A stretch of DNA of 64,000 nucleotides, taken from the IMG/VR virus record IMGVR_UViG_3300036770_004143, positions 206,076-270,075 of that record; one strand, written 5' to 3'. A model generated the notes under the pieces. It saw only the letters and a program-made list of their open reading frames with translations, ran no database searches and was not told where the DNA came from. The translations under genes were made by a program, and so were the position numbers. Shown piece after piece: positions 1 through 64,000 of the stretch. Numbering within the stretch: the stretch's first letter is position 1; each line of letters opens with the position of its first letter.

Positions 1-250
1 CTTTCATCTTTCCAGCAAATGAAAAAGATTGACAAGGTGAACCCCCCATTATCAAATCAATTTGGGGTAAATCACTTGCCTTAATCTTTGATACATCTCC
101 CAACTGGATTGTGTTTGGGAAGTTATGTTGTGTAACCTTTATTGAATTCTTTTCAATCTCTGATGCAAAATATTTATCATATTCAACACCAACACGATTT
201 AAGGCAATCTGCCCGCAACTCATTCCATCAAATAAACTTAATACATTCAT
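1..250 (-). CDS. DNA cytosine-5 methyltransferase, N-terminal part (runs off window edge)
   Basis: Manual translation from ATG at 250: MNVLSLFDGMSCGQIALNRVG...DLIMGGSPCQSFSFAGKMK; motif I (FxGxxxG-like) and catalytic PCQ motif IV. Confidence 0.9.
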   Translation of the reverse strand, partial: MNVLSLFDGMSCGQIALNRVGVEYDKYFASEIEKNSIKVTQHNFPNTIQLGDVSKIKASDLPQIDLIMGGSPCQSFSFAGKMK

Positions 251-264
251 AGTTGTTTTGTTTG

Positions 265-338
265 TAATCCTGGTTGGATTTGAACCAACGATCCCCTAAT
301 TAAAAGTTAGGTGCTTTAAACCACTAAGCTACAGGATT
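265..338 (-). tRNA. trnK: tRNA-Lys(UUU)
   Basis: Acceptor AATCCTG/CAGGATT, anticodon arm CCTAA-CTTTTAA-TTAGG, T loop TTCAAAT. Confidence 0.9.
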
Positions 339-349
339 ATTAAAAATTG

Positions 350-420
350 TTACCACAACTGGATTTGAACCAATACTAACAGAATCAAAATCTGTGGTGC
401 TACCTTTACACCATGTGGCA
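350..420 (-). tRNA. trnQ: tRNA-Gln(UUG)
   Basis: Acceptor TGCCACA/TGTGGTA, anticodon arm ACAGA-TTTTGAT-TCTGT, T loop TTCAAAT. Confidence 0.9.
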
Positions 421-429
421 ATTTAAAAA

Positions 430-625
430 GAAATAAGTTTTTTGTCCCCGTTGAACATCATGATCCAGTTTTACCTGGATGGTTGGATTTTCCTAGTTGC
501 TACCAAATTGGCCACAGTAGCCCATAGTTATATCAAACTCTCGGTCACTTGCTAATATATCGCGAATCAAGCAAGTTAAACCTTACATATACCCTGGGGT
601 TTCACCAGAGTCATCACTTATTTTC
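430..625 (-). ncRNA. candidate multi-helix ncRNA inside the tRNA cluster
   Basis: Ends pair (AAATAAGT/ACTTATTT) and enclose hairpins CTCTGG/CCAGGG, ACTTGCT/AGCAAGT, GCTAC/GTAGC, ATCCAG/CTGGAT; no ORF in the track. Confidence 0.4.
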
Positions 626-633
626 ATCTTTTG

Positions 634-703
634 AGGTTAGTGTTAGAATTGTACTAACTCTATGAGATTTGCAGTCTCACTGGTCTCCATGACCAAACTA
701 ACC
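634..703 (-). tRNA. trnC: tRNA-Cys(GCA)
   Basis: Acceptor GGTTAGT/ACTAACC, U73, anticodon arm TGAGA-CTGCAAA-TCTCA; T loop variant TACAATT. Confidence 0.85.
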
Positions 704-708
704 ATAAT

Positions 709-787
709 TGGGTGTTTGATGGGATTCGAACCCACATTTAATATGAGTCACAATCATACCCCAAAGGCCAATACGGGTTCCAAACAC
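709..787 (-). tRNA. trnH: tRNA-His(GUG) with encoded G-1, C73 and CCA
   Basis: Anticodon arm TATGA-TTGTGAC-TCATA, T loop TTCGAAT, 3' end TCAAACA-C-CCA. Confidence 0.9.
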
Positions 788-789
788 AG

Positions 790-860
790 TGGTCTTATAG
801 GGATTTGAACCCCAACTTCAGCATCCGTAGTGCTGTGTGCTGTCATTACACAATAAGACC
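790..860 (-). tRNA. trnR: tRNA-Arg(ACG)
   Basis: Acceptor GGTCTTA/TAAGACC, anticodon arm CAGCA-CTACGGA-TGCTG. Confidence 0.9.
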
Positions 861-867
861 AAAATCA

Positions 868-941
868 ATCAAGCATTCTACTCCCAGCCCCGAGGAATTG
901 TATCTAACTTAGCCCATCTCACCGCTGTGTGGGTACTTGAC
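868..941 (-). ncRNA. small GC-rich structured element
   Basis: Closing helix GTCAAGTA/TGCTTGAT and inner CCCA/TGGG hairpin, between the MTase stop and tRNA-Arg. Confidence 0.3.
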
Positions 942-954
942 CTTTTGTATTTTC

Positions 955-1743
955 CTAATTCAATTCAGGTATTTGTTCTTTTAAATACTTATAAATCTTC
1001 CAAGTTTGAATTTTAGGTGAAGAAATAAATGGATATAAATTCTTCCAGTCTGTCTTTTTCATCACATCTAAAACTCTTTCTTGGTATGTTTTATTGTTTA
1101 TAATCACATAATTTTCCTGACAAAATGTTCCTATTTCCTTCACTTCTTTTCCAATACTTGCCCCATATGTATTCATAGCAAAATCAAAAGTTTCAGGTTT
1201 TTTATATGTTCCACCTCTTCTATATTCACCAACAAATACATCATTTAACTTGTAATCTATTGCTTTTTTGTTAATCCCATTTTTAGGCCTTTGGTACACA
1301 TTAAAACAACATAATAATTCAATACCACTATATTTAATTAAAGGCAACACTTCTGAATGGATTAAATCAAACTCATACATTTGTTGATTATTGTTATATT
1401 GACTAACAGGTAATATAAAAGCAATATAATCACCCATTTTAGCTGCTTGTTTATAAAAAGCAACACTCAAAGTATTCCTTGTCCCAAATGGGGGGTTTCC
1501 AATAAACAACCTACCTTTCTTATAAGGTAGTTCAAGTTTTAGAAAATCTTGTTTAATAATACTTTTATGTTCAGGCTCTAAATCATAAGCAATGCAATTG
1601 GGTATCTGTAAACTAAAACTACCTCCACCAGCAGCTGGTTCAATTGTTTCAGTTATTTCAAATCCTAGATTATTTACAACATCAATACAATATTTTGCAA
1701 GTTCTTTTGGTGTATAATATTTGTCTAAATTTATTTTTGACAT
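955..1743 (-). CDS. DNA adenine (N6) methyltransferase
   Basis: SAM-binding IEPAAGGGSF and catalytic IGNPPFG motifs; N-terminal YYTP. Confidence 0.85.
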   Translation of the reverse strand: MSKINLDKYYTPKELAKYCIDVVNNLGFEITETIEPAAGGGSFSLQIPNCIAYDLEPEHKSIIKQDFLKLELPYKKGRLFIGNPPFGTRNTLSVAFYKQAAKMGDYIAFILPVSQYNNNQQMYEFDLIHSEVLPLIKYSGIELLCCFNVYQRPKNGINKKAIDYKLNDVFVGEYRRGGTYKKPETFDFAMNTYGASIGKEVKEIGTFCQENYVIINNKTYQERVLDVMKKTDWKNLYPFISSPKIQTWKIYKYLKEQIPELN

Positions 1744-1770
1744 GATTGTTTTTTTTTAAAAGTAAAACAG

Positions 1771-1900
1771 AAAGTGTGGGATTCAAACACCGCACATGAT
1801 ACCGACCATGATACCAACCATGATACTTTTATCTTTTGCGTAGGTGGAAGATTCAAACCATACATGATACCATACATGATACCAATTACACCACACCTAC
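1771..1900 (-). pseudogene. two decayed tRNA-like remnants with tandem TGGTATCATG repeats
   Basis: 1838-1900 has acceptor GTAGGTG/CACCTAC, D-like TGGTGTAATTGGTATCAT and T-like GGTTTGAATC but no anticodon arm; 1771-1829 is similar with three 12-nt units. Confidence 0.5.
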
Positions 1901-1907
1901 TTTAAAA

Positions 1908-2159
1908 TCACTTGGATTTTTTGCCATCCAATTCTGTAAGTTTGTTTTCAAACTCTACAAGCCTTCTGTCAAATCTATTCTCAACCTCATCTATGATATT
2001 ATAAATATCCCTGTGGAAGTTTGAATTAGCATGTTGTTTGTCTTTTAATTCATCTGTGATTGCGTTCACTTTGGCTTTAAGATAAATAACACCAGTAAAT
2101 GACCAAAATAATGTTACGATAATTGTGGTGACAATTGCACCTAATGCAAATTCTATCAT
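1908..2159 (-). CDS. small membrane protein
   Basis: N-terminal hydrophobic helix FALGAIVTTIIVTLFWSF followed by a charged coil. Confidence 0.65.
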   Translation of the reverse strand: MIEFALGAIVTTIIVTLFWSFTGVIYLKAKVNAITDELKDKQHANSNFHRDIYNIIDEVENRFDRRLVEFENKLTELDGKKSK

Positions 2160-2500
2160 AGTTCTGTTTTTAATTTACTTAAATCTTCATTTAATCTTCT
2201 AATAAATGATTCCTCACCATCATCACCAGATACCAACCAATCAATCCTTTGTGCATAAATATATGCAATCTGTAAATGAGTTATTCCTTTTTTAAATTCT
2301 TCAATAACTTCATCTGGATATTTATGCCAGAACATATCTTCTGGATACTTATTGAAATAATCATCATCAAAAGCACCCCAAGCACCATCTATAATTTCTT
2401 GTTCTGTTTTAACTCTACCATTATTTGCAATCAAATCTTCAATAGAATCAATCATATTCTTTATCTTAGATTGGTCATAGTCAAAAAATCCTCCAGACAT
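2156..2500 (-). CDS. hypothetical phage protein (start likely MSGGFFDY)
   Basis: ORF track; ATG at 2500 gives MSGGFFDYDQ...AQRIDWLVSGDDGEESF. Confidence 0.7.
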   Translation of the reverse strand: MSGGFFDYDQSKIKNMIDSIEDLIANNGRVKTEQEIIDGAWGAFDDDYFNKYPEDMFWHKYPDEVIEEFKKGITHLQIAYIYAQRIDWLVSGDDGEESFIRRLNEDLSKLKTEL

Positions 2501-2670
2501 ATTTGTTGCTTTTTTTTGTTTAGTAATTAGGATAGTATTTGAATTAATGCCCCTAGTAATGCAATCACACCAAATATATAAACAATCATTGGGTCTAATG
2601 GATAACACCCTTCAACCATTACTTGATGTAGTTCTTTTAAAAATCTTTTCATTTTTTTGATTTTAGTTAG

Positions 2671-2753
2671 TGAGGGTAATAGGATTTGAACCTATTCAGA
2701 CATAATCATTTGATTTACAGTCAAACCCAGCTCTCCCACTCTGGCGTACCCCC
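2671..2753 (-). tRNA. trnY: tRNA-Tyr(GUA)
   Basis: Acceptor GGGGGTA/TACCCTC, anticodon arm TTTGA-CTGTAAA-TCAAA, long variable region. Confidence 0.9.
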
Positions 2754-2770
2754 TAGTTTAAATTTGTTTG

Positions 2771-2842
2771 AGCCAATAGAGGGATTTGAACCCCCAACCC
2801 CATCTTTACAAAAGACGTGTTCTACCGTTGAACTATATTGGC
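2771..2842 (-). tRNA. trnT: tRNA-Thr(UGU)
   Basis: Acceptor GCCAATA/TATTGGC, anticodon arm CGTCT-TTTGTAA-AGATG. Confidence 0.9.
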
Positions 2843-2846
2843 AATA

Positions 2847-3248
2847 TTACAATTTTATCTCGAACCTTTTCCGCATTTTATCAATTGCCTCGTCTGGCAC
2901 ATTGTGAACATTCTTCCCCCCATGCCTATTCTCAACAACTATGGAATAAACTCTATACCCATATTTTTCTGCTAACTCATAGTAGGGCTTCATTTCCCAC
3001 TCTTGGGTGAATGTGTTAGATACAACAATTCTATCAACATTATACCCAGAATTATCCACCTCCATCCACTTTCTAACTTCTTCTCTGCACCAAGCATGAG
3101 CCTCTTTCAATTTTGATGCATCAAATTTATATTCACCATACTGCATAAAGTATCTATCTGCTTCAACCAATGATCCACCCAACTGGGCTGCCAATGTTGA
3201 TTTACCTGAACCAGGTAGTCCTCTTAATAAGAAAAGTTCCTTTGCCAT
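2847..3248 (-). CDS. P-loop polynucleotide-kinase-like protein (AAA_33/N4BP2-like)
   Basis: LLRGLPGSGKST Walker A, EAD, IVVSNTF, HNVP motifs. Confidence 0.8.
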   Translation of the reverse strand: MAKELFLLRGLPGSGKSTLAAQLGGSLVEADRYFMQYGEYKFDASKLKEAHAWCREEVRKWMEVDNSGYNVDRIVVSNTFTQEWEMKPYYELAEKYGYRVYSIVVENRHGGKNVHNVPDEAIDKMRKRFEIKL

Positions 3249-3262
3249 AATCTTCTTTTTAT

Positions 3263-3760
3263 TTAATAAACATTAAAAGGTAAGTTTGTGTTCAACACAG
3301 TATGACCTTCTTTTTTAACTTTTGAACAAAAAGTTCTCAACATTTTAATAGCCTCTTCATTCTTTATTAAATCAACCATTGAAAGTCTCTTGCCACTTCC
3401 AGCATTAACAAAAGTCTGTATGGTATATTTTGTTGTATCTCCATAAAGAATTCCCTTCTTTTCATCTTTCTTTATTGCTTGATTTGTTAACCAATTTTGG
3501 AACAAATCATCAACAACCCACTCCAATTTATTACCATAACCTTCTATGCCTAGGCTATCACAATATTCTTCCATCTTTTTGAAAGCCTCTTTGGTTTTGG
3601 CTTCACCATCCCAAAGGTTGCAATCAGTACTCCCACCAGTTCCCCTATTTATACAATATCCAATTTTTTTGTTATCAAAAAAAATATCTGCTTGGAATGC
3701 ATAAGTTTCTTCTGAAAACTTTGCAGAATATTTCACATTTTTTAACTTAATTCTTTCCAT
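3263..3760 (-). CDS. hypothetical protein
   Basis: 165-aa ORF downstream of a Bacteroidota-type promoter. Confidence 0.7.
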   Translation of the reverse strand: MERIKLKNVKYSAKFSEETYAFQADIFFDNKKIGYCINRGTGGSTDCNLWDGEAKTKEAFKKMEEYCDSLGIEGYGNKLEWVVDDLFQNWLTNQAIKKDEKKGILYGDTTKYTIQTFVNAGSGKRLSMVDLIKNEEAIKMLRTFCSKVKKEGHTVLNTNLPFNVY

Positions 3761-3784
3761 TGTTCTTTTGGTTTGATTACCTCA

Positions 3785-3816
3785 CAAAGATAAACTAAAG
3801 TTTGCAGAAGTCCAAA
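3785..3816 (-). promoter_or_regulatory. Bacteroidota sigma70 promoter
   Basis: TTTG-N20-TATCTTTG. Confidence 0.75.
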
Positions 3817-3843
3817 TGTAATGATTATTTTTTTTTCAATTAT

Positions 3844-4443
3844 TTAATCTAAACTATTAGGAAAATACAACAAAGTTGGATTACGTTTCTGAATGTCAAC
3901 CTGGGGATATGATTTCCTAAACATATCAACATCAAATCTTTTTGTGATTAAATGATAACCACTTTTAGTTGGGATTACTGCTTCAACCTTATTACCCCCT
4001 GGTCTAGTTTCATCAAGTATAGCAATAGTCTTTGCTAATTCTTTTTCATCTTTATCATCAATATCAACAATCCATCTATTCTCCATTCTTTTTACCTTCC
4101 CAACAACACTCTCAAATAAATTTTTCTGATTATGTTGTCCATTTTTGATTCTTTCAGCCAAAAGCATCATCATATCCAAGGCCACATCTTTATGGTTCTG
4201 TTTTTGAATGTGAATGTAGGTTCTTGCTTTGAAGAGTTCTGATAACTGCATAATCTCTTCATATTTGCTATCAAGATAATCCAGGCTATCAATACAATAC
4301 GTTTTAATGGTTCTGGATGACTGGTGATTATCTCTCTCCTCTTTTGGTTGATCCTTCTTTCTTTTAAGAATATATAACATATAGAAATCACCCTCTTCTG
4401 TGAAGTTTAGTAATGGTTTGATTATGTCCAGGTTGTTTATCAT
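3844..4443 (-). CDS. conserved phage protein, AEP (primase-polymerase)-like motifs
   Basis: WIVDIDD (DxD) and TKSGYHLI motifs; start moved to 4443 because the promoter overlaps 4467. Confidence 0.55.
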   Translation of the reverse strand: MINNLDIIKPLLNFTEEGDFYMLYILKRKKDQPKEERDNHQSSRTIKTYCIDSLDYLDSKYEEIMQLSELFKARTYIHIQKQNHKDVALDMMMLLAERIKNGQHNQKNLFESVVGKVKRMENRWIVDIDDKDEKELAKTIAILDETRPGGNKVEAVIPTKSGYHLITKRFDVDMFRKSYPQVDIQKRNPTLLYFPNSLD

Positions 4444-4464
4444 GTTTTTGTTTTTTTGATAAAG

Positions 4465-4496
4465 CAAAGATAAACCTAAAAACTGGTAAATGCAAA
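4465..4496 (-). promoter_or_regulatory. Bacteroidota sigma70 promoter
   Basis: TTTG-N20-TATCTTTG. Confidence 0.75.
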
Positions 4497-4501
4497 TCTA
4501 T

Positions 4502-4984
4502 TTAAAACTTTTTCATTTTGTAATGAATGGCAATGAATTTCTCATGATTTATATCATTTTCATCACATATTTTAATGATTTCTCTTAATTTACCACTAAC
4601 TTCTGAAACAACTTCACCTAATTTGTTTACCTCATCAATTAAGTTATCAATCTCTTCTTCTATGCTGGTATAACCCCCCTCTTCCCAATCAACATCATAC
4701 AATGTTTCATCATCATCTAATGTGATATATAGAAAGGCACTAAATTTACCACTATTATGTTCAATTTGAATATAAGATGCCACATCCATTGTATATAACT
4801 CAAAAAGAACCACATTTGGTTGTTCATTTTCAATAGAAAACTGGATGCCCAGATTTTTTAGGTGTTCACTTACATTTTCAATAAACTCTGCACTATTTGC
4901 CATAACTTTACTGTCCTCAACCAAATTTGTTGGTCTGGATTGAATAAGTTGTTTTAACCTATCAATATTTTCTTGTAATTTCAT
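4502..4984 (-). CDS. hypothetical protein with MKLQENIDRLKQLI leader
   Basis: ORF track; upstream ATATTTAT motif. Confidence 0.7.
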   Translation of the reverse strand: MKLQENIDRLKQLIQSRPTNLVEDSKVMANSAEFIENVSEHLKNLGIQFSIENEQPNVVLFELYTMDVASYIQIEHNSGKFSAFLYITLDDDETLYDVDWEEGGYTSIEEEIDNLIDEVNKLGEVVSEVSGKLREIIKICDENDINHEKFIAIHYKMKKF

Positions 4985-5011
4985 ATAGTTCTTTTACAAT
5001 AAATATATCCA

Positions 5012-5248
5012 TTAACTAATTAAATCAAATGATACATTATTACTATCCATCAATTCATGTAAGGTTGTCCTAACTTGAACCAAAGCATCATGTACCTCCT
5101 GGCTCATTGTGTCTGGTGCATACTTTGTCTCTGACCTCAAGTGTTGATCCAGTTCATATAAAGTCATCATTATGTCCCTACCTTTTGCAGCCAACATAAA
5201 TTGCTCCATATCCTCTGGTAGATTAAATTCCAATATTGCTTTTGCCAT
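5012..5248 (-). CDS. hypothetical protein
   Basis: MAKAILEFNLPED, 78 aa. Confidence 0.7.
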   Translation of the reverse strand: MAKAILEFNLPEDMEQFMLAAKGRDIMMTLYELDQHLRSETKYAPDTMSQEVHDALVQVRTTLHELMDSNNVSFDLIS

Positions 5249-5253
5249 CTTAT

Positions 5254-5436
5254 TTAGTTTTTAATGAATTTATAAAGTTCAAGTAATAATAACCCAGCTT
5301 CAGCCTTGGTTAGAAACATCTTACCCCTATCATGATTGATATAGGTATGAACAACAAGGATTTCCTCTGAACCATTTGATTTATCAATGGTCACTACTGG
5401 TGCTTCAACATAAATTTCATTGGGTTCTGTAATCAT
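5254..5436 (-). CDS. hypothetical protein
   Basis: 60-aa ORF downstream of the TATCTTTG box at 5456-5463. Confidence 0.55.
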   Translation of the reverse strand: MITEPNEIYVEAPVVTIDKSNGSEEILVVHTYINHDRGKMFLTKAEAGLLLLELYKFIKN

Positions 5437-5474
5437 TTTATTCTTGTTTAGACCTCAAAGATAGTAAAATACTT

Positions 5475-5636
5475 TTAATAATCCCAGGTAGATTTATCTA
5501 CTTTTTTACCATTCATAATGCAATCAAACACATAATCCCATTTTTGATTTTTAGTGATATAATCCACTAAAATTTGGCTAAACCCCAAGGAAGTGGATCC
5601 GTTTTCTGTTTCTAATTTAATGTCTAATATTTTCAT
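5475..5636 (-). CDS. hypothetical protein (MKILDIKLE...)
   Basis: Shortened from the track ORF to avoid overlap with the upstream gene. Confidence 0.45.
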   Translation of the reverse strand: MKILDIKLETENGSTSLGFSQILVDYITKNQKWDYVFDCIMNGKKVDKSTWDY

Positions 5637-5646
5637 AATTTTTGTT

Positions 5647-5970
5647 TTAATATAAGTCTTCTGAAAACAATCTGTTGCCCCTAATTTGGGATAAATCAAT
5701 TACCTGGTTTTCTTGTAATGCAATTTGAAGCCCCTCTTCACGGCTAACAAACCTATTTTTTGATGTCAAAAACCCTTGTTCATTTTCACCACTTTCAGCA
5801 TCTCTTAACCCTGTAATAGCATATTTTGTGTAAATACATTGCCCATGCCTATGGCCACTAAAAACAATACCCCTATCAAGGTTTGCTGGAAGATAAACCT
5901 CAATTGGTAATTCCTTTTTAAGTTCAATGTTTTTATACCAAATAGCAGCACATATTATTTTCTCATTCAT
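5647..5970 (-). CDS. conserved hypothetical phage protein
   Basis: ICAAIWY...GHRHGQC...EQGFLTSKNRFVSREE. Confidence 0.7.
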   Translation of the reverse strand: MNEKIICAAIWYKNIELKKELPIEVYLPANLDRGIVFSGHRHGQCIYTKYAITGLRDAESGENEQGFLTSKNRFVSREEGLQIALQENQVIDLSQIRGNRLFSEDLY

Positions 5971-6514
5971 GTTTTTGTTTATATTCTTTAATAAAAGTTT
6001 CTAAATCTTGTGGTATATCACCGTAATTATGTAATTCATATGCAAAGTTTTCAACCCATTCTTCTTCATCACCATATTCTAAATATTCATAACCAAATAA
6101 ATCATATTCTAATTCACATATTGCATGTCCAAGTTCATGAAATATTGTTGTTTCAACTGTCACCCATAATGGTACATTATATTCTTTAGAACCTTCTAAA
6201 ATATCCTTTTCTGATAAAATAACTATTGGTATTGATGAACTTGTACCACTTCTAAATCTACCTAAAGCACCTTCTCCAATATTATTGACAAATATTATTC
6301 TAATATCCTTGAATAAATCTATTTTATTTTTAAATATTTCAATTGCTTCCCTAGAAAACTTAACTATATCAGAATGTACTTTGGTTATATCTTTAACCCC
6401 ATAGTCATTAATAATATGGTTATAGTCATCACTTTCTTTATTTAAAAGAAATTCAATATCCTCATTCAAAAAATCTTGAATTGTGGTTTTAATAATTCTT
6501 CTCAAATCTTTCAT
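5963..6514 (-). CDS. HExxH zinc metallopeptidase-like protein
   Basis: TIFHELGHAICE...EEEWVENFA; leader ending FLNE. Confidence 0.65.
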   Translation of the reverse strand: MKDLRRIIKTTIQDFLNEDIEFLLNKESDDYNHIINDYGVKDITKVHSDIVKFSREAIEIFKNKIDLFKDIRIIFVNNIGEGALGRFRSGTSSSIPIVILSEKDILEGSKEYNVPLWVTVETTIFHELGHAICELEYDLFGYEYLEYGDEEEWVENFAYELHNYGDIPQDLETFIKEYKQKHE

Positions 6515-6554
6515 ATTTTATTTTATATATAAATATTAAGTTTTAAAAGTTTTG

Positions 6555-6640
6555 TGGTCAGGATAGGATTCGAACCTATATTGTTGAATTACCCAGCTTC
6601 AACTGCTTAAGTATAGCGTTTACCATTCCGCCACCTGACT
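6555..6640 (-). ncRNA. tRNA-like RNA A (Leu-type scaffold, no anticodon stem)
   Basis: AGTCAGG-TG-GCGGAATGGTAAACGC ... GTTGAA/TTCAAC arm ... ATAGG-TTCGAAT-CCTAT-CCTGACC-A. Confidence 0.65.
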
Positions 6641-6840
6641 AATTAACACCCTAATTTATCCAACTTACAGATGTTATGGCTGTCCCCCCACAGAAGGGGG
6701 TTAGGAATAGTCATTTTGTCCTGATGAGGTCGAGGTGACATCCTCTGACGTTCTCCCTATACGTCAATGTACGTGCCCATACAGTAATCACTCTGTTTCT
6801 TCATATTGGGCATACTATCTGGTGATTAACCAGAACGTAT
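6641..6840 (-). ncRNA. candidate structured RNA downstream of the HNH gene
   Basis: Six helices: TCTGG/CCAGA, TGCCCA/TGGGCA, ACAG/CTGT, TGACGT/ACGTCA, GAGG/CCTC, CCCCC/GGGGG. Confidence 0.4.
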
Positions 6841-6842
6841 CT

Positions 6843-7256
6843 TTAGAGTAATAGTTTTTTATCTTTCCAATTTTTATAGTGTATAGATTTTAAGTTTTTA
6901 CATTCATCACATCTACAACCTCTATTATACGCTCCTAAACTTGGGTGTTTTTTTAATTTTTCAATATTAATTCCACCTAACAATTTTATTTTACCTTTGT
7001 CAAATCCATCTTGCCAATTATCTTTTGGAGTGCCTAAAAATAAATGTTCAGGATTAACGCATTTTCTATTATCGCATTTATGACAGACATATAATCCTTC
7101 TGGAATTTCACCATAATGTAATATATATGACATTCTATGGGAATCAACTGTTTTTTTATTTATTTTAAACACTCCGTAGCCAGTTTCACCCCTCAAACAG
7201 GCAGTCCACAACCAACAATAATCTGTTTTAATTACTTTGTCAAAAAATCTTTTCAT
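6843..7256 (-). CDS. HNH homing endonuclease (HNH_3-like)
   Basis: CWLW...GYG...SHRMSY...VCHKCDNRKCVNPEHLFLGTPKDN. Confidence 0.9.
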   Translation of the reverse strand: MKRFFDKVIKTDYCWLWTACLRGETGYGVFKINKKTVDSHRMSYILHYGEIPEGLYVCHKCDNRKCVNPEHLFLGTPKDNWQDGFDKGKIKLLGGINIEKLKKHPSLGAYNRGCRCDECKNLKSIHYKNWKDKKLLL

Positions 7257-7298
7257 GTTTATTTATTTTAGCAATAAATATACAAACTTTTTTAAAAA

Positions 7299-7412
7299 AA
7301 GCAAGGGCAGGATTTGATACCTACAAGCTAGGCTCAACAGCCCAGAACAGTTTTGTTTAACGTCAGCATCCTTCTGATTTCTGTTTTGCGTCTACCATTC
7401 CGCCACCTTGCT
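7299..7412 (-). ncRNA. tRNA-like RNA B (30-nt insert in place of the anticodon loop)
   Basis: Acceptor AGCAAGG/CCTTGCT, Leu-type D arm, stem AACAG/CTGTT around the insert, variable arm TGGGCT/AGCCTA. Confidence 0.65.
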
Positions 7413-7445
7413 TTGCTTGTCTTTCCAGGCTGTCAACAACTTATA
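7413..7445 (-). repeat. TATAAGT-N4-GACAGCCTGGAAAGACAAGCAA leader motif, copy 1
   Basis: Near-identical to 8805-8837; both lie just 5' of a tRNA-like RNA. Confidence 0.6.
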
Positions 7446-7484
7446 TACCAGCTTTGTACATCAATCACTAGGTTGTCAGCTTTG

Positions 7485-7582
7485 TAACAAGAATAGGATT
7501 CGAACCTATATTTAGGATTATTTAATCGGGATCCATACCGTACCTACCTTTCGGCGTGTCTAACCAGTTCCACCACCTTGCT
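7485..7582 (-). ncRNA. tRNA-like RNA C
   Basis: Acceptor AGCAAGG/TCTTGTT, D arm GTGGAACTGGTTAGACAC, anticodon arm replaced by GCC-GAAA-GGT, canonical T arm. Confidence 0.65.
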
Positions 7583-7829
7583 ATAAATCTTTTTGAATAT
7601 CTAATTTACATTTTTGGCGATCTGATTTGGAGAACATCCTTTTGATATTCTTCTTTACCTTATCACCCCAAAAAGAAGCCCATTTTCCTTTACCAGAAGG
7701 ATTCATTTGTGGTTTCATATCTTCAATAATTTTGTTAATTCTAGTTATTAATACATTTTGACCAATGAAAAATCCTACCCAAAAAGTTAAGATGAATACT
7801 GATATTAAATAAATTACTTCTATAATCAT
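7581..7829 (-). CDS. small membrane protein
   Basis: N-terminal TM helix; its TAG overlaps the 5' end of RNA C. Confidence 0.6.
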   Translation of the reverse strand: MIIEVIYLISVFILTFWVGFFIGQNVLITRINKIIEDMKPQMNPSGKGKWASFWGDKVKKNIKRMFSKSDRQKCKLDIQKDL

Positions 7830-7851
7830 AATATTATTTTTTTAAAAAAGG

Positions 7852-7979
7852 TAACAATGACAGGATTCGAACCTGTATGATGTTTTATATCTGTTCCAAC
7901 AGTGTGCATCAGTTGTATCTACATCTCACATCACTTAAAATTAAGTTAATTAGCGTCTAACCAATTCCGCCACCTTGCT
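7852..7979 (-). ncRNA. tRNA-like RNA D (large variable-arm insert)
   Basis: Acceptor AGCAAGG/CATTGTT, ACTTA-ATTT-TAAGT mini arm, TGATGT/ACATCA arm enclosing about 44 nt, ACAGG-TTCGAAT-CCTGT. Confidence 0.65.
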
Positions 7980-7988
7980 ACCATACCT

Positions 7989-8020
7989 CAAAGATACATC
8001 AAGATTTTTAGAAAACCAAA
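7989..8020 (-). promoter_or_regulatory. Bacteroidota sigma70 promoter driving RNA D
   Basis: TTTG-N20-TATCTTTG ending 10 nt before the RNA D 5' end. Confidence 0.75.
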
Positions 8021-8046
8021 TCTATTTTTAACTTATTTTGTTTTTG

Positions 8047-8159
8047 TAGCAAGAGTGAGATTCGAACTCACACGGTGGATTTTATAAGGTTATTTTCTCT
8101 GTTTTACGTTGCAACATCCACCCAACCCTTAAGCGTCTATCCAATTTCGCCACCTTGCT
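8047..8159 (-). ncRNA. tRNA-like RNA E
   Basis: Acceptor AGCAAGG/TCTTGCT, D arm, no anticodon stem, GGTGGAT/ATCCACC arm with 35-nt insert, GTGAG-TTCGAAT-CTCAC. Confidence 0.65.
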
Positions 8160-8212
8160 GTATTTATATTTTTAAAACCAATATTTACCAAGTAATTAGT
8201 TATAGCCAATAG

Positions 8213-8395
8213 CTAAAATCGTGGTACATGGGTGTCTATCTTTTCAGACAGAACATTTTTAATCATTTCCCAACTTTGCATTACATCTCTATCAATGCTT
8301 GCGGTTTTGGTTTTACTATCAAGTGATCTTGCAACCAATCTAAATGTATCTTCAATTTGCTTTGCTTGAAACTCGTAAATCTTCAATTCTTTCAT
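8213..8395 (-). CDS. hypothetical protein
   Basis: 60-aa ORF. Confidence 0.6.
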   Translation of the reverse strand: MKELKIYEFQAKQIEDTFRLVARSLDSKTKTASIDRDVMQSWEMIKNVLSEKIDTHVPRF

Positions 8396-8405
8396 GATTT
8401 TTATT

Positions 8406-8522
8406 TTACCATTTAACCCAATAAGTTCTATTTAGCCACCCAAAACCTATTTCATTTGTACCATCTGAACATTTGGTATAAGTAAACATTGGAAATATTA
8501 GCCATGTTTTATCTTCTTTCAT
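8406..8522 (-). CDS. 38-aa Trp-rich microprotein
   Basis: Manual translation MKEDKTWLIFPMFTYTKCSDGTNEIGFGWLNRTYWVKW. Confidence 0.4.
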   Translation of the reverse strand: MKEDKTWLIFPMFTYTKCSDGTNEIGFGWLNRTYWVKW

Positions 8523-8537
8523 AATTTTAATTGTTTG

Positions 8538-8659
8538 TAGTCAGGGCAGGAATTGAACCTGCGTCACACTCGCTTGATACCCTACACACCTCATATTTTC
8601 ATATGGAACGGACTCGAACCGTCGTCACCAGTTGCTCTACCCATCTGAGCTACCTAACT
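8538..8659 (-). ncRNA. tRNA-like RNA F with a second, permuted T/acceptor/D module in the anticodon position
   Basis: Outer type-I tRNA frame plus inner GACGG-TTCGAGT-CCGTT, CCATAT-GAAA-ATATG, TG-TAGGGTAT-CA. Confidence 0.65.
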
Positions 8660-8721
8660 AGTTAAGATTTCTAAAACCCATCTCTTACAAGGCAAGGAAA
8701 CTCCATCTTATGTTTTTTGCG

Positions 8722-8801
8722 TAGTCAGGGCCGGATTCGAACCGGATAAGCAACCGTTTTTAATGGACTTGGAAACCATTCCGCATTACGCCCACCTGAC
8801 T
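8722..8801 (-). ncRNA. tRNA-like RNA G (possible CCA anticodon, degenerate D arm)
   Basis: Acceptor AGTCAGG/CCTGACT; ATGGT-TTCCAAG-TCCAT; CCGG-TTCGAAT-CCGG. Confidence 0.55.
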
Positions 8802-8804
8802 AAA

Positions 8805-8837
8805 TTGCCTGTCTTTCCAAGCTGTCACCCACTTATA
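8805..8837 (-). repeat. TATAAGT-N4-GACAGCTTGGAAAGACAGGCAA leader motif, copy 2
   Basis: See 7413-7445. Confidence 0.6.
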
Positions 8838-8891
8838 AGCCTCTAGGTTTTTGTTCCTGTCAGGGTAAGGCAATTAGCTGCATTGCAACTG

Positions 8892-8971
8892 TAGTCAGGG
8901 CCGGATTCGAACCGGATAAGCAACCGTTTTTAATGGACTTGGAAACCATTCCGCATTACGCCCACATAACT
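8892..8971 (-). ncRNA. tRNA-like RNA H (duplicate of G)
   Basis: 75-bp exact direct repeat 8721-8795 = 8891-8965; differs only in the 5' acceptor strand (AGTTATG). Confidence 0.55.
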
Positions 8972-9022
8972 ATCATAATTCCTTATTGACAATTCAAAGA
9001 TACATCAATGTTTTCATAAAAC

Positions 9023-9211
9023 CTAATTTAACTTTGTATTTTGTACTACTTGAATATATATTTTATCATTCACTTGATTTTCCAATGTATCACATATTTT
9101 AAAAATTACTTGATCATGTACACCATGAGGCACTTTGTTACGTAATTGCATTACATTTAAATACCTAACGTCTTTAAATACTTGTTCAGAAACATCCATA
9201 ATTTTTGCCAT
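9023..9211 (-). CDS. hypothetical protein
   Basis: 62-aa ORF. Confidence 0.5.
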   Translation of the reverse strand: MAKIMDVSEQVFKDVRYLNVMQLRNKVPHGVHDQVIFKICDTLENQVNDKIYIQVVQNTKLN

Positions 9212-9235
9212 ACTATTGTTTTTTAAAAATTCAAG

Positions 9236-9525
9236 TTGCAGAAATGAGAAGTTATATAGACAAAAACAAAATCAAAATAAAAATCAAAGACCCAACTTAC
9301 TTCAAAGGCAAAAACAAAAACCAAGACCCTTTTTATTACATAATTAACAATTTAATGCAACCTATGTAATGTTTGGGTTCTATCCCAGTTTTATGTTTGT
9401 AAGTTGGCGGTTGTGATATTCATCATTTGTAGTTTTTTGTCAACCTTTCGGTTAACCGGTCATTAATATACCTCCCATTCCCACATAAAAGTGGGGGTGC
9501 TTAAACTCCTGCAAAACACCCCACA
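9236..9525 (-). ncRNA. candidate about 290-nt nested structured RNA
   Basis: Nested long-range helices GACAAAAA/TTTTTGTC and CCAACTTAC/GTAAGTTGG plus hairpins GTTAACC-GAAA-GGTTGAC, ATTACATA/TATGTAAT, GGGGTGT/GCACCCC. Confidence 0.45.
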
Positions 9526-9532
9526 CTACCCC

Positions 9533-10459
9533 TTACTCTTTGCTATCACCAATTGTTCCCAAGAACTGATCAACAACTGGCTTAAATCTTGCATCAACCA
9601 TAATTCTTAATGCAGCAACTCTTCCAGTTTCTTCCTGGATTTTGGAATTAAATTCTAGTTCGGCTTTCTTTCTCTTACCCTGCCATTCTTGAATTGCAAT
9701 AGAGTATTGCATATTCAACTTGTTGTTGGCCTCATTAACCAAAGTTTGTAAACCAGCATTCTCATTTGCAATTTTTGCATTCTCCAATGTAACCAGGTTC
9801 TTTACCTTTGCTTTGTAATAATTAACTTTCTGCTCATATTGTCTATGAATAGCAGATAAGTTTTTGTGCAACTCACCCAACTCATCAATTGTATGATGAA
9901 TGGTAACATTCATTGGAGTTTTCTTCTCCCTCTCTAATTCAATCCATTCCAGAGTTTTTAACTTTGGCAATTCATTTCTTAATTTATCCAATTTACCACC
10001 CTTATGGATAAACTGACCATAATGGGCAGCAAAGGCTTCTGCCTCCAAATACTCATTGTATTCGCTTGAGGTTAATTGTTGCCAACCCCACTCTTCATTT
10101 ACCTCATCCTTGTAATCAATAACCTCATAATTTGGTGATGTAGGTTGGGGGACATCAAAGGTAAATGATTTCTTTTTTAAAGCATCAAGCATCTTATCCT
10201 TTGCCTGGATATTATCCATTAGGAATGCTTGCGTTGCGTGTAGCCTTGCTTTCTCTTGAAGCAAATCCACAATGTTCTCTGGCATTTTAACTCCCTGTGT
10301 CTCAATATATACCCCACTTGGTAATGTTAAGGTCTTATGAGAGTTATTAACACTATCAATCTTTGACTGAATATCTCTTGCCTCTTGATTGCAAAGATTG
10401 GAGATTGATTGTGCTTGCGATAAAGACAACCCTTTATTGGATAATGAATTACTTCTCAT
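9533..10459 (-). CDS. coiled-coil hypothetical protein
   Basis: 308 aa, helical; EAEAFAAHYGQFIHKGG motif. Confidence 0.75.
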   Translation of the reverse strand: MRSNSLSNKGLSLSQAQSISNLCNQEARDIQSKIDSVNNSHKTLTLPSGVYIETQGVKMPENIVDLLQEKARLHATQAFLMDNIQAKDKMLDALKKKSFTFDVPQPTSPNYEVIDYKDEVNEEWGWQQLTSSEYNEYLEAEAFAAHYGQFIHKGGKLDKLRNELPKLKTLEWIELEREKKTPMNVTIHHTIDELGELHKNLSAIHRQYEQKVNYYKAKVKNLVTLENAKIANENAGLQTLVNEANNKLNMQYSIAIQEWQGKRKKAELEFNSKIQEETGRVAALRIMVDARFKPVVDQFLGTIGDSKE

Positions 10460-10484
10460 GGTTATTGTTTTTTTGGTTTAATAT

Positions 10485-10712
10485 TTATTTTAATTTACCT
10501 GAAGCATCTTTTAACATCTTTGGTAAATAGTCTTGCATTAACTGTTTTCTAGTTACTTCCCATCCAATTTCAGGCAAAGCATAATCTTCAAAGTAAGTAT
10601 ATCTAACCATACCACATAAGTTTGAACCAGCTTCTTTAACTTCATCCTCTCCCACTTTTACCTGGAATTTTCCTTCACCAAGATGAGTTATTACATAATC
10701 TTCTATTTCCAT
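10485..10712 (-). CDS. hypothetical protein
   Basis: 75-aa ORF. Confidence 0.6.
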   Translation of the reverse strand: MEIEDYVITHLGEGKFQVKVGEDEVKEAGSNLCGMVRYTYFEDYALPEIGWEVTRKQLMQDYLPKMLKDASGKLK

Positions 10713-10715
10713 AAT

Positions 10716-10835
10716 TTATTTTTTTTTACCCAATAACTGATTGATGCGGATTACCAAGTTGGCATAAAACCTTACAAAGATTTTTACACCTTTTGGTGTT
10801 TCATCTAATATTTCTTGGAAAATCTTACTCCTCAT
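10716..10835 (-). CDS. 39-aa protein resembling the N-terminus of Bacteroidota XRE regulators
   Basis: MRSKIFQEILDETPKGVKIFVRFYANLVIRINQLLGKKK, directly below the promoter at 10857-10888; family resemblance from recall. Confidence 0.4.
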   Translation of the reverse strand: MRSKIFQEILDETPKGVKIFVRFYANLVIRINQLLGKKK

Positions 10836-10856
10836 ATATTGTTGTTTTTTATTCAA

Positions 10857-10888
10857 CAAAGATATTTATAATAAATCAACAAGTCAAA
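10857..10888 (-). promoter_or_regulatory. Bacteroidota sigma70 promoter
   Basis: TTTG-N20-TATCTTTG. Confidence 0.7.
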
Positions 10889-10892
10889 CAAT

Positions 10893-11267
10893 ATGAAGAA
10901 AATATTTCTTTTAATTTCACTTTTAATTTCACTTTTTATTTCAAGCCATTCATTTGGTCAAATTCCCCAGGATAAACTATTACACTTTGGTGCTGGTGTT
11001 GGCATTGGTGCAACCATAACTTTAACCCATAAGAAACCAAATATACATATTGGGTATGGAGAAATCATTCAAAAAAGCGTATTTGCTGGGGCTGGTATTG
11101 GATTATTAAAAGAATCCTATGATGCATCAGTATATGGAAACAAGTATTTTGATGTTGGTGATGCTGCTGCAACCGCATTGGGTTCATTGGTTGGATCCTT
11201 AATAATATATTCCATTGTTAAAGATAAAAAACCAAAATCAAAATACCACTTCTGTCCCCAATTTTAA
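10893..11267 (+). CDS. YfiM/VanZ-like membrane protein
   Basis: Signal peptide; DKLLHFGAG...GLLKESYD...FDVGDAAATALG. Confidence 0.6.
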   Translation: MKKIFLLISLLISLFISSHSFGQIPQDKLLHFGAGVGIGATITLTHKKPNIHIGYGEIIQKSVFAGAGIGLLKESYDASVYGNKYFDVGDAAATALGSLVGSLIIYSIVKDKKPKSKYHFCPQF

Positions 11268-11300
11268 ACAGTATGTGGAATCATCTTCAAACCTTTTAAA

Positions 11301-11564
11301 CTATTTTGCTTCAAGAACCGTAAATTCAACTACACCTGTTTTCATTGTGTAATATATGGAATAATTTATTTTATCACTATCAGTATTACTTACACTCCAA
11401 TAACTATTGTTTTCAGACTTGTTAGTCCAGCTATTATTTAAGATAGCATTCATAACCATTCTATAAGGTAATTTACCAGTAAACTTTTTTTCTACACATT
11501 CAGCATATTCTTTAGTAATTTTTGCTGCGTTCAACATCCAGTTTAATTCTTTTGTAGTTACCAT
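11301..11564 (-). CDS. hypothetical protein
   Basis: 87-aa ORF below the promoter at 11590-11620. Confidence 0.65.
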   Translation of the reverse strand: MVTTKELNWMLNAAKITKEYAECVEKKFTGKLPYRMVMNAILNNSWTNKSENNSYWSVSNTDSDKINYSIYYTMKTGVVEFTVLEAK

Positions 11565-11589
11565 TTTTGTTGTTTTTATAATTGAAGTG

Positions 11590-11620
11590 CAAAGATATAA
11601 AATTATTCTGATAATGCAAA
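11590..11620 (-). promoter_or_regulatory. Bacteroidota sigma70 promoter
   Basis: TTTG-N19-TATCTTTG. Confidence 0.7.
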
Positions 11621-11654
11621 CTTTTTTATTTTATTTTTTATACAGCGGACAAAT

Positions 11655-12185
11655 TTAAGAAAAAATGTTATTATTATTTATATCCCAAGTTCCATCATTA
11701 TCAACTGATTTAATTTGGTTTGGTTCAAATGTAACATAAACACTATCTGAATCTTGATAATCTTCGTCATCAATCCAAGAATCTTTTACATTCACAAAGA
11801 TAACACCATCATATTTACTTCTATTTTTATAAACATTTGCCACAACTTCTCTTGTGGAAGTACCATATTCACTCTCAATATCATCCCATTTTTTGTCTTT
11901 ACAATCCAAAATTAATGGTCTTTTAATACTCAAATAAACTTCATAAACAATTCCATCCCTAGAATACCCCTCGGCATTATAATAATCAGGAGTGAAATAC
12001 GTAATACCCATAAATTCATCAAACTCTTCATATGAACCGTGATAAACAGGTAATGGTTTCCCGTTATAAGCAACTTTACTACCACTAAACCACTTCCTAA
12101 AATTATTATTTAAGTTATTTTCAACTTCTTGTTCTTCATTCAAATATTTACGTATTGTTTTTACTATAACTTTTCTTAGTTCCAT
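11655..12185 (-). CDS. ADP-ribosyltransferase-fold protein (ART-PolyVal-like)
   Basis: WFSGSKV...PVYHGS...YFTPD..A..Y...VYEVYLSIKRPL...YVTFEPNQIKS; start MELRK at 12185. Confidence 0.65.
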   Translation of the reverse strand: MELRKVIVKTIRKYLNEEQEVENNLNNNFRKWFSGSKVAYNGKPLPVYHGSYEEFDEFMGITYFTPDYYNAEGYSRDGIVYEVYLSIKRPLILDCKDKKWDDIESEYGTSTREVVANVYKNRSKYDGVIFVNVKDSWIDDEDYQDSDSVYVTFEPNQIKSVDNDGTWDINNNNIFS

Positions 12186-12198
12186 ATTATTAATTAAT

Positions 12199-12612
12199 TT
12201 AAACAGTATGTGGGACAACCCACCTTATGCAATCCTGGGGTTGTCTGGTTATATGCTTGTAGTTGTTGATATAACCCATCATATTTGCAGATCCAATTGC
12301 ATTGGCTGAATGAACCTTAACCTCACATACTGGTGCACCATCCATCCATTTTTCAACCAACCACTTGGTGCAATCCATTCCAGTTTTTTCTGTGATGTTG
12401 TTGTAGTCCAATGTGAAATTGTGATATACATTGTTATGCCACTCTTCTATGGCTGTATCACCCAAGTCGTGATCCAATGATATAAGTTTAATGTTTTCTA
12501 ACCCAAGTTCAGTTATCTTGGAAACAAATTCATCATAACTTCTAACTATAATCCATCTGATATTGCTAGTTATAGGTGTACGCACGTCATCCAAATAAAT
12601 GTTATATTTCAT
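12199..12612 (-). CDS. cyclic-phosphate-processing receiver-like domain protein
   Basis: IYLDDVRTP, ISLDHDLGD, TGMDCTKWL, VHSANAIG. Confidence 0.7.
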   Translation of the reverse strand: MKYNIYLDDVRTPITSNIRWIIVRSYDEFVSKITELGLENIKLISLDHDLGDTAIEEWHNNVYHNFTLDYNNITEKTGMDCTKWLVEKWMDGAPVCEVKVHSANAIGSANMMGYINNYKHITRQPQDCIRWVVPHTV

Positions 12613-12630
12613 AGTTATTAGTTTAGAATA

Positions 12631-12662
12631 CAAAGATAGTTTAATTATTTTAAATTTCCAAA
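12631..12662 (-). promoter_or_regulatory. Bacteroidota sigma70 promoter
   Basis: TTTG-N20-TATCTTTG. Confidence 0.75.
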
Positions 12663-12666
12663 AAAA

Positions 12667-13116
12667 TTAATCCTTATACCTCCATTCATCACCTTCCACA
12701 TTAACATCATATACATCATCCCAAGTTATATAATCACGTAATGTGCCTTTTGAAAAATCATATATCTTATCATTTATTGTAATCCAGTGATGGGTCATTA
12801 ATGTTTGTTCATCACCATATTCATCAATATAAGGTTCATCTACTTCTATCTCACCAAATACTTTTTTAACAGTTTTGAACTCATAAATAATTGTTGAAAC
12901 AATACCCTGGCAATCCCCATTTTCTTGATTATCAACAAAACTTTTCCAGGCTAAATCCAAATCACCATCATATAACTCATTAAACTCCTCTTCATCTACT
13001 AATGTTTCCATTATTAGTGATTTTTTTATTTGCTGAATTAGTTCTTCTGAATTTTCAATACTTTCATTCAAATAACCCCTTATCACACTTTTAATAGTTT
13101 GCTTCAAATCTATCAC
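12667..13116 (-). CDS. putative papain/transglutaminase-fold protein
   Basis: GDCQG...THHWI...IYDFS Cys-His-Asp order; GTG start; YLNE leader. Confidence 0.5.
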   Translation of the reverse strand: MIDLKQTIKSVIRGYLNESIENSEELIQQIKKSLIMETLVDEEEFNELYDGDLDLAWKSFVDNQENGDCQGIVSTIIYEFKTVKKVFGEIEVDEPYIDEYGDEQTLMTHHWITINDKIYDFSKGTLRDYITWDDVYDVNVEGDEWRYKD

Positions 13117-13159
13117 CTATTTTGATTTATTTATAAATATCAGTATTTTAAATTTCTAC

Positions 13160-13378
13160 TTACTGGCAGTTTCTTTTGTTGCGTTCTGCACAAAATTTAC
13201 AATTCCCTTTATGGGCAAGAAAATCTCTATTACCCCCTACTACACTTCCCACATATTCACATTCATCAATAATATAGGTTTTTATATATCTACTATTTAT
13301 GGTAGATATAACTTCACCATCTTTTTCACATCCACAAATAATGATAGATGCCAATAATACATAAGCAAATTTGTTCAT
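13160..13378 (-). CDS. small lipoprotein
   Basis: LLASIIICGC lipobox; C-terminal HKGNCKFC. Confidence 0.6.
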   Translation of the reverse strand: MNKFAYVLLASIIICGCEKDGEVISTINSRYIKTYIIDECEYVGSVVGGNRDFLAHKGNCKFCAERNKRNCQ

Positions 13379-13379
13379 A

Positions 13380-13628
13380 TTAGTTATATTTTTTGTAAAT
13401 TAATTCATAAGCACGTTCTAATTGTTTCTCCCAAGAATCTATTGGATAACCAGATGATTGTGAGTTTAAATTTTTTGACATCACCTTGAACTGGTCCGCA
13501 CACCCCTCTGTTAACATTCGATACAATGGGGCATCAACATCTTTTATTTCCAAAGCAACTTTTCTTGTTCCACTCTCAACCTCATCCATAAGTTTCTGGA
13601 TAAGACGCATTTTCTCCACTATTGTCAT
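13380..13628 (-). CDS. hypothetical protein
   Basis: 82-aa ORF. Confidence 0.6.
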   Translation of the reverse strand: MTIVEKMRLIQKLMDEVESGTRKVALEIKDVDAPLYRMLTEGCADQFKVMSKNLNSQSSGYPIDSWEKQLERAYELIYKKYN

Positions 13629-13631
13629 ATT

Positions 13632-13799
13632 CTATGAATTATATTGGTTCATTAAGTCAGCAAAATCAAATGCTTTGTCTATATTAATAGACCTATAAAC
13701 AATTCTAACATCTTTATCTTCTGCTATGATACTTAATGCATCTTGCTCATCAACAACAAAAGCAGACGTTCCATCAAAAAGAACATAATGTAATCCCAT
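13632..13799 (-). CDS. hypothetical protein (55 aa)
   Basis: Manual translation MGLHYVLFDGTSAFVVDEQDALS... Confidence 0.5.
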   Translation of the reverse strand: MGLHYVLFDGTSAFVVDEQDALSIIAEDKDVRIVYRSINIDKAFDFADLMNQYNS

Positions 13800-13901
13800 A
13801 GTAAAATGTTTTTAGAAATTTCCGTGAATACCACATCTTTATTTCTTTCACAAATATACACATTTTTTTTGAAACAAAAACTATTTATAAAAAAAAAGAA
13901 T

Positions 13902-14156
13902 ATGGAAGCCAAAAATATCAAAAATGTAAAAAAAATTAAGTATTACGAAGTTCCATTAGATGATGGAAAATTTGCATTAATGGACCAAAAGGAATTTGAT
14001 AAATGGTCTGTAGGTTCACCAGATGATGCCATTGCAAAAGCAAGTGGTCTTATTGAATATATTCTTTTTGAAATGGATGACAAGAATTATGCCATACCTG
14101 AATCAAAATTTGAAGCCTACATCAAAAAATTAAATGAAGATGCAAAAAACATATAA
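13902..14156 (+). CDS. hypothetical protein (MEAKNIK...)
   Basis: TATTTAT motif 13 nt upstream of ATG 13902. Confidence 0.6.
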   Translation: MEAKNIKNVKKIKYYEVPLDDGKFALMDQKEFDKWSVGSPDDAIAKASGLIEYILFEMDDKNYAIPESKFEAYIKKLNEDAKNI

Positions 14157-14868
14157 GATAATCATAATGTCAGACTTGCATCTGGGTATGAATGATTCAA
14201 AACCAAAAGAAATACTTAACTTCTTATCCAGAATACAAACAGATACCTTAATCCTAAATGGTGATATCATTGATATTGATGCCCTAAATAGAGGAGCAAA
14301 ATGGAAAAATAAACACACAAAAGTATTATTAAAAATACTTGAAATGTCAAAGAAGACAAAAGTGGTTTATGTTAGGGGAAATCATGATGATGTTATAAAA
14401 AACTTCTTTAATGCAAGAATAGCAGGTATTGAATTTACTGATGAATATGAAATACAACTTGAAGATGATAAAAGATATTTAGTCTTACATGGTGATCAAC
14501 TTGAAAACTTTGAAGGAAAACTAAAAATACTTTATCATATTGGTTCAATAATGTATGATGCATTACTAACTCTAAATAATTATTACAACATCATTAGAAC
14601 AAAACTAAACCTACCCTATCACTCCCTATCCAAAGCAGCAAAAACAAATGTAAAGAAGATAATGTCATTTATATTTAAGTTTGAAACCAAGGCCATTGAA
14701 CTAGCTGAAAATAGAAACTTTGATGGTATAATATGTGGTCATATCCATACACCAATAATAAAGAAAATATCCAATATAGAATACCTTAATAGTGGCGACT
14801 GGGTTGAAAATAGAACAGCATTAGCCTTGGATTCAAACAACAAATGGTCAATCCTTAATCTTGAGTAA
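14134..14868 (+). CDS. LpxH-like (UDP-2,3-diacylglucosamine hydrolase family) metallophosphoesterase
   Basis: SDLHLG, NGDIID, GNHD, LHGD, CGHIH, NSGDWVE. Confidence 0.85.
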   Translation: MKMQKTYKIIIMSDLHLGMNDSKPKEILNFLSRIQTDTLILNGDIIDIDALNRGAKWKNKHTKVLLKILEMSKKTKVVYVRGNHDDVIKNFFNARIAGIEFTDEYEIQLEDDKRYLVLHGDQLENFEGKLKILYHIGSIMYDALLTLNNYYNIIRTKLNLPYHSLSKAAKTNVKKIMSFIFKFETKAIELAENRNFDGIICGHIHTPIIKKISNIEYLNSGDWVENRTALALDSNNKWSILNLE

Positions 14869-14951
14869 TTCAAAATATTTTTTCCTAACCAATGCACCCA
14901 ACTCCTGATCATTTGGTGTTTCCAATATTTCTTTTTCTGTAATTTTTATAT

Positions 14952-15500
14952 TCATATAATTTGATTTAATATTCTCCCAACAGTTTCATCATCAACACTT
15001 ATGGTTTCATATTTAACGCCATACAAATCCAACATATCTTTTATCTCTTTATCAATTATTATTGATTCATCCAATGTCTGAAACCTTTCCCCCTCATCAT
15101 ATGATGAATTTAAATTACGTTCAAGAAAATAATTAACATTATCATATCTATTAAATAAATTAACTATAAATGAATCAAATTCTTTACCATATAGAGATGA
15201 TATGAAATCCCCCTCCTTCTTGTATTTTTCCTTATAAACAAGTGCAAACAATATTGGTGAATCACATATAACAAAATCAACCTTACCATAAGACCTAACA
15301 ATATTCCTATGCTGATTTGCTGTAATATAAAACTGATCCTTTATTGCACCTGTATTTTCATCCCAAGCCAAGTTTTTGGGAAACTCATATGGATTATCAA
15401 CACTAATATGTTGTTTCTTTAATTCATACATCAAACCACTAGCAATAGTGCTTTTTCCAGCACCTGGACCAGCAAATAAATTAATTATCTGTGTTTTCAT
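14952..15500 (-). CDS. AAA_28/NadR-like P-loop nucleotide kinase
   Basis: INLFAGPGAGKST, EF, ICDSPIL. Confidence 0.75.
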   Translation of the reverse strand: MKTQIINLFAGPGAGKSTIASGLMYELKKQHISVDNPYEFPKNLAWDENTGAIKDQFYITANQHRNIVRSYGKVDFVICDSPILFALVYKEKYKKEGDFISSLYGKEFDSFIVNLFNRYDNVNYFLERNLNSSYDEGERFQTLDESIIIDKEIKDMLDLYGVKYETISVDDETVGRILNQII

Positions 15501-15564
15501 TTTTTTTTTAAAATTTAAAAAAAAAGATTTATGATGTCCAGTTTCTATTGTAAAAAACTTGACA

Positions 15565-16296
15565 CTAATCTGGCAAACTTGTTCCCCTCTTTAACACAAC
15601 TTTATATGCCATCTTATTTCCTGTTCTTATGGCTTCTATGATGCTTTCATTCTTATATAGGGATAATGCCAAGGCAGCGGTAAAAGTGTCTCCTGCTCCA
15701 CTTATGTCAATGGTGGGGGCATTTTTCTCTTGCATGTAAACTATACCATTATGGGAAACTCCATTACCACCCATTGTTATGATAAACTTCTCTCTATTCT
15801 GATTATTAATCAAATCCTTATTGTTCTCATACTCATCCTGGTTTAGTTTAATATAATCAATGCTATTGATAATATCATCTGTTAATCTCCTCTTGCTATC
15901 CAATATGGTTGTCTTGGATTGCTTTGCTATTTTAACAATATCATCATTAGTCAAATAACCCTTATTGTAATCACTAATAATAGTGATACCATATTTGTTA
16001 TCAATGTCACCATAATAAGAATCAACATTATCCTCACCTGTGTCAACCCTTATAAAAGAATGATTGGTTTTCTCATCAACATACCTCTTCTTCTTTATCT
16101 TATTCTTCTGTGTAATTAACCTTATGCTCACATTTGAATCCATATTAATAACATTATTATATACATTCATAGCCATCCCACCAGCCTTAACCTTATGTGT
16201 TGGAATTAATACCGGAACAGGTGCTTCTGGTGATAACCTTGTGCTTTTTGTGTAAACATATATGTCTCTACAACTTTCTCCTATTACTATAATCAT
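15565..16296 (-). CDS. PfkB sugar kinase, HldE/RfaE kinase-like
   Basis: RLSPEAPVPV, ISDYNKG, DISGAGDTF. Confidence 0.85.
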   Translation of the reverse strand: MIIVIGESCRDIYVYTKSTRLSPEAPVPVLIPTHKVKAGGMAMNVYNNVINMDSNVSIRLITQKNKIKKKRYVDEKTNHSFIRVDTGEDNVDSYYGDIDNKYGITIISDYNKGYLTNDDIVKIAKQSKTTILDSKRRLTDDIINSIDYIKLNQDEYENNKDLINNQNREKFIITMGGNGVSHNGIVYMQEKNAPTIDISGAGDTFTAALALSLYKNESIIEAIRTGNKMAYKVVLKRGTSLPD

Positions 16297-17003
16297 TATC
16301 TATATATTTTTCCTTTTATAAACCCAGGTTTAATCATTTCTCTTAATTCTTCATCTGTATATTTTTCTAATTTTGTACTACCCATATACAACATACCCCC
16401 AACCTTTAAGCCTTTTGGTAATGAGGTTATTTTTATATGTCTTAAATCCAAATTACCACCAACTTTCAATCCTTCTGGTAATGATGTTATTTGTTCACAG
16501 CCAAATAATGACAAATCACGCCCAACTTTAAAACCTTTGGGTAATGAGGTTATCTTTGTATATGATAAATCCAAATTACCCCCAACTTCCAAGCCTTCTG
16601 GTAATGAGGTTATGTTTGAATCATATAAACTCAAATTACCCCCAACTTTCAATCCTTCTGATAATGAAGTTATATTTGTATATTCTAAATTCAAATCCAT
16701 TTTAACTTTTAATCCTTTAGGTAATGAAGTTATGTCTGTGTCGTTCAAACTCAAATGACCCCCAACTTCCAAACCTTCTGGTAATGAGGTTATTTTTGAT
16801 TGTGCTAAATACAAATCACCCCCAACTTTAAAACCTTCTGGTAATGAGGTTATATTTGTATATTCTAAATCCAAATCACCTTCAATGGTTAAATCTTTCT
16901 CTGTTAACGGTATATCATTCATATGTTTCCACAAAAATGGTGCTCTACGCTTCTCCTTCTCTTCAAGGAACTCAAATATTCTTTTTAATTGTTCTTCTTC
17001 CAT
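16296..17003 (-). CDS. LRR paralogue 1
   Basis: 20-21-aa repeats ITSLPEGLKVGGxLxL; shared N-cap LKRIFEFL and C-cap EMIKPGFIKG. Confidence 0.9.
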   Translation of the reverse strand: MEEEQLKRIFEFLEEKEKRRAPFLWKHMNDIPLTEKDLTIEGDLDLEYTNITSLPEGFKVGGDLYLAQSKITSLPEGLEVGGHLSLNDTDITSLPKGLKVKMDLNLEYTNITSLSEGLKVGGNLSLYDSNITSLPEGLEVGGNLDLSYTKITSLPKGFKVGRDLSLFGCEQITSLPEGLKVGGNLDLRHIKITSLPKGLKVGGMLYMGSTKLEKYTDEELREMIKPGFIKGKIYR

Positions 17004-17530
17004 TATCTATATATATTTCCTTTTATAAACCCAGGTTTAATCATGTCTCTTATCTCATCATCTGTGTATTTGGCTAAATTTGTTCCATAAATATACAAAT
17101 ATGTACCAACCTCCAATCCTTTTGGTAATGAAGTTATTTTTGTATGTCTTAAATCCAAATTACCGCCAACTTTCAATCCTTCTGGTAATGATGTTATTTG
17201 TTCACAGCCAAATAACGACAAGTCACGCCCAACTTTAAAACCTTCTGGTAGTGAAGTTATTTTACTATTTTTTAAATATATTATACCATCAACTTTTAAA
17301 CTTTTTGGTAATGAGGTTATGGCTAAACCAATCAAACTCAAGGAACCCCCCACTTCCAATCCTTCTGGCAATGATGTTATTTTTGAACCTTTTAAATTCA
17401 AATTACCTTTAACAATTAATTCTTCTTTTGTTAATGGCATTTCATTCTTAAATTTCCATAAAAATGGTACTTTGTGACCTTCCTTCTCTTCAAGGAACTC
17501 AAATATTCTTTTTAGTTGTTCTTCTTCCAT
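17003..17530 (-). CDS. LRR paralogue 2
   Basis: Same caps and repeats. Confidence 0.9.
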   Translation of the reverse strand: MEEEQLKRIFEFLEEKEGHKVPFLWKFKNEMPLTKEELIVKGNLNLKGSKITSLPEGLEVGGSLSLIGLAITSLPKSLKVDGIIYLKNSKITSLPEGFKVGRDLSLFGCEQITSLPEGLKVGGNLDLRHTKITSLPKGLEVGTYLYIYGTNLAKYTDDEIRDMIKPGFIKGNIYR

Positions 17531-18294
17531 TATCTTACTATTCTTCCGTTTATAAACCCAGGTTTAATCATTTCTCTTAATTCTTCATCATCTAAATCCA
17601 TTGCAAATACACTTGCTCGGATAAATAAATCACCCCCAACTTGCAAACCTTTTGGAATCGGTGTCACATTGGTGTTATATATATTTAAATACCCACCAAC
17701 TTTTAATCCTTCTGGTAATGAAATAGTCCCCAACCCAGTTAAATCCAAATCACCTTTAATATCCAAAGTGTTAGTAATAAAAGTTTTTGAAGTTATTAAT
17801 CCACCAATTTTTAAACCATTTGGTATTTTTGTTAACCTATCTAATTCTGTGTATTTCACAATTAAAATACCCCCAACTTGCAAACCTTTTGGAAGTGATT
17901 CCACTTGTGTATCTGATAAATCCAAAGAACCACCAACTTGCAAATCTTCTGGTAATGAGGTTATGTTTGCATATGATAAAGTTAAATCAACCCCAACTTT
18001 TAATCCCCTTGGTAATGATTTTATAAGACTATGATCCAAATATAGGCTACCACCAACTTCCAAACCTTCTGGTAATGTTTCTATATCTGATTCAGTTAAA
18101 TTCAAATCACCTCCAACTTTCAATCCTTCTGGTAGTGATTCTATATTTGAATCTGAAAAATCCAAATCACCTTTAACATTTAAATCTTCTTCTGTTAATG
18201 GTTGATTATTTATTAACTTCCAAATAAATGGCACTTTATGTTCTCCTTTTCCTTCAAGGAATTCAAATATTCTTTTTAGTTGCTCTTTTTCCAT
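17530..18294 (-). CDS. LRR paralogue 3
   Basis: Same caps; irregular central repeats. Confidence 0.9.
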   Translation of the reverse strand: MEKEQLKRIFEFLEGKGEHKVPFIWKLINNQPLTEEDLNVKGDLDFSDSNIESLPEGLKVGGDLNLTESDIETLPEGLEVGGSLYLDHSLIKSLPRGLKVGVDLTLSYANITSLPEDLQVGGSLDLSDTQVESLPKGLQVGGILIVKYTELDRLTKIPNGLKIGGLITSKTFITNTLDIKGDLDLTGLGTISLPEGLKVGGYLNIYNTNVTPIPKGLQVGGDLFIRASVFAMDLDDEELREMIKPGFINGRIVR

Positions 18295-18297
18295 AAG

Positions 18298-18813
18298 TTA
18301 CTCCCATTCATCATCTATTTCTCCACCCACTTGGCCACCAGTTGATTCAATCTTGTTATATAACTGATCAACTGTATATGATTTGGCAAGTGGAGTATTA
18401 GCAATATAAAAATTATTATAAATGTACAAATTATTTGGCACATTTGTTATTTCATTACATCCCATAATATATAAATTCTGCCCAACATACAAATTGTCTG
18501 GAAGACTTGATATATTAGTATAATCTAAATATAAATCATCTTGAACATATAATCTATCTGGTAGATTTATTAACTCTTTGCAAAAACTCAAGTTCATTGT
18601 ACCCTTAATATATAAGTCATTTGGCAATTTTCTTATATCAGAATTATTTACATCTAAATAACCATCATATACATATCTTTTATCACTTGAATATGCTTCA
18701 AGTTCATCAACCAAATCTTGCTTAAGAATGAAGTTTACCATTCTTATAGGTTGATCCACATTCTCTCTCTCTTTGAGAAATTTGAATATCTTGCTTAATT
18801 GTTCTGCTCTCAT
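18298..18813 (-). CDS. LRR paralogue 4 (divergent)
   Basis: LPDRLYV/LPDNLYV repeats; divergent caps (LSKIFKFL). Confidence 0.85.
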   Translation of the reverse strand: MRAEQLSKIFKFLKERENVDQPIRMVNFILKQDLVDELEAYSSDKRYVYDGYLDVNNSDIRKLPNDLYIKGTMNLSFCKELINLPDRLYVQDDLYLDYTNISSLPDNLYVGQNLYIMGCNEITNVPNNLYIYNNFYIANTPLAKSYTVDQLYNKIESTGGQVGGEIDDEWE

Positions 18814-19508
18814 GGTCTTCTTATTCTTCCTAATACAAATCCAGGTTTTATCATTTCTCTTATTTCATCATCTGTGTATTTTATTGCTATAAACAAATCA
18901 CCCCCAACTGCCAATCCTTTTGGCAATGTTTTTATTGATAACATAGATAAATCCAAGTCTTGGCCAACTTTTAAATCCTCTGGTAATGAGTTTATTTTTG
19001 TGTTATTCAACCACAAGTTGCCCCAAACTACCAATCCTTCTGGTAATGATTCTATTTTTGATTTTATTAAATCCAAACTACCCTGGAGTTTTAAACCTTT
19101 TGGTAATGAAGTTATTTCTGAACCAAGAAGACTCAAATTACGATAAACTTCCAAGCCTTCTGGTAATGAGGTTATTTTTGAATTATTTAAATTTAAATTA
19201 CCCGTAACTTTTAATCCTTTTGGTAATGATTTTATACTTGATGCGTTTAAGTCCAAATCACCCCCAACTTCCAAGCCTTCTGGTAGTGATTTTAAAAATT
19301 TGGTCATATCCAAGTGCAAATCACCATAAACTTTCAAGCCTTCTGGTAATGAGGTTACGTTACTATACGACAAATCCAAATCATCATCAACAATTAATTC
19401 TTCTTTTGTTAATGGTTGATTGTTTATAAACTTCCATCTTAATGGCACTTTATGTTCCCCTTTCCTTTCAAGGAAATCAAATATTCTTTTTAATGCTTCG
19501 TTTTTCAT
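18810..19508 (-). CDS. LRR paralogue 5
   Basis: Same caps and repeats. Confidence 0.9.
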   Translation of the reverse strand: MKNEALKRIFDFLERKGEHKVPLRWKFINNQPLTKEELIVDDDLDLSYSNVTSLPEGLKVYGDLHLDMTKFLKSLPEGLEVGGDLDLNASSIKSLPKGLKVTGNLNLNNSKITSLPEGLEVYRNLSLLGSEITSLPKGLKLQGSLDLIKSKIESLPEGLVVWGNLWLNNTKINSLPEDLKVGQDLDLSMLSIKTLPKGLAVGGDLFIAIKYTDDEIREMIKPGFVLGRIRRP

Positions 19509-19915
19509 TATCCTATTATTTCACCTTTTATAAATCCAGGTTTTATCATTTCTATTATATCCTCATGATAATAATCTTCACTTATGGGTGTTCTATAGAT
19601 ATACAATTTACCACCAACTTTCAAGCCTTTTGGTAGTGAATTTATTAATGAACCAGATAAATCCAAATTACCACCAACTTCCAACCCTTCTGGTAATGAT
19701 TTTATTATTGTTTCATCTAATTCCAAAGTACCCTCAACTTTCAAGCCTTCTGGCAATGATGTTATATTTATATCTGTTAAAATCAAATCACCTTTAACAT
19801 TTAATTCATCTTCTGTTAGTGGTATATTATTTTTCAACTTCCAAATAAATGGTGCTTTATGTTCCCCTTTCCTTTCAAGGAAATCAAATATTCTTTTTAA
19901 TACTTCTTTTTTCAT
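19508..19915 (-). CDS. LRR paralogue 6
   Basis: Short version, about 3 repeats. Confidence 0.9.
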   Translation of the reverse strand: MKKEVLKRIFDFLERKGEHKAPFIWKLKNNIPLTEDELNVKGDLILTDINITSLPEGLKVEGTLELDETIIKSLPEGLEVGGNLDLSGSLINSLPKGLKVGGKLYIYRTPISEDYYHEDIIEMIKPGFIKGEIIG

Positions 19916-20694
19916 TACCTTTTTATTTTTCCTTTTATAAATCCAGGTTGAATCATCTTTCTTAATTTATAAGTAGTAAGTTCATTTAAAGATGAATATT
20001 CCAACATTAAATCTCCAAAAACTTCTAATCCTTTTGGCAATGACTTTATTGTTGTATATTGCAATAATAAATCACCACCAACTTTCAAACCTTCTGGCAA
20101 TGATTTTATTTGCTCGCAACCAAATAATAACAAATCACCCCAAACTTCCAATCCTTCTGGTAATGAAGTTAATTCTTTGCAATATGCTAAATTCAATTTA
20201 CCATTAACTTTCAAATCATCTGGTAATGTTTCTATCTTTGACTCTCGTAAATATAACTCACCACCAACTTCCAATCCTTTTGGTAATGATTTTATACCTG
20301 TATCTAATAAATTTAGAACACCATCAACTTTTAAGCCTTCTGGTAATGATTCTATTTCTGAACGCATTAAATTTAATGATCCAACTTTCAAACTTTTTGG
20401 TAGTGTTTTTATTGACGTATAAGATAAATCCAAATTACCACCAACTTCCAACCCTTCTGGTAAAGAGATTATATTTGACCATTGTAAATTTAAATTACCA
20501 CCAACTTTCAATCCTTTTGGTAATGAGGTTATGTCTTTCATACTCAAATTCAAATCACCTTTAATATCCAAATCTTTCTTTGTTAATGGCTCATTAAAGA
20601 CTATTCTCCATAGTAATGTCCCTTTTGCTTGGTGTGATTTCTTTTCCTTATCTTCAAGAAATTCAAATATTCTTTTTAATGCTTCTTTTTCCAT
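19915..20694 (-). CDS. LRR paralogue 7
   Basis: Longest member, about 9 repeats. Confidence 0.9.
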   Translation of the reverse strand: MEKEALKRIFEFLEDKEKKSHQAKGTLLWRIVFNEPLTKKDLDIKGDLNLSMKDITSLPKGLKVGGNLNLQWSNIISLPEGLEVGGNLDLSYTSIKTLPKSLKVGSLNLMRSEIESLPEGLKVDGVLNLLDTGIKSLPKGLEVGGELYLRESKIETLPDDLKVNGKLNLAYCKELTSLPEGLEVWGDLLLFGCEQIKSLPEGLKVGGDLLLQYTTIKSLPKGLEVFGDLMLEYSSLNELTTYKLRKMIQPGFIKGKIKR

Positions 20695-21233
20695 TATCTT
20701 ATTATTTCCCCTTTTATAAATCCAGGTTTAATCATATCTCTTAATTCTTTATCTATGTATTCTAATAATGCTGTATTTTTAATAATCAACTCACCTTTAA
20801 CTTCCAACCCTTTTGGCAATAAGGTTATCTTTGTTCTTCTTAAATCCAAAGTGCCACCAACTTGCAAACCTTTTGGAAGCAATTCCACTTGTGTATCTGA
20901 TAAATCCAAATCCCTACCAACTTGCAAATCTTCTGGTAATGAGGTTATGTTTGAACCTTCCAAATATATATCACGTCTAACATATAAATCACTTGGTAAT
21001 GATTTTAATTTAGGTGTATAAGATAAATTCAAATTGCCACCAATTTTTAAACCTTCTGGTAAGTAGGGTATATCTGAATGTTCTAAAAACAAACCACCTT
21101 TAATATCCAAATCTTCCTTTGTTAATGGCTCATTAAATTCAATTTTCCATCTCAAAGTTCCTTTTACTTTGGCCAATTTATTTTCCTTCTCTTCAAGGAA
21201 TTCAAATATTCTTTTTAGTTGTTCTTTTTGCAT
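20694..21233 (-). CDS. LRR paralogue 8
   Basis: Same caps and repeats. Confidence 0.9.
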   Translation of the reverse strand: MQKEQLKRIFEFLEEKENKLAKVKGTLRWKIEFNEPLTKEDLDIKGGLFLEHSDIPYLPEGLKIGGNLNLSYTPKLKSLPSDLYVRRDIYLEGSNITSLPEDLQVGRDLDLSDTQVELLPKGLQVGGTLDLRRTKITLLPKGLEVKGELIIKNTALLEYIDKELRDMIKPGFIKGEIIR

Positions 21234-21700
21234 TATTTATGTATTTTTCCTTTCACAAATCCAGGTTTTATCATTTCTAATAATTCATAACGTTCATATT
21301 TCATCATTGTTGTCAATTCCAAATGTAAATCACCACCAACTTCCAATCCTTTTGGTAATGATTTTATATCTGTATATGTTAAATCCAAATCACCACCAAC
21401 TTTTAACCCTTCTGGTAATGATTCTATTATTGAGCCTTCCAAGTATATATCACCTTTAACATCTAAATCACTTGGTAATGATTTTAATTTAGGTGTATAA
21501 GATAAATTCAAATCACCAGCAACTTTCAAACCTTCTGGTAAGGATTTTATTTTTGAAAATGCTAAATTCAAATCACTTGTAACATTTAAATCTTCCTTTA
21601 CTATTGGCTCATTATTTACTAATTTCCATTTAAATGGTGTTTTATGTTCTCCCTTCCTTTCAAGGAAATCAAATATTCTTTTTAATGCTTCTTTTTCCAT
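21233..21700 (-). CDS. LRR paralogue 9
   Basis: Same caps and repeats. Confidence 0.9.
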   Translation of the reverse strand: MEKEALKRIFDFLERKGEHKTPFKWKLVNNEPIVKEDLNVTSDLNLAFSKIKSLPEGLKVAGDLNLSYTPKLKSLPSDLDVKGDIYLEGSIIESLPEGLKVGGDLDLTYTDIKSLPKGLEVGGDLHLELTTMMKYERYELLEMIKPGFVKGKIHK

Positions 21701-22170
21701 TATCTATATATTTCTCCTTTTATAAACCCAGGTTTAATCATTTCTCTTAATTCATCATCTGTGTATTTTGTTAATGGTGTATAACGAATATTCAAATCAC
21801 CATCAACATATAAACTTTCTGGTAATGAGGTTATGTTATTACAATAAGCTAAATTCAAACCACCACCAACTTTCAAACCTTCTGGTAATGATGTTATTCT
21901 GGTATGAAGTAAATTTAATGCTCCACCAACTTTTAATCCTTTTGGTAATGAATTTAATTTTTCAGAATATGATAAAACCAAATCACCACTAACTTTCAAT
22001 CCTTCTGGTAATGAGGTTATCTTTGAATCAAATAAATACAAACGACCCTTAATATTTAATTCTTCTTTTGTGAATGGTATTTCACATTTGACTTTAAATA
22101 TAAACGGCACTTTATGTTTTTCCTTCTCTTCAAGGAATTCAAATATTCTTTTTAGTTGTTCTTTTTTCAT
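21700..22170 (-). CDS. LRR paralogue 10 (first gene of array 1)
   Basis: Same caps; ATATTTAT at 22187-22194 upstream. Confidence 0.9.
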   Translation of the reverse strand: MKKEQLKRIFEFLEEKEKHKVPFIFKVKCEIPFTKEELNIKGRLYLFDSKITSLPEGLKVSGDLVLSYSEKLNSLPKGLKVGGALNLLHTRITSLPEGLKVGGGLNLAYCNNITSLPESLYVDGDLNIRYTPLTKYTDDELREMIKPGFIKGEIYR

Positions 22171-22262
22171 TATAAAATTTATTACAATAAATATACAAAA
22201 TAAAAAAACCCCTAGACTAATCCAAGAGTTTTTTTAAATTTAAAAAATGTCCAAGAAGATTA

Positions 22263-23282
22263 TTAGTTTTTGTCCTTCAATAAGAACTTATTGCTAATGG
22301 CTTTAAATGAAATAACATTGTCAGATGTCCTAATTACAATACCTTCTCTTTCTGTTTTTTCATTCAAGGATGACTTACCTTCGGCAAACTTCAATAACTC
22401 ATCAATTGTTTTTGGCAAATCTGTTCCAGCCCTAATTGATAAGAGTGGTGCAACCTCCAACTGGTTCTGGGCCATAAACATAGCAAACTCTGCGTAATTA
22501 AACCTTTTGTGAGCATCAATGTCAAATGCTGTAAAGAACCTAACTGTATGACCTTTTATCTTGTAGCGATTTCCCTGGATGCCCTCACCAATCAACTCAC
22601 CTTGTATTGCAAAGTTCTTGTTTTTGGCTCTCATCTTGTTCTCCAAATCAAGTTCCCTTGCAACCTTCCAGAAAGTATTCCCCTCTGTTTCCAATAGTTC
22701 AAGATTTCTTGAACAAACCCCAAACTCACCATTGTTTATGTAGAATGTTGCAGAGGATCCATCCAGTTTTTCTGTTATATAGAAATCATCATTTGATTCT
22801 ATATATGTCTTATAATCATTTGGAATATTCTGGGCTCTAATTTCATCTGTCTTGGAAATGAAGGATGGAAACATTCCTTTTGCCAGCCCAGAAAGTTCAG
22901 GTGAAATTGGTGTTTCATACTTCACAATACCCAACATTTCTGTCACATCCATACCCTCTTCAAGAGATATTTCAGAACCTAAAACAGAAATAGGCAATAT
23001 CAACCCCTGGGAGATTTGCCCCCTCATTTTTATAGTTCTCAATCGAAAACCCTCTGCTTCAGTTGATTTCCTATATGAAGATTTCCTTAAAAATTCAAAC
23101 TCTTCCCTAATGGGTAAGAAGGAATCAATCTCACAATACACAATGAAATCACCCACCTTATGTTCAACATTCTTGGCAACAACAACTTGCCATCCATCAA
23201 CAATGGCTAGTTCAATGTTGTCAGCACCTTCAATAGGCTTTAAATCTGATATTTTTCTAACGCTTGCAAGTTTCCTTTCCAT
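22263..23282 (-). CDS. ATP-dependent RNA ligase (DRB0094/Rnl family)
   Basis: N-terminal OB-like domain, EKLDGSS motif I, QGELIG, EREGIV, FKAISNKFL. Confidence 0.9.
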   Translation of the reverse strand: MERKLASVRKISDLKPIEGADNIELAIVDGWQVVVAKNVEHKVGDFIVYCEIDSFLPIREEFEFLRKSSYRKSTEAEGFRLRTIKMRGQISQGLILPISVLGSEISLEEGMDVTEMLGIVKYETPISPELSGLAKGMFPSFISKTDEIRAQNIPNDYKTYIESNDDFYITEKLDGSSATFYINNGEFGVCSRNLELLETEGNTFWKVARELDLENKMRAKNKNFAIQGELIGEGIQGNRYKIKGHTVRFFTAFDIDAHKRFNYAEFAMFMAQNQLEVAPLLSIRAGTDLPKTIDELLKFAEGKSSLNEKTEREGIVIRTSDNVISFKAISNKFLLKDKN

Positions 23283-23307
23283 TATTATTTTTTTTTGTTT
23301 AGTTAAT

Positions 23308-23343
23308 AATCCCCCCTACCCAGGCATTTGAGTAGGGGGTTTT
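23308..23343 (-). terminator. intrinsic terminator
   Basis: CCCCCTAC/GTAGGGGG inverted repeat directly after the 23346 gene. Confidence 0.6.
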
Positions 23344-23345
23344 AA

Positions 23346-23612
23346 TCAATCTACTAAAGTTTCAATCTTTGATTTGTTGATTATATGATCTGTGATTGTA
23401 TAATCCTCCACTTTTGTCAAGATGACACATTTGGATAAAATCTTATAAGGAACATTGATTAAGAAATCATTTCCATTATAGAACTGGAGGGTATTCTTTA
23501 ACTGTAAGGATCCGTGTATAGATTTTAGGAATAACTTGAACTGTGTCTTATCAACAAAATTCTCATTGATTAAATTCTCATTCTTGTAAATTACTCTAAT
23601 GTTATGTGTCAT
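23346..23612 (-). CDS. hypothetical protein
   Basis: 88-aa ORF below a promoter. Confidence 0.7.
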   Translation of the reverse strand: MTHNIRVIYKNENLINENFVDKTQFKLFLKSIHGSLQLKNTLQFYNGNDFLINVPYKILSKCVILTKVEDYTITDHIINKSKIETLVD

Positions 23613-23634
23613 AGTCTTGTTTTTTTTGTTGATG

Positions 23635-23666
23635 CAAATTTAAAGTAAAAGATTGAATTAACCAAA
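23635..23666 (-). promoter_or_regulatory. Bacteroidota sigma70 promoter
   Basis: TTTG-N20-TAAATTTG. Confidence 0.75.
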
Positions 23667-23685
23667 TATTTTTTTCATTATTTTC

Positions 23686-23772
23686 TGGGTTAGGTCATCA
23701 TCATAGCCACACATTGACCTTTCTTATCAGAAGCCCTATTGGCAGGCTACTCCTGGAAGTGTGGTTCACCCA
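23686..23772 (-). ncRNA. candidate pseudoknotted RNA
   Basis: TGGGT/ACCCA closing stem, AGGTCA/TGACCT, TTCT-GATA-AGAA, AGCC/GGCT; CCACAC/GTGTGG cross-pairing. Confidence 0.35.
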
Positions 23773-23788
23773 TTGATTCTTTTTAACA

Positions 23789-24124
23789 CTAGATTACATA
23801 CTCTGGAATTCTTTCAATTGAATCATCTATTGTATCCAATAACCCATCACAATATACATCTTTGATTTCTTTCTTAACTCTTCCAAGAGTATTCACCAAA
23901 TACACATCATACAAATCACTACCATTTAATGTAATTAAAACCCAGCCTTTGTGCCTACGGGCAGACACTCTTAAAAGCAAACCCTTGTTGCTTAAATTTA
24001 TTGTTTTTGACACACCAAAAGACCAGAACACAGGTTGATTATATGTGAGCCAACCCATTGTTTCCTGTGGGTTAAATTCTAATTTGTCTTCAAGTAAAGG
24101 TTTGATTGCTGTTATGATTTTCAT
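23789..24124 (-). CDS. conserved hypothetical early protein
   Basis: FWSFG...HKGWVLITLNGSDLYDVYL. Confidence 0.75.
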   Translation of the reverse strand: MKIITAIKPLLEDKLEFNPQETMGWLTYNQPVFWSFGVSKTINLSNKGLLLRVSARRHKGWVLITLNGSDLYDVYLVNTLGRVKKEIKDVYCDGLLDTIDDSIERIPEYVI

Positions 24125-24143
24125 GTTGGTTGTTTTGTTGATG

Positions 24144-24175
24144 CAAATTTAATACAAAGAAATGAATTGACCAAA
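24144..24175 (-). promoter_or_regulatory. Bacteroidota sigma70 promoter
   Basis: TTTG-N20-TAAATTTG. Confidence 0.75.
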
Positions 24176-24180
24176 TTTTT

Positions 24181-24423
24181 CTACACCAATTCTGGTTGAT
24201 TTTTTCTAAACCCATCCCAATGGTTTCTAACCCTCTCACAAGCATATGGGTAAGATCCGCCCCTATTGATGACCATATGCATTCCTGTTTCACCAAACAT
24301 CCACCACTGGAATTCTGACTCATGTTCGCTAGCAACACAGTATAATTTACAATTATTGCCCCATGCCCACAATACACCTACTGATTCAATTTCTCTTTCT
24401 TTTTCTCTAACTTCTGTTCTCAT
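24181..24423 (-). CDS. hypothetical protein (MRTEVRE...)
   Basis: Start reassigned to ATG 24423. Confidence 0.55.
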   Translation of the reverse strand: MRTEVREKEREIESVGVLWAWGNNCKLYCVASEHESEFQWWMFGETGMHMVINRGGSYPYACERVRNHWDGFRKNQPELV

Positions 24424-24445
24424 TTTAATTTTGTTTAGTTTGGTT

Positions 24446-24580
24446 TTAAAGTATTTTCCAAGAATATGTAGTATAACTATTACGAAGAAACCTATCACAT
24501 TCTTTTTTTGTCTTGAACTCACGCACAAACACCCTGCCTGTCTTTTTTTCTGTCAATTCTAACACTTGCGGCTTTCTCAT
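24446..24580 (-). CDS. 44-aa basic microprotein
   Basis: MRKPQVLELTEKKTGRVFVREFKTKKECDRFLRNSYTTYSWKIL directly below a promoter. Confidence 0.5.
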   Translation of the reverse strand: MRKPQVLELTEKKTGRVFVREFKTKKECDRFLRNSYTTYSWKIL

Positions 24581-24603
24581 AGTGGTTGGTTGTTTTGTTG
24601 ATG

Positions 24604-24635
24604 CAAATTTACAGCAAATAATTCAAACCACCAAA
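24604..24635 (-). promoter_or_regulatory. Bacteroidota sigma70 promoter
   Basis: TTTG-N20-TAAATTTG. Confidence 0.75.
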
Positions 24636-24671
24636 TCTTTTTTTCAAAAAAATAGTATTTATGGTAAAAAA

Positions 24672-25565
24672 ATGAAAAAGTTTATAACATTTATTTTATT
24701 AACTATTGTAATACAGAGTTGTAACACATTATCCCACACGAAAAAGACATATGTCCACCAGTTTGCAACCTCAACCAAGGATTTACCAAAGTATTCCTTA
24801 AAGTTCAACCAAACATTATCCAATGTGAGGAAAAGTAGGGGTGTATATTTTGCCAATACATTATCAACACCATCATTACACCTAACAGAATTAGATAGCA
24901 TATACGCACAACAAAAATTGGATGAAAGAAAAACCATTTTATTTCAAAACTCATTTGAAATTCTTAATACATACTCAAAAATATTATTGGCCTTATCATC
25001 AGATGTTTATGTTGATGATTTATATAACAATATAAAAGAACTTGAATATGATTTAGAATCCTTAATAAACCTAAATAATAAATTAACATCATTTAACACT
25101 CCAACCGGTTTCGTAAATATAGGGGCTAAAATAGGAGTAGTTTCTGGAAGAATTTATATAAACCAAAAACAAAGTAAAGAGATAAAAATATTATTAAATT
25201 CTTCTGACACATTAATAACAAATGTATCAAATAATATTATTTCATATTTGGATTCTAAAAACTTAAATGCTATCATTGATAATGAAGATAAGATGTTATC
25301 AATAAACTACTTGAGTTATATACAACAATCAAATAGAACTAGTATTTATACTGATTTGGATTATATCAAATTAAAATCAGATTTATCTAGCATAAAAGAA
25401 TTAAAAGATAATTTAATTATTTGTATGATTAATTTAAGAGATTCTCATAAAATAATGGTGGAAGAAATTAATAAAAAAAATTCAACTATTGATACTATAA
25501 ATGAAATAAAAGAATTAGCAAAAACCATAGTTGAAATAAACCAAATAATTAAAGAATTAAAATAA
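24672..25565 (+). CDS. helical lipoprotein
   Basis: MKKFITFILLTIVIQSC lipobox; start reassigned from 24513. Confidence 0.7.
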   Translation: MKKFITFILLTIVIQSCNTLSHTKKTYVHQFATSTKDLPKYSLKFNQTLSNVRKSRGVYFANTLSTPSLHLTELDSIYAQQKLDERKTILFQNSFEILNTYSKILLALSSDVYVDDLYNNIKELEYDLESLINLNNKLTSFNTPTGFVNIGAKIGVVSGRIYINQKQSKEIKILLNSSDTLITNVSNNIISYLDSKNLNAIIDNEDKMLSINYLSYIQQSNRTSIYTDLDYIKLKSDLSSIKELKDNLIICMINLRDSHKIMVEEINKKNSTIDTINEIKELAKTIVEINQIIKELK

Positions 25566-25566
25566 T

Positions 25567-25863
25567 ATGGAATACCTGTTAAAAGAAATACATACTTCAA
25601 TTACAAATGTTGAAAATGAAAGATATAATGAGAATTTATCCAAGGTAGAAAAAACTCATCTTGAAAATACTTTATTAACATTAAGAAATATGGAGAGATC
25701 TATCATTAATAAAAAAAATGATGATATGCTCCAAGAATTATCTACCATCACACCATCCCTAACTAAACTAATAAATGAAATGGAATCATCTGGGGAAAGA
25801 CTTAATGAACTGAATATAAAACTAAAACGCTTAATCAATATTATCAACTTTTTAAAATTCTAA
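25567..25863 (+). CDS. coiled-coil hypothetical protein
   Basis: 98-aa ORF. Confidence 0.65.
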   Translation: MEYLLKEIHTSITNVENERYNENLSKVEKTHLENTLLTLRNMERSIINKKNDDMLQELSTITPSLTKLINEMESSGERLNELNIKLKRLINIINFLKF

Positions 25864-25865
25864 AA

Positions 25866-26120
25866 ATGGATCAGTATATTAAAATCATTGGCTTTATTGC
25901 CACAATCATCACAATCACATCTTTCACATTTAAGGACATTCTAACCATTAGACTAGTTAATGTTTTAGGGTCATTTGTTTGGCTTGTGTATGGCTTTTAT
26001 ACAAAAGACCACCCAATAATCATTGTGAATTTAAGTGTTGTTATAATCCAAGTATGGGGCATATTTTTCTTGTTAAAAGATAGAATGTTTCCACCTCCAA
26101 ACAAAAATCAAATTCTTTAG
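25866..26120 (+). CDS. three-TM small membrane protein (YgjV/PQ-loop-like)
   Basis: IRLVNVLGSFVWLVYG...PIIIVN. Confidence 0.65.
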   Translation: MDQYIKIIGFIATIITITSFTFKDILTIRLVNVLGSFVWLVYGFYTKDHPIIIVNLSVVIIQVWGIFFLLKDRMFPPPNKNQIL

Positions 26121-26129
26121 ATGGGTTTT

Positions 26130-26159
26130 TCACAGAGGGAAATTGATTTCCCTCTGTGA
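26130..26159. terminator. perfect 14-bp inverted repeat between convergent genes
   Basis: TCACAGAGGGAAAT-TG-ATTTCCCTCTGTGA. Confidence 0.7.
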
Positions 26160-26194
26160 GCATAAAATGTTGATTATTAGTATAGTTAGGAGTC

Positions 26195-26608
26195 TTAAAA
26201 GTAATGAATCCTCTTTAAATACCCATCATCTCCAACCATATTTCTCAATTCACTATTACTATATTCACCTAATGGTGATGTATCAATGTATAAAGTGCCA
26301 CCAACTTTCAATCCTTCAGGTAATGAGTGTAAGTTGTAACAATTTTGTAAAATCAAATTACCTCTAACTATTAACCCTTCTGGTAATGAACTTATATTAT
26401 CACAAAAACTTAAAATCAAATCACCACTAACTTCCAATCCTTCTGGTAGTGATTCTATATTTGAATATGTCAAATCCAAATCACCTTCAATATCTAAATC
26501 TTTTTCTGTTAATGGTATTTCATTTTTCCATTTCCATAAGAATGGTGGATTGTGTTCTTCCTTTTCTTCAAGGAATTCAAATATTCTTTTTAATGCTTCT
26601 TTTTTCAT
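26195..26608 (-). CDS. LRR paralogue 11
   Basis: Same N-cap and repeats; variant C-cap. Confidence 0.9.
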   Translation of the reverse strand: MKKEALKRIFEFLEEKEEHNPPFLWKWKNEIPLTEKDLDIEGDLDLTYSNIESLPEGLEVSGDLILSFCDNISSLPEGLIVRGNLILQNCYNLHSLPEGLKVGGTLYIDTSPLGEYSNSELRNMVGDDGYLKRIHYF

Positions 26609-27255
26609 TATCTAAATATTCCTCCTTTTATAAATCCAGGTTTAACCATTTCTCTTAATTGATTATCTGAATATTCTTCTAATGCCGTACCTAATATAAA
26701 TAGGTGTTCACCAATTTCTAATCCTTTTGGTAATGAGGTTATTTTTGTGCCTGATAAATCCAAATGCTCACTAACTGTAAGTCCTTGGGGTAATGATTTT
26801 AATGTTGTACAACTATTTAAAGCAAGATAACCATCAACCTTTAAACCTTTTGGTAAAGATTGTATTTTTGAAAAAGCCAAATCAATACTCCCATTAACCT
26901 CCAAATCTTTTGGCAGTATCTCAATGGATGTGTATGATAAAATTAAATCTTCTTCAACTACCAATCCTTTTGGTAAATATTTTATGCTTGAATATGATAA
27001 ATTGAAATGTTCTCCAACTTCCAATCCTTCTGGTAATGATTCTATTTTTGAAGCATATAAACTTAAATTACCCCCAACCTTCAACCCTTTTGGTAATGAG
27101 GTAATTTCTGATCCTTCAAAAATTAAATCCCCTTTAACATTTAACTCTTCTTTTGTTAATGGTATATTATTAATCAATTTCCATTTAACTGGTAGATTAT
27201 ACCCTTCCTTCTCTTTTAGGAATTCAAATATTCTTTTTAAGGTTTCTTTTTTCAT
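26608..27255 (-). CDS. LRR paralogue 12
   Basis: Same caps and repeats. Confidence 0.9.
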   Translation of the reverse strand: MKKETLKRIFEFLKEKEGYNLPVKWKLINNIPLTKEELNVKGDLIFEGSEITSLPKGLKVGGNLSLYASKIESLPEGLEVGEHFNLSYSSIKYLPKGLVVEEDLILSYTSIEILPKDLEVNGSIDLAFSKIQSLPKGLKVDGYLALNSCTTLKSLPQGLTVSEHLDLSGTKITSLPKGLEIGEHLFILGTALEEYSDNQLREMVKPGFIKGGIFR

Positions 27256-27263
27256 ATCATATA

Positions 27264-27734
27264 TTAATTATCATCATCTTCTTCATAATCATCTTCATCT
27301 TCATAATCATAATCAATGTAATATTCAGAAATTATATCACCTTTTATAAAACCAGGTTCAATTGATTTTCTTAAATGATCATCATTTTTATAGTAATAAG
27401 GTAGTTCAGATTCAGTTACATCTAAATGCCCCCCAACTTTCAATCCTTTTGGTAATGAAGTTATGCTTGTTCTTACTAAAAATAAACTATCACCAATTTC
27501 CAATCCTTCTGGTAGTGATTTTATTTTTGAACGAGATAAATCTAACCAACCACTAATTTTCAAGCCTTTTGGTAATGAGGTAATTTTTCTATCCTGTAAA
27601 TCCAAATCACCTTTAATATTTAATTCTTCTTCTGTTAATGGCTCACCATTTTCCCATTTCCACAAGAATGGAGTATTATGTTCTCCCTTCTTTTCAAGGA
27701 ACTCAAATATTCTTTTTAATGCTTCTTTTTCCAT
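27264..27734 (-). CDS. LRR paralogue 13 with acidic tail
   Basis: Same caps; ends YDYEDEDDYEEDDDN. Confidence 0.9.
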   Translation of the reverse strand: MEKEALKRIFEFLEKKGEHNTPFLWKWENGEPLTEEELNIKGDLDLQDRKITSLPKGLKISGWLDLSRSKIKSLPEGLEIGDSLFLVRTSITSLPKGLKVGGHLDVTESELPYYYKNDDHLRKSIEPGFIKGDIISEYYIDYDYEDEDDYEEDDDN

Positions 27735-28636
27735 TATTTTCTATTTGTTTTCTCACCCTCTATTCTTACAGATATTTTTGGTTTATACCCTTTTGGCAAT
27801 CTATTATCTATTCCAACAAATTCCCCCATTTCATTATCCATTCTAATAGTAATTTCTCTCTTATCCAAATTCATCATTATCTGCCCCACAGTCTGCATAT
27901 TATACATATTCTTCATTCTATAAGGATTCAAGAACTTATTTTTCTTATATTGTTCTTTCATCTTATCAATAACATCTTGATCCTTTTGAGCATCTTGCAA
28001 ATGCTTTTTGGCCAACTCCAATCTTGAATGGGATGACTTCTTCTTTATGCCATAAATATAACCTGTTTTTTTGTGTACTATGCCATGATTGGTTCTTACC
28101 TCAACCTTATCATCACCCATCTTTGTTATGACCGGAGTGTCCTTACTTGTGAGTTCAATAATATATATATTCTTTGGGCTTCCAACAATTGTCTGCCCCT
28201 TAATTCCAACATTCTTTGGATCATCTGCGTCATAAGATATGATTGATTTAATCACATCTTTTAAATTCCTAAAACTTAATGCTCTACGTATTTTCTTACC
28301 ATCATTGGAGTTCTTAACTTTCTTGGACTTGAATACTTTATTACTTTCCTTCTCATCTTGCCTAACCAATAGACTTGAATTAACTATTCCAATACCGTAT
28401 TCATTCATTCCCTCGGACCAGTCTGTTTCTGTATCTCTCCAATACATAACCTCAACATCATCCACAATCTCATGGACAATTTCCATCTTTGCCAAATAAC
28501 CCCTATCCCTGTTTTTGGCTATAACATTCCCATCATCTAATCTAACAGCAGCAATTGTGCATTCTTGGATTAGCCTTTGTTCATCTAAAATATTTACTTG
28601 ACTTTCAGTAAGCAAAATGAATTTATTATCTTTCAT
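27734..28636 (-). CDS. Ntn-hydrolase-like protein (C45/NRDE-like) with 25-aa leader
   Basis: LIQE-CTIAAV...IAKNRDR...SEGMNEYGIGIVNSSL...RTNHG. Confidence 0.6.
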   Translation of the reverse strand: MKDNKFILLTESQVNILDEQRLIQECTIAAVRLDDGNVIAKNRDRGYLAKMEIVHEIVDDVEVMYWRDTETDWSEGMNEYGIGIVNSSLLVRQDEKESNKVFKSKKVKNSNDGKKIRRALSFRNLKDVIKSIISYDADDPKNVGIKGQTIVGSPKNIYIIELTSKDTPVITKMGDDKVEVRTNHGIVHKKTGYIYGIKKKSSHSRLELAKKHLQDAQKDQDVIDKMKEQYKKNKFLNPYRMKNMYNMQTVGQIMMNLDKREITIRMDNEMGEFVGIDNRLPKGYKPKISVRIEGEKTNRK

Positions 28637-28655
28637 TTTTTTTACTATAAATATA

Positions 28656-29072
28656 TCAAGACAATGATTTAATCAAACTCATCATCTTATCATCTATATA
28701 TAACCCACTTAATTCTTCATAGGTAAAATAGCCACATTCTGTATGCTCATCACCATCCATAGCATTCTCCAAATCTGGAACTAATTTCTTATCTGGGCTG
28801 TCTAATAAGAACACATTGAACCTACCATTTATCTTGCTACCATCTCTTGAATATCTATCAATGGATGCAATAGGTGTTAGTTTCCTATTTGTTATATGAA
28901 TATTAGTTTCCTCATAGAACTCCCTTTTAGCACCTTCATGTGTTGTTTCAAATGTTTCCAATTTCCCAGCAGGAACTGACCACATTCCAGGCAAACTATT
29001 GCTCTTTGGACTTCTCTTGCAAAGTAGAAACTCCTTATTGTGTCTTACTAATACACCAACATACTCTCTCAT
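28656..29072 (-). CDS. NUDIX hydrolase
   Basis: GKLETFETTHEGAKREFYEETNI Nudix box. Confidence 0.9.
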   Translation of the reverse strand: MREYVGVLVRHNKEFLLCKRSPKSNSLPGMWSVPAGKLETFETTHEGAKREFYEETNIHITNRKLTPIASIDRYSRDGSKINGRFNVFLLDSPDKKLVPDLENAMDGDEHTECGYFTYEELSGLYIDDKMMSLIKSLS

Positions 29073-29083
29073 ATTCTTTTTAT

Positions 29084-29785
29084 TTATTGTTTGATTAAAT
29101 GATAAGCATTTTTATTTCCAGTGTCAATGAATACCAATTCAGCATCATCATATTTCTTAATTACTTTTTCATCCAAATGAGTATGACCAACCACTTGGTT
29201 AAATCCTGGAATATAATCATTTGTCAATTCCTTCATACCTGCCCAAAATACACCAGAGAAAGGATCAATACCACCCCTCTCATCACCAATGTAAAAAAGG
29301 GTCTTGCAACTAATTTCAAACAAGAAGTTTAACTTGTCTGCAATGTCATTATGCTCTTTTACATCACCCCAACCCAAATCCAATGCTGTTAAATAATCAT
29401 TCTCTGTTGATTGAACCAACTTGTTTGTAATCCCAGCATGGGAAACAATGGTATTACCATATAGAAATGTTGCTTGGAACAAATCTTTGTGCTTCTTGAA
29501 TAAGTTATTTACATCAAACATAATGCTATAATCAAATCCTGTTCCCCTATAATTACTATTCAAGTAATAATAATGAATATCATGATTACCCAAAAGCAAC
29601 TTAACCTTATCTGGATAAGTTTGTTTAAGTTTGATGATTTTCCTAAAATTATCCAAAATCTTTTTTGACCCAATGGAATAAGAATCAAAGTAATCACCTA
29701 CAAAGACAATATAGTCCTCATCCATATGCTCATTAACAATGGATTTCCAGAAGTCTTGACCATGAATATCACCAATTACTAACAT
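29084..29785 (-). CDS. calcineurin-like metallophosphoesterase
   Basis: GDIHG, GDYFD, GNHD, SHAG, GHT. Confidence 0.9.
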   Translation of the reverse strand: MLVIGDIHGQDFWKSIVNEHMDEDYIVFVGDYFDSYSIGSKKILDNFRKIIKLKQTYPDKVKLLLGNHDIHYYYLNSNYRGTGFDYSIMFDVNNLFKKHKDLFQATFLYGNTIVSHAGITNKLVQSTENDYLTALDLGWGDVKEHNDIADKLNFLFEISCKTLFYIGDERGGIDPFSGVFWAGMKELTNDYIPGFNQVVGHTHLDEKVIKKYDDAELVFIDTGNKNAYHLIKQ

Positions 29786-29856
29786 TTTTTTGTGTTTTGT
29801 TTTGCAAAAATAGAATTAAATTTGATTAAAACCTATTTATTATATAAATAATTATC

Positions 29857-30204
29857 ATGAAATTGAAAATAAATGATTTAACCTTTGAAGCAAAATTGGC
29901 AATATCTCGTGAAGAGAAAGAAAAAGGAATGATGAATAAGGAATTTGATGAAACCTTTAATTCTATGTTATTCCTTATGGATGAACCCAGATCCTGTTTC
30001 TGGATGAAGAATTGTATCATACCATTGGATATAATAATGATTGATGATAATGTAATCACAAAGATACATCACAATTGCCCCCCATGTACAACTGAAAGAT
30101 GTAAAAGATATTGTGGTGATGGGAATATGGTGTTAGAGGTGATAGGGGGAACGTGTAAAAAAAATAACATCAAGGAGGGTGATGTCCTTGATGTTAATAG
30201 TTAA
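29857..30204 (+). CDS. DUF192 family protein
   Basis: KGMM...MLF...FWMKNCIIPLDIIMID...VLEV. Confidence 0.8.
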   Translation: MKLKINDLTFEAKLAISREEKEKGMMNKEFDETFNSMLFLMDEPRSCFWMKNCIIPLDIIMIDDNVITKIHHNCPPCTTERCKRYCGDGNMVLEVIGGTCKKNNIKEGDVLDVNS

Positions 30205-31682
30205 TATTTGCTAACTTCTGTTTCTAACTTATCTTTAATTTTACTTGCAATAGTTTTCATTAAACTCAAGTATTCTGTCTCTCCGCCCTCTTTTTTAGAA
30301 TCAGATTTGACATATTTTGGTTCTGATGATGCTGTTCTTGGTTCTGTTGATTTTGGTTTTGGTGTTCTTGGACCAGGAGGCCTTTTACCCCTACCTATGA
30401 AGTTCAATCCTGAAATGTTTGTAATACTTGGATGACCACCACTATTTGCTTGGATTATATCCCAAGCATTTAATGCAACACAATCTAATTTTTGTTTCTC
30501 ATCTTCTGTTAATTCACTAAATAACTTATCCATAATTGATTTCAATTCAGCATTTGTTTTTGGCGCACCAGGTTTTGTATAATACTTATCCCCATATGTT
30601 GCATGAAAATCATTGTATGTAAATCCAACACTATCTTCCTTTGCTTTTGATTCATTAACCCACTTCATTGTTGATAATAAGATTAACTTATCTTCCAACA
30701 TTGGTTTGAATTGTGCCATAACCTTTTGTGCTAATTCCCCTAAATGAAGTGCCTTGTATTTTGGATTTTCTTTAAATGGATTTTTTGAAACCTGGATTAA
30801 ACCCAATGGCCAATAAATAATCAAAAAGTTTGCATCTGGTTGATTCTTAAATGCAACATATCTATCATATGATCCTGTACCCTTTAAAGTACCCATACCA
30901 TATTGATATATAATACCATCCTCATATTTAACACTTGGACTGTCTTTCATTGATTCAATATATTTCTCTGCATTCATCTGCAAATCCTCTGGTAATTCAT
31001 CTGTATTCTCTTTCATCCATTTCTTAATATTATTCAATATAGATAATATAGATGGTGTTGAATTCATTACAAGATATTCAAGAAATCCTTTCTTATTCTT
31101 AAATGCCAATAATAATTTATTTGCAACAAGACCAAGTAATAATTTATTCTCCCTCATTGATTTTGACTTATCATACTTATATAAGTAATTGATAACATTG
31201 TCTGGGGTTAAACCTTGTCTAACAAAATCAGCCGAATCCACTGTATTGATTATCAAAATATCTGTATCACTAAACAAATCACTTTTTGAAATAACTTGTG
31301 AAATGGTTTCAGCATTTGACCTTGCTTTCTTAAATTGTCCTGATGTTTTTTTGGTATCAACACCAATCTGGCTATCATGGTGATCTGTATGTATTTTGAA
31401 CATAGGTTTTCCATGTGCAAAATCCACTAGAACAGGCATAGTATCCCCTAGGGCATCATTCTTCTTTACAGCAAACTCCATATCCCCGTATTGGATAACA
31501 TGTGCATCAATAACTTCAATGCCATTATCTTCCAAGTATTTTTTCATAGCTAAAGCCGATGTAACACCATCAAGCCCTCAGAGGTCCTGGTGAAAGTAGA
31601 TCTCCGCTTTATTATAACGGTTTGCAAGAGCATCAATATCTCTAATTCCACTTTCTACCAGGACCTGATTGTTTTTTTTCAT
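30201..31682 (-). CDS. DHH-family phosphoesterase with an in-frame TGA (31578-31580) inside motif I
   Basis: Manual translation MKKNNQVLVESGIRDIDALANRYNKAEIYFHQDL*GLDGVTSALAMKKYLE...VLVDFAH...HTDHHD...SNAETI...DSAD...GGH; the track ORF from 31547 lacks motif I. Confidence 0.75.
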
Positions 31683-31717
31683 AGTCGTTTATTTTTTTTA
31701 TTACAATAAATATATAA

Positions 31718-32614
31718 CTACTTTAAATAAGTAGTTAAGTTATATAACTCATTTTTAGTTATCGAACATTTACTTTGTTTTGAACAATTTTCACTTCCCA
31801 AAATTGGTTCTAAATTCTCTTTTGCTGACAAAATTTCAGGAGGAATATTATTTTTAAAACCTTCAAATATGCTATACTTATGATCAATATGATATAAGTA
31901 TTTACCAATTTTATAATTGTTAGGGTTAATTATGTCTTTATATCTTCTATATGTGATTTTTGTTAATGAACGCACTTTTTTAGCATAATTCATATATTCT
32001 AATAAATCCTCATTTTTAAAACCACATTTTATTGAATCATAATAACAATAACTACAAATAAATTTTTTATGTTTAGCAGCAAAATTAACATATCTTTTAT
32101 CAGAAATATGTCCATTTTTACACTCAACAACTAATTTACTATTTTTACCATCTAAATCTAATAATGATAGCAATTTAAAACCATTTTTATTTACTATTTT
32201 TTTTAAAAAAACTTCATTTATTATACTTTGATTCTTTTTTATTTTAACATCATCAATTAAAGAGGGATTTTTAGCACCTTTCCATTTTTCAGAATAGATT
32301 AATTTTAATTCTTTAACTCTTTCTTCACTATGAAAATCACTCCATTTTCTATTATCACCAAATCTACCATTACCATCACCACTACATTGACAAGGTCTGC
32401 ATATTTGAATATCAAAATTCAATTTATCCTTAATTAAATGACACGCATTTATTGAGTGCAATTTATTAGGTGTTTTACATGTTAAAGAATCACAAGCCCA
32501 AATAACTTTATAACCAGTAGTTCCTTTTTTATTATCCAAATATTTCCCATCAATTTTGGTATAATAATTAGGTTTAGATTTATAATAAAATGGCTTCCAA
32601 ATTGATTTAATCAA
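31718..32614 (-). CDS. free-standing HNH-type homing endonuclease with Zn-ribbon and NUMOD3-like repeats
   Basis: CRPC, GDGNGRFG, GAKNPS, CKNGH...CSYC; C-terminal YHIDHKYS...ENLE...ENCSKQSKC. Confidence 0.75.
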   Translation of the reverse strand: MIKSIWKPFYYKSKPNYYTKIDGKYLDNKKGTTGYKVIWACDSLTCKTPNKLHSINACHLIKDKLNFDIQICRPCQCSGDGNGRFGDNRKWSDFHSEERVKELKLIYSEKWKGAKNPSLIDDVKIKKNQSIINEVFLKKIVNKNGFKLLSLLDLDGKNSKLVVECKNGHISDKRYVNFAAKHKKFICSYCYYDSIKCGFKNEDLLEYMNYAKKVRSLTKITYRRYKDIINPNNYKIGKYLYHIDHKYSIFEGFKNNIPPEILSAKENLEPILGSENCSKQSKCSITKNELYNLTTYLK

Positions 32615-32615
32615 C

Positions 32616-32984
32616 TTAATTAAGTGTTAATAAATATTTCATTTTATTCACTTCTGCCAAAATTTCATCTCTGATATTTAGCAAATCAGTGTCTTCTCCT
32701 TCTGTTAATTTTTCTGATAAACTCATCAAAAACTCTGTAAAATCATCCAGATACTCCTGCATTGAAAATCCCTCAATATCTTTAAACTCCATTGAGAAAT
32801 CACCCCCAAACTCAGGACGACCATGCTTACCCATACAAACTTCAACATACTTATCAATCAAATCATCCAGATTTTCATAAAAAGCACCATAAGCCTGGTG
32901 CTTTGCATATGATTTTGTTTGCCAATGCAAGAACCTAAACTGAATTTGAGTGCTAACTAGTTCTAATATAATCTCTTCATTCAT
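32616..32984 (-). CDS. ferritin/Dps-like protein (DUF5856-like)
   Basis: LHWQTKSYAKHQAYGAFYE..DDLIDKYVE..MG...LLNIRDEI. Confidence 0.75.
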   Translation of the reverse strand: MNEEIILELVSTQIQFRFLHWQTKSYAKHQAYGAFYENLDDLIDKYVEVCMGKHGRPEFGGDFSMEFKDIEGFSMQEYLDDFTEFLMSLSEKLTEGEDTDLLNIRDEILAEVNKMKYLLTLN

Positions 32985-32985
32985 A

Positions 32986-33588
32986 TTATAATAATTTTAT
33001 TAATCTTCTTTCTCCACCTCCACGGGCTTCTCTATACATATCATTAAATGTTTTTTCATCTATTTCATATAAAAAACTTTCATCCATACTATATAGAAAC
33101 TTTTTATCTCTATGACTACCCTTTGCTAATTTAGAGAAAAACTCTTTTGTTAAATCAGTATCTATTTCCATATTTTTATCCCAGCCTTTTTTTGTGAAAC
33201 TATTTATAACCTTACCCATACCTGATGCATCATTAGTTCCAATTTCAACAAACTCATTACTATCTTTATATATAACTGAATACTGATCATAATACTCCCC
33301 CAAGAAAAGTAAGCGTTCTTTACTTATGTTTGGTATAAAAAGTGTTTTTTCATTTATCCAATCACCTTCTTCTTTAAAACCACCTTCTAATTCAATATAA
33401 CCTAATTTAAGATTATTTCTAACAAAAGATTTTAATTCTTTATACCTTTCTAAATTTTCAACCCTAGATAAGTATTTTCTAAATGGAGAAATCACGCCAA
33501 AAGATGCTGAATCATCCTGAACATATTTCCAAACTCTTGATAAACTACTTTCTTGTAGTATAACATTTTTTACTTTCCTTTTTTCCAT
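32986..33588 (-). CDS. conserved T4-like phage protein (DUF3293-like)
   Basis: ESSLSRVW...GVISPFR...GYIEL.GG..E...EKTLFI...YDQYSVI. Confidence 0.55.
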   Translation of the reverse strand: MEKRKVKNVILQESSLSRVWKYVQDDSASFGVISPFRKYLSRVENLERYKELKSFVRNNLKLGYIELEGGFKEEGDWINEKTLFIPNISKERLLFLGEYYDQYSVIYKDSNEFVEIGTNDASGMGKVINSFTKKGWDKNMEIDTDLTKEFFSKLAKGSHRDKKFLYSMDESFLYEIDEKTFNDMYREARGGGERRLIKLL

Positions 33589-33605
33589 ATAACTATGTTT
33601 TAATA

Positions 33606-33848
33606 TTAAATACTTGTTCCTGACAATTTATTTATCTTAAACTCAAGATATTCTATTGCTTTTTTTAAATCTTCAATTTCCTTGTCTGGATTTTTCCTGC
33701 CGGATCTTGCAACATATTTAACAACATTGAATAAATAGGCATCTTTATCCAAACCCCAAGCCTCACATACTTTATAAACCTCATATGTGTTATCTTCCCC
33801 AAATTTATAATGGTCTGGGTGTGAAACCATTTCTTTGTTTGTTATCAT
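33606..33848 (-). CDS. DUF3310 family protein
   Basis: VSHPDHY...NVVKYVARSGRK...EDLKKAIEYL. Confidence 0.85.
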   Translation of the reverse strand: MITNKEMVSHPDHYKFGEDNTYEVYKVCEAWGLDKDAYLFNVVKYVARSGRKNPDKEIEDLKKAIEYLEFKINKLSGTSI

Positions 33849-34564
33849 AATTTATCAATATTTTTAAAGATTATTTTACGTTTTGCAATTGGTAATATGG
33901 TTTCTCTTACTGGAAAGTCTTGTGTAGATGTAATTTCATAAACCTGTTTATTTGTATCATATCCTTTTTCTTTAAGTTTATCAAAAACCTTAATCATAGA
34001 TATCTTATCATAATCACCACAATAAATTTCATTGAATGAACTGCTTGTGCTATACTTTCCATCATTGAGAAGAACTTCAAACGAATAAATATATAATAAT
34101 TTTTTTGTTTTGTCAAAATAATAGAAATAACCTGTTGAACTTATTGCTGATTTATTTTTTTTTAATTTAACATCAATATTCTCAAAAGCTAAAGTCCAAA
34201 TTGATTTGGCAAAATTAAATAAATCAAGAAATTTTGGGTATGTAAAATTAATTGTTCTACTAACTTCACTCTTATCCTTAACCATTAGTTTAGGAACTTC
34301 ATCATATCTAAAATCCCCAAGTTCAATCTCATCATCATATTCATTTAACTGCCTGGTTAATGAAACAATTTTATTATCCTTACCTATGGAAGCAATATTG
34401 ATTAAGTTTAATGTTATGTCATGTAAATCAGGATATATCTTTAATTCATTTAATCTACCCTCTGAACTCTTTATATAGTTTAGAGCAATGTATTTATTGT
34501 ATTCAAAATCAATAGGACGTCTAAACACCCACTCAGAATTAAGTTTTTCATTCATCATCATCAT
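33845..34564 (-). CDS. hypothetical protein
   Basis: PIDFEYNKYIAL motif; 239 aa. Confidence 0.7.
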   Translation of the reverse strand: MMMMNEKLNSEWVFRRPIDFEYNKYIALNYIKSSEGRLNELKIYPDLHDITLNLINIASIGKDNKIVSLTRQLNEYDDEIELGDFRYDEVPKLMVKDKSEVSRTINFTYPKFLDLFNFAKSIWTLAFENIDVKLKKNKSAISSTGYFYYFDKTKKLLYIYSFEVLLNDGKYSTSSSFNEIYCGDYDKISMIKVFDKLKEKGYDTNKQVYEITSTQDFPVRETILPIAKRKIIFKNIDKL

Positions 34565-34659
34565 CTTCTTTTTTTTAATATAATTTCTAAAATGTAGAAA
34601 TCAAAATATCCTTTATTATTTTTATAAATATCTATATATTTATATATAAATATAAAATT

Positions 34660-34797
34660 ATGGGATGTGGTTGTAAATCTAAAACAAATGAAAGTGTGCA
34701 ATCTTCTGCATCTTCCTCTCAAGAGCAAGAAAACTTGAAAGATAAGATAAAGAAAACAGTTGAAAAATACTACACAGCACAGAAAACAAAAGGCTAA
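34660..34797 (+). CDS. 45-aa MGCGCK microprotein (missed by the track)
   Basis: MGCGCKSKTNESVQSSASSSQEQENLKDKIKKTVEKYYTAQKTKG; ATATTTAT upstream, terminator downstream. Confidence 0.65.
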   Translation: MGCGCKSKTNESVQSSASSSQEQENLKDKIKKTVEKYYTAQKTKG

Positions 34798-34804
34798 ATT
34801 GCAG

Positions 34805-34830
34805 AAAAAGGGGTTTATTGCCCCTTTTTT
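34805..34830 (+). terminator. intrinsic terminator
   Basis: AAAAAGGGG-TTTATTG-CCCCTTTTTT. Confidence 0.7.
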
Positions 34831-34876
34831 TATTTATATTGTAAAATATTATTTATATGTTTATCAAAAAAATAAT

Positions 34877-35563
34877 ATGAACATTAAAAAGAAAACTATA
34901 ATCTGTAATTTATTTTCTGATTTTATTCTTGAAAAGATTGGTCTGGATACCAACACTAAAATCCAGATTACTGATTGCTCAAACTTCTATACAATAAATG
35001 GTGATAGCAATAGTCTAATAGTCCTAAACATAAATGAAACTGTTGATGAATTTAATTCAAAATTTAAAACATTCCTGGGTGAAGACAAAATCTTAAGAAC
35101 AATTGACTTAATTAACTATGGTGCAAAATTAACCCCCACTCAAAAACTAAAATATAAGTTCTATAACACAGAAAATTGCTTATACCCAAAAGATGAAATA
35201 AATGACACCATAAAATCCTATACAACCACATCCACATTCCCCCACGGCTATTCTTTCCTCCAAGGTAGGAGTTTGTTATATAAACTTAAAAACATTGCTT
35301 ACAACGTCTTTAAACTAGGTTATATCAAATGGCTTGATATTGAAATGAATTGTAATGAGGTTGATGATGATATTATCAACATAAGCCACAATCTCTCCCC
35401 ATTAAAACACGACTTTATTAAATCAGCAATACTAGATGTGTTTGATATTGAATCAATCACTAATATGGATATTAACAAATATGATATCTACAATGAATCA
35501 CTAAAAATCACAAGAGAATCCCCAAAAATTAAAAAATTATATAAGGACTTTATTGTGATGTGA
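34877..35563 (+). CDS. hypothetical protein with weak MetK (SAM synthetase)-like similarity
   Basis: IICNLFSDFILE resembles MetK KICDQISDAILD; GRSLLYKLKNIAYNV resembles DRSAAYxARYxAKNIV; start reassigned. Confidence 0.45.
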   Translation: MNIKKKTIICNLFSDFILEKIGLDTNTKIQITDCSNFYTINGDSNSLIVLNINETVDEFNSKFKTFLGEDKILRTIDLINYGAKLTPTQKLKYKFYNTENCLYPKDEINDTIKSYTTTSTFPHGYSFLQGRSLLYKLKNIAYNVFKLGYIKWLDIEMNCNEVDDDIINISHNLSPLKHDFIKSAILDVFDIESITNMDINKYDIYNESLKITRESPKIKKLYKDFIVM

Positions 35564-35596
35564 TAAAAATGGGGGATTCAATATCCCCCATTTTTA
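35564..35596. terminator. bidirectional terminator
   Basis: TAAAAATGGGGGAT-TCAAT-ATCCCCCATTTTTA between convergent genes. Confidence 0.75.
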
Positions 35597-35881
35597 TTAT
35601 AGTATTGTTTTCTTTACCAAATCTAGGGCTTCAAATATTGTTTCATATTCTTTTGTTGGTGCAAAAAAATGTGTTTTTTCTTTTGGTGAATTTGCATCTG
35701 TAATTAACATAACTGATGGAACAAATTCAGTTTTGGTTATCTTACTATACATATCATACTCCTCATGATATTTGTCAATATCTCGATCATGATAAGTGAT
35801 ATTCTCCTGTTCTAATAACTTCTTAAATTCTATACAATGGGAACATCCTTCCATTGTATAAATAACTAATTCATAATTCAT
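35597..35881 (-). CDS. glutaredoxin/thioredoxin-like protein
   Basis: YTMEGCSHC, cis-Pro FVP. Confidence 0.85.
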   Translation of the reverse strand: MNYELVIYTMEGCSHCIEFKKLLEQENITYHDRDIDKYHEEYDMYSKITKTEFVPSVMLITDANSPKEKTHFFAPTKEYETIFEALDLVKKTIL

Positions 35882-36162
35882 AACTTTTTATTTAAACTAT
35901 TTATGTAAAATTTAACCTCATCCAATTGTGATGGTTTGAAGTAAATTGTTACAATATATTTATCATCAAAACAATTTATTAAATGAATAATAAATCCATT
36001 TTTTGTTAAATAAACAATTTCTGTTGGAATATCAATTAGTTTTTCAGTTGCACTAATATATAATATATCACCACTAAAACTATTTCTTTTGTGTTGGCTG
36101 CTTAATTCTATTTTGGATAAATCATAAGCCAACTTTTCTTTAAATTTTTTTAAAAATTCCAT
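35878..36162 (-). CDS. hypothetical protein
   Basis: 94-aa ORF. Confidence 0.65.
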   Translation of the reverse strand: MEFLKKFKEKLAYDLSKIELSSQHKRNSFSGDILYISATEKLIDIPTEIVYLTKNGFIIHLINCFDDKYIVTIYFKPSQLDEVKFYINSLNKKL

Positions 36163-36179
36163 AATAATTTTTTAAATTA

Positions 36180-36215
36180 AAAACCCCCCCACCTCAATTA
36201 AGAAGTAGGGGGTTA
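36180..36215 (-). terminator. intrinsic terminator
   Basis: AACCCCC/GGGGGTT hairpin after the DUF932 gene. Confidence 0.55.
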
Positions 36216-36218
36216 TTA

Positions 36219-36971
36219 TTACACCACTAAGTACTCTTCAGCAATTTCCCATAGTTGGGTGTTTAACTTGTTGTCATTGATGAAATTGACAATTGGTTTT
36301 GACCTTCTATTGGTGTTCTGGAACTTAACCCCACCTTTAATTACTTTCTCTTGAAGCACATTGAAGATTGTCCAGAGGTCATTTGACTTATCTTCCTCTC
36401 TGTAAGGTCTTAATACTTGCTCAAAATCTACCTTATTGGCAGCCTTGTCAAAACGAATGTCAATGGCTCTTTGTGCAAACTCTTCAATCTCTCTCTGACC
36501 CAATACTCTCTCCTGCATCTCACCCATTCTATTAAAGATTACTGGGATTTTTGAGAAGAAATCATTTGTCATCACCTCTGTGAAGTCTGTGCTTAAATCC
36601 ACATGTTTCATGGAAATTGTATTAGCCACTGATGTTGGAACTACCAACCCATTAGAACACACTAGTCTATAAATTCCCATTGAAATGTCCATTTTAGATG
36701 TCCCATTGTGGGAATTGTTGAACATAATCTGTGGAAGAACATCACCCACATTATGAAAATCATTGTGTCTTAAAATGACTTGGTGTGCAGAGTATTGGGA
36801 GTCCCCAACTTGCTTTGCAGAGTTTATCTGCCAACCACTACCTACCAAGTTCTCCAAGATTGCTCTTGAATTGGCAAAGTTGTATCTATTAGACATTTTA
36901 GGATCTGGACCTTCTGCAAAGATGGCTGGAACTGATGTCTTTAATACTTCAAGATTTAGTGATGTGTTCAT
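36219..36971 (-). CDS. DUF932 (DUF945) family protein
   Basis: PAIFA...MSNRY...NSHNGTS...GIYRLVCSNGLVV...NDLWTIFNVLQE. Confidence 0.85.
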   Translation of the reverse strand: MNTSLNLEVLKTSVPAIFAEGPDPKMSNRYNFANSRAILENLVGSGWQINSAKQVGDSQYSAHQVILRHNDFHNVGDVLPQIMFNNSHNGTSKMDISMGIYRLVCSNGLVVPTSVANTISMKHVDLSTDFTEVMTNDFFSKIPVIFNRMGEMQERVLGQREIEEFAQRAIDIRFDKAANKVDFEQVLRPYREEDKSNDLWTIFNVLQEKVIKGGVKFQNTNRRSKPIVNFINDNKLNTQLWEIAEEYLVV

Positions 36972-37007
36972 ATTTTTTGTTTTTTCTTTTTGGTTAATTT
37001 GATGTTG

Positions 37008-37039
37008 CAAAGATATATGGTTCCAAATTAATTTCCAAA
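37008..37039 (-). promoter_or_regulatory. Bacteroidota sigma70 promoter
   Basis: TTTG-N20-TATCTTTG. Confidence 0.75.
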
Positions 37040-37040
37040 T

Positions 37041-37316
37041 CTAATTCAAATTTATTTTTCCCAAAGGTCCATCAAAATATTTGACACTAGAATAAGGTTC
37101 ATGCCCCTTATTAACCAAAACACAAATATCAATAATTTGTTGCTTGGTTAACACATAATCTTCACCTTTATCAAAATTAAAGTAACTAAATTTACGCAGT
37201 TTATCAAAAAATAATTGTTTTTTATCCAACTTAACCAATTTCTTTAACTCCTCCTCATTCTTCTCAAAAAAAGAAATAACCTCGGATAAATAAATCTCAA
37301 CATTAACATTTGTCAT
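37041..37316 (-). CDS. hypothetical protein
   Basis: 91-aa ORF. Confidence 0.65.
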   Translation of the reverse strand: MTNVNVEIYLSEVISFFEKNEEELKKLVKLDKKQLFFDKLRKFSYFNFDKGEDYVLTKQQIIDICVLVNKGHEPYSSVKYFDGPLGKINLN

Positions 37317-37505
37317 AGAAAGTATTTTAAATTCACAATTTCATAATTATACATATTATTAAAAGAAAAAAAACAATGCTAAATCTAAAAAAATGTGATA
37401 ATTGTAAATCAAAGAAACTTTCCTATGAAACACCCATCACAATATTAAGCCTATATCTACTAGGATCTGGCATATATGTTGCCATATTGCTAATAAAACA
37501 TCTTA

Positions 37506-38402
37506 TCACTCTCTTTTAAACTTAACCTCTAACTTAACATAGAAGTCACCCCCAGGATAACCCTTATCCTTAATTCTTAATGGTTTGCTTGTATCAAACA
37601 CATCTAATGCCCTTATTGATAAATCTCCATTAGGGTGGGGTACAATATACTTATCATCACATATCTGACTATCATTAAGGAAATGAGTATAAACCAAATC
37701 ATTCCCCACTTTTGAGAATCCATCAGAATCAATAACTTCAATTCTTAAAACCAAATCCCCAAAATCATATTTATCAAAATCTCCCAATTTATGCATCTTT
37801 AGAAATTGGCCATTATCTGCAGTTCTTGGAACTTCTATTGTAACTTGATTCATTTCACTCTTAACCCCAATTCCATTACATTTATAACACTTATCAATAA
37901 TCATCTGTCCTGTTCCTGTACAAGTAGGGCAAGTAGTCTGCACCTGTTGAACAAAAAAACCTGAACCAAACCTATTTATGATAAAACCCCCACCATTACA
38001 AGTTTCACAAGTCTTTTTAGTTCCACATGATCCTTTACATTCATCACAAGGAATATTTCTGTTGTAAACAATATCTTTTACTGCACCCTTATATATCTCA
38101 ATTGGATTTAATTTTAAAGATATTACCTTATCTGGGGGTCTATGTTGCCTATTTGACTGATTAAAGAAGTTAGCAAATATATCATTCATATTATGTCCAC
38201 CTTTCCTCTCCATATCATACTGTCTCCGTTTATTTGCATCAGATAATATATCATAAGCCTCACTGATATCTTTAAACTTATCACCACCACTTGGATTTAT
38301 GTCTGGATGATATTTCTTGGAAAGTTCTCTATATTTTTTTTTTAACACATCTTCTGTGAAATTCTCTTCAATTTCTAAAATTTTGTAATAATCTTTTAAC
38401 AT
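37506..38402 (-). CDS. dnaJ: DnaJ chaperone (J domain, zinc finger, C-terminal domain)
   Basis: DYYKIL...YHPD; four CxxCxGxG-like repeats. Confidence 0.95.
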   Translation of the reverse strand: MLKDYYKILEIEENFTEDVLKKKYRELSKKYHPDINPSGGDKFKDISEAYDILSDANKRRQYDMERKGGHNMNDIFANFFNQSNRQHRPPDKVISLKLNPIEIYKGAVKDIVYNRNIPCDECKGSCGTKKTCETCNGGGFIINRFGSGFFVQQVQTTCPTCTGTGQMIIDKCYKCNGIGVKSEMNQVTIEVPRTADNGQFLKMHKLGDFDKYDFGDLVLRIEVIDSDGFSKVGNDLVYTHFLNDSQICDDKYIVPHPNGDLSIRALDVFDTSKPLRIKDKGYPGGDFYVKLEVKFKRE

Positions 38403-38403
38403 T

Positions 38404-39060
38404 ATGAATTATTTTATTGTTCTATTTAAAAATAAGCAAAAAAAACGAATTATCAAGAAATTCATCACTAAGAAAAAAGCATTAATAGCTTATAACAAAA
38501 TGATGGATAAATCAAATAAAGTTTTTTTTGAAAAGAAGGTTCAAAATGCTGAAATATGTAGTTTTGAATTAGGGTTAATATCTTCCATCAGGGAATTAGA
38601 CATTCCAATGTACCTTAAAGATGAGTTGGGTAGGAATCAAAGAGTATTCATCAATAATGAAAATGATTTATTCTTTGTTGCTATAAATATGTATAAGGTT
38701 GAAGAAACCATATTTGATATTCAACAGAATAAAAAGATAACCATAAATGAATTTGACAAAAAGTATTTATCTGTCCCGGGGCTTAAAGTAATTTGCATTT
38801 TAAATCATAAAATTGTAGTACAAAATGATGATAAATTCTACTTGTTTTCCTTGAAAGATGAAGATGAGGCTTTAAGATTCCTGGATAGTTTATCTGTCTA
38901 TTTAACTGAAACAAATAACTTATCTTGTATGGTTCTTAAAAGCACAAGTTTGTCCCAAAAGAAATATATGTATGATTTACTAGTTAGTCATGGCTTTGAC
39001 CCAGCATTACTATATAGAAAATTTACAACTCAACCTCCTCGGAAACAAAATGGAAATTAA
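38404..39060 (+). CDS. hypothetical protein
   Basis: 218-aa ORF divergent from dnaJ. Confidence 0.7.
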   Translation: MNYFIVLFKNKQKKRIIKKFITKKKALIAYNKMMDKSNKVFFEKKVQNAEICSFELGLISSIRELDIPMYLKDELGRNQRVFINNENDLFFVAINMYKVEETIFDIQQNKKITINEFDKKYLSVPGLKVICILNHKIVVQNDDKFYLFSLKDEDEALRFLDSLSVYLTETNNLSCMVLKSTSLSQKKYMYDLLVSHGFDPALLYRKFTTQPPRKQNGN

Positions 39061-39247
39061 TTCCAGATATATCAACAGTAATTCTACCATTATCACTCAA
39101 AAATATTTTATCAGATTTTGTATTTAATTTTCTAAAAAGGTCATCAAATTCTTTTTTACCTAATTCAAAAGCAACAAGTATTTTTGAATTAGGTGCAAAT
39201 TGTTCTAATGCTTCAGTTATTAAAGCCAACTTCTCTACTTCCCCCAT
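39023..39247 (-). CDS. hypothetical protein
   Basis: 74-aa ORF. Confidence 0.6.
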   Translation of the reverse strand: MGEVEKLALITEALEQFAPNSKILVAFELGKKEFDDLFRKLNTKSDKIFLSDNGRITVDISGINFHFVSEEVEL

Positions 39248-39420
39248 AATAATAGTTTTAATTTAGCAAAAAATCCCAGTTTATTATTCTTGGGTTTAAC
39301 TATGTCTTCCTTTTTTATTTTCTTTAAATCATTGATGAACTTCATCTTCTGATGCTCCAACTCCTGGTAATCCCTGTTTCTTTCTGCTTCTAGGATTTTC
39401 AACATTTTCTCCTTTTCCAT
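39235..39420 (-). CDS. hypothetical protein
   Basis: 61-aa ORF, amphipathic C-terminus FFAKLKLLLWGK. Confidence 0.6.
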   Translation of the reverse strand: MEKEKMLKILEAERNRDYQELEHQKMKFINDLKKIKKEDIVKPKNNKLGFFAKLKLLLWGK

Positions 39421-39802
39421 TTTTTAATTCATTTTTTGGAAGTAAAAATTCTAATTTGCTTAAATCATCAAGTTTATTTTGATTGAAAAGAACTTTTAAT
39501 ATATCAATATTCTTGTTAAGTAAAATGCTCTTCTGTTCAATCTCTTTATTGTCTCTGATTATTTTAAATATTTTTTCAATACCAATATTAAACTTTTCCT
39601 CATCAGCCTCAATAACAAAAGTTATTCCAGTGCTATCTGCATCATTCTTAATGGCAAATGTCACAACAAACTTATCTTTCATATATGCTTGGGGAATTAA
39701 CCAAGTCTTGGGAAAAACCAAATCAATGAATACAAATTTATCTGCAACCCTAATAGAGGATAAATATGAATCAAATTCTTGTATATTTTTAAATAAACTC
39801 AT
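39329..39802 (-). CDS. hypothetical protein
   Basis: 157-aa ORF; 3' end overlaps the next gene by 92 nt. Confidence 0.6.
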   Translation of the reverse strand: MSLFKNIQEFDSYLSSIRVADKFVFIDLVFPKTWLIPQAYMKDKFVVTFAIKNDADSTGITFVIEADEEKFNIGIEKIFKIIRDNKEIEQKSILLNKNIDILKVLFNQNKLDDLSKLEFLLPKNELKNGKGENVENPRSRKKQGLPGVGASEDEVHQ

Positions 39803-39805
39803 TTT

Positions 39806-40000
39806 TTATGAAAATTTAATAAAAGTTATTATAAAACTTAAAGCAATACCAAAATATATTTTCTCATATGTTGTAAGTTTATTTTTTTCAATATAAGAGG
39901 CATCACCAAAAAGTAAAAGTACTATTCTAGTAGTAAAACTAATCACTACCAGAATAGAAAATATAAACAAAAAATAGAATATTGGCAAATAATTATTCAC
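39806..40000 (-). CDS. two-TM membrane protein
   Basis: Two hydrophobic helices. Confidence 0.6.
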   Translation of the reverse strand: MNNYLPIFYFLFIFSILVVISFTTRIVLLLFGDASYIEKNKLTTYEKIYFGIALSFIITFIKFS

Positions 40001-40181
40001 TTTCTTTAGTTGTTTTTCTCTGTTTAACTATATCAAGTCTGCTCTCCTGTAAAAGTGCCTTTATTTCTTGTGCTGTTTTTCTTGCCCTTGTCCCTGCACT
40101 TTTATTCCCCTTGCGATAGAATCTATCAGCATCAGAATAAAACAAATCCATTAATTGTTTGATTTTTTGAATCGTTTCCAT
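39993..40181 (-). CDS. histone H1-like (Hc1 family) DNA-binding protein
   Basis: DADRFYRKGNKSAGTRARKTAQEIK. Confidence 0.75.
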   Translation of the reverse strand: METIQKIKQLMDLFYSDADRFYRKGNKSAGTRARKTAQEIKALLQESRLDIVKQRKTTKESE

Positions 40182-40193
40182 TTTATTTAAATT

Positions 40194-40661
40194 TTATTTT
40201 ATTACTAAATTTTTATCAAGTAGTTTATATATCTCTGTTAATATCTGCAAATCAGCTTTACTATATGTCCCTTCAATATCAAACAATTCTTTTATGAATG
40301 ATTTTATTGCCAAGTGATTTATACCATCAACTCTATTATAGAATATATCAAAATAGAAAATCTTCAAATACTTGTAATGATCACCATCTTCATTTAAAAT
40401 GATATTTTCTTTTTTAAAAGAATCAATAGTTTTTACCCAACACCAGTTAAAATGTTTCTCTTTATCATCATCAGAATAATCAATTGCTAATGTGTTATTC
40501 TCACTATCCCCCAAATATGTTTTTATTATTGTGTTGTTTAATGAAACTAACACATCAGAAAATAAATCAACTTTCTCCCTATTAATATTATTCATATTAA
40601 AATAGGTTTCCAGTTCATCCTTTGGTATTGGCACAGCCAACCATTTAAAAAAATTCTCCAT
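40194..40661 (-). CDS. hypothetical protein
   Basis: 155-aa ORF. Confidence 0.7.
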   Translation of the reverse strand: MENFFKWLAVPIPKDELETYFNMNNINREKVDLFSDVLVSLNNTIIKTYLGDSENNTLAIDYSDDDKEKHFNWCWVKTIDSFKKENIILNEDGDHYKYLKIFYFDIFYNRVDGINHLAIKSFIKELFDIEGTYSKADLQILTEIYKLLDKNLVIK

Positions 40662-40731
40662 AAACTAACATCTATGGAGAATTTTAACACAAAAAAAATA
40701 TAATTGTATATATTATGTTACAAACTTTAAA

Positions 40732-41784
40732 TTACTGTGTGATTTTATTATAGTTAATCAACTTCTTCATTTTATTAAACTCTTCACTTAAAACTACATC
40801 ATTATTTTCAATAGACTCACCCTTCATTTTCTTAATGAAATCAGGTCTTTTATCACCATTCTGAACAATATGAACATCTTGTGATTTTTCATAAGCCCTC
40901 TTCTTTTCTGAACCATAAAAATTATTCTTTCTTTTTGTATTCATTTTCTTATTAATATCTGTTTCAACAGCATTTGCCCACTTGGGATTATTCCCAGTCC
41001 TTGAACTTCCCTCAATATTATCTTTCATCCATTCTTCATTAGGATCCACCTCATCATACATTAAGTTCTCCATTCCTGGTCCACGACCCAAATTTTCAAC
41101 ATACTCTTCTTCTGCACCATCCATACGGTAACCAACAATATCAGACTTCTTTAATTGCATATTTGATTGGGGGAAAGAATCTGGGTTCTCAACATACTTA
41201 CCATTTGAGCCATATTTGATATATTCCTTCATCTTCTTACCAACATCTTTCATGTTGTCATCATTCTCCTTTTTTGACCTCTTTAATAGAGTTTCAACAT
41301 TAGTTAGACTTTTTGGTTTTTTTGTAAATGTATCTCCATCCGCTTCATTAACTATATTTCTAATAAATGAAACCAATCCTTCTTCTGTCATCTTAACAGT
41401 TTTATCCCTTAATGTAATATCACCTGTTTCATTAATGATGTCTTCAATAAATGAAATAAGACTTTCTTCAGTCATCTTAACATTTTTCTTACCTTTCTTC
41501 AATAGTTTGAAATCTTCAGAATCAATCTTGCCATTCTTATTCTTATCAATCTTATGTTGCTTACCAACCAATTTTTCCTTAACTTCTTTCTTACCTTTCT
41601 TCAATAGTTTGAAATCTTCAGAATCAATTTTACCATTTTTGTTCTTGTCAATCTTATGTTGTTTACCAACCAATTTCTCATCTATATTTTTCTTCACTTT
41701 CTTCTCAAATAACAAGTTTGACCTTTTACTAAATTCCTCATTCAATACCTTGTTAACAATTGAATCAATATTATTTTTATTCAT
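40732..41784 (-). CDS. putative head core/internal protein with duplicated EF-hand-like motif
   Basis: Two DKNKNGKIDSEDF loops; several (V/I/L)xE motifs. Confidence 0.6.
   Translation of the reverse strand: MNKNNIDSIVNKVLNEEFSKRSNLLFEKKVKKNIDEKLVGKQHKIDKNKNGKIDSEDFKLLKKGKKEVKEKLVGKQHKIDKNKNGKIDSEDFKLLKKGKKNVKMTEESLISFIEDIINETGDITLRDKTVKMTEEGLVSFIRNIVNEADGDTFTKKPKSLTNVETLLKRSKKENDDNMKDVGKKMKEYIKYGSNGKYVENPDSFPQSNMQLKKSDIVGYRMDGAEEEYVENLGRGPGMENLMYDEVDPNEEWMKDNIEGSSRTGNNPKWANAVETDINKKMNTKRKNNFYGSEKKRAYEKSQDVHIVQNGDKRPDFIKKMKGESIENNDVVLSEEFNKMKKLINYNKITQ
41476..41679 (-). repeat. two 102-nt (34-aa) tandem coding repeats
   Basis: EKLVGKQHKIDKNKNGKIDSEDFKLLKKGKK(E/N)VK x2 with synonymous differences. 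Confidence 0.9.
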
Positions 41785-41808
41785 AATAACTTTTTTATAT
41801 AAATAGTA

Positions 41809-43188
41809 TCATTTATTATTTCTGATAATTCTTTTTACATCAGATTTGCTAATATTCCAATTTTTAGCAACATTTTCCACAATTTTATCAAATCTCAAAG
41901 GAGAATTAACCGCCTCCTCAATACCCCCAATGTCAATTGTTCCAAATCCTTTTAATTTATCAAATGCTGGATTTTGCTCAATAGGGTCTTTCTTTGCTTG
42001 TTTCATAACACCCCAGGTAGATGGCTTCATTTTCATATGATTAATAACCAAATATTCAATAACATCAACATTTGCCCCCTCAAATGATTCAATCCAATCA
42101 GCATATTGTTTCACATATTCAGCAGATTTTGCATCATGACCATATGCTGTTGGTTCATTTGTTTTTGGGTTAATAGCATAAGTATCCATCTTACCCAAAT
42201 CATGAAATAAAGCAGCCATAATCATATTTGGATCATCCCCATATTTGTTATATGCTCTCCTTAATACCAAAATTATATGTTTTAATGAGTTACCCTCTGG
42301 ATGCCATTTACTTGTTTGTTTTGCACCCCATTGGTCAAAAAGTAACTTCTTTAAATCTTGTGGTAATGACCTAATAAGGTCTTGTGCTGTGCCTGGAATT
42401 TCTCTCTTGTTCATATTTTGTTCAGTTAATTTTAACGCACCAATATCCCCCTGGTTACAGTAGGGGAATTTTAAACACTTCTTCTTTACTTGCACAAATT
42501 GCCCTCCTGGTATTTGTGTTTTACTCTTCCCTCTCCAATCTTTTTTCTTCATAGATTTCGCCCACATCCCTGGAACTTCATACGACCCTGTGGATGAAGT
42601 TGTAGTTGCTTCCTTGGCTTCCACCTTCCCTTCATTAAATATAGGCTTAAAATTAACTTCTGTCCACTTATTCTCCTTTATTGGAACACAATTTGGAACC
42701 ATTTTTCCATTCTTCATTTTTCCACCAACTCTCCTATATCCTTTCCAACACGCTTCACTCATATTCTCAAGGTTGGGGAATAATGGTGCAACATAACCAC
42801 CAGATGAACCTGAACCAGTTGCTTCCTTAGTTTCCATCTTTGTTAATTTAACATAATATTTAGGATCCTCTAAAAGATGGTCTTTTGCAATCTGTATAGC
42901 AATTTTAATACTACTAGTATGTTCTTTCTCAATTTTAGCACCTTTGTTTAGTTGTTTTTCCAAGAAAGCAATATAATCCATTGAATCTTGTGTTTTATTG
43001 TGTTTTCTTTCAATATCTACTAAAGATATATCTCTTTTTTTTAAATCCATTTTATCATCTTCTTTAATTTCTCCATCATTAACCATCCTAATATACTTGA
43101 ATTGTTCTGGATATGACTTAGAACTTTTTGAGAATTCATTAGCAATGGTATTTGCAAAAAGTTTATTTGAATCTTCCATATTATGCAT
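41809..43188 (-). CDS. mosaic protein: DUF5661-like module, CWKGY...VPNCVP module, HD phosphohydrolase
   Basis: GAKIEKEHT...IAKDHL.EDPKYY; ACWKGY..VG.KMK.GKMVPNCVP; WHPEG...H...ALFHDLGK. Confidence 0.7.
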   Translation of the reverse strand: MHNMEDSNKLFANTIANEFSKSSKSYPEQFKYIRMVNDGEIKEDDKMDLKKRDISLVDIERKHNKTQDSMDYIAFLEKQLNKGAKIEKEHTSSIKIAIQIAKDHLLEDPKYYVKLTKMETKEATGSGSSGGYVAPLFPNLENMSEACWKGYRRVGGKMKNGKMVPNCVPIKENKWTEVNFKPIFNEGKVEAKEATTTSSTGSYEVPGMWAKSMKKKDWRGKSKTQIPGGQFVQVKKKCLKFPYCNQGDIGALKLTEQNMNKREIPGTAQDLIRSLPQDLKKLLFDQWGAKQTSKWHPEGNSLKHIILVLRRAYNKYGDDPNMIMAALFHDLGKMDTYAINPKTNEPTAYGHDAKSAEYVKQYADWIESFEGANVDVIEYLVINHMKMKPSTWGVMKQAKKDPIEQNPAFDKLKGFGTIDIGGIEEAVNSPLRFDKIVENVAKNWNISKSDVKRIIRNNK

Positions 43189-43426
43189 TTTTTAATTTTG
43201 GTTCCCAATAACTCCTATTCTGCCACATAAACTGATAAAATTCCCTAAACATTTTAACTGTTATGTCTTTAACCTCTCCCTCAAATTTACCTCTCCTAAA
43301 CTCTTTCTGTAACTTTTCAATGAGTTTATTTTCATACTGGGATAGTGTACTACTTTCAAAGAAGTCTTTAATTTCCTTTCTTGTTATAGTTTCAATCTCC
43401 TTTTTTTCAGATTGTGTTAGTGCCAT
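43181..43426 (-). CDS. hypothetical protein
   Basis: 81-aa ORF. Confidence 0.65.
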   Translation of the reverse strand: MALTQSEKKEIETITRKEIKDFFESSTLSQYENKLIEKLQKEFRRGKFEGEVKDITVKMFREFYQFMWQNRSYWEPKLKNA

Positions 43427-43839
43427 TACTTAAAAATTATAGAATATGTAAACCCAAATACGGATAACCCTACTAGGATTTGATTTATAGTGTTTTTCAC
43501 TTTTTGCTTTTTTAATAAATTATTATTATTTATGTAACTTTCATTAAGTATGTCATACTTCTCATTTTGAATTTTGATAATTTCTTTATATTTCTCTTCT
43601 TTTTCAATATATGAGAATAATAATGAATCCTTCAAAAATAATTTCTTTTCATTTTGAATAGCTATGTGATTAACAATCAATAACTCATTCTTCACAGAAT
43701 CATAACGAACCAAATCTTTTGCTATTTCCCTAACAATGGCTATTGGAAATGTTTTAGTTTGGATTGAAACTGTATCTACTTGTGAAAAAACTATCAATGG
43801 CAGCCATATTAAAAGTATCAATGGATATAACCTTTTCAT
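43426..43839 (-). CDS. secreted/membrane coiled-coil protein
   Basis: Signal peptide, coil, C-terminal TM. Confidence 0.6.
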   Translation of the reverse strand: MKRLYPLILLIWLPLIVFSQVDTVSIQTKTFPIAIVREIAKDLVRYDSVKNELLIVNHIAIQNEKKLFLKDSLLFSYIEKEEKYKEIIKIQNEKYDILNESYINNNNLLKKQKVKNTINQILVGLSVFGFTYSIIFK

Positions 43840-44164
43840 AATAAAATCTTCTAACTATCTCTTTTTTGCTATTTATATCTTTTATATTCTTATCAATTTC
43901 ATTAATCTCTAAAAAATATTTATCAATTTTTTCTTCTAAAAGTTTTTGATTACCCTCAATCCTCTTATTAGATTCATCCAAATCAACAATTTTTTGATTT
44001 GTCTTATCATCAAGTTTAACTTTTGGTTCAGTTGATTTATATATTGATATACCAAAGAATATCAAAAATACTACCAACATAAGTTTTAGTAAAATATTTA
44101 AAAAATCATTGAAGACTCCACTTAATTTGGTGTTTTCTTTCTGATTGCTAACATTTTTGACCAT
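43754..44164 (-). CDS. TM plus coiled-coil protein (start uncertain)
   Basis: LMLVVFLIFFGISIY followed by a coil. Confidence 0.55.
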   Translation of the reverse strand: MVKNVSNQKENTKLSGVFNDFLNILLKLMLVVFLIFFGISIYKSTEPKVKLDDKTNQKIVDLDESNKRIEGNQKLLEEKIDKYFLEINEIDKNIKDINSKKEIVRRFYYEKVISIDTFNMAAIDSFFTSRYSFNPN

Positions 44165-44709
44165 TTTGATTTAAATTTTTGATAATACTGCTCCAATTTT
44201 GTTATAATACTTAAAAAGTCCTCATCTATTTTTACAATATCAGCACTTATATACACGCCACCATTCTCACCAATTGTATATAAGAATGTAATGTTATCAT
44301 CTATTAATTTACCACCCCACTCAACACTATTCTTATACAAATGAAGTTCATCAAAATCAACCAAATCAGAAACTTCCTCAACAAATTCATCCATTGTTTC
44401 CTGGAATGAAGATTTATCATCTGTTGTTATATTATCAACCTCTGATCTTGTGTCACCATGTAAAACAAAGATACCACCAGATATCTTATATTTCTGTTGT
44501 TTACTTGAACTCTTTGAAGTCCTAACACCTTGCTGGTTAATTTCATCTTCTTCTTCACCCCCTACTGTGGCATCACCAGAAACACTACTACGTATCTTAT
44601 TTGAAATGCTATCTGCTGTATTAATCCTCCCAAAATCTGAGGATTGCTCAAATAAAAATTTTGATTTCTTTAAGAGAGATTTCATCTCATCATAACTATT
44701 TTCTATCAT
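44122..44709 (-). CDS. hypothetical protein
   Basis: 195-aa ORF. Confidence 0.7.
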   Translation of the reverse strand: MIENSYDEMKSLLKKSKFLFEQSSDFGRINTADSISNKIRSSVSGDATVGGEEEDEINQQGVRTSKSSSKQQKYKISGGIFVLHGDTRSEVDNITTDDKSSFQETMDEFVEEVSDLVDFDELHLYKNSVEWGGKLIDDNITFLYTIGENGGVYISADIVKIDEDFLSIITKLEQYYQKFKSKWSKMLAIRKKTPN

Positions 44710-45298
44710 TGTCTAATTTTTTTTCAAAAAGTTTTATATCAAAAGATGGTGATACATCAGTGTAAGATTTATATATATTACTTCTACTTAATATTCCATT
44801 AAATTTTGAACTAATATCTGTCTTTATGTTATGCCCTATAAATTTTTTATTAATCTTCATTTTATCACAAATTTTAGAACACAAAGAAGCTAAACTATTC
44901 ATCTGGGCTTCTGTATAAACATCCCAAAAATCATAATCCCTCCATTTCTTATAATAGGGTTCACCATTATAAATATCGCCAATCCAATTAATATTCATTC
45001 CTCTATCTTGATTTTTTTCCAACCAACCCAAATTTTCAATTGCAATAACAATGGAATTATAATTTAACAACTTATCATCAAACATATTTGAATACCCAGA
45101 ATCCCCCAATAATTGCAAAATATCTCCCTTCTTAGTTATTACATAATTAGGTATCTTATCATACTCCCCATTATGCCTATATTTTAGGGATACCAAGTAG
45201 CCCTTGATATCCCTAAATGTATTAATTAGTATTATTTTGTTTTTATTCTTCTGTTTTCCTAATGGTTTGAACCCATCATAATTCATTATCTTCAGCAT
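44696..45298 (-). CDS. Amidase_2 (N-acetylmuramoyl-L-alanine amidase)-like protein
   Basis: PNYVITKKGDI.QL, SIVIAIEN.G, YTEAQMNSL..L...I, GH, DVSP. Confidence 0.75.
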   Translation of the reverse strand: MLKIMNYDGFKPLGKQKNKNKIILINTFRDIKGYLVSLKYRHNGEYDKIPNYVITKKGDILQLLGDSGYSNMFDDKLLNYNSIVIAIENLGWLEKNQDRGMNINWIGDIYNGEPYYKKWRDYDFWDVYTEAQMNSLASLCSKICDKMKINKKFIGHNIKTDISSKFNGILSRSNIYKSYTDVSPSFDIKLFEKKLDNDRK

Positions 45299-46175
45299 CT
45301 CTCTTTCTATATGTTAGTCTATTCACTTCATCAGGATTATCACTTAAATCACCTAAATTTAAATTTATCTTTTTCCTTCTACTTGCCTTTGGTTTTGGGG
45401 CTTCAATAGCATCATCACTCAATAATGTATCTTCTAATAATGTTGGAGTAACCCTTGGTTTGTAACTTCTCTTGGTTGGTTTTGGTAACTCATCTACTGA
45501 TAATGGAGCAACCACTTCAGGAACTTCTTTTTCAAAAGGTAATGTTGGTTTGTTTTTTGTCAAGTTATCAAGATATTTTTCTAACTTATCTAAATCATCT
45601 TGTGTTGGCACATAAACCTTTTGTTGTTCCTGGGCTTCCATCTTTCCAGCCTCAGTACTTAACCTCTCTAACTCCTCGTCAGTGATAACTTGATTGGGGG
45701 TTTCAATTTCATTTTTAGTTTGATCCCTTAATTTAACAAGCATATGTAAAAAGGTTAAAGATATTATAGGCAAAAGTCCACCAGAAAAAACAGCTAAAAG
45801 CCTTTTATGCCCAACAATATCATTCTCATCAATTATATATTGAAAGAAAATGTTTGACAACTCAACCCAATCTTTAAATTCTTCTGAAGCCTCATCTATA
45901 TATTGATATGAATAAAATATATTACCAATAAGTTGTATCATTGTAACAATGCCAAATGGTATATACACATTTTTACCCATATTAACAGAGATAGCAGCTA
46001 ATGCTGCCAATGCTGCTATCTCCACACCAAAAGATAAATAAATGGACCAAGTAGAATTATTAGTTAACCCATACCAACTAGTTACATGTGATATTGATAC
46101 AATTGCCACAGTAATAATTGGGACCAAGAATGCAAAATATACTATTCTCTCTAAATTTCTACTAAAAATATTCAT
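45276..46175 (-). CDS. multi-TM membrane protein (DUF2637-like) with low-complexity tail
   Basis: SISHV..WY, LSFGVEIAALAAL, QLIGNIFYSY, LPIISL. Confidence 0.65.
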   Translation of the reverse strand: MNIFSRNLERIVYFAFLVPIITVAIVSISHVTSWYGLTNNSTWSIYLSFGVEIAALAALAAISVNMGKNVYIPFGIVTMIQLIGNIFYSYQYIDEASEEFKDWVELSNIFFQYIIDENDIVGHKRLLAVFSGGLLPIISLTFLHMLVKLRDQTKNEIETPNQVITDEELERLSTEAGKMEAQEQQKVYVPTQDDLDKLEKYLDNLTKNKPTLPFEKEVPEVVAPLSVDELPKPTKRSYKPRVTPTLLEDTLLSDDAIEAPKPKASRRKKINLNLGDLSDNPDEVNRLTYRKRDAEDNEL

Positions 46176-46459
46176 TATTTAAGGTTTTCTAGTTCTAAAT
46201 CAATTTGAGCCTGTCTATTAACATCTAAGATTTTACGATCAGTTGATTGAATAAATCTCTTTTCTGTTTCAAGGCTCATAATTTTCAATTGTTTATCCAA
46301 TTCTGTCTTGGTGTAAGTTGAATCTTTAATTGCTTTAATGTCATCATTTATTTTACCCAGTTCTTTGCTATCTCCACAGCCTTTCAACCAGCCAATAATC
46401 AAAAAAATGAAAACAATTAAAGTAAAGTTTTTTGATAAGAATTTTTTAAAGTTTTCCAT
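46175..46459 (-). CDS. membrane-anchored protein or lipoprotein
   Basis: LIVFIFLIIGWLKGC. Confidence 0.6.
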   Translation of the reverse strand: MENFKKFLSKNFTLIVFIFLIIGWLKGCGDSKELGKINDDIKAIKDSTYTKTELDKQLKIMSLETEKRFIQSTDRKILDVNRQAQIDLELENLK

Positions 46460-46476
46460 GTTAGTTTTTTTTATTT

Positions 46477-47277
46477 TTAAATATACTCAAAAAGTACTTT
46501 TGACTCATTTCTAAGTTTTTTAAGTGCTTTTTCTTTTATTTGACGAACTCTCTCTTTTGTAAGGTTGAATTCGCCACCAATTTCTTCCAATGTTCTCATT
46601 GAACCATTTAATCCAAAATAATCTTCAATAATCACTTTTTCCCTGGTATCTAACAAACAAAGAATATTAAGAAGTTTTTCCCTCAATATTTGTTTTGTAC
46701 TAAATACATCCTCTGGGTTGTCAGCATTCTCATTCTTAATGAGGTTTAGTAATGTATCCCCATCCTCATTTAAAGTTGAATCTAGGTCAATTGTGTGTGG
46801 TAGATTATTAAATTTTGCTGGTGTTGTATTGTCAAATTCATGCAAGAATTTCTTAATCTTATGATATTCTTGAACAATGTTAACAGGTAACCTAATTGTC
46901 CTTGCATTATCATTCAAACTCTCAATAATAGCCTGTTTAATCCACCACACGCCATATGATATGAACCTCAAATTCTTTGACCAATCAAACTTGTCAATAG
47001 CCTTTAGTAAACCATAATTACCCTCTGCAATTAAATCAGGTAAATCCAAACCTTGGTTTTGGTATTGCTTACAAACACTAATAACAAATCTTAAATTACC
47101 TTCAACCAATTCTTTCTTAACCTTATTCTTTTCAAATTGAGTCACATCTGGATTTAACATAATCTTTGCCAACTCCCTCTCCTTTTCAATAGTCATAACT
47201 TTCAACTTCCTTACATCTTTTAAATATGAAGAAATTTCACTCTGATTAATCATTAATGTGTTTTTCTGTCCTTTCAT
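46477..47277 (-). CDS. phage-encoded sigma70-family factor (regions 1.2-4)
   Basis: YLKDV, NLRFVISVCKQY, DLIAEGNYGL, FISYGVWWIKQAI, RTIRLP, TLEEIG...LTKERVRQI. Confidence 0.95.
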   Translation of the reverse strand: MKGQKNTLMINQSEISSYLKDVRKLKVMTIEKERELAKIMLNPDVTQFEKNKVKKELVEGNLRFVISVCKQYQNQGLDLPDLIAEGNYGLLKAIDKFDWSKNLRFISYGVWWIKQAIIESLNDNARTIRLPVNIVQEYHKIKKFLHEFDNTTPAKFNNLPHTIDLDSTLNEDGDTLLNLIKNENADNPEDVFSTKQILREKLLNILCLLDTREKVIIEDYFGLNGSMRTLEEIGGEFNLTKERVRQIKEKALKKLRNESKVLFEYI

Positions 47278-47278
47278 T

Positions 47279-47764
47279 TTAGTTTTGTTTTGAGAAGTTT
47301 TTTAATAATTCTTTTTCCATTGTTGTAAGTGATTCCATACCCCTACTTGAGATTTTCTCCAAAATAGCATCCAAGTTATCCTCTGATGCCCCTTCTGTAG
47401 CTTGTGAAAAAATCTTGGTTAAATTGTCAGTCTTTAATACACCCAAGAATGGTTTTCTTGATTTCTGCAAATCTTTTGGCATATCATCTAATCCTAAGTC
47501 ATTAAAGTTATCCATAGGGAAAAATGCAGCATAAGTATCCCCCAATTCAAGCAATGTAAATCCATAGCATAAATGACCTAAAACACTAGTGAGAAAAGTA
47601 GCCAAATCAAGTGTTTCAACTTCTGATCCAAAAATCATAATTGTGCTGTCACCCACTCTAGTTACAAGTGGTTCTGTATCTGACACCTCTGAAAAATCCT
47701 CAAAAAATGAATCAATATCAAATTTCTTGTTAGCCTGATAAATGGTTAAGTTGTAGTTCTTCAT
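47279..47764 (-). CDS. hypothetical protein with C-terminal DUF6576-like helix pair
   Basis: LDAILEKISSRGMESLTTMEKELL. Confidence 0.6.
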   Translation of the reverse strand: MKNYNLTIYQANKKFDIDSFFEDFSEVSDTEPLVTRVGDSTIMIFGSEVETLDLATFLTSVLGHLCYGFTLLELGDTYAAFFPMDNFNDLGLDDMPKDLQKSRKPFLGVLKTDNLTKIFSQATEGASEDNLDAILEKISSRGMESLTTMEKELLKNFSKQN

Positions 47765-47777
47765 TCCTTTTTTTTTG

Positions 47778-47807
47778 CAAAGATAAGGTGTTTTTGGTTA
47801 AATCAAA
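47778..47807 (-). promoter_or_regulatory. Bacteroidota sigma70 promoter (18-nt spacer)
   Basis: TTTG-N18-TATCTTTG. Confidence 0.55.
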
Positions 47808-50146
47808 ACTTTTGACACATTATTTTTCTTTTCAACAATTATTTTTGATTCACCCCAATTACTAATTAAAGGGTTGTGCGAAATTAACAATATTTTCTCA
47901 AAATAACTCTTTAATCTGATAAAAAATTCTCCCATCATATCTAAACTTTCATTTGATACTTTCCCAAATACCTCATCTGCAACCCAGATATTTGGTTTTG
48001 GTAATGAGCAAACCTTGCTTAAAACTGCTCTCAATGCCAATGATGCAACTGTTTTCTCATACCCAGATCCTGTTGTCATTAGTTTTTCAACACCTGTATT
48101 ATTATCAATCATAATAAATTCAACCTCATTCTTATCATTAACTCTAACATCAAGGGTAAAATAACACACATCCAATAATAACCTTTGTAATTCAGAATTG
48201 ATAACTGGTAGCATTGTTTTCATAATCATTTTTGAAATGCCATTTTTACCAAATAAATCCAGATAAATCTTATACTTCTTCTCTTCCTCTTGTTCCTTAT
48301 ATATGGTATCAATAATGGTTATATTCTTATCCCTCTTATCTTGATAATTTGAAATCTTAATTTCAATCCCATTGATTTCTTTTGCTAATTTATTCTTCTC
48401 ATATGTTAATTCATCAATCTTACTATTAGCCTTTATGATTAAAGCATCAATTTGATTATTCTTCTTAATCTTCTCCTGAACCTCCAAATAATTTTTCATC
48501 TTACTTTCCAACTGGGATAATTTTAACATATTACCCTCCAAAGATAACTGATGTTTCTTAATTACCAATTTATTTTTCTCATAATTATCAAATTCTTTCT
48601 TTAACTTGTTAAGTTCTTCATTTTTAAGTTCAAGTTCAATTACCTTATCTGATATAATTTTGTAATTATTCTTATGTTCCTCCAATGATTCAACTTTTGC
48701 TTTTGTAAATTCTGCATCAATTAAGTTTAACCCACAATGTTCACATTGAATACCGTTACCATAAGTCTGTATTAATTTGGTGATTTCATCCACCTTCGAT
48801 TTTGCAAGTTGCTTTTCCAGTTTAGTTTCCATAATCTCCTCCTTCAAACTATCATGCTCATCTTCCTCATAAAATGTTGATGGTTTATCATTTGATATAG
48901 TATCAATCATTTCATTTAATTTGGCATTATTTGTATTTAATGCAATAATGTCCTTCTCTAATGATTCCTGGTTTACAATCAAAAGTTCCTTATCAATATC
49001 AGAATGTTTTGAAGTATATAATTCATTTTTATACTGATTACCTTTAGCCAATCTTTCATCATAATCTTTTATTTCAATGTTTAACTTATCAAGATTTATT
49101 TTTAATTCATTCACCTCTTCAATCAATCCCAAATTTTCTGATTTTAGTTTCTCAACATTATACACATTTGAGAACATCCTTTTTGAAAACTCTTGATAAA
49201 CTTCTTTACCAAGATCCTCCTTCTTTTTCAAATGTTCTAACCCCAAGAAACGACCCAATAACTGACCCCTTGCTGTGGGTTTTGATTCCAACAAATCTTC
49301 AAGATTGTTTCCAGTTGTTAAAATGGTGGCCAAGAAGTCATCCATATTCCCAATAGTATTCTTGATAAAGATTTCTGTTTCCCTTCTTTGTTCACCCTTT
49401 AAGTTCTGTAATTCCCCATTCTTTAACTTCTTATCAAATGATAGTTCTGTTTTAACCTTCCATTCCCCACTCTTACTCATCTTCCTTTCCATATTCCTGG
49501 ATATAACATATTCCTCACCATCAATGATAATATATCCAGTAACTGAAACCTGATCCTTACTTGTGAACTTGTTAAATATATCCTCTGCCTTGCTACTCTT
49601 GGTTGTGGTATTGAAAAACAAGAATAATAATAAATCAATTGTTAAGGTGGTCTTACCCCCAGTATTCTGTGGAGTTGATTCAACAATGGTAATACCATTT
49701 AACTTGTCAAAATCCAATTCTTGATTTTCACCAAATGAAAGAAAATTGCTAAAATTAATCTTTTTGATATACCACTTATTAAATTGTGTTGGTTCTTGGT
49801 TTTCTAAAACCAATTTATTCTCAACAGCCTTATTAATATCCATGATTTTATCATACAACTCACCATTACCATTTGTTTCAAGCAAATTCTTAATAAGGTT
49901 ATTCTGATAATTCACATCCATTATGTTTGATGAAACATCCACAGATTGTAATACCTTATCCTCATATTTAACTTTTGTGATAACATTAACACTTGATGTG
50001 CCATACTTTTTTGAAAAATATTGACGAACATCTTTAATTTTCTCTTGGGTGATATTTTCAGGATAATCCTCCCATATAACCCTTATGTTTGGATTCCTCC
50101 ATACCTTTTCACTCATACTAATTTGATTTGTTTTCATATGATTCAA
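47798..50146 (-). CDS. sbcC: SbcC/Rad50/gp46-like SMC ATPase with N-terminal extension
   Basis: FSNFLSFG, GGKTT Walker A, zinc hook CEHC, GSGYE signature, ADEVF Walker B, LISH. Confidence 0.9.
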   Translation of the reverse strand: MNHMKTNQISMSEKVWRNPNIRVIWEDYPENITQEKIKDVRQYFSKKYGTSSVNVITKVKYEDKVLQSVDVSSNIMDVNYQNNLIKNLLETNGNGELYDKIMDINKAVENKLVLENQEPTQFNKWYIKKINFSNFLSFGENQELDFDKLNGITIVESTPQNTGGKTTLTIDLLLFLFFNTTTKSSKAEDIFNKFTSKDQVSVTGYIIIDGEEYVISRNMERKMSKSGEWKVKTELSFDKKLKNGELQNLKGEQRRETEIFIKNTIGNMDDFLATILTTGNNLEDLLESKPTARGQLLGRFLGLEHLKKKEDLGKEVYQEFSKRMFSNVYNVEKLKSENLGLIEEVNELKINLDKLNIEIKDYDERLAKGNQYKNELYTSKHSDIDKELLIVNQESLEKDIIALNTNNAKLNEMIDTISNDKPSTFYEEDEHDSLKEEIMETKLEKQLAKSKVDEITKLIQTYGNGIQCEHCGLNLIDAEFTKAKVESLEEHKNNYKIISDKVIELELKNEELNKLKKEFDNYEKNKLVIKKHQLSLEGNMLKLSQLESKMKNYLEVQEKIKKNNQIDALIIKANSKIDELTYEKNKLAKEINGIEIKISNYQDKRDKNITIIDTIYKEQEEEKKYKIYLDLFGKNGISKMIMKTMLPVINSELQRLLLDVCYFTLDVRVNDKNEVEFIMIDNNTGVEKLMTTGSGYEKTVASLALRAVLSKVCSLPKPNIWVADEVFGKVSNESLDMMGEFFIRLKSYFEKILLISHNPLISNWGESKIIVEKKNNVSKVLI

Positions 50147-50456
50147 TAATGGCGTTTATTGCCCAAACAATGCCAGATGATAAAATACCATCAAAAAACC
50201 AAGAGGCTTCATAGCATAATCCAAAATAAGTCATAGTTGGGGAATATATGAAAAACCCCAAGAAAAATCCACCCCAAGTGCTAAAACACATTGGACAAGA
50301 TATAATCCCATAAAGGAACTTGAAGATGGGGGATATGATTAACCAATCCCTTTTCCCCACATTGTTTATAAAATCTCTTAATCCAGAGAATATTGATCCA
50401 TAAACCATTATGTTCATAAGACCATAACTTGCAAAAGCCCAAATAAAAATATCCAT
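50118..50456 (-). CDS. DUF1360-like membrane protein
   Basis: ISCPMCFSTW; three TMs; start reassigned. Confidence 0.65.
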   Translation of the reverse strand: MDIFIWAFASYGLMNIMVYGSIFSGLRDFINNVGKRDWLIISPIFKFLYGIISCPMCFSTWGGFFLGFFIYSPTMTYFGLCYEASWFFDGILSSGIVWAINAIIESYENKSN

Positions 50457-50457
50457 A

Positions 50458-51030
50458 TTATCTAATTTTAATGTTTGATGTTCTATGAAATCTAGTAGGT
50501 TGTGCTGACATTTCAGCAACTAATCTACGGTAGTCTTCTATAATTTTGTTTTTATTTCTCAATTCATCACTGACAGCATTTAATGTCATCTTGACATCAT
50601 TCAACTCATTCTGCAATTCCTCATTATCCCCAGGTACTTCCTTGATAACATACACTTCTTTTACAATTGGAACTTCCCTAATAACCTCAACTTCCTTTAC
50701 CTCAACCCTAACACCACCAGTCTGGACTTCCTTAATTATTTCTTTGTATATGGGAACTTCCTTAATAACCTCCACAATCTTCTCTACCACCCTATCAACA
50801 GGAACTTCAACAATCTTTTCCACTTCAACAATCTTTTCTACCTCCTTAATCACTTCAACTGTGTTGGTTTGTAGATTTGAATCCTCCCCCAACATTCCAT
50901 ATTTCTCAACATAGAACCCTGATTTTAAACATTTTGAAGTGAATTCATCAATGTCAGAGATATTGTTCTTTTCACAATATCTTATAATGTCAATAAAAAA
51001 GACATCATCGGTAATTATTTGTGTTTTCAT
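50458..51030 (-). CDS. protein with VEKIVEV/VIKEV low-complexity repeats
   Basis: Repeated (V/I)xEV units followed by a coil. Confidence 0.7.
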   Translation of the reverse strand: MKTQIITDDVFFIDIIRYCEKNNISDIDEFTSKCLKSGFYVEKYGMLGEDSNLQTNTVEVIKEVEKIVEVEKIVEVPVDRVVEKIVEVIKEVPIYKEIIKEVQTGGVRVEVKEVEVIREVPIVKEVYVIKEVPGDNEELQNELNDVKMTLNAVSDELRNKNKIIEDYRRLVAEMSAQPTRFHRTSNIKIR

Positions 51031-51035
51031 TTGTT

Positions 51036-51821
51036 TTATTTATTTGTTAAAATTTCATTATCATTTTTAATATCATCATATGAAGTTATTTTAAAACTTA
51101 AATAAGGGGTGGGGTTATGCAAATCCACAAACTGATAATCATCCTTATCAATCTCATAAATTCCATAACCATGATTTGATATACTCTCCCCAAAGTTCTG
51201 TTGAATCAGGTCGCCAATCATGACCGCTGACTTATTTCCTGGTATATCAAAAATGGCTCTCTTGTGTATATCACCACAGAAAACAATATCACAACCAGCA
51301 AAAATATTTGAATCAAATCCATCCTCTATGGTATGTCCAACATCTGTCTTCAAGCCCTTAATTGCCCCGTGGAATAAACCTATATTGATTGACCCCTCAC
51401 TCTTCTTTGGGATGTCTGGGGGGATGTTATGTTGCATTAGCGAATAAACACACCAATTTACATTCTCATCAACATACACCCCCCGTTCCTTTAAGTAACT
51501 AATTTTTGGATTTTTTATTGAATCTACAATAGGTGTAATAGCATCTAATCTATCCATATTTGTTTCCAAGAAATCATGATTGCCAATTATAACAATGGTC
51601 TTACTAATCTTTGCGCATTCCTCAAGAACCCAAGCAATAAATTCCACAAGTTCAGGTGTCATCTGGTTCTTGCTATGCACCAAATCTCCTGTGAAAACAA
51701 TTCTATCTGGTTTTAGTTCAACCCACTGTGCAAATGCTTCAGATAATATTTCCCTAAACAAATCATGATCCTTATATAATCGTATATGCAAATCAGAGAA
51801 ATGAACAATTTTATTTATCAT
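51036..51821 (-). CDS. sbcD: SbcD/Mre11/gp47-like nuclease
   Basis: SDLHIR, TGDLVH, GNHD, FHG, CGDIHK, QQNFGE. Confidence 0.9.
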   Translation of the reverse strand: MINKIVHFSDLHIRLYKDHDLFREILSEAFAQWVELKPDRIVFTGDLVHSKNQMTPELVEFIAWVLEECAKISKTIVIIGNHDFLETNMDRLDAITPIVDSIKNPKISYLKERGVYVDENVNWCVYSLMQHNIPPDIPKKSEGSINIGLFHGAIKGLKTDVGHTIEDGFDSNIFAGCDIVFCGDIHKRAIFDIPGNKSAVMIGDLIQQNFGESISNHGYGIYEIDKDDYQFVDLHNPTPYLSFKITSYDDIKNDNEILTNK

Positions 51822-51869
51822 ATTATTTTTTTTATAAGTATAGATAAATAAAATCATTCTATCAATATG

Positions 51870-52670
51870 TTACCACACTTTAATTCTGCTAAAATACCCA
51901 AATAAAGGATCATTATCTGATTTTTTGAATGTTGCAGTAGCAGTAATTTCCTCACCAAGTCCAATAAGACTACCTACATTGCCATAGGCCTTCCATTTAC
52001 CTTCAATATTCTCAATCAATAATTTATATTTAACTGAATGATTATAAGAATCAACAATACCTTTGCAGGAAAGAACTCTAAATACACCCTTAAATCTCCC
52101 TACAACAACCTCATTTGCAACTAATTCTAATTGTCTTCTTCTTTCTGCTAACACTTTGACAAATTCTATCTGTTTTTCTGAAATTTTACCTGAACTATAG
52201 AACTTACTTGCAATCTCTCTAATTTTATTATCATTAACAGATAATGTCTCCTCCAAATTTTCATTAGCAGCCAATATATTGGCTATTTGAATTTGCTTCA
52301 ACCTTCTCTTACGTTGAATCATTGTTTGTTTGGTAATACCTTGAACATCAAATGTATATTTCATAATGTTGTTGGTACAGTCAAACCCAACATAAATCAA
52401 ATCTGATGTTTCTTTATCCAAGAAGAATGAACCCCTCTTTATGCTGTGATTACAGCAAGAACATTTATTACCCTCTGGATTAAAATTACCCATCCACTCT
52501 TTTGGATTATCCACACCAATCTTGTCAAAATCAACCTCAAACTCTGTTTCAGTAACATAACCATCTACAGCATCTGGCACTCTAAATGAAGTGTAATACC
52601 CCACATAAGTGAAGTTTTCAGGCTTAATTCCTTGTCCTACATATTTGAATTGATTGGTGGTGGTTGTCAT
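51870..52670 (-). CDS. hypothetical early protein with Cys motif
   Basis: CSCCNH...VGFDC; promoter at 52694-52725. Confidence 0.65.
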   Translation of the reverse strand: MTTTTNQFKYVGQGIKPENFTYVGYYTSFRVPDAVDGYVTETEFEVDFDKIGVDNPKEWMGNFNPEGNKCSCCNHSIKRGSFFLDKETSDLIYVGFDCTNNIMKYTFDVQGITKQTMIQRKRRLKQIQIANILAANENLEETLSVNDNKIREIASKFYSSGKISEKQIEFVKVLAERRRQLELVANEVVVGRFKGVFRVLSCKGIVDSYNHSVKYKLLIENIEGKWKAYGNVGSLIGLGEEITATATFKKSDNDPLFGYFSRIKVW

Positions 52671-52693
52671 GTTGTTTTGTTTTTATTGGATTG

Positions 52694-52725
52694 CAAATAT
52701 AAGAACTATATTGTAATAAAACAAA
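52694..52725 (-). promoter_or_regulatory. Bacteroidota sigma70 promoter
   Basis: TTTG-N20-TATATTTG. Confidence 0.75.
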
Positions 52726-52746
52726 CTTCTGTGAAAATATTTCTAA

Positions 52747-53571
52747 CTATATTTCCAAATCAAAAACAATATCACTAAATTCTTTTGGCACACGGTATTC
52801 AACAAACCCCCCATCTTTCTTCAAGTGACAAACAATGCAACCATATAACTTAATTGCCCCATATTTTGATTGTGAGAGCATTTTAAGTAATAACCTACCA
52901 TAGAGTGGCAACTGGATATAATAATGCTCCAAGGCTGTGCTATTGTAGTTTTCAAAGGGTTTAAACATCTTCTCCGTGAAGTCATTTGTTTGAAAACTTT
53001 TATCCTTATTTGTTTTCCAGTCTGTGATAATAATACCAAAATCAGATTTATCTTTATTGGGTATTAACCACACCTTATCTGGTTGGCCAACATACCCAAG
53101 TTCAGGGTCTCCAAGAACCATTTCTGTATCAAGAAGAACTGCACCTCTTTCCTTCATAAGATTTAAATACTGAACACCTGATTGAATCATTCTCTCTGAT
53201 ACAATCTTTTGTGACATATCACATTCAAAAATTGGTTCTCTAACATCCTTGTAATCACCATAAGATTCAATTAACTTCTTTTCCAAGAAATAATGAACTC
53301 TTGAACCCAAGTTTGCTGCATAGTTTGCAGAATCACTCCATTCCTTTAAAAAAGCATTTGCCTTCTTTTCATCCCCCTTTGCTTTTCTATATGCAATCTC
53401 CTCACCTGGAAATTCCTTATAATATTTTTTAATTATTTTTGAAACAGATGGATAATCACTTCTCCCATTCATGTGGTATATATGATCCTCCTCAATAAAA
53501 CTTAAATTTAATTCTTTCTGTCTTTCACTAATGATATTCCTAATATCTTTTGCAATTTCTTCCAAATTCAT
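52747..53571 (-). CDS. PD-(D/E)XK (Cas4-like) exonuclease
   Basis: PSVSKII, GSRVHYFLE, TE, GQPDKV, ITDWKT, QLPLY. Confidence 0.8.
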   Translation of the reverse strand: MNLEEIAKDIRNIISERQKELNLSFIEEDHIYHMNGRSDYPSVSKIIKKYYKEFPGEEIAYRKAKGDEKKANAFLKEWSDSANYAANLGSRVHYFLEKKLIESYGDYKDVREPIFECDMSQKIVSERMIQSGVQYLNLMKERGAVLLDTEMVLGDPELGYVGQPDKVWLIPNKDKSDFGIIITDWKTNKDKSFQTNDFTEKMFKPFENYNSTALEHYYIQLPLYGRLLLKMLSQSKYGAIKLYGCIVCHLKKDGGFVEYRVPKEFSDIVFDLEI

Positions 53572-53572
53572 T

Positions 53573-54481
53573 TTACTTGATTTTAACATAATATTTATCA
53601 ATCTCCCCCCTCAACTCACAAACATCTTTATCATAAGGAAGTTTGACCATCTTAATCCTATCATATAGTTTGCCGCCATTTAACTCATTATACAACTTTA
53701 AAGCATCCTTATATGCATCACCATCTAAACAAATGATAATATCTTTCTCTGCCTTATCATACAACAAGTTAAACAACTTACTGCTAAGATGCTTACCAAG
53801 TAGGGGAATTGGGTTTGGTAAAAATATACTATCAAATACCCCTTCTGTCAAATATATATCCTGTGACCAATCAATTAAATGTTCATTGAAAATAATCTCC
53901 TCCTTTGGGGCTGTGGCATTCTTATACTTAATCTTCCTCTTAACCCAACTTCTACCCAAAAAATAATTTAATTGATGATTTGCATCATAAGATGGAATAA
54001 TCACCCTATATGCAAAATCACCCTTTACAGTATAACCCATATTATACCTACGTATCATATCATCTGTAATACCCCTACTAATGAGATAATTATATGCTTC
54101 ATTCCTTGGAATATGAAGTGGGTTTGATTCCTCAAACGTAACAAAACCCTCTGGCAATCTTAACTTGGGGTAGAATACATCATTAACCTTTAACTCATCA
54201 GGTTTAATTAAATCATATAACTTCTTTTGTTTCTTTGTGCCAAAAACATCAAATAACTTACCAAGAGGTCCATGTGTTTTATCATTCTCATCACCACAAC
54301 TCCAACAATGATATAAGTGCTTGGTTAGTGATATCTCAAAATTTCCCTTGTTTTGCCCCTCATCACAAGCAGGGCAATTATATAAATATTGGTGCTTTGA
54401 TTCATATGACCTAATTGGGTTTCCAATCACATCACTAATCAAATCCAATATTACTTCAATTTCTTTATCTTGATTTTCCAT
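53573..54481 (-). CDS. dnaG: DnaG-type DNA primase
   Basis: CPAC...HCWSC zinc finger, RVIIP, YFLGR, KYKN, TEGVFD, CLDGD, DVCE. Confidence 0.9.
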   Translation of the reverse strand: MENQDKEIEVILDLISDVIGNPIRSYESKHQYLYNCPACDEGQNKGNFEISLTKHLYHCWSCGDENDKTHGPLGKLFDVFGTKKQKKLYDLIKPDELKVNDVFYPKLRLPEGFVTFEESNPLHIPRNEAYNYLISRGITDDMIRRYNMGYTVKGDFAYRVIIPSYDANHQLNYFLGRSWVKRKIKYKNATAPKEEIIFNEHLIDWSQDIYLTEGVFDSIFLPNPIPLLGKHLSSKLFNLLYDKAEKDIIICLDGDAYKDALKLYNELNGGKLYDRIKMVKLPYDKDVCELRGEIDKYYVKIK

Positions 54482-54485
54482 TTCG

Positions 54486-54517
54486 CAAATATATGTAACA
54501 AATTGCGAATTACCAAA
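54486..54517 (-). promoter_or_regulatory. Bacteroidota sigma70 promoter
   Basis: TTTG-N20-TATATTTG. Confidence 0.75.
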
Positions 54518-55109
54518 TATTTTTCATCTTCATATAACCAAGAACTGCTGTGTAAGCATCTGTTTGGTCAAAGTTTTCTTTCTTTAATTTATTATTCTTA
54601 CTATAATGCCACTTAATTTGGGGTTCTTTCTTTGCAACCAATTCCCATATTAAGTTCTTCTTATCCACATTCTTATCATAGCCACCAAATAGAACTTCCT
54701 TACCTTTTTCATTCTTATTTGTAAGTTCAGGATAAGCAAATTTTCTTGCATTATATGTTGATATAAACTCTGGAATAATATTCAACACATCAAACACCTC
54801 TTTACAAACCAATGTGTTGAATCTCATTAAGACTCCAACTGTGTTTACATTATTGGAAGTCAATAATGGCTCTTCAATTATCACCTTTGTGATACCTATA
54901 TTTTTATATTCTTCCAATTTTATCTTGAAAAGATTTGATTTAATAATCAACTCTTCAATCTTACTACTCATTTCTGATTTTGGAATAGGTGACAAATGTG
55001 TCAACTCCAATAAGTGTTCAGAGTTGGTGTCAAATAAAGCAATACCAATTGTCTTTGTTGAAACATCCAAACCCAAAACTTTAGGTGAATTAATATCTAT
55101 TTTATTCAT
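54510..55109 (-). CDS. ruvC: RuvC-like Holliday junction resolvase
   Basis: VLGLDVSTKTIG, VIIEEP, FDQTDAY. Confidence 0.8.
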   Translation of the reverse strand: MNKIDINSPKVLGLDVSTKTIGIALFDTNSEHLLELTHLSPIPKSEMSSKIEELIIKSNLFKIKLEEYKNIGITKVIIEEPLLTSNNVNTVGVLMRFNTLVCKEVFDVLNIIPEFISTYNARKFAYPELTNKNEKGKEVLFGGYDKNVDKKNLIWELVAKKEPQIKWHYSKNNKLKKENFDQTDAYTAVLGYMKMKNIW

Positions 55110-55111
55110 TG

Positions 55112-57301
55112 TTAAAAATCCAAACTTATGTTATATTGCTGAGAACCCTGTCTTAAAGTAGGTGAACTTAGCTTGGATATAACCATAAGTTCTTTGTTGG
55201 AATTGTAAAGTCCAATTTCAGTAATGTACTTATTACCACTAGGTAAATAAGTTGGATTTGTGGAAGTCAAGAATTGTGTGTTAACCAAATTTATAGCATA
55301 CCTCATATCATATATAGTTGCAACAATCCCTGTTTGAATATTTCCATAAAAGAAATACTCGTCACCAAAATTTAATTTATTTGGTTCATTTAATTCTGGT
55401 AAATCAATAAAATTATTTAAGTTATATGATGTACCCCCAGTGTAATTTGATTCTGAAATAACAAATGTTGTTTTTGTTAATCCTGATTTTGGAATATATC
55501 CATTTACTTTTGTGGCGGCAATTTGACTTGTAAAATCAATTAGTTTCCATCCACTTGGTGTTGGCAATGAATCTGTATCTGTTCTTTGTGCCAAAATCTT
55601 AATTTGATTTGCTGAAAACCCTGATAAACTTCCATCTGAAAATAAAAAAGGAAATTCATCCCCAAACTTAACTGCAACATTCTGTGCTGTTATGGTACAC
55701 CCTGTATCTGGACCAACCATCTTTTGGTAATAATTACAATGTAATGAATTAGTATAGCCTGTTGAATCTAATCTATATGTAACCCATAAAGTCTTACCAT
55801 CCCCTGTCAAAACACCAATATCATCAGATGTATCAGTATCAAATAGATTTGGATTTATAAGGCTAACTTCTGGTGCAGGTAAAGTCCAATTTCTATTTGA
55901 TTTATATGATAAGGCTGCAACAATCTCATCATCATCAATAACAACAATCTGATTATCAGGAAAAACTCTACCAACTCTATTTAACTTACCATTAACATTT
56001 TTGTTATCATCCCATAGATTAAAGAACCTAATTCCTGGTTGATTCATATCCACATTCTTGGTTGATTTTATGAAATATGGAATACATAAACCAGTTTGAC
56101 TTGGTGGATCCACATAGAAGGTTTGTCCAATGGTTGCACCTGATGATTTATGCCACATTAATGTTGGAATATTTAATTTAAAATTCCTTGCACTATCTTC
56201 CTCTGTTGTAGGATCTGCTGGGTCATAGGGATTCATTGCAAACTTTTCCCCATATACATTATCTATGGATTGGTTTGTATAATGAATAATTGCAATTGCT
56301 TTTTGTTCCTTTGATTCAACAACAATTTTATTTAATTTTGAATCATAATAATAAACCAAACCATCAACATCATCTATTGTCTGACCTGAAGTAGAATAAA
56401 GATATTCTTTTGTTCCAAGATATGATTGAGAACCATATTTTGTATTATCCTCATATATATTTGAATCAACTCCTGCCACAGTTTGTGACCAAGGTATATT
56501 CATATTCCATACCCTTGTATCAACAGTTGCAGATGAATCACATATTGTTTCATAATTGAAAACATCGTTTGACCAATTTGGGCTTGGGGTCACACTATCA
56601 TATAGTGCAGTCATTCCTGATGGGTATATGAGACATCTTGCCAATTCACTACCAGTTGTTTTTGCAGAATATATTGGAAGGGTTCTATCCAACCCAATGG
56701 TGTAACTTCCAGCTGTCCCAGATACAGATGATTCAATTTTATATATAAGGTTGGGGAATGCATTTCTTATACTCCCACAATCACCAATACCATCATATAT
56801 TATAGAAACAAAATCCCCCACCTTTGGAACACCCACTGTTGTTGAACAACTATTTGCTGACAAAAACAAACTTGTTTGCCCTGTTATTGTTGGCATACTT
56901 GCAACATAATTAGATGAAACTGTATATGCTGAATTTGTTTGTGCTGACCATACTGTTGCCCCACTTGCAAAGAAACCTTTATCTGATGCTAAATTATAAA
57001 ACTCTTGAACAACTGATTCATTAAATGGAATTCCATAAGTTGTTCCAGTTGTCCCAGCCAAATAATATGGATATTTTACATTTTGTTTATTTACATTTAA
57101 ATTTGAACTATCATTATGTTCACAGAATGCAGGCATTAATATATTATTTGCTGCAATTGTTGTTGGACTTGAATAATCCACCTCTGAATCCCCAACTTGA
57201 AAATATGATATATTGAATTGCCCTTCTGATATTGCTTTTCTTCCAACATCAGTTATCCTTGTATTCAATAATCCTGACGTATTCTTTAATATGTAACCCA
57301 T
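55112..57301 (-). CDS. virion structural protein (baseplate/tail-associated)
   Basis: 729 aa, S/T/G-rich; C-terminal YITEIGLYN...LMVISKLSSP motif. Confidence 0.7.
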   Translation of the reverse strand: MGYILKNTSGLLNTRITDVGRKAISEGQFNISYFQVGDSEVDYSSPTTIAANNILMPAFCEHNDSSNLNVNKQNVKYPYYLAGTTGTTYGIPFNESVVQEFYNLASDKGFFASGATVWSAQTNSAYTVSSNYVASMPTITGQTSLFLSANSCSTTVGVPKVGDFVSIIYDGIGDCGSIRNAFPNLIYKIESSVSGTAGSYTIGLDRTLPIYSAKTTGSELARCLIYPSGMTALYDSVTPSPNWSNDVFNYETICDSSATVDTRVWNMNIPWSQTVAGVDSNIYEDNTKYGSQSYLGTKEYLYSTSGQTIDDVDGLVYYYDSKLNKIVVESKEQKAIAIIHYTNQSIDNVYGEKFAMNPYDPADPTTEEDSARNFKLNIPTLMWHKSSGATIGQTFYVDPPSQTGLCIPYFIKSTKNVDMNQPGIRFFNLWDDNKNVNGKLNRVGRVFPDNQIVVIDDDEIVAALSYKSNRNWTLPAPEVSLINPNLFDTDTSDDIGVLTGDGKTLWVTYRLDSTGYTNSLHCNYYQKMVGPDTGCTITAQNVAVKFGDEFPFLFSDGSLSGFSANQIKILAQRTDTDSLPTPSGWKLIDFTSQIAATKVNGYIPKSGLTKTTFVISESNYTGGTSYNLNNFIDLPELNEPNKLNFGDEYFFYGNIQTGIVATIYDMRYAINLVNTQFLTSTNPTYLPSGNKYITEIGLYNSNKELMVISKLSSPTLRQGSQQYNISLDF

Positions 57302-57318
57302 TATTCTTTTATATATAA

Positions 57319-58374
57319 TTATCTAATATGTGAATTTATTCCAGCATTACTATCAGAATTATATATCAGTTCACAACATTTACATGTATTTATTGCTGCT
57401 GACATAATCCTTATTAAGTTTTTTTGCTCAATCCTGGTTGAACATCCATTTGAACCTGTTTCAAGTTCAATGTTACTTATCACAGATGTTGTAATACCTG
57501 TCAATGTATCTCCACTAATTAGTGTTGTTGAATAGGTGATTCCTGAATAATTTGTTATATCAAGATATGGTGAACAATATGGTCTTGCAAGAGATATTGT
57601 TGATGTATTTGTATTTCCTGTTAATAATGTGTTATTCTTATACACAGATAAAGTATTTACTGTACTTGCAGTCCCAGGTTCTGAAACCCTTGTTTCCAAA
57701 TTTGCATTCAAACCAATTGTCAACACATCCCCTGTTTTAAGTGGGGGGTCTATGTTCACTTTCCAAGTTGTTTGAACAACATCATTAGATATATTTGTCT
57801 GTGATATATTCTCAACACTTAACCCATATTGATTTGCAACCCCATTAAACCCAATTGAAAATGTTTTTGATGTTGTTATTGCTGTATTTGCTGAAACAAT
57901 GATATTATAATCTCCTCCACACAAATTGCTAAATATTGGGTTTGGCGTATAAGTTACCCCATTGTTTATTGAATACAAATATGGCTTTGTTTGCCCCTTG
58001 GCGTTGGCCACAATGATACCATCACAATTTGATGAGCAAGTATTATTTGTTATGGTTGCATTCAATACAAGGGGTGTATATGCCCCACAAGAGCCTGATG
58101 TAACAATCACCTCATTCTTGGCAACCCTTCCAATTAATTTCCAGTTTGATGTTGGAAAATCTGTTTCTGTTTGATTTCTTAATGCTGAATTTTCAACACT
58201 AATCCAATTAACAACCTCCCAATATGTATTCCCTGAATTCCATTGCATAACCATATCATTATATGAGGCATTCCAATATGGTTTACCATTTACCTCACCA
58301 CCATAAATGAAATCATAAGGACCCAATTCATCATTTTCAAAGAAAACACTCAAACATAAATTGCTAACTGCCAT
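57319..58374 (-). CDS. structural protein with SprB-like repeat
   Basis: CDGIIVANAKGQTKPYLYSI. Confidence 0.6.
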   Translation of the reverse strand: MAVSNLCLSVFFENDELGPYDFIYGGEVNGKPYWNASYNDMVMQWNSGNTYWEVVNWISVENSALRNQTETDFPTSNWKLIGRVAKNEVIVTSGSCGAYTPLVLNATITNNTCSSNCDGIIVANAKGQTKPYLYSINNGVTYTPNPIFSNLCGGDYNIIVSANTAITTSKTFSIGFNGVANQYGLSVENISQTNISNDVVQTTWKVNIDPPLKTGDVLTIGLNANLETRVSEPGTASTVNTLSVYKNNTLLTGNTNTSTISLARPYCSPYLDITNYSGITYSTTLISGDTLTGITTSVISNIELETGSNGCSTRIEQKNLIRIMSAAINTCKCCELIYNSDSNAGINSHIR

Positions 58375-58376
58375 AA

Positions 58377-59474
58377 TTATTCTTTTATTAATCTAACTGG
58401 ATAAAAATCATCATAATTTGATATGAAATTTGCCCCATAAGAAACACTTGCTGAATCATAAGAGAATGAAACAATATGTTTTGTATTATCATTTGTTGTG
58501 GTGTCTGTGTTTGTCCAATAATTTCCTTTCTTCCCAATTTGTTGGAATGAACCCCTGCTAAAGAACCCAGAAGCCACCGCATCATAATTAAATTTATTCT
58601 CTGCCCCAACATTTGGTGAATCCCATGTTGAATTTGATTTTAAAACACCCCCGCTTGATACTTGACCAAATAAAGTATCATAATCTGATTTTGTTGGAAT
58701 CCTATACCCAACTGGTGCAATGTTCCTTGTATCTGTTATAGCAGCATAATTATATATATAACCCCTTGTCTGCCATGATTCACCAAATTCATAAGATGTA
58801 TATGCCGGGATTCCCTTATATGATAAGAATTCAGAAAAATTGGCAACATACTGGATGTCACTTCCATCTCTAAACTTTGTAACCTTTAAATTTCCATAAT
58901 CCCAAAATTGTGAGCCAACCTTAACTTGACCACAAGTTGTAACCCCTGTAATTAACCCCTCATCATCAACCTCATAACAATTATTATTATATTTAATTCT
59001 ATCCCAACTAGCGTCTGTAGACCAATTAATTGTTCCACTCAAACAAGCAGTTTTACCATTTGGCACTCTATATAGTCTATCACCTAATTTAAATGAATTT
59101 CCCCTAGCATAAACCAACCAGTTTGTTGTTGACCCACTACACATCTCATCACAATTTGCTACCCCGCTTATATTTCTACCTATAATAAACCTTGAACAAT
59201 AGGTTGGTAATAATTCATAATCAATAGAAATTGTAGCAACAATAACCTCATTTGTACTATCTATAACCTTTATATCATAATCCCCAGCAGATAAATTGCC
59301 AATAATATTCCCATTATTAATAGATCCATTTATAGAAATAACATAAGGAGGTAAACCCCCTGTTAAATAAAGAGATATAACCCCATCCTTCTTATTCACA
59401 CCACTTGCCTTTGTAACATCATATCTAATGTTCATTGGAAAAATGGTTGTCAATTCATTATATATTATTGCCAT
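58377..59474 (-). CDS. SprB-like repeat plus FISUMP (Fib_succ_major) domain protein
   Basis: DGVISL..TGG.PPY; QFW...NL.V, YNYAA, P.GYRIPT..DY..L, YPVRLIK. Confidence 0.75.
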   Translation of the reverse strand: MAIIYNELTTIFPMNIRYDVTKASGVNKKDGVISLYLTGGLPPYVISINGSINNGNIIGNLSAGDYDIKVIDSTNEVIVATISIDYELLPTYCSRFIIGRNISGVANCDEMCSGSTTNWLVYARGNSFKLGDRLYRVPNGKTACLSGTINWSTDASWDRIKYNNNCYEVDDEGLITGVTTCGQVKVGSQFWDYGNLKVTKFRDGSDIQYVANFSEFLSYKGIPAYTSYEFGESWQTRGYIYNYAAITDTRNIAPVGYRIPTKSDYDTLFGQVSSGGVLKSNSTWDSPNVGAENKFNYDAVASGFFSRGSFQQIGKKGNYWTNTDTTTNDNTKHIVSFSYDSASVSYGANFISNYDDFYPVRLIKE

Positions 59475-59478
59475 ACTT

Positions 59479-60885
59479 TTAACTTAAATTTAATGATACA
59501 AGACATGCCTGACAATCAACAAATGATGATGATGTGTATGATGCAAAATAATTTCCTGTATATGTTATAGGATTCACATTTGTTGGGGGTATATAAGTGT
59601 TTGAATAAATCCCAAGATATGACCAACAATTATCATCCACATCCTTTATAACTGAATTCACACTTAATGATGTCTGATAACTTTGCGTTTGTATTATTAA
59701 TGTTTGATTTTCATTTAACCCTATTGGTAAACAACTCTGAAACACATACACCATACCACTTGATGGAGTTGGGGTGTTAGTTATGGTTGGCGTAACTGTT
59801 GGTGTTGGTGTTATACTTGCACTTGGAGTTGGTGTTGGAGTTATTAAACAACTTGAACAATTTGCAATAACCTCCAGAATATCATCAATATATATATTTG
59901 AACTATTGACTGTTGTAATATCACTTGTATATTCAAAACATCTTTGTTGCCCATCAACAACAACCCTCATAGTTTGGCCAGTAACAACTGGAATACCACC
60001 AAATATCAAATCTTGATATGCATAATAAACAACCCCTGTTGAACACTCTGTTAATAATCTTGTTCCACTAAACACAAAACTCTTATCTAAAACATTATAT
60101 GTAACATTGCCAGATATAATTATATTATTGGTTGGTGTTATACTTGGTGTAGGCGAAACACTAACACTTGGATATGTATAAGTATATGCTGACATCCCCA
60201 CATTTATTGCCAAATTTCCTGTCATAGATGGAGTTGGAGTTATAGTTGGAGTTCTTGTTATAGTTGGTGTTACACTTGGAGTAGGGGTTGAAGTTAATGC
60301 CAAATCACAATTGAAATGTGCTGAGAAATCAATCACATCACATGAGGCAGGACTAGGGGTTGGGGTTGGACAAGCCCCACTAAAAACAATACCATCATAT
60401 AAATCAGGGTATGACTCTGTGTAGCAAGGGGATTTACCTGCTAACAAACAATCACCACCTAATGCATCACTTAAACACCATTGTTCCCTATCTGTATTAA
60501 AATATATAAAACCCCCTGTTTGACCTGTATAATAAACATATGTATCATACAACACATTTGCAATTGAATAATTGCCTGTGTTAGTATTTAATGTACTATA
60601 TTGAGTTGATACACAAAAGTTTTGAATGGCATCCCCTGGTATTACTTCAGGCTCAAAAGGTACTTGAAATAAGCTAATTGGGTTGGGACAATCTTCTTGC
60701 TGAATAAACACAACACCTTCTGAATTTATTATATTACCAACTTCACCATATTCAATTACCTTTGCATATGAATTAAAATTCTCACTTATTATATTAAACA
60801 CATCACCCACATTAGATTCATTTGATTCCAAATCAAATCTAAATACATCACCATTAATACAATCTCTAAATAATGTTAAACCCAT
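59479..60885 (-). CDS. Cys-rich virion protein with PT/TP mucin-like linkers
   Basis: TPTPSVTPTITRTPTITPTPS and a second PT tract. Confidence 0.7.
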   Translation of the reverse strand: MGLTLFRDCINGDVFRFDLESNESNVGDVFNIISENFNSYAKVIEYGEVGNIINSEGVVFIQQEDCPNPISLFQVPFEPEVIPGDAIQNFCVSTQYSTLNTNTGNYSIANVLYDTYVYYTGQTGGFIYFNTDREQWCLSDALGGDCLLAGKSPCYTESYPDLYDGIVFSGACPTPTPSPASCDVIDFSAHFNCDLALTSTPTPSVTPTITRTPTITPTPSMTGNLAINVGMSAYTYTYPSVSVSPTPSITPTNNIIISGNVTYNVLDKSFVFSGTRLLTECSTGVVYYAYQDLIFGGIPVVTGQTMRVVVDGQQRCFEYTSDITTVNSSNIYIDDILEVIANCSSCLITPTPTPSASITPTPTVTPTITNTPTPSSGMVYVFQSCLPIGLNENQTLIIQTQSYQTSLSVNSVIKDVDDNCWSYLGIYSNTYIPPTNVNPITYTGNYFASYTSSSFVDCQACLVSLNLS

Positions 60886-60887
60886 TC

Positions 60888-61451
60888 TTATATATTAATT
60901 AATTCCCAATTTAATGTTTCTTCATTCCAATAATAATTATCCTCATCAGTTGGGTATGGTGTTGGTGAGATATAGTAGTAATACTCCTCAGATAATTGCC
61001 AACTTTCAAAAGGTTTTTGTAATACCCAGTTAATAACATCCTCATCCCAAAAATATCTATTGTATAATTGGTATGGTTGGGGTATAAGATTAACATCTGG
61101 ATATGGTATTGGTGGATTCCACAAGCAACTAAACTCATCTAATACCCAGCTTGGATATGGTTTTGGTGGGATGAACGCATCCCTTTGTTCATCATAGGTG
61201 TAGCCAATACCAGCGTGATTCTTTCTAAACGCTTTGCTTTGGTCTTGTGATGGTACACCATTTACATAATATATACCACCATTTGTATTATAAGAAGTTT
61301 GTTTCCAAACATCATTTGTTTGGTACAAATTATTTAAAAAATCAATACCAACTTGTTCATCTTCTATGCCATTAATTGTAAATACTTCATTTACAAGTGA
61401 AACACCTTGTATTACAAAATTTTCATTATTTAATTTTACAAATGTTCCCAT
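60888..61451 (-). CDS. tail-fibre-associated conserved protein
   Basis: WKQTSYN...RKNHAGIGYTYD..RDAFIPPKPYPSW. Confidence 0.7.
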   Translation of the reverse strand: MGTFVKLNNENFVIQGVSLVNEVFTINGIEDEQVGIDFLNNLYQTNDVWKQTSYNTNGGIYYVNGVPSQDQSKAFRKNHAGIGYTYDEQRDAFIPPKPYPSWVLDEFSCLWNPPIPYPDVNLIPQPYQLYNRYFWDEDVINWVLQKPFESWQLSEEYYYYISPTPYPTDEDNYYWNEETLNWELINI

Positions 61452-61454
61452 ATT

Positions 61455-64000
61455 TTAAAAAGTTATTGAACCGCTTCCAGTAAATGTGTATATATAAAAA
61501 CTATCTGATGTTGTTGGTGTAATAACTGGAGATGTTGATTGTGCTAAAACAGTTGAACGAATAATTACAACCCCTTTACCACCAGCCCCGCCGTCACCTG
61601 CACCAGCAGCACCACCGCCACCACCACTTCCAGTATTTACTTGACCAGAAGTTCCTGCTGAATAGTCTGGGCCGCCACCGTTACCTCCTATTCCAGAACC
61701 ACCACTTCCACCAGTTCCTGCATTTCTTGTTCCACCACCACCACCACCAGCATAAAATAAGCCTGTAATTGCAGATATTAAACCAGCGCCACCATTTGCG
61801 CCAGTTGAATTTAGTACTCCATTAGAGCCTTCACTACCAGCACCACCACCACCACCACCTGATGTATTTATACCTGCAGCCCCAGAACCTCCACCGTTAT
61901 TGCCCTGACCAGCTGGACTTGCAATTGCACCAGATAATAATACTTTTGTATCTCCTCCTCCTCTTCCGCCGCCAGAACCACCAGCATTACCATTTACTTG
62001 ATTATAACTACCACCTCCACCACCACCCGTAGAGGTTATAGTAGTTAATCCAGTTCCAGAAATAGATGAATTATTACCATTGTTTCCTACAGTATTTGAA
62101 CCAGAGCTTCTTAGTGGTCCACCATCGCCAACAGTTACTGTATATGTTGTGCCTTTATTTAAAGTTAATAATGTGCCTCCAACATTTGTTTTAAAACCAC
62201 CAGCACCACCGCCACCGCCAACTCCTTCGCCACCACCACCACCACCAGCAACTACAAGATAATCAACCTCAATAGTTTCTTTAAGTTCAGGTGTTAATGC
62301 AGCCGTTGCATATTTAAATGGAGTTTCAGCAAATGCAGCATAGACATAAGTTTGCGCAGCATTTATATCTATATTTGTACTTCTTAATTTAAATCCATTT
62401 GATAAGAAATCTAAATCAGTACCAGTTGTATTTTCAGCAGCAGATGTATTAGCAAGTAATTCATTTATAACAGGGTTTCCTGTATTAACTATTGAGTTAA
62501 ATAAAACCCAGTTGCCAGTTGTGGTACTACATTTAATAAGAATATATTTAGGTTCAAACCCTGTATATACAAAAGTCCCATCTGTGGAATTGTTTCCAAG
62601 ATAAGAACCAAACTTAGAATAACCTTCAATCTCTGCCCAAGAATATGCTACTGATGTAATTGCTCCTGTTGCTGACCATGAAGATCCAATATTAAGAAGT
62701 GTTGATGTTGGTGTTCCACTAAAAAGCGTAGAATCTGATGCTTGATTAGATGTACTACTTAAAAATAAATAAGAAGTTCCACTATTTAAGTTTTTATGCC
62801 AAACACCCCAAGCTGACACATTACCTATTCGTTTAACAATATACATACTAGGGACAACACCTAAACCATGCCCAACTGTAAATGCTCCAGATGTTGGCGT
62901 TGTAAACGTGGCAATACTAAATCCAGAGGTTGGATTAACGCTAACTTGTGATGGTATTGTTCCACTATTATTTGTTACTGGTGTACCACCAGCTCTCCAT
63001 TGCCATGCAACATAAGTTGCTCCACTTGTATTTATTTCTGCTAATGTACCAACACTAAACCCAGTATCATCAAATGATGTTAATCCGCTTGTATTTGTAA
63101 TTTCCTCATTAGTATTATTTGATGATAATTGTTTGTTAACACCTCTATTAATATCATATATTGCATGAACTGTTGCTGCACTTCTACTCTTAATCCAAAC
63201 AAAATCAGGTTTAAATCCACTATTAAATATAGATTGAGCAGTACCAGTTCCAGTATATGTTGTAATATCCATATACTTATTTGCTAGATTTGATTCACCA
63301 CCACCACCTATTGCTGGTGTTGGTAAGTTAGCTGTATTTAATGTTTTAAATCCTGTTGGTGCTTTATATGTAAATGGTCTTTGACCGAAGTTGGCACTTA
63401 TAGATGGGCTACCAGCATCTTGAAATCCAATATAAGGTAATACCCCTATTGATATAATTCCTGTGCCAGATATTGTAGTTTGACTAACATTGTTTTTATA
63501 AAATGTTACAGTTTCTGCATCAGTATCTACGGCAATACCAATTATATCCCCACTAGTATAAGATGTTCCATAACTACTATTAACACCATTAATTCTTTTA
63601 CTACCATTTATTAAATAATAAATACCAGTTGTCATGTTAATTGCTGTAGTAGTTTGATTGTTATTTATAGGGATTAAACCAACACCAACACTAGTTGTGT
63701 CAGACCCTGCTGTTACTATTGTTATTTCACAATACATTTTACCTACAAAAGGCATTGTGCCAACAGCTATACAATTTATTGTACCAGCTGTCCCATTTAT
63801 TTGTAAATTTCCATTACTAAAAGTACCAAACCCAGCACCAGGATTTCTAAGTGGATTCCATGTAGCATAATTCCCCCTTACTTCACCACCAAAACCATTA
63901 TCAGTTCCATTAGGTGTTGGTACATCTGTAAGACTATCATATCCTACTCCTGGAGTTACACTAAATCCACTAGGTGTCCAGTTATTATTATTACCACTAA
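61455..64000 (-). CDS. tail fibre/adhesin (ConA/SPRY-like plus Gly-rich domains), 5'-truncated by the window
   Basis: Frame stays open from 64000 (SGNNNNWTPSGFS...); SPRY-like GDIIGIAVD; Gly-rich GGGGGG blocks. Confidence 0.8.
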   Translation of the reverse strand, partial: SGNNNNWTPSGFSVTPGVGYDSLTDVPTPNGTDNGFGGEVRGNYATWNPLRNPGAGFGTFSNGNLQINGTAGTINCIAVGTMPFVGKMYCEITIVTAGSDTTSVGVGLIPINNNQTTTAINMTTGIYYLINGSKRINGVNSSYGTSYTSGDIIGIAVDTDAETVTFYKNNVSQTTISGTGIISIGVLPYIGFQDAGSPSISANFGQRPFTYKAPTGFKTLNTANLPTPAIGGGGESNLANKYMDITTYTGTGTAQSIFNSGFKPDFVWIKSRSAATVHAIYDINRGVNKQLSSNNTNEEITNTSGLTSFDDTGFSVGTLAEINTSGATYVAWQWRAGGTPVTNNSGTIPSQVSVNPTSGFSIATFTTPTSGAFTVGHGLGVVPSMYIVKRIGNVSAWGVWHKNLNSGTSYLFLSSTSNQASDSTLFSGTPTSTLLNIGSSWSATGAITSVAYSWAEIEGYSKFGSYLGNNSTDGTFVYTGFEPKYILIKCSTTTGNWVLFNSIVNTGNPVINELLANTSAAENTTGTDLDFLSNGFKLRSTNIDINAAQTYVYAAFAETPFKYATAALTPELKETIEVDYLVVAGGGGGGEGVGGGGGAGGFKTNVGGTLLTLNKGTTYTVTVGDGGPLRSSGSNTVGNNGNNSSISGTGLTTITSTGGGGGGSYNQVNGNAGGSGGGRGGGDTKVLLSGAIASPAGQGNNGGGSGAAGINTSGGGGGGAGSEGSNGVLNSTGANGGAGLISAITGLFYAGGGGGGTRNAGTGGSGGSGIGGNGGGPDYSAGTSGQVNTGSGGGGGAAGAGDGGAGGKGVVIIRSTVLAQSTSPVITPTTSDSFYIYTFTGSGSITF

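Follow-up and report, generated by a model that had tools for sequence, protein, structure and literature searches.

Interchangeable N-terminal leaders on unrelated proteins of an uncultured T4-like phage, with a predicted role in capsid targeting

Background

Proteins which phages inject into their hosts act first in infection, seizing host transcription and disarming defences, and they are hard to spot from sequence. One known signal for loading proteins into a phage head is the capsid-targeting sequence (CTS) of phage T4, a peptide of 10 residues. The CTS on IPI, IPII and IPIII, which are internal proteins, and the propeptide of Alt are removed by gp21 (PMC9026906, PMC3012670). Alt is an ADP-ribosyltransferase (ART), and ART-PolyVal domains have been found in predicted injected proteins (PMC5512222, PMC9026906). 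In the giant phages phiKZ, 201phi2-1 and SPN3US, propeptides of head and ejection proteins are cut by gp175/gp245 (PMC10052503, PMC5694885). Polyvalent proteins of phages and conjugative elements carry effector domains whose co-delivery with the DNA has been predicted (Iyer et al. 2017, PMC5512222), and in the Dar system of phage P1 the anti-restriction proteins DarA, DarB, Hdf and Ddr are packaged in the head (PMC9024508, PMC12810830).

Here we describe an uncultured 270-kb phage in which unrelated proteins share a few interchangeable N-terminal tags, about 16-25 residues long and ending in hydrophobic-x-Glu (h-x-E). The window, i.e. the whole stretch of DNA that was analysed, comprises 64,000 nucleotides of its IMG/VR record.

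Results

Leader families and counts

The original prediction described one shared leader on unrelated cargo. The portable module was recovered, and in place of a single leader at least four interchangeable families were found in the genome, on approximately 22 genes (about two dozen proteins):

Leader family I, pattern ..IKTTI..FLNE
Leader family II, pattern MNLQENI.RI..
Leader family III, pattern MKILINE..IINE
Leader family IV, pattern ..LTESDL.RIVKKVL.E

The leaders end in h-h-x-E, with L, I or V at P3, and often contain two h-x-E sites. Alone, such a site is not special, (L/I/V)-x-E being present within the first 25 residues of 151 of the 370 predicted proteins; because of this frequency, short leaders such as those of the DHH gene and of gene w32986 (see below) are weak cases taken singly. 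When N-terminal 24-mers of proteins with non-homologous mature parts were compared, 14 pairs scored 45 or more, versus none for internal 24-mers; at a score of at least 40, the comparison gave 19 N-terminal pairs versus 2 internal ones. Leader profiles built exclusively from other contigs recovered 11 genes of the genome at 9.9 bits or more, every match being N-terminal. After removal of the leader, many cargo proteins are predicted to be acidic. A single-linkage clustering with a loose score threshold was discarded, as it chained together 132 proteins.

Leader-bearing genes of the window

The N-termini from which the prediction started are real: all seven that had been given with coordinates translate as written, and the DHH leader was located, starting at 31682 on the minus strand. 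The genes are named here after their first coordinate.

4916..4984 (-), type II-like leader, residues 1-23, of gene 4502-4984 (w4502)
6461..6514 (-), type I leader, residues 1-18, ending FLNE, of gene 5963-6514 (w5963)
12135..12185 (-), type I leader, residues 1-17, ending YLNE, of the ART gene 11655-12185 (w11655)
13063..13116 (-), type I leader, residues 1-18, ending YLNE, of gene 12667-13116 (w12667), GTG start
28562..28636 (-), type IV-like leader and propeptide, residues 1-25, with sites LTE, LDE and IQE, of gene 27734-28636 (w27734)
30201..31682 (-), DHH-like gene, main ORF 30201-31547, split by a stop
31653-31682 (-), prefix of the DHH-like gene, 10 residues, ending VLVE
33550..33588 (-), variable prefix, residues 1-13, ending LQE, of gene 32986-33588 (w32986)
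41737..41784 (-), leader, residues 1-16, ending VLNE, of gene 40732-41784 (w40732)
41344..41475 (-), two internal leader-like repeats of the same gene, residues 104-119 and 132-147

Three strings first read as whole leaders, MKLQE, MKDNKFILLTE and MEKRKVKNVILQE, turned out to be no more than the opening part of a longer leader, of type II or of type IV, that has a second h-x-E further on. In w4502, LQE occupies residues 3-5 and the second site, LVE, residues 21-23, and the type II profile from IMG/VR gives this leader 9.9 bits.

Among the type I genes, the leader of w5963 reached 24.5 bits with the profile from other contigs only, and the only grounds for the metallopeptidase label once attached to its cargo are an HExxH motif, which reads HELGH (residue 126), and a weak atlas lead pointing to Peptidase_M78. 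The assignment of w11655 as an ART was confirmed by a match to ART-PolyVal (PF18760; E 3e-19, 70.6 bits) above the gathering score of 31.2, and two more leader-bearing genes match the same family below the cut-off (22-26 bits). The start of w11655 is most likely the ATG at 12185, rather than the upstream TTG at 12218, and one IMG/VR ortholog carries a canonical type I leader, as do IMG/VR orthologs of w12667. Nothing was found in favour of the label "Cys protease-like" for w12667. AlphaFold models predicted from single sequences were unusable for both w5963 (pLDDT 42) and w12667 (pLDDT 39).

In w27734, an invariant Cys26 directly follows the propeptide. Across its orthologs (n=23) the propeptide is hypervariable and the leader type changes, and in 23/23 of them h-h-x-E immediately precedes the invariant Cys which opens the conserved domain. 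The protein itself scores 21.3 bits against AAT/peptidase C45 (PF03417), below the cut-off of 23.2, whereas among 12 orthologs 9 hit AAT, a family of Ntn hydrolases (best E 2.4e-7); a search of the ortholog profile against PDB sequences returned nothing significant. Ntn hydrolases usually self-process, so the prohead protease is not necessarily the cutter before Cys26.

The segment following the prefix of w32986 resembles the type IV leader core, its cargo is weakly DUF3293-like, and in its orthologs h-h-x-E sits exactly at the domain boundary. In the DHH-like gene the predicted leader (MKKNNQVLVE) is present; the gene, however, is not intact, an in-frame TGA (31578-31580) within a 9-nt insertion separating the leader from the main ORF. 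This TGA was treated as a stop, with no residue assigned. Orthologs have the E directly before SG.RD. The cargo of w40732 is a Lys-rich protein with EF-hand-like loops, and its internal repeats, each ending in I-x-N-E, are candidate internal cleavage sites. Among the cargo as a whole are ADP-ribosyltransferases of the ART-PolyVal type, HExxH proteins and a Tae4-like amidase, and these predicted cargo types match known packaged effectors.

Upstream motif

An upstream motif had been proposed for most of the genes, and TATTTAT was indeed found at -17 to -31 in six of eight, w11655 and w32986 being the exceptions. The late-promoter-like copies are as follows:

4999..5006 (-), ATATTTAT, 22 nt upstream of the start of w4502
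6529-6536, 13133-13140, 28647-28654 and 31706-31713 (-), copies equivalent to ATATTTAT
about 21 nt before 41784 (-), variant CTATTTAT

As a word, TATTTAT is not enriched in the window (29 vs 19.5 +/- 4.4); what stands out is its position, with a peak 21-24 nt upstream of start codons. The late-promoter-like motif precedes 10 of the 22 leader genes and 43 of the 348 others (OR 5.9, p 2.7e-4), and it is also found upstream of scaffold, protease and tail genes.

Prohead protease and capsid site

That the phage is T4-like and encodes a gp21-type protease was borne out by matches to Peptidase_S77 (E 5e-23) and Gp23 (E 1e-64). The protease, a member of the gp21 family (S77) which is 32% identical to T4 gp21, retains the His and the Ser that are both Ala in the T4 gp21 chain of PDB 5JBL; we take these two to be the catalytic residues of the family, and the Ala substitutions of the 5JBL chain are consistent with this. 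In T4, gp23 is cut after Glu65. The stretch YLINE|A of the capsid protein aligns to this cleavage site (FLTE|A) and is invariant in 72 relatives, and the leader ends carry the same motif as this predicted maturation site. Moreover, a putative core protein, encoded at the gp67/68 position, contains 6.4 h-x-E sites per 100 residues vs 1.8 in the proteome. A complex prediction of the protease with residues 1-40 of w5963 scored 0.00, which counts neither for nor against their interaction.

Leaders beyond this genome

Searches of IMG/VR placed all 57 type I matches (with a pattern lacking the start codon) and all 45 type IV matches at ORF N-termini, together with 159 matches of type II, which lay a median of 6 codons from the upstream stop. 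More than 70 mutually unrelated cargo clusters carry these leaders across IMG/VR (limited sampling), at least 19 of them with type IV and 53 with type II, and the mature parts are non-homologous and belong to different Pfam families. The head-module protein g96963 and its orthologs, which adjoin the capsid gene, also bear leaders, and in orthologs the type IV leader is replaced by a type I-like one. An S77 protease was found in 11 of 13 large leader-bearing contigs, including 7/7 of those at least 90% complete.

Against the cultured phages of the collection, tblastn with 23-residue leaders gave no match, and the leader strings were not found in a literature search. A tblastn with a structural protein of the window as query gave no match either. 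A word-based search with a 71-residue leader protein returned a single, near-identical match; in a set of 5.8 billion sequences, the shortness of the leaders keeps them from becoming significant.

Discussion

It is likely, on the combined evidence, that the leaders are T4-type capsid-targeting propeptides whose sequences are new and whose range of cargo is very large. Produced late in infection, the leader would form a short amphipathic N-terminal helix docking its cargo onto the scaffolding core of the assembling prohead; a gp21-family prohead protease would then remove it after hydrophobic-hydrophobic-x-Glu, and the mature enzyme would stay in the head and enter the next host with the DNA. 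Where the cargo is Ntn-hydrolase-like, this cut would at the same time uncover its catalytic N-terminal Cys, and head maturation would thereby double as enzyme activation. That the leaders act as a general "load into head" signal in a large uncultured group of T4-like phages of 130-370 kb, whose hosts are probably Bacteroidota, and by which injected effectors could be listed from their tags and some activated on maturation, is a more tentative proposal, to which we give slightly less than an even chance.

Other explanations deserve consideration. The cargo is largely enzymatic (ARTs, peptidases, an amidase, an Ntn hydrolase), and the leader could be an inhibitory propeptide which keeps self-harmful enzymes inactive, with autoprocessing or another protease and no head targeting; a cut before Cys26 is, after all, what any Ntn zymogen needs. 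This account, which we consider unlikely, leaves unexplained why unrelated folds share the same few leaders, why an invariant P1 Glu and a hydrophobic P3 equal the capsid site and why there is a link with late head-gene promoters, and one 16-residue helix would hardly inhibit many folds. We attach a similarly low probability to a docking helix for the tail, baseplate, membrane or a phage chaperone, in which h-x-E would be incidental: the motif at the leader end is that of the capsid maturation site and falls at domain boundaries in three cargo families, and g96963, a head-module protein encoded beside the capsid gene, carries the leader, as do its orthologs, even though the leaders are amphipathic helices (more so than other N-termini, p 2.6e-4) and a Tae4-like cell-wall amidase could equally work from the tail tip.

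The DNA itself could also be what is shared, the gene starts being expression or recombination cassettes (promoter, ribosome site and first codons) which gene shuffling has spread, and the peptide functionless. Leader genes do cluster in plastic regions of the genome, and leader DNA is nearly identical in two pairs of neighbouring genes (g179736/g181109 and g174811/g175399). However, 31-59% of the conserved leader residues are encoded by different codons, which argues for selection on the peptide, leaders persist across contigs whose DNA has diverged, and internal copies lie inside w40732, making cassettes quite improbable. As for chance resemblance in an AT-rich, Lys/Asn/Ile-rich proteome, where loose thresholds link many N-termini and h-x-E is frequent, it is scarcely credible, being refuted by the internal-segment controls (0-2 pairs vs 14-19 at N-termini), by the exclusively N-terminal positions in IMG/VR and by the occurrence of merely 2 leader matches in 596 Gb of prokaryotic genomes.

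If the leaders, as capsid-targeting propeptides, mark head-loaded cargo, an N-terminal profile would reveal the injected effectors of a whole abundant group of uncultured phages, and hundreds of unrelated leader-tagged metagenome proteins would be such effectors. The CTS idea, which has until now served for engineering in a single phage, would turn into a means of discovery in general; numerous small, tagged, single-domain effectors would represent an alternative to giant polyvalent proteins, and new, longer leaders would be on offer for packaging foreign proteins in phage heads.

The closest known system is that of T4, with which this phage shares an N-terminal propeptide (predicted here) on unrelated proteins, ending in hydrophobic-x-Glu with the same motif at the capsid site, a gp21-family serine protease and an ADP-ribosyltransferase cargo class; late expression, as in T4, may be a further parallel, to which the promoter-like motif points. 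To our knowledge, the sequences of the CTS and of the leaders have no evident similarity beyond the terminal h-x-E. The leaders described here are longer (16-25 residues), divide into no fewer than four families, frequently contain a pair of h-x-E sites and occur on about 22 genes per genome, in contrast to a handful in T4. Their cargo consists mostly of enzymes, often acidic, whereas the T4 internal proteins are small and basic, and the ART belongs to the ART-PolyVal clade, not to that of Alt. Unlike that of T4, the leader system is a prediction from sequence.

The giant phages likewise have many internal head proteins with N-terminal propeptides, cut after Glu by a gp21-related protease. Their motif is (A/S/G)-x-E, with a small P3 (PMC10052503), which neither the leaders nor the capsid-protein site display, P3 being L, I or V here; their propeptides, moreover, are mostly 111-254 residues long, with no shared portable tag. 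The P1 Dar system resembles the arrangement predicted here in that proteins without a structural role enter the head to be delivered, some of them after processing, but loading there follows an ordered protein-protein hierarchy, with no common cleavable N-terminal tag. With polyvalent proteins the likeness is direct for ART-PolyVal and by class for zincin-type peptidases and cell-wall enzymes; a polyvalent protein, however, joins its domains in one giant polypeptide, whereas in this phage they are encoded by separate, small, leader-tagged genes.

Four families of N-terminal leaders

The eight N-termini ending in hydrophobic-x-Glu (h-x-E) that the original prediction had singled out were all found in the sequence. 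Genes are named here by their window (w) or genome (g) coordinate. The most likely start of the ART gene w11655 is the ATG at 12185, w12667 has a GTG start codon, and in the DHH-like gene a stop codon stands between the leader and the ORF. A bare (L/I/V)-x-E close to the N-terminus is no rarity, occurring in 151 of 370 proteins. When only proteins with non-homologous mature parts were taken in, N-terminal 24-mers gave 14 pairs scoring at least 45, against none for internal 24-mers; as families, the leaders are not chance. The claim that unrelated cargo shares a leader stands in its essence, but clustering resolved four families rather than one leader.

Leader families
Type I: '..DLR..IKTTI..(F/Y)LNE'; w5963, w11655, w12667 and two genes just upstream of the window; w40732 and g96963 as looser members
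Type II: 'MNLQENI.RI..'; four genes at 174-184 kb and w4502
Type III: 'MKILINE..IINE'; three genes
Type IV: '..(R/K)LTES.L..I(I/V)K+V..E'; at least six genes and w27734

In the light of this clustering, 'MKLQE', 'MKDNKFILLTE' and 'MEKRKVKNVILQE', which had been taken for whole leaders, are only the beginnings of longer type II/IV leaders, where a second h-x-E follows about 10-15 residues after the first. Profiles derived from IMG/VR contigs other than this phage recovered 11 genes here at ≥9.9 bits, all of them at the N-terminus, one of which (genome 135002-135811) is absent from the gene calls; with weaker and type III cases counted in, there are about 22 leader genes (6% of the genome). Helix amphipathicity is higher in leaders than in other N-termini (0.63 vs 0.49, p 2.6e-4).

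Cargo proteins

Cargo behind the leaders
w5963, type I: HExxH motif
w11655, type I: ART-PolyVal, above cut-off
g204481, type I: DUF6576
w40732 (window 40732-41784, -), type I-like: Lys-rich, EF-hand-like loops, two internal leader-like repeats
Two genes at 175-179 kb, type II: ART-PolyVal, below cut-off
g183418, type II: HExxH motif and weak SprT-like match
g176492, type IV: Tae4-like amidase
w27734, type IV: Ntn-hydrolase-like (AAT)
w32986, degenerate type IV: weakly DUF3293-like

The w40732 product (350 residues), in which the EF-hand-like loops are duplicated and internal segments end in I-x-N-E, is a candidate for an abundant internal or core protein with several cleavage sites. It adjoins a 459-residue protein with DUF5661 and HD domains (window 41809-43188, -).

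In the DHH-like gene (window 30201-31682, -), the in-frame stop (31578-31580) belongs to 9 nt inserted into the 'HQDLDG' motif. The codon is TGA here and TAA in a relative of ~84% identity, and other orthologs are without the insertion. Downstream of the stop the ORF shows purifying selection (pN/pS 0.18), whereas the 34 codons before it hardly vary at the DNA level; the locus looks like a maintained split gene with the leader uncoupled from the enzyme.

About 50 paralogs of a small family combine a conserved N-terminus '..ALKRIFEFLEEKE' with variable LRR-like repeats '..ITSLPEGLKVGGDL..' in tandem arrays, and three of them lie in the interval from the prohead protease gene to the scaffold gene.

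LRR-like paralogs
Window 16296-22170, 26195-27734 (-): arrays
Genome 40-44, 93-97, 103-105, 119-121, 150-154 kb: further paralogs

The leader profiles had no match to this family; since its N-terminal 'EFL.E' is reminiscent of how the type I leader ends, it might nevertheless represent a fifth tagged family.

Spread, portability and selection

The type IV pattern at DNA level (twelve residues) had 45 matches in IMG/VR, all at residues 3-8 of an ORF and followed by at least six unrelated proteins; a looser search across about 1.56 Mb of relatives gave at least 19 cargo clusters, and one 322-kb relative contig carries five type IV-tagged genes in tandem. For the type II start, at least 159 IMG/VR matches yielded at least 114 unique complete proteins in at least 53 cargo clusters, and the type I pattern, searched without its start codon, fell at ORF N-termini in 57 of 57 matches. 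In 596 Gb of prokaryotic genomes the type II pattern matched only twice, once on a 3.3-kb contig in a Bacteroides MAG and once by chance.

The same domain was found behind different leaders and the same leader before different domains. Leaders are exchanged on orthologous cargo: the g96963 family has a type IV leader in relatives and a type I-like one here, while that of w27734 varies among type IV, type II and type I-like. At conserved-residue positions the codons differ at 31-59%, which indicates that selection acts on the peptide.

The phage and its head genes

The source, a single IMG/VR virus record of 270,075 bp (30% G+C) whose last 64 kb form the window, encodes a Gp23-family major capsid protein (genome 99254-101047), a Peptidase_S77 prohead protease (104848-105549), a very acidic scaffold (pI 4.1), a portal and a terminase, in the gene order of T4. 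The capsid protein has at least 597 IMG/VR relatives at 75-88% identity. Its closest cultured match, Flavobacterium phage vB_FspM_immuto, is a distant one (~42%), followed by Microcystis phage Mel-JY01 and Rhodothermus phage RM378. A host among the Bacteroidota is likely, as we infer from the nearest phage in culture, from '..TTTG' promoter-like boxes and from a TonB-receptor-like gene whose signal peptide is of Bacteroidota style. In immuto_3-5A (106876-148456), leader-like N-termini occur on small proteins near the head genes and the capsid-protein site reads 'IVSE|A'; this phage could act as an experimental model.

Other features
Window 264-860, 2670-2842, 6554-6640 (-): eight tRNA genes (Lys, Gln, Cys, His, Arg, Tyr, Thr, Leu), tRNA-Leu directly upstream of the w5963 promoter
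Window 61455-63755 (-): probable structural or fibre protein of 766 residues, containing SPRY, DUF7483 and glycine-rich domains
Genome about 190-202 kb: array of ~25 tiny genes (60-75 residues), most beginning 'MKN(I/V)..'

The prohead protease is 32% identical to T4 gp21. Two Ala positions of the gp21 chain in PDB 5JBL are His and Ser in both wild-type T4 and this phage, and we take these to be the catalytic pair. In the capsid alignment, '..SYLINE|AAS' lies over '..SFLTE|AEI' of T4 gp23, which is cut at this 'FLTE|A' site, after Glu65; 'YLINE|A' is invariant among 72 relatives. The leaders end in hydrophobic-hydrophobic-x-Glu (h-h-x-E), the same as the capsid-protein site, and the cut sites of T4 gp24 (LLRE) and Alt (LITE) have this form too, both strings being present in translated T4 sequences. 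An S77 protease is encoded on 11 of 13 large leader-bearing contigs, and on all seven of those ≥90% complete.

Between portal and protease, at the gp67/gp68 position (genome 106084-106788, -), lies a gene with a leader-like N-terminus whose 234-residue product contains 15 h-x-E sites (6.4 per 100 residues vs 1.8 proteome-wide, 3.5 times); the scaffold has 19. Such density is as expected of core proteins shredded by the protease, and the former is likely a prohead core protein degraded in this way.

Position of the predicted cut

In all 23 w27734 orthologs from IMG/VR, the conserved domain starts at an invariant Cys, 'C(T/V)IA(A/G)V', and the region upstream is hypervariable except for the preceding four residues, always h-h-x-E (LIQE, LIEE, LIKE, TLVE, VIHE, VLNE, VLQE). 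Pfam AAT (peptidase C45 Ntn hydrolases) matched 9 of 12 orthologs (best E 2.4e-7), w27734 itself falling slightly below the cut-off. In Ntn hydrolases the nucleophile is the residue that becomes the new N-terminus; the mature chain should thus start at the Cys, placing cleavage exactly after Glu. The invariant spacing C26, N42-R43-D44, N183-H184-G185 resembles the AAT active-site layout and serves as a lead only. DHH orthologs carry a 7-10-residue prefix whose final (I/L)-x-E adjoins the conserved 'SG(L/I)RD', with one ortholog lacking the prefix, and in w32986 orthologs variable prefixes of 10-31 residues end in an (I/V/L)-x-E that abuts a conserved 'S.LSRI'. Of the indirect evidence, the location of the predicted cut is the strongest.

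A late-promoter-like motif

As a word, the upstream motif ATATTTAT(A) shows no enrichment; its signal is positional, peaking 21-24 nt before start codons. It lies upstream of scaffold, protease, baseplate and tail genes and precedes 10 of 22 leader genes vs 43 of 348 others (OR 5.9, p 2.7e-4), several more leader genes being directly downstream of a gene with the motif. ATATTTAT is probably the late promoter of this lineage, the counterpart of T4 TATAAATA. In the ART gene a stem-loop rich in G+C, 'GACAACCC..GGGTTGTC' (window 12186-12240, -), stands immediately before the start codon in place of the motif and may be the upstream gene's terminator or a regulatory hairpin.

Comparison with known systems

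The leader observation is confirmed and widened. That the leaders are T4-type head-targeting propeptides, removed by the S77/gp21-family protease, is the best available reading and fits all computational tests; we regard it as probable, with packaging, protease dependence and injection as the steps that we infer. No description of the leader strings was found in the searchable literature. They are not of the phiKZ/SPN3US type, in which P3 is a small residue and most propeptides are long (PMC10052503).

In T4 the ART Alt is packed into the head and processed by gp21, and domain classes in polyvalent proteins have been proposed to be injected with phage DNA (PMC5512222, PMC9026906); several domain classes of the leader cargo are the same. 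The propeptides of T4 internal proteins, 10-19 residues long, take proteins to the core and are cleaved off by gp21, and the T4 capsid targeting sequence (CTS) was suggested as a general loading route for diverse proteins in T4-like phages (PMC9026906, PMC3012670). The present system would work in the manner of the CTS: the leaders lie at the extreme N-terminus of unrelated proteins, end in the motif of the capsid-protein site and occur with a gp21-family protease, and late expression is probable from the upstream motif. It differs from T4 in its leaders, which have new sequences belonging to several families, exceed those of T4 in length and often contain two sites; in its scale, with about 22 genes in each genome and, across the clade, dozens of cargo families; and in its cargo, which consists largely of enzymes and is often acidic.

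What the first reader, a model, noticed from the sequence alone, without database searches (positions are those of the whole stretch)
9236..9525. Large nested RNA structure with U-rich repeats directly downstream of a coiled-coil gene
Seen (minus strand): starting about 10 nt after the stop of 9533-10459 are a GGGGTGT/GCACCCC hairpin and a GTTAACC-GAAA-GGTTGAC hairpin. These are followed by nested GACAAAAA...TTTTTGTC (9432-9441/9259-9267) and CCAACTTAC...GTAAGTTGG (9399-9407/9292-9300) enclosing two more hairpins. The loop TTGCAGGA of the first hairpin can pair with TTCTGCAA at the 3' end (pseudoknot). The 3' half carries (T)5G-type repeats. Inference: a protein-associated ncRNA, possibly forming an RNP with the upstream protein.
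Basis: partly seen in the sequence, partly recalled or inferred. Interest (0 to 1): 0.6.

Follow-up and report, generated by a model that had tools for sequence, protein, structure and literature searches.

The report
New phage RNA with hexamer arrays
Directly behind a conserved gene of unknown function, this uncultivated giant phage and hundreds of its relatives encode an undescribed, transcribed, folded RNA of about 300 bases; the RNA displays two rows of six-base U-rich repeats that look like docking sites for a protein.

Summary
Window 9233-9532 (minus strand) is one copy of a conserved ~300-nt non-coding RNA. It starts at the stop codon of the 308-aa gene (9533-10459).

- **Linkage:** all 78 related loci that keep DNA behind the gene carry the RNA. 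All 102 loci found through an RNA 17-mer alone, with room upstream, carry the gene. Flanking genes are not conserved.
- **Structure:** 52 core base pairs are 89% canonical, against 70% in shuffles. 46 of them show compensatory double changes. The proposed pseudoknot is not conserved.
- **Repeats:** the U-rich repeats form two arrays with G at every sixth base (0.82-1.0 at 10 of 11 in-phase columns, 0.02 off phase). Even relatives with 21-34% protein identity keep them. No conserved pairing partner was found.
- **Known families:** Rfam 15, Pfam, PHROGs, NCBIfam, PADLOC, PDB and the paper library give no match for RNA or protein.
- **Expression:** contigs from four metatranscriptome studies lie on the element.

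Best reading: a stable RNA that presents six-base-register sites to a protein, most likely its co-encoded partner. Host cold-shock proteins are the main alternative. Binding is untested.

The parts
9533..10459 (-). Gene for the 308-aa partner protein. It is helical, with two helix / beta-hairpin / long-helix repeats, and belongs to no known family.
   Evidence: ORF. No hit in Pfam, PHROGs, NCBIfam, PADLOC or PDB sequences. AF2 model pLDDT 83.8 with no informative fold match. Family of 786 clusters at 50% identity. Superfamily-invariant residues: A16, K87, G148, H152, L201, H205, N213, K216.
9233..9532 (-). The whole structured RNA element, about 300 nt.
   Evidence: nhmmer profile hit at 9531..9234, E = 2.7e-44, a single copy in the window and in the 270-kb genome. 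Helix map. Metatranscriptome contigs lie at 9239-9519, 9296-9517, 9409-9518, 9185-9336 and 9442-9644.
9528..9532 (-). P0, 5' strand of the terminal helix (family pattern N4-8 GGU). It pairs with 9233-9237 and begins directly after the stop codon.
   Evidence: Columns 8-10 with 495-497 are 94% canonical, against 65% in shuffles. MI ranks pair 9-496 second of all column pairs. The helix extends outward to 4-10 bp in relatives.
9233..9237 (-). P0, 3' strand (family pattern AAC N4-8); the 3' end of the element.
9490..9527 (-). Stem 9516-9527 with 9490-9500; apical region 9501-9515.
   Evidence: All 10 pairs show compensatory double changes: 259 such cells against 94 in shuffles. An inner 3-bp stem with an ANRA loop is conserved. 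A UAA/GAN-like internal loop occurs in 40 of 76 relatives but not in this copy.
9470..9485 (-). P2a (9478-9485) and P2b (9470-9477), 5' strands of the long-range closing helix.
   Evidence: P2a is 95% canonical against 70% in shuffles, with 199 double-change cells. P2b has 173.
9237..9252 (-). P2a (9237-9244) and P2b (9246-9252), 3' strands.
9410..9469 (-). V1, a hypervariable A-rich stretch. In this phage it holds the GNRA-capped hairpin at 9439-9456.
   Evidence: Poorly alignable. Relatives have a small local hairpin with clade-level covariation. Pairing with array 2 appears in single-sequence folds only.
9399..9407 (-). P4, 5' strand (CCAACUUAC here, CUUCCnUUAC in most relatives).
   Evidence: Pairs with 9292-9300. 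8 of 9 pairs show double changes, 99 cells against 39 in shuffles.
9292..9300 (-). P4, 3' strand (GUAAGUUGG). It separates the two hexamer arrays.
9374..9387 (-). Hairpin PA (UGGG-AUAGAA-CCCA). It is part of the 17-mer that is identical in at least 120 viral contigs.
   Evidence: GAG/CUC in most relatives becomes GGG/CCC here and AGG/CCU in L054. The 17-mer scan is.
9335..9370 (-). Hairpin P7, with a variable apical insert.
   Evidence: 96.5% canonical against 79.5% in shuffles. 7 of 8 pairs show double changes.
9303..9330 (-). Hexamer array 1 (units nnUUUG, G every 6 nt).
   Evidence: In-phase G frequency is 0.95-1.0; off-phase is 0.015. Unpaired in all three clade consensus folds. Kept in distant variants.
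9259..9291 (-). Hexamer array 2. It starts with the near-invariant G-GUCUUUG-A.
   Evidence: In-phase G frequency is 0.82-1.0 at five columns and 0.58 at the sixth; off-phase is 0.026. Period-6 power is 1.06 against a shuffle mean of 0.17 and 99th percentile of 0.76. GUCUUUG occurs in 60 of 76 elements. Unpaired in clade consensus folds.

Best explanation
Window 9233-9532 (minus strand) encodes a member of an undescribed family of ~300-nt structured RNAs. The family occurs in uncultivated large phages of fresh and subsurface waters.

Shown:
- The RNA begins at the stop codon of a conserved ~300-aa gene.
- Its two ends are closed by covarying helices (P0, P2).
- It carries a conserved apical hairpin (P1), an inner helix (P4) and usually two more hairpins (PA, P7).
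- This scaffold displays two arrays of 4-6 pyrimidine-rich hexamers (nnUUUG, with G at every sixth base).
- The arrays are the most conserved part of the family and have no conserved pairing partner.

Inferred:
- The RNA is made as the 3' end of the partner gene's transcript and persists as a stable RNA.
- The helices act as a frame that holds the arrays out as binding sites for a protein that reads about six bases per subunit or domain.
- The most likely ligand is the co-encoded protein, giving a phage ribonucleoprotein of unknown downstream role.
- The surrounding tRNA, RNA-ligase and ornate-RNA neighbourhood hints at RNA metabolism.
For: - **Family and linkage:** one full-length copy lies behind the protein gene in every related locus with downstream DNA. 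102 of 102 loci found by the RNA 17-mer alone, with room upstream, have the gene on the same strand. Relatives with 21-34% protein identity are still followed by a 250-520-nt gene-free gap. Wherever DNA could be fetched, that gap holds a recognisable RNA. No other neighbour is conserved.
- **Structure:** 52 core pairs are 89.2% canonical, against 70.3% (maximum 71.5%) in 300 shuffles. 46 of 52 have double compensatory changes, 914 cells against a shuffle mean of 328 and maximum of 386. Slid controls are far lower. An unbiased MI ranking returns the same helices.
- **Strand and coding:** the fold is strand-specific. No ORF is present and element lengths are spread over all three residues mod 3.
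- **Arrays:** G frequency is 0.82-1.0 at 10 of 11 in-phase columns (0.58 at the last) and about 0.02 off phase. Period-6 power exceeds the 99th percentile of shuffles. The arrays are retained in the minimal variant L238, which lacks PA and P7. They are unpaired in all three clade consensus folds. Their mean single-sequence pairing probability is 0.57-0.59, against 0.72-0.92 for core helices.
- **Expression:** contigs from four metatranscriptome studies lie on the element. One 281-nt contig spans 9239-9519 and one bridges the stop codon. None lies on 8900-9184.
- **Protein:** the polar residues invariant across the superfamily are K87, H152, H205, N213 and K216. R161, R206 and E209 are nearly invariant. 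This fits a nucleic-acid-binding surface but does not prove one.
Against: - No binding data exist, and no tool here can model protein-RNA contacts.
- The protein has pI 6.5 and no known RNA-binding fold.
- Strict linkage would also follow from a purely cis-acting role in the gene's own mRNA.
- In some phages 1-3 small ORFs separate the gene and the RNA.
- The array unit matches the published best site of a host-type protein, CspB (PMC1904285). This points to a different ligand.
- Expression evidence comes from assembled contigs only. These cannot show ends, strand or level, and DNA carry-over in RNA libraries is not formally excluded.
Confidence: 0.45

Rival explanations
1. Decoy or recruiter for host cold-shock-domain proteins. 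The arrays are tandem high-affinity sites for host Csp proteins, which have six base subsites per domain. The RNA would either titrate Csp proteins or load them onto the transcript. The upstream gene would be linked only through co-transcription or a related function.
For: - The near-invariant start of array 2 is G-U-C-U-U-U-G. GUCUUUG occurs in 60 of 76 elements, against about 0.02 per element in shuffles.
- B. subtilis CspB prefers 5'-GTCTTTG/T-3', with C at position 3 and T at positions 2, 4 and 6 (PMC1904285).
- Cold-shock proteins have six conserved base subsites, bind RNA like DNA, and were crystallised with GUCUUUA (PMC7825780).
- The six-base period fits one domain per unit.
- The arrays lack a conserved pairing partner.
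- The phage itself encodes no cold-shock domain, so any such ligand would come from the host.
Against: - It does not by itself explain the absolute linkage to the 300-aa gene.
- Cold-shock proteins have limited sequence selectivity, and RNA binds about 10-fold weaker than DNA (PMC7825780).
- The host is unknown.
- Many array units deviate from GUCUUUG (AUUUUG, CCUUUG, UCUUAG).
- The motif match could be coincidence in a U-rich RNA.
Confidence: 0.2
2. Cis-acting 3' untranslated region. The folded element stabilises the partner gene's mRNA against 3' exonucleases, or mediates feedback control of that mRNA. It would have no role as a free RNA.
For: - It starts at the stop codon on the same strand.
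- A metatranscriptome contig bridges the gene and the element.
- Intrinsic terminators follow the element within 15-30 nt in many relatives.
- Linkage to one gene is strict.
Against: - A 17-mer identical in at least 120 contigs, and period-6 arrays conserved down to 21-34% protein identity, go far beyond what a protective 3' structure needs.
- A terminal helix joining the first and last bases is typical of free-standing RNAs.
- Small ORFs can be inserted between the gene and the element without loss of the element.
- Tentatively, in three of four RNA runs the contig on the element has a higher k-mer depth than the ORF contigs. Contig depth is a poor measure.
Confidence: 0.15
3. RNA-only ornate assembly or ribozyme, in the manner of GOLLD or ROOL. 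The RNA would act on its own, for example as a multimeric cage or a catalyst, within the tRNA-rich region of large phages.
For: - Relatives carry GOLLD, a Hatchet ribozyme, a group I intron and long tRNA arrays within a few kb of the module.
- tRNA genes directly follow the element in several loci.
- A UAA/GAN-like tertiary-contact motif sits in P1 in 40 of 76 members (motif described in PMC12550061).
Against: - No similarity to any Rfam model.
- It is much smaller than GOLLD or ROOL.
- GOLLD and ROOL are not tied to one protein gene.
- About a quarter of the RNA is low-complexity U-rich sequence without conserved pairing, which is unlike a compact catalytic core.
Confidence: 0.1
4. No single element. 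P1 would be just the intrinsic terminator of the 308-aa gene and the rest a spacer, or the region would code on the opposite strand.
For: - P1 is a GC-rich stem followed by UUUUAU.
- The plus strand has TTG-started ORFs of 54 and 70 aa across the region.
Against: - P0 and P2 pair sequences on either side of P1 with the far 3' end, with strong covariation. The RNA must therefore read through P1.
- The P1 loop is conserved, unlike terminator loops.
- RNA contigs cover the region downstream of P1.
- Neither strand keeps an open frame across relatives: the median longest stop-free run is 40-45 codons, and lengths fall in all classes mod 3.
Confidence: 0.02

Closest known systems
GOLLD and ROOL RNAs (large ornate RNAs of phages and prophages)
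   Same: Orphan, strongly covarying structured RNAs of unknown function carried by phages, typically beside tRNA genes. GOLLD itself lies a few kb from this module in relatives L034 and L052.
   Different: No sequence or structure match. The element is ~300 nt rather than roughly 600-800 nt (sizes from my own knowledge). It is invariably coupled to one protein gene and is built around single-stranded hexamer arrays. The RNA-only cages of GOLLD and ROOL (bioRxiv 10.1101/2024.12.08.627333) were not tested here.
Protein-titrating RNAs with repeated short sites (CsrB/RsmZ for CsrA; TRAP-binding (G/U)AG repeats in the trp leader). Comparison from my own knowledge.
   Same: Many copies of a short motif at regular spacing, held on a structured frame, serve as a multivalent platform for an oligomeric RNA-binding protein.
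   Different: The motif (nnUUUG, period 6), the scaffold, the phage origin and the linkage to a co-encoded protein all differ. Binding is not demonstrated here.
Cold-shock protein sites (CspB heptamer GTCTTTG/T; GUCUUUA-CspB crystal 3pf4)
   Same: The array unit and the invariant GUCUUUG equal the published optimum. The six-base period equals the six base subsites of a cold-shock domain (PMC1904285, PMC7825780).
   Different: That optimum was defined on ssDNA oligonucleotides for a Bacillus protein. To my knowledge no natural tandem Csp-site RNA of this kind is known. The host and its Csp proteins are unknown.
TnpB/Fanzor omega-RNA (reRNA) modules. Comparison from my own knowledge.
   Same: A structured RNA is encoded at and just beyond the 3' end of its partner protein gene and forms an RNP with it.
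   Different: The partner here has no RuvC or any nuclease signature. The RNA's 3' end is locked into helices P0 and P2, rather than being a free variable guide.
Six-bases-per-subunit encapsidation signals (paramyxovirus 'rule of six'; TMV assembly origin with G every third base). Comparison from my own knowledge.
   Same: A purine at a fixed period marks the register of a protein that coats single-stranded RNA.
   Different: These belong to eukaryotic RNA viruses and act on genomes. Here there are two short arrays inside a folded small RNA of a DNA phage.

Membership tests
Any Rfam 15 family | Covariance-model match at or near the gathering score | tested here: not met
   Nothing at gathering in the window. 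The only E < 10 matches in 9211-9433 are chance-level snoR16 and mir-M7. Nothing lies on the element in 10 diverse relatives at E <= 0.5.
GOLLD / ROOL ornate phage RNAs | Match to RF02032 or the ROOL model | tested here: not met
   GOLLD hits occur elsewhere in L034 and L052, not on the element. There is no GOLLD in the window's own genome. ROOL was covered only by the all-family scans.
GOLLD / ROOL ornate phage RNAs | Phage-borne and adjacent to tRNA genes | tested here: met
   tRNA genes lie downstream in the window and directly after the element in L009, L021, L034, L035, L026 and L123.
GOLLD / ROOL ornate phage RNAs | RNA-only homo-oligomeric assembly | not testable with these tools
   Needs SEC or cryo-EM.
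TnpB/IscB-type omega-RNA modules | Partner protein with a RuvC (and HNH) nuclease fold | tested here: not met
   No Pfam or NCBIfam hit. The AF2 model is helical with two beta-hairpins and has no nuclease match.
TnpB/IscB-type omega-RNA modules | Free variable guide segment at one RNA end | tested here: not met
   Both ends are paired to each other in covarying helices P0 and P2.
Type III toxin-antitoxin (ToxIN-like) | Tandem ~34-36-nt RNA repeats upstream of an endoribonuclease toxin gene | tested here: not met
   The RNA lies downstream of the gene and the repeats are 6 nt. There is no PADLOC hit.
Intrinsic terminator (P1 alone) | Transcription ends at the U-run after the stem; the loop is unconstrained | tested here: not met
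   Helices P0 and P2 span P1. The P1 loop is conserved. RNA contigs continue beyond it.
Cold-shock-protein binding sites (works-like claim only) | Pyrimidine-rich heptamer GUCUUUG/U in single-stranded context | tested here: met
   GUCUUUG occurs in 60 of 76 elements. In the window, the first hexamer of array 2 and the G before it (9285-9291) read GUCUUUG. The arrays are unpaired in consensus folds.
Cold-shock-protein binding sites (works-like claim only) | Measured binding of a cold-shock protein | not testable with these tools
   Needs EMSA or ITC with host or model Csp proteins.
   Complex prediction takes no RNA. Needs co-purification or EMSA.

The most novel reading that the evidence does not exclude
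A new kind of phage ribonucleoprotein. An uncharacterised helical protein, or captured host cold-shock proteins, would assemble in a six-base register on two U-rich arrays displayed by a dedicated RNA scaffold. This would be a bacterial-virus counterpart of register-defined RNA coating. It might be used to control or hijack RNA metabolism, for example tRNA or mRNA handling or RNA chaperones, during infection by large freshwater phages.
Probability: 0.35. Interest if true: 0.9.

Novelty: categorically new. Interest (0 to 1): 0.8.

Why it matters
- It adds a widespread two-part module to the small set of large, strongly covarying orphan RNAs of phages.
- DNA holders come from subsurface, river, lake and run-off metagenomes of 13 studies.
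- Unlike GOLLD or ROOL, it comes with a dedicated protein gene and an obvious candidate interaction surface, the six-base arrays. Function is therefore directly testable with one RNA and one protein made in vitro.
- If the arrays capture host cold-shock proteins, this would be the first RNA decoy for that chaperone family that I know of.
- If they bind the partner protein, it defines a new RNA-binding fold and a new RNP.

Tried and rejected
- **Rfam:** gathering and permissive scans of the window and 10 relatives gave no family on the element.
- **Cultured phages:** GenBank phages gave no blastn match to the region and no tblastn match to the protein, so there is no cultured relative.
- **Bacterial genomes:** the 17-mer gave 34 hits, about the chance number. 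Only one is real, on a 3.7-kb contig binned into an Omnitrophota MAG that also carries the protein. This gives no host clue and no prophage copies.
- **Protein annotation:** Pfam, PHROGs, NCBIfam, PADLOC, a PDB profile search, Foldseek PDB and BFVD, VIA-align wide, and the ESM atlas by features and by shape found only unnamed relatives or generic helical matches with Z < 8. Weak echoes of the seryl-tRNA synthetase coiled-coil arm (Pfam E = 6e-4 in one distant member; VIA Z = 6.7) were judged non-specific.
not conserved.
- **Other candidate long-range pairings:** the P1 apex AAGC with GCUU of P4, CUGAG with CUUAG, and loop AUAGA with UCUAU have few or no compensatory changes, or are broken in the window. 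I left them out (and inspection).
- **Conserved pairing of the arrays with the A-rich strands:** seen in single-sequence folds but absent from clade consensus folds.
- **Coding on either strand:** rejected.
- **Conserved neighbours or an operon:** none.
- **GOLLD or a cold-shock gene in this phage's own genome:** none.
- **Literature:** searches for the conserved sequences and for phage RNA surveys found nothing on this element.
- I did not run the count of structure pairs or build_rna_model. They need a 500-character structure string or exceed the model-size forecast. Equivalent pair counts with shuffles and slid controls were computed in Python. Complex prediction was not used, because no protein-protein claim is made.

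Full report
**Setting.** The window is the last 64 kb of a 270-kb IMG/VR phage record. It has about 31% G+C, and nearly all genes lie on the minus strand. It holds many tRNA genes, an RNA ligase, an HD-domain protein and an ART-PolyVal protein. The finding lies in the 321-nt gap between the 308-aa ORF (9533-10459, minus) and a 62-aa ORF (9023-9211, minus). Only the standard bacterial code was used.

**Check of the observation.** The minus-strand RNA folds at -91.3 kcal/mol, z = -4.5 against dinucleotide shuffles. The plus strand gives only -61.4, z = -1.95. This fits G-U-rich RNA structure read in the direction of the genes.

**Relatives.**
- The 308-aa protein has 2330 word-search relatives. 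A profile built from its relatives finds 786 clusters at 50% identity.
- Eighty viral loci were fetched through the protein. In all 78 with DNA behind the gene, a DNA profile built from 41 downstream regions finds exactly one copy of the element, cut short by the contig end in two.
- In some loci one to three small ORFs are inserted between the gene and the RNA. The RNA is retained.
Of 108 such loci with a full element, 102 have the protein gene upstream on the same strand. None lacks it when 1 kb or more is available.
- Flanking genes are not conserved.
- Protein relatives at 21-34% identity are still followed by a 250-520-nt gene-free gap. Wherever DNA could be fetched, that gap holds a recognisable, diverged RNA.
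- The element is absent from bacterial genomes, apart from one short contig binned into a MAG. It is also absent from GenBank phages.

**Structure.** I aligned 76 non-redundant elements (A2).
- RNAalifold, an unbiased mutual-information scan and a diagonal scan for covarying helices agree on the same helices:
  - P0, a terminal helix (N4-8 GGU ... AAC N4-8) that starts at or over the stop codon and ends the element.
  - P2a and P2b, a long-range helix that joins the region after P1 to the 3' end.
  - PA, the hairpin UGAG-AUAGAA-CUCA.
  - P7, a hairpin with a variable apical insert.
- For these 52 pairs, 89.2% of cells are canonical, against 70.3% (maximum 71.5%) in 300 column shuffles. 46 pairs have double compensatory changes, 914 cells against a shuffle mean of 328 and maximum of 386. 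Sliding the partner by 1-2 columns destroys the signal.
- The window's own copy forms nearly all of these pairs.
Its 3' arm belongs to P2a.
- The stretch V1, between P2 and P4, is hypervariable and usually holds a small hairpin that covaries within clades. In this phage that hairpin is the GNRA-capped one at 9439-9456.
- The P1 apex carries a conserved inner 3-bp stem with an ANRA loop. In 40 of 76 members it also has a UAA/GAN-type internal loop. [quoted passage not shown] The window's copy lacks it.
- No frame is open on either strand across the family.

**The repeats.** The '(T)5G repeats' resolve into two arrays of six-base units on either side of the 3' strand of P4.
- Array 1 is 9303-9330 and array 2 is 9259-9291.
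- G frequency at the 11 in-phase columns is 0.82-1.0 at ten and 0.58 at the last. It is about 0.02 at all other columns.
- Period-6 Fourier power is 1.06, against a shuffle mean of 0.17 and a 99th percentile of 0.76.
- The arrays persist in the most distant relatives. They also persist in a minimal variant (L238/L239) that has lost PA and P7. They are therefore the universal core of the family.
- Single-sequence folds pair them loosely with the A-rich opposite strands (mean pairing probability 0.57-0.59, against 0.72-0.92 for the core helices). No consensus fold of three separate clades pairs them with anything.
- I read them as single-stranded or easily melted platforms.

**Expression.**
- DNA runs from 13 studies of subsurface, river, lake and run-off water hold the stretch, and six metatranscriptome runs hold part of it.
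- I laid four RNA runs from four studies on 8900-10700.
- All four have contigs on the element: 9239-9519 (281 nt), 9296-9517, 9409-9518, and 9185-9336 plus 9442-9644.
- The last contig bridges the stop codon. No run covers 8900-9184.
- These are assembled contigs, so they show presence in RNA libraries. They do not show ends, strand or level.
- In three studies, contigs on the element end at 9517-9519. In two of those runs a separate ORF contig starts at 9525 or 9533. I leave this unexplained.
- Many relatives have an intrinsic terminator 15-30 nt after the element, or a tRNA gene directly after it.

**The protein.**
- There is no hit in Pfam, PHROGs, NCBIfam, PADLOC or PDB sequences.
- The AlphaFold model (pLDDT 83.8, pTM 0.78) shows two helix / beta-hairpin / long-helix repeats plus a helical hairpin.
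- Foldseek on PDB finds nothing. BFVD finds only an unnamed family member. VIA-align and the atlas give generic helical matches.
- Its pI is 6.5.
- The polar residues invariant across the whole superfamily are K87, H152, H205, N213 and K216. R161, R206 and E209 are nearly invariant. This is compatible with nucleic-acid binding but is no proof. The costly representative search was used because every other search left the protein open.

**What it most likely is and does.**
- Shown: a new, widespread, transcribed, structured RNA that forms an obligate genetic pair with a new protein family.
- Inferred: the helices form a frame whose purpose is to present two arrays of six-base units to a protein that reads about six bases per subunit.
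- The co-encoded protein is the first candidate, because of the absolute linkage.
- The main alternative is host cold-shock proteins. The invariant GUCUUUG equals the best heptamer of B. subtilis CspB (PMC1904285). Cold-shock domains have six base subsites and bind GUCUUUA RNA in crystals (PMC7825780). The phage has no cold-shock gene of its own.
- A purely cis-acting 3' UTR, or an RNA-only ornate assembly, remain possible.
- The neighbourhood in relatives holds GOLLD, a Hatchet ribozyme, a group I intron and tRNA arrays. This places the module in the RNA-rich island of these phages.

**Comparison with known systems.** It is not a member of any Rfam family. It is not a TnpB/IscB omega-RNA module, a type III toxin-antitoxin pair or a plain terminator (see the membership table). 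In genomic setting it works most like GOLLD and ROOL. In logic it works most like multi-site protein-binding RNAs such as CsrB or TRAP targets. It differs from all of them in motif, scaffold and its dedicated partner gene.

**Verdict.**
- The feature is real with probability above 0.95.
- The RNP-with-partner mechanism has probability about 0.45, and the cold-shock decoy about 0.2.
- I found no earlier description in Rfam 15 or the paper library, and I rate it a new class.
- No step had to be referred.

Noticed in passing
window 8538-8659 (-) and 8722-8801 (-): One tRNA (43 bits) has a 59-nt insert in the anticodon region. A second tRNA-like sequence scores 23 bits, below the Rfam cut-off. ARAGORN lists neither. 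They may be intron-bearing or degenerate phage tRNAs just downstream of the element.
   Followed up: no
L034 5034-5448; L052 41-530; L076 712-848; L034 3780-3967: Related phages carry GOLLD RNA (306 and 131 bits), a Hatchet ribozyme (81 bits) and a group I intron (61 bits) within a few kb of the protein+RNA module, amid long tRNA arrays. The window's own genome has no GOLLD.
   Followed up: partly
L020, L053, L057, L060, L062, L065, L071, L075 (between gene and RNA): One to three small ORFs (64-102 aa) are inserted exactly between the stop codon region of the partner gene and the first helix of the RNA. The sequence AAUAAUUU-GGU at the RNA's start is kept. They look like mobile small genes that target this junction.
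   Followed up: no
window 11655-12218 (-), 22263-23282 (-), 41809-43188 (-): An ART-PolyVal ADP-ribosyltransferase domain protein, an RNA ligase with a PHA02142 OB domain, and a DUF5661+HD protein. Together they suggest an RNA-repair or RNA-modification gene set in the same genome arm.
   Followed up: no
window 9517-9533: In three independent metatranscriptome assemblies, contigs on the element stop at 9517-9519, inside the 5' strand of P1. In two of those runs a separate ORF contig starts at 9525 or 9533. One contig, at 9409-9518, is flanked by adaptor sequence on both sides. This could be a processing site or an assembly effect.
   Followed up: partly
L238/L239 (distant relative): A minimal variant of the RNA lacks hairpins PA and P7 but keeps P0, P1, P2, P4 and both hexamer arrays. 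It is a natural deletion that marks the arrays as the essential part.
   Followed up: partly

What the first reader, a model, noticed from the sequence alone, without database searches (positions are those of the whole stretch)
16296..27734. Thirteen-member LRR repertoire with fixed caps and a hypervariable binding face
Seen: ten tandem genes (16296-22170) and three more (26195-27734) mostly share an N-cap (MEKEALKRIFEFLEEKE..H..PF.WK...PLT.EDL) and a C-cap (DEELREMIKPGFIKG.I.R) around roughly 3-9 repeats of 20-21 aa. The SLP(E/K)GL(K/E)VGG half is nearly invariant while x positions of xLxLxxxx vary from repeat to repeat. Most junctions overlap as TAATG. Known: those x positions form the concave ligand-binding face of LRR solenoids, as in lamprey VLRs. 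Inference: this is a diversified panel of binders, most plausibly inhibitors or decoys of host defence proteins. The FLEE-containing N-cap and upstream late-type motif raise the possibility of virion packaging and injection, like the variable T4 internal proteins.
Basis: partly seen in the sequence, partly recalled or inferred. Interest (0 to 1): 0.8.

Follow-up and report, generated by a model that had tools for sequence, protein, structure and literature searches.

The report
Jumbo-phage family of capped LRR binders
A 270-kb uncultured freshwater phage, probably of Bacteroidota, carries at least 39 small leucine-rich-repeat proteins (13 in this window) whose scaffold is conserved while one face and the gene number change fast, which fits a panel of protein binders aimed at changing host targets, though no target or function has been shown.

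Summary
Thirteen minus-strand genes (16296-22170 and 26195-27734) encode 135-259 aa proteins. Each has a helical N-cap, 3-10 repeats of 20-21 aa and a KPGFIKG-type C-cap; 8 of 11 internal junctions read TAATG. AlphaFold gives a confident LRR solenoid (pLDDT 93). The nearest solved structure is Vibrio FlrP.

The window shows only part of the family. The same 270-kb IMG/VR contig holds at least 39 members at five sites, and I found 215 distinct capped genes in related viral contigs. No capped member turned up in 185,579 cellular genomes.

Positions 13, 15, 17 and 18 of the repeat carry most of the variation. Across 51 ortholog pairs their dN is 4.4-9.2 times that of the scaffold. Their dN/dS is 0.88 (0.65-1.13), so positive selection is not shown.

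Copy number differs at syntenic loci: 3 versus 6 genes in a relative whose four nearest flanking proteins are 96-100% identical, and 10 versus 6 in a more distant one. Neighbouring paralogs exchange repeat blocks.

A diversified binder panel is the best reading. The anti-defence role is plausible but untested. The virion-packaging idea has no support here.

The parts
21700..22170 (-). g10, first gene of the 10-gene array; 156 aa capped LRR protein with 4 HMM repeats
   Evidence: AlphaFold model from alignment A1: pLDDT 93.1, pTM 0.85.
21233..21700 (-). g09, 155 aa capped LRR protein
   Evidence: TAATG junctions on both sides.
20694..21233 (-). g08, 179 aa capped LRR protein; its N-cap has a 4-aa insertion
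19915..20694 (-). g07, 259 aa capped LRR protein with 10 repeats, the longest in the window
19508..19915 (-). g06, 135 aa capped LRR protein with 3-4 repeats, the shortest in the window
18810..19508 (-). g05, 232 aa capped LRR protein with 9 repeats; overlaps g04 by 4 nt (ATGA)
18298..18813 (-). g04, 171 aa member of a divergent subfamily: same N-cap helix, LPDNLYV-type repeats, variant C-cap
   Evidence: Alignment A2 with nine relatives from other arrays. 37% identity to g10.
17530..18294 (-). g03, 254 aa capped LRR protein with some irregular repeats (22-23 aa)
17003..17530 (-). g02, 175 aa capped LRR protein
16296..17003 (-). g01, 235 aa capped LRR protein with 9 repeats, last gene of the array; TAATG junction with the downstream pfkB gene
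   Evidence: PDB sequence hit 8z5u_0 at E=9.2e-26.
27264..27734 (-). g13, 156 aa capped LRR protein with an added acidic, Tyr-rich C-terminal tail; TAATG junction with the upstream C45-like gene
   Evidence: Ortholog in L019 is 98.7% identical.
26608..27255 (-). g12, 215 aa capped LRR protein
   Evidence: Ortholog in L019 is 99.5% identical.
26195..26608 (-). g11, 137 aa LRR protein with a degenerate C-cap, last gene of the 3-gene cluster
   Evidence: Ortholog in L019 is 93.4% identical.
16413..16556 (-). 144-nt tract in g01 (about 2.4 repeats) that is 93% identical to 17120-17263 in g02, while the flanks are 57-70% identical: a gene-conversion or segmental-exchange tract
   Evidence: (family D4).
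17120..17263 (-). Partner tract in g02 of the g01/g02 exchange
22201..22236 (-). Terminator-like hairpin with a T-run between the RNA ligase gene and g10, followed by an AT-rich leader
27734..28636 (-). C45-family acyltransferase/hydrolase-like gene, translationally coupled to g13; it sits directly upstream of LRR arrays in three lineages
15565..16296 (-). pfkB-family kinase gene, translationally coupled to g01

Best explanation
The 13 genes belong to a multigene family that evolves by gene gain and loss. The family has at least 39 members, about 21 kb or roughly 8% of a 270-kb jumbo-phage genome. Each member is a small, soluble, capped LRR solenoid with no signal peptide or membrane segment in its N-terminal sequence.

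Shown:
- The fold, and a conserved hydrophobic, Gly and Pro scaffold.
- Fast change at four positions per repeat that flank the LxL strand. About 55% of the residues there are Asp, Asn, Tyr or Ser.
- Whole-repeat length steps, gain and loss of whole genes at syntenic sites, and exchange of repeat blocks between neighbouring paralogs.
- Polycistronic, translationally coupled arrays that sit among non-structural genes.

Inferred: the proteins are made inside the infected cell from these operons. Each binds a different protein target through its variable face. The targets are variable host factors, with defence or takeover targets the leading candidates. The size and turnover of the panel would then reflect tracking of diverse hosts or strains. 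On this reading the caps are structural end-caps of the solenoid.
For: Fold:
- AlphaFold pLDDT 93.1, pTM 0.85.
- Best PDB matches are 8z5u_0 FlrP (E=9.2e-26 by sequence, TM 0.57), then the SspH1, SlrP and IpaH LRR domains.

Variable face:
- Entropy is 3.25-3.84 bits at positions 13, 15, 17 and 18, against 2.25 bits or less elsewhere, over 948 repeats.
- dN/dS is 0.88 at the x positions and 0.14 at the scaffold in 51 independent ortholog pairs.
- Net charge runs from -16 to +8 among the 39 paralogs, which points to different targets.

Turnover:
- 39 distinct members at five sites of one contig.
- 3 versus 6 genes between the C45-like and YgjV-like genes in L019, where the four nearest flanking proteins are 96-100% identical. 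10 versus 6 genes after the RNA ligase in L054.
- Protein lengths fall into steps of 20-21 aa.
- A 144-nt exchange tract between g01 and g02.

The family is functional, not decaying:
- 215 distinct intact capped ORFs, with purifying selection on the scaffold.

Restricted to phages:
- Atlas clusters are 97-100% viral.
- No capped member among 185,579 cellular genomes.

Non-structural context:
- The arrays are coupled to pfkB kinase and C45-like genes and lie next to RNA ligase, NUDIX, phosphoesterase and tRNA genes.
- The Edno5 homolog lies in the early-left operon between the CI repressor and exo/RecT.
Against: - No target, binding event, expression timing or phenotype is known.
- dN/dS at the x positions does not exceed 1, so relaxed constraint on exposed residues could explain the pattern without adaptive diversification.
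- RNA runs hold only 5-9% of the sampled words, so expression is not shown.
- No host-type promoter lies within 400 nt upstream of any of 24 array starts examined, so the expression class is unknown.
- The assignment of the x positions to the concave face rests on LRR precedent. I could not inspect model coordinates.
- There is no similarity to known anti-defence or defence models.
Confidence: 0.45

Rival explanations
1. Virion-associated proteins. The conserved caps dock the LRR modules onto a common site on the particle. The modules would either be fibre or capsid decorations that recognise varied host surface structures, or packaged proteins that are injected, like T4 internal proteins.
For: - LRR or beta-helix modules have been proposed as host-recognition elements on the Goslar virion.
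- Faces rich in Asp, Asn, Tyr and Ser also suit carbohydrate binding.
- Tail-fibre-like genes lie in the same window at 57-64 kb.
- Virion proteins need no signal peptide.
Against: - The arrays are translationally coupled to metabolic and non-structural genes, not to structural ones.
- The Edno5 homolog is in an early operon.
- The N-cap is predicted as part of the fold, with invariant buried-type residues, rather than as a cleavable targeting peptide.
- Neither cap occurs on any non-LRR ORF in the DNA held.
- No late-promoter motif is enriched.
Confidence: 0.18
2. Substrate adaptors. The conserved N-cap and C-cap act as a shared handle for one phage or host effector, such as a protease, a modifying enzyme or a chaperone. 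The variable LRR face selects the substrates, as in poxvirus ANK/PRANC proteins or IpaH LRR-NEL proteins.
For: - About a dozen cap residues are invariant or nearly so across 68 sequences.
- A C45-family hydrolase-like gene sits directly upstream of arrays in three lineages.
- The phage encodes its own full-length DnaJ.
- The same repeat class is fused to other domains, such as PcfJ and amidoligase, in cellular proteins.
Against: - The caps as a whole evolve fast: dN/dS is 0.93 for the N-cap and 0.65 for the C-cap.
- The conserved cap residues are mostly hydrophobic, Gly or Pro, as expected for plain capping.
- The g04 subfamily and g11 have altered C-caps.
- No partner has been identified.
Confidence: 0.15
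3. Structural spacers or scaffolds inside the cell or envelope. By analogy with FlrP, which binds the flagellar rod, the family would have little target diversity and its variation would be neutral drift of exposed residues.
For: - The closest solved relative, FlrP, is a structural spacer.
- dN/dS at the x positions is compatible with neutrality.
Against: - FlrP has a Sec signal and is a single gene. These proteins have no signal-like N-terminus in their sequences and number at least 39 per genome.
- Gene content at syntenic loci turns over quickly. Charge spans -16 to +8. Both are hard to reconcile with one structural role.
Confidence: 0.07
4. DNA or nucleic-acid mimicry or binding by a charged solenoid, as in pentapeptide-repeat or Ocr-type mimics.
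For: - Some members are strongly acidic: net charge -16 for g13 with its acidic tail, and -14 for g03.
- The variable face is rich in Asp and Asn.
Against: Other paralogs are basic, up to +8 with pI 9.4, so the property is not shared by the family.
Confidence: 0.05

Closest known systems
Vibrio FlrP (PDB 8Z5U, 8Z5W, 8Z60; bioRxiv 10.64898/2025.12.04.692373)
   Same: It has the same 20-aa repeat class (LP.GL.V.G.L.L...I) and a beta-solenoid LRR core. It is the best hit by sequence (E=9.2e-26) and by fold (TM 0.57).
   Different: FlrP has a Sec signal and is periplasmic. It is a single-copy bacterial protein that binds the polar flagellar rod as a spacer. It lacks the helical N-cap and the KPGFIKG C-cap.
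LRR domains of bacterial type III effectors (SspH1, SspH2, SlrP, IpaH)
   Same: They have short bacterial-type LRRs of about 20 residues that bind host proteins. Weak but consistent sequence hits were found. From my own knowledge, these domains also have an alpha-helical N-cap.
   Different: The phage proteins have no NEL E3-ligase domain and no secretion signal. Scores are far below the family cut-offs (36 bits against 1113 for SlrP). They are phage proteins of 135-259 aa.
Lamprey variable lymphocyte receptors
   Same: In both, a capped LRR solenoid keeps its scaffold constant while diversity sits at the x positions of the beta-strand face. Diversity also arises from changes in repeat number and from transfer of repeat blocks.
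   Different: VLR caps are disulfide-bonded LRRNT and LRRCT modules, and VLRs are assembled somatically from cassettes and secreted (my own knowledge). Here the caps are helical with no cysteine framework, every copy is a complete germline gene, and exchange is seen only on an evolutionary timescale.
Repeat-protein multigene families of large eukaryotic viruses (entomopoxvirus LRR gene family, poxvirus ankyrin/PRANC, giant-virus LRR, ANK and FNIP expansions)
   Same: These are dozens of paralogous repeat proteins in tandem arrays, with copy number differing between relatives and a presumed role in host interaction. Entomopoxvirus and giant-virus LRR proteins appear among the distant fold matches.
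   Different: Those are viruses of eukaryotes, with unrelated repeat subtypes and often an F-box or PRANC handle. I found no description of such an expansion in a phage in the literature searched.
Edwardsiella phage Edno5 gene Edno5_0047, PHROGs 21719 and 2028, and UniProt 'Leucine-rich repeat [uncultured Caudovirales phage]' entries
   Same: They share the repeat class. Edno5 is 42.7% identical over 96% of g01. The BFVD models A0A6J7X9U5 and A0A6J5LZF9 are the best viral fold matches. All are annotated as of unknown function.
   Different: Edno5 has a single copy with nearly identical repeats and an unrelated C-terminal domain of about 80 aa in place of the C-cap. No multigene array has been described for these entries.
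T4 internal proteins (IPI-III)
   Same: They are small, variable phage proteins that have been proposed or shown to counter host defence.
   Different: Internal proteins carry a short N-terminal capsid-targeting sequence that the prohead protease cleaves, and they are not LRR proteins (my own knowledge). Here the N-terminus is a predicted structural cap. Packaging was not tested.

Membership tests
Leucine-rich repeat superfamily (bacterial-type short LRR, FlrP / DUF5649-like) | Tandem repeats of 20-30 aa with an LxxLxLxx(N/T/C)xL-type conserved segment | tested here: met
   The repeats are 20-21 aa with the consensus I-T-S-L-P-E/K-G-L-K/E-V-G-G-x-L-x-L-x-x-T/S/C-x. There is one extra residue between the V and the LxL compared with the canonical spacing.
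Leucine-rich repeat superfamily (bacterial-type short LRR, FlrP / DUF5649-like) | Solenoid fold with one strand ladder per repeat | tested here: met
   The AlphaFold model has pLDDT 93.1 and shows regular short strands in each repeat. Foldseek's best PDB hits are all LRR proteins, with 8z5u_0 first.
Leucine-rich repeat superfamily (bacterial-type short LRR, FlrP / DUF5649-like) | Score above the Pfam gathering threshold for an LRR model | tested here: not met
   The best score is LRR_4 at 23.3 bits against a cut-off of 27, and DUF5649 at 20.9 against 25. The curated models under-represent this subtype. The phmmer hit to the solved LRR protein FlrP is highly significant.
Lamprey VLR-type adaptive receptors | Cysteine-rich LRRNT and LRRCT caps | tested here: not met
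   The caps are helical and have no conserved cysteines. The paralogs carry 0-3 Cys in total.
Lamprey VLR-type adaptive receptors | Somatic assembly of an incomplete gene from flanking cassettes | tested here: not met
   All 13 window copies are complete ORFs with both ends. The locus is identical in three metagenomes.
T4-type internal (injected) proteins | Short N-terminal capsid-targeting sequence that the prohead protease removes | tested here: inconclusive
   IxE and LxE tripeptides occur in the N-cap helix (IFE, LEE). That helix is predicted to be part of the fold and carries the invariant residues I9 and F12. No protease or cleavage data exist.
T4-type internal (injected) proteins | Presence in purified virions | not testable with these tools
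   The phage is uncultured and no proteome exists. The RNA and DNA runs say nothing about particle content.
IpaH / SspH / SlrP NEL effectors | C-terminal NEL E3-ligase domain after the LRR | tested here: not met
   The proteins end 25-30 aa after the last repeat. No NEL hit was found, and scores are far below the equivalog cut-offs.
Diversity-generating retroelement targets | A nearby reverse transcriptase, a template/variable repeat pair and adenine-specific changes | tested here: not met
   None of the roughly 40 window ORFs that I scanned against Pfam, including about 30 of the larger non-LRR ones, is a reverse transcriptase. Not every ORF was scanned. Population variants are mostly C/T and G/A transitions with no adenine bias.
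Known anti-phage defence or anti-defence protein families | Match to a curated model | tested here: not met
   The LRR proteins have no PADLOC hit. The PHROGs matched are of unknown function.

The most novel reading that the evidence does not exclude
A clade of freshwater jumbo phages maintains a germline recognition repertoire of about 40 capped LRR binders. It diversifies by gene gain and loss, by steps in repeat number and by exchange of repeat cassettes between paralogs. It would work as a broad counter-defence or host-takeover library, the viral counterpart of LRR-based immune repertoires such as VLRs and plant NLRs. That would make it the first large repeat-protein multigene family with an arms-race role described in a bacteriophage.
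Probability: 0.25. Interest if true: 0.85.

Novelty: new variant of a known kind. Interest (0 to 1): 0.6.

Why it matters
Large paralog families of repeat proteins are typical of poxviruses and giant viruses, where they mediate host interaction. The papers I could search do not report them for phages. Here a phage gives roughly 8% of its genome to one family of small, well-folded LRR modules that turn over quickly between close relatives.

If these modules are binders of host proteins, they offer three things:
- a natural library of compact, probably cytoplasmic and cysteine-poor binding scaffolds (135-260 aa);
- a way to find which Bacteroidota host factors or defences matter to jumbo phages;
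- a model for how phages widen or shift host range by gene-family turnover rather than by changes in receptor-binding proteins alone.

If they prove to be neutral or structural, the family still defines a new, widespread, phage-restricted capped LRR architecture that current Pfam and PHROG models do not name.

Tried and rejected
1. Nucleotide search of 16 kb against GenBank phages found nothing. The fibre and RNA-ligase proteins have only distant cultured relatives, so no cultured model or host record exists.

2. Synteny through the pfkB neighbour. Relatives at 38-43% identity carry no LRR genes near it.

3. Reads from four other metagenomes laid on the array. Logan contigs there are only about 200-800 nt long and paralogs cross-map, so the many 'joints' cannot be read as copy-number variants. 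The 31 listed codon variants (19 nonsynonymous, 12 synonymous) show no clear enrichment at the x positions.

4. RNA evidence. RNA runs hold only 5-9% of the words, which is inconclusive.

5. Late-type promoter. TTATATTTATA-like motifs lie 15-30 nt upstream of several array starts but are not enriched in the window: 22 found against 15 expected. The sigma-70 scan was below chance.

6. Host-type Bacteroidota promoters are enriched in the window (18 against 5.8 expected) but absent upstream of 24 array starts.

7. An exact degenerate C-cap DNA pattern was too strict to count all copies.

8. A feature search with the N-cap alone gave only low scores of 0.73 or less.

9. DGR, DNA mimicry, NEL effector and a VLR-like somatic system were considered and rejected (see the membership tests and rivals).

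10. Literature searches found no paper on phage LRR arrays. The survey by Matsushima et al. 2021 is not held.

Full report
OBSERVATION

On the minus strand there are ten contiguous ORFs (16296-22170) and three more (26195-27734), encoding proteins of 135-259 aa. Twelve start with M(E/K)KE.LKRIF(E/D)FLE..., continue through a ...PF.WK...PLT.E(D/E)L segment, and end with ...(E/D)(L/I)R(E/D)MIKPGFIKG.I.R. The gene at 18298-18813 belongs to a divergent subfamily. It has the same N-terminal helix, LPDNLYVGG-type repeats and a variant C-cap, and it recurs inside arrays of related phages.

A repeat HMM finds 3-10 units per capped protein, 20 aa each and occasionally 21. The unit reads I-T-S-L-P-(E/K)-G-L-(K/E)-V-G-G-x-L-x-L-x-x-(T/S/C)-x. 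In the window the entropy is 2.95-3.68 bits at positions 13, 15, 17 and 18, and 1 bit or less at the scaffold positions. The same pattern holds for 948 repeats from 215 distinct genes: 3.25-3.84 bits against 2.25 or less.

Eight of the 11 internal junctions are the one-base overlap TAATG. The same junction links g13 to the upstream gene and g01 to the downstream gene. In related loci 95 of 168 distinct junctions are TAATG.

WHAT THE GENOME IS

The window is the last 64 kb of IMG/VR contig UViG_3300036770_004143 (270,075 bp). The region is identical, or differs by one base in 20.7 kb, in contigs from two other metagenomes. The window has about 30% G+C and 8 tRNA genes. It also encodes an RNA ligase, NUDIX, three metallophosphoesterases, an HD-domain protein (which also gives a weak match to a tRNA-nucleotidyltransferase PHROG), a primase, an SbcC-like protein, its own sigma-70-family factor and a full-length DnaJ.

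It has no close cultured relative. Near-identical sequence occurs in subsurface, runoff, wastewater, river and other freshwater metagenomes from many studies.

A Bacteroidota host is likely but not proven. Promoters of the form TTTG-N17-21-TAnnTTTG occur 18 times against 5.8 expected, and no shuffle reached that count; that this motif is the Bacteroidota promoter type is from my own knowledge. Fibre-region proteins carry SprB-repeat and Fib_succ_major domains.

THE FAMILY IS MUCH LARGER THAN THE WINDOW SHOWS

Searching viral contigs with an alignment of 156-aa members returned 68 loci. Five of them lie on the same 270-kb contig. Across the roughly 145 kb of that contig that I held, there are 39 distinct family ORFs (13 + 8 + 2 + 7 + 9). 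Thirty-six have both caps, and together they code for 20.9 kb.

Related contigs gave 215 distinct capped genes whose lengths fall into steps of 20-21 aa. The word-indexed protein search gave 2,584 hits, and 112 of the top 120 carry both caps. Atlas clusters are 97-100% viral.

In 185,579 representative cellular genomes only the repeat core is found, inside long proteins of Chlamydiae symbionts, Aquimarina and others. The capped form never appears. A profile search over 1.84 billion representatives found 8,921 proteins with the repeat class. Most are long and multidomain, and some are PcfJ fusions.

In the held DNA, every ORF that matches the N-cap model also contains repeats. The caps are therefore LRR end-caps, not a portable signal.

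STRUCTURE

AlphaFold2 on g10 with 67 homologs gives pLDDT 93.1 and pTM 0.85. The model has two N-terminal helices (residues 3-15 and 23-28), a solenoid with two short strands per repeat (at K-V and at L-x-L), two short C-terminal helices and a final strand pair.

The best solved match by sequence (E=9.2e-26) and by fold (TM 0.57) is chain 0 of 8Z5U. This is Vibrio FlrP, a Sec-exported LRR protein that binds the polar flagellar rod. Next come the LRR domains of SspH1, SlrP and IpaH.

By LRR precedent the variable x positions flank the LxL strand and should line one face of the solenoid. I could not inspect coordinates, so this step is inference.

HOW IT EVOLVES

Paralogs within the genome are 47-63% identical, and their DNA is 60-83% identical. 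The family is therefore old.

I compared 51 independent ortholog pairs from different contigs (88-99% nucleotide identity) by Nei-Gojobori counts, using a pooled dS of 0.063:

| Site class | dN/dS | 95% CI |
|---|---|---|
| x positions (13, 15, 17, 18) | 0.88 | 0.65-1.13 |
| Scaffold | 0.14 | 0.09-0.20 |
| Other repeat positions | 0.46 | 0.35-0.57 |
| N-cap | 0.93 | 0.72-1.18 |
| C-cap | 0.65 | 0.47-0.89 |
| All sites | 0.58 | not computed |

So there is a 4.4- to 9.2-fold excess of amino-acid change at the x positions over the scaffold. Omega does not exceed 1, so diversifying selection is not demonstrated. The caps are also not 'fixed' beyond about a dozen residues.

Gene content changes quickly. 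Between the C45-like gene and the YgjV-like gene the window has 3 LRR genes. Contig L019, whose four nearest flanking proteins are 96-100% identical (NUDIX, one gene further out, 88%), has 6. Three of those are orthologs at 93-99.5% identity. The other three are only 45-64% identical to anything in the window. After the RNA ligase the window has 10 genes and L054 has 6.

Adjacent g01 and g02 share a 144-nt tract, about 2.4 repeats including their x residues. It is 93% identical, with 57-70% identity on either side, which is the signature of gene conversion or segmental exchange. One population variant replaces six adjacent bases and turns K-M into the consensus G-G.

FUNCTION

Nothing has been measured, so this section is inference. 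Several points favour intracellular binders:
- The N-termini are acidic and helical, with no signal peptide or membrane segment.
- The arrays are polycistronic and translationally coupled to a pfkB kinase gene and a C45-like hydrolase gene. They lie among RNA-repair and nucleotide genes rather than structural genes.
- The one homolog in a cultured phage, Edno5_0047, lies in the early-left operon between the CI repressor and exo/RecT. From my own knowledge, this is where lambdoid phages keep accessory host-interaction genes.
- About 55% of the residues on the variable face are Asp, Asn, Tyr or Ser.
- Net charge among the paralogs spans -16 to +8, which argues for different targets and against one shared property such as DNA mimicry.

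I therefore rank a diversified panel of protein binders against variable host factors first, at about 0.45. Counter-defence is the leading specific role, but only by context. The other readings rank as follows:

| Reading | Confidence |
|---|---|
| Virion decoration or injection | about 0.18 |
| Caps as a shared handle for one effector | about 0.15 |
| FlrP-like structural role | about 0.07 |
| Nucleic-acid mimicry | about 0.05 |

The 'FLEE' segment lies in a predicted structural helix with invariant I9 and F12. An AT-rich TTATATTTATA-like motif does recur upstream of several arrays, but it is not enriched in the window and cannot be assigned to a late class. No host-type promoter precedes any of 24 array starts, and the phage has its own sigma factor. 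The expression class therefore remains open. RNA runs were uninformative.

COMPARISON AND NOVELTY

These proteins are members of the LRR superfamily, of the short bacterial FlrP/DUF5649-like subtype. The repeat and the fold pass the membership tests; the Pfam gathering scores do not. They are not VLRs, NEL effectors, DGR targets or known defence-related families (see the membership tests).

The closest analogy in how they may work is the repeat-protein multigene families of poxviruses and giant viruses. Databases already label single phage proteins of this type 'leucine-rich repeat' or place them in unknown-function PHROGs. I found no paper that describes a capped family, tandem arrays or a 39-member expansion in a phage.

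I rate it a new variant of a known kind, with interest 0.6. The anatomy and the evolutionary dynamics are solid and unusual for a phage, but the function is untested and positive selection is not shown.

Noticed in passing
window 23617-23677, 24126-24186, 24586-24646 (minus strand), plus 15 other sites listed: Bacteroidota-type promoters (TTTG, 17-21 nt, TAnnTTTG, often TATCTTTG or TAAATTTG) are enriched: 18 against 5.8 expected. Three sit in 61-nt repeated cassettes in front of small genes between the two LRR clusters. This points to a Bacteroidota host and marks probable early genes.
   Followed up: partly
window 46477-47277 (-): A phage-encoded sigma-70-family protein with regions 2 and 4. 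It implies phage-specific promoters, which might drive the LRR arrays.
   Followed up: no
window 37506-38402 (-): A full-length DnaJ/Hsp40 (J domain, zinc-finger domain and C-terminal domain) encoded by the phage.
   Followed up: no
window 264-860, 2670-2842, 6554-6640; 22263-23282; 41809-43188; 14134-14868, 29084-29785, 51036-51857; 28656-29072: An RNA-repair and nucleotide toolkit surrounds the arrays: eight tRNA genes, an RNA ligase with a PHA02142 OB domain, an HD-domain protein with a weak tRNA-nucleotidyltransferase PHROG match, three metallophosphoesterases and a NUDIX hydrolase.
   Followed up: partly
window 27734-28636 (-): A C45-family autoproteolytic acyltransferase/hydrolase-like gene lies directly upstream of an LRR array and is TAATG-coupled to it. 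The same arrangement is seen in the window, L019 and L081.
   Followed up: partly
window 27264-27330 (-), C-terminus of g13: g13 carries an extra tail of about 20 aa after its C-cap, made almost entirely of Asp, Glu and Tyr. It is conserved in the L019 ortholog.
   Followed up: no
window 57319-63755 (-): A fibre-like gene block carries a SprB repeat, a Fib_succ_major domain, and SPRY plus DUF7483 plus glycine-rich domains. The DUF7483 protein is 37-44% identical to virion or fibre proteins of Pelagibacter, Roseobacter, Methylophilales and Synechococcus phages.
   Followed up: partly
window 26130-26157: A perfect 12-bp stem hairpin (CACAGAGGGAAA...TTTCCCTCTGTG) lies between the convergent g11 and the plus-strand YgjV-like gene. 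It is probably a bidirectional terminator.
   Followed up: no
window 24513-26120 (+): A small opposite-strand block separates the two LRR clusters. It encodes a 350-aa protein with a hydrophobic N-terminal segment and no family match, a 98-aa protein and an 84-aa PQ-loop/YgjV-like membrane protein.
   Followed up: no
window 16698-16703 (g01 codons 101-102): In one runoff metagenome six adjacent bases differ, changing K-M to the consensus G-G at repeat positions 11-12. This looks like a short conversion tract rather than point mutations.
   Followed up: partly
window 40732-41784 (-) and 36219-37010 (-): The first is an EF-hand/dockerin-like calcium-binding protein. The second is a DUF932 protein. 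Neither has an evident link to the LRR family.
   Followed up: no
L017 8609, L023 8150, L028 10001, L032 7669, L036 6381, L045 9480, L054 8528; window 22172-22200: An AT-rich motif resembling TTATATTTATAAT lies 15-30 nt upstream of the first start codon of many arrays. It is not enriched in the window as a whole, so its role (phage promoter or translation-initiation region) is open.
   Followed up: partly
L090 (MAG labelled Promethearchaeota, 3.1-kb contig): Three small tandem ORFs with the same repeat class sit on a short contig binned to an archaeal MAG. This is probably a mis-binned phage fragment.
   Followed up: no
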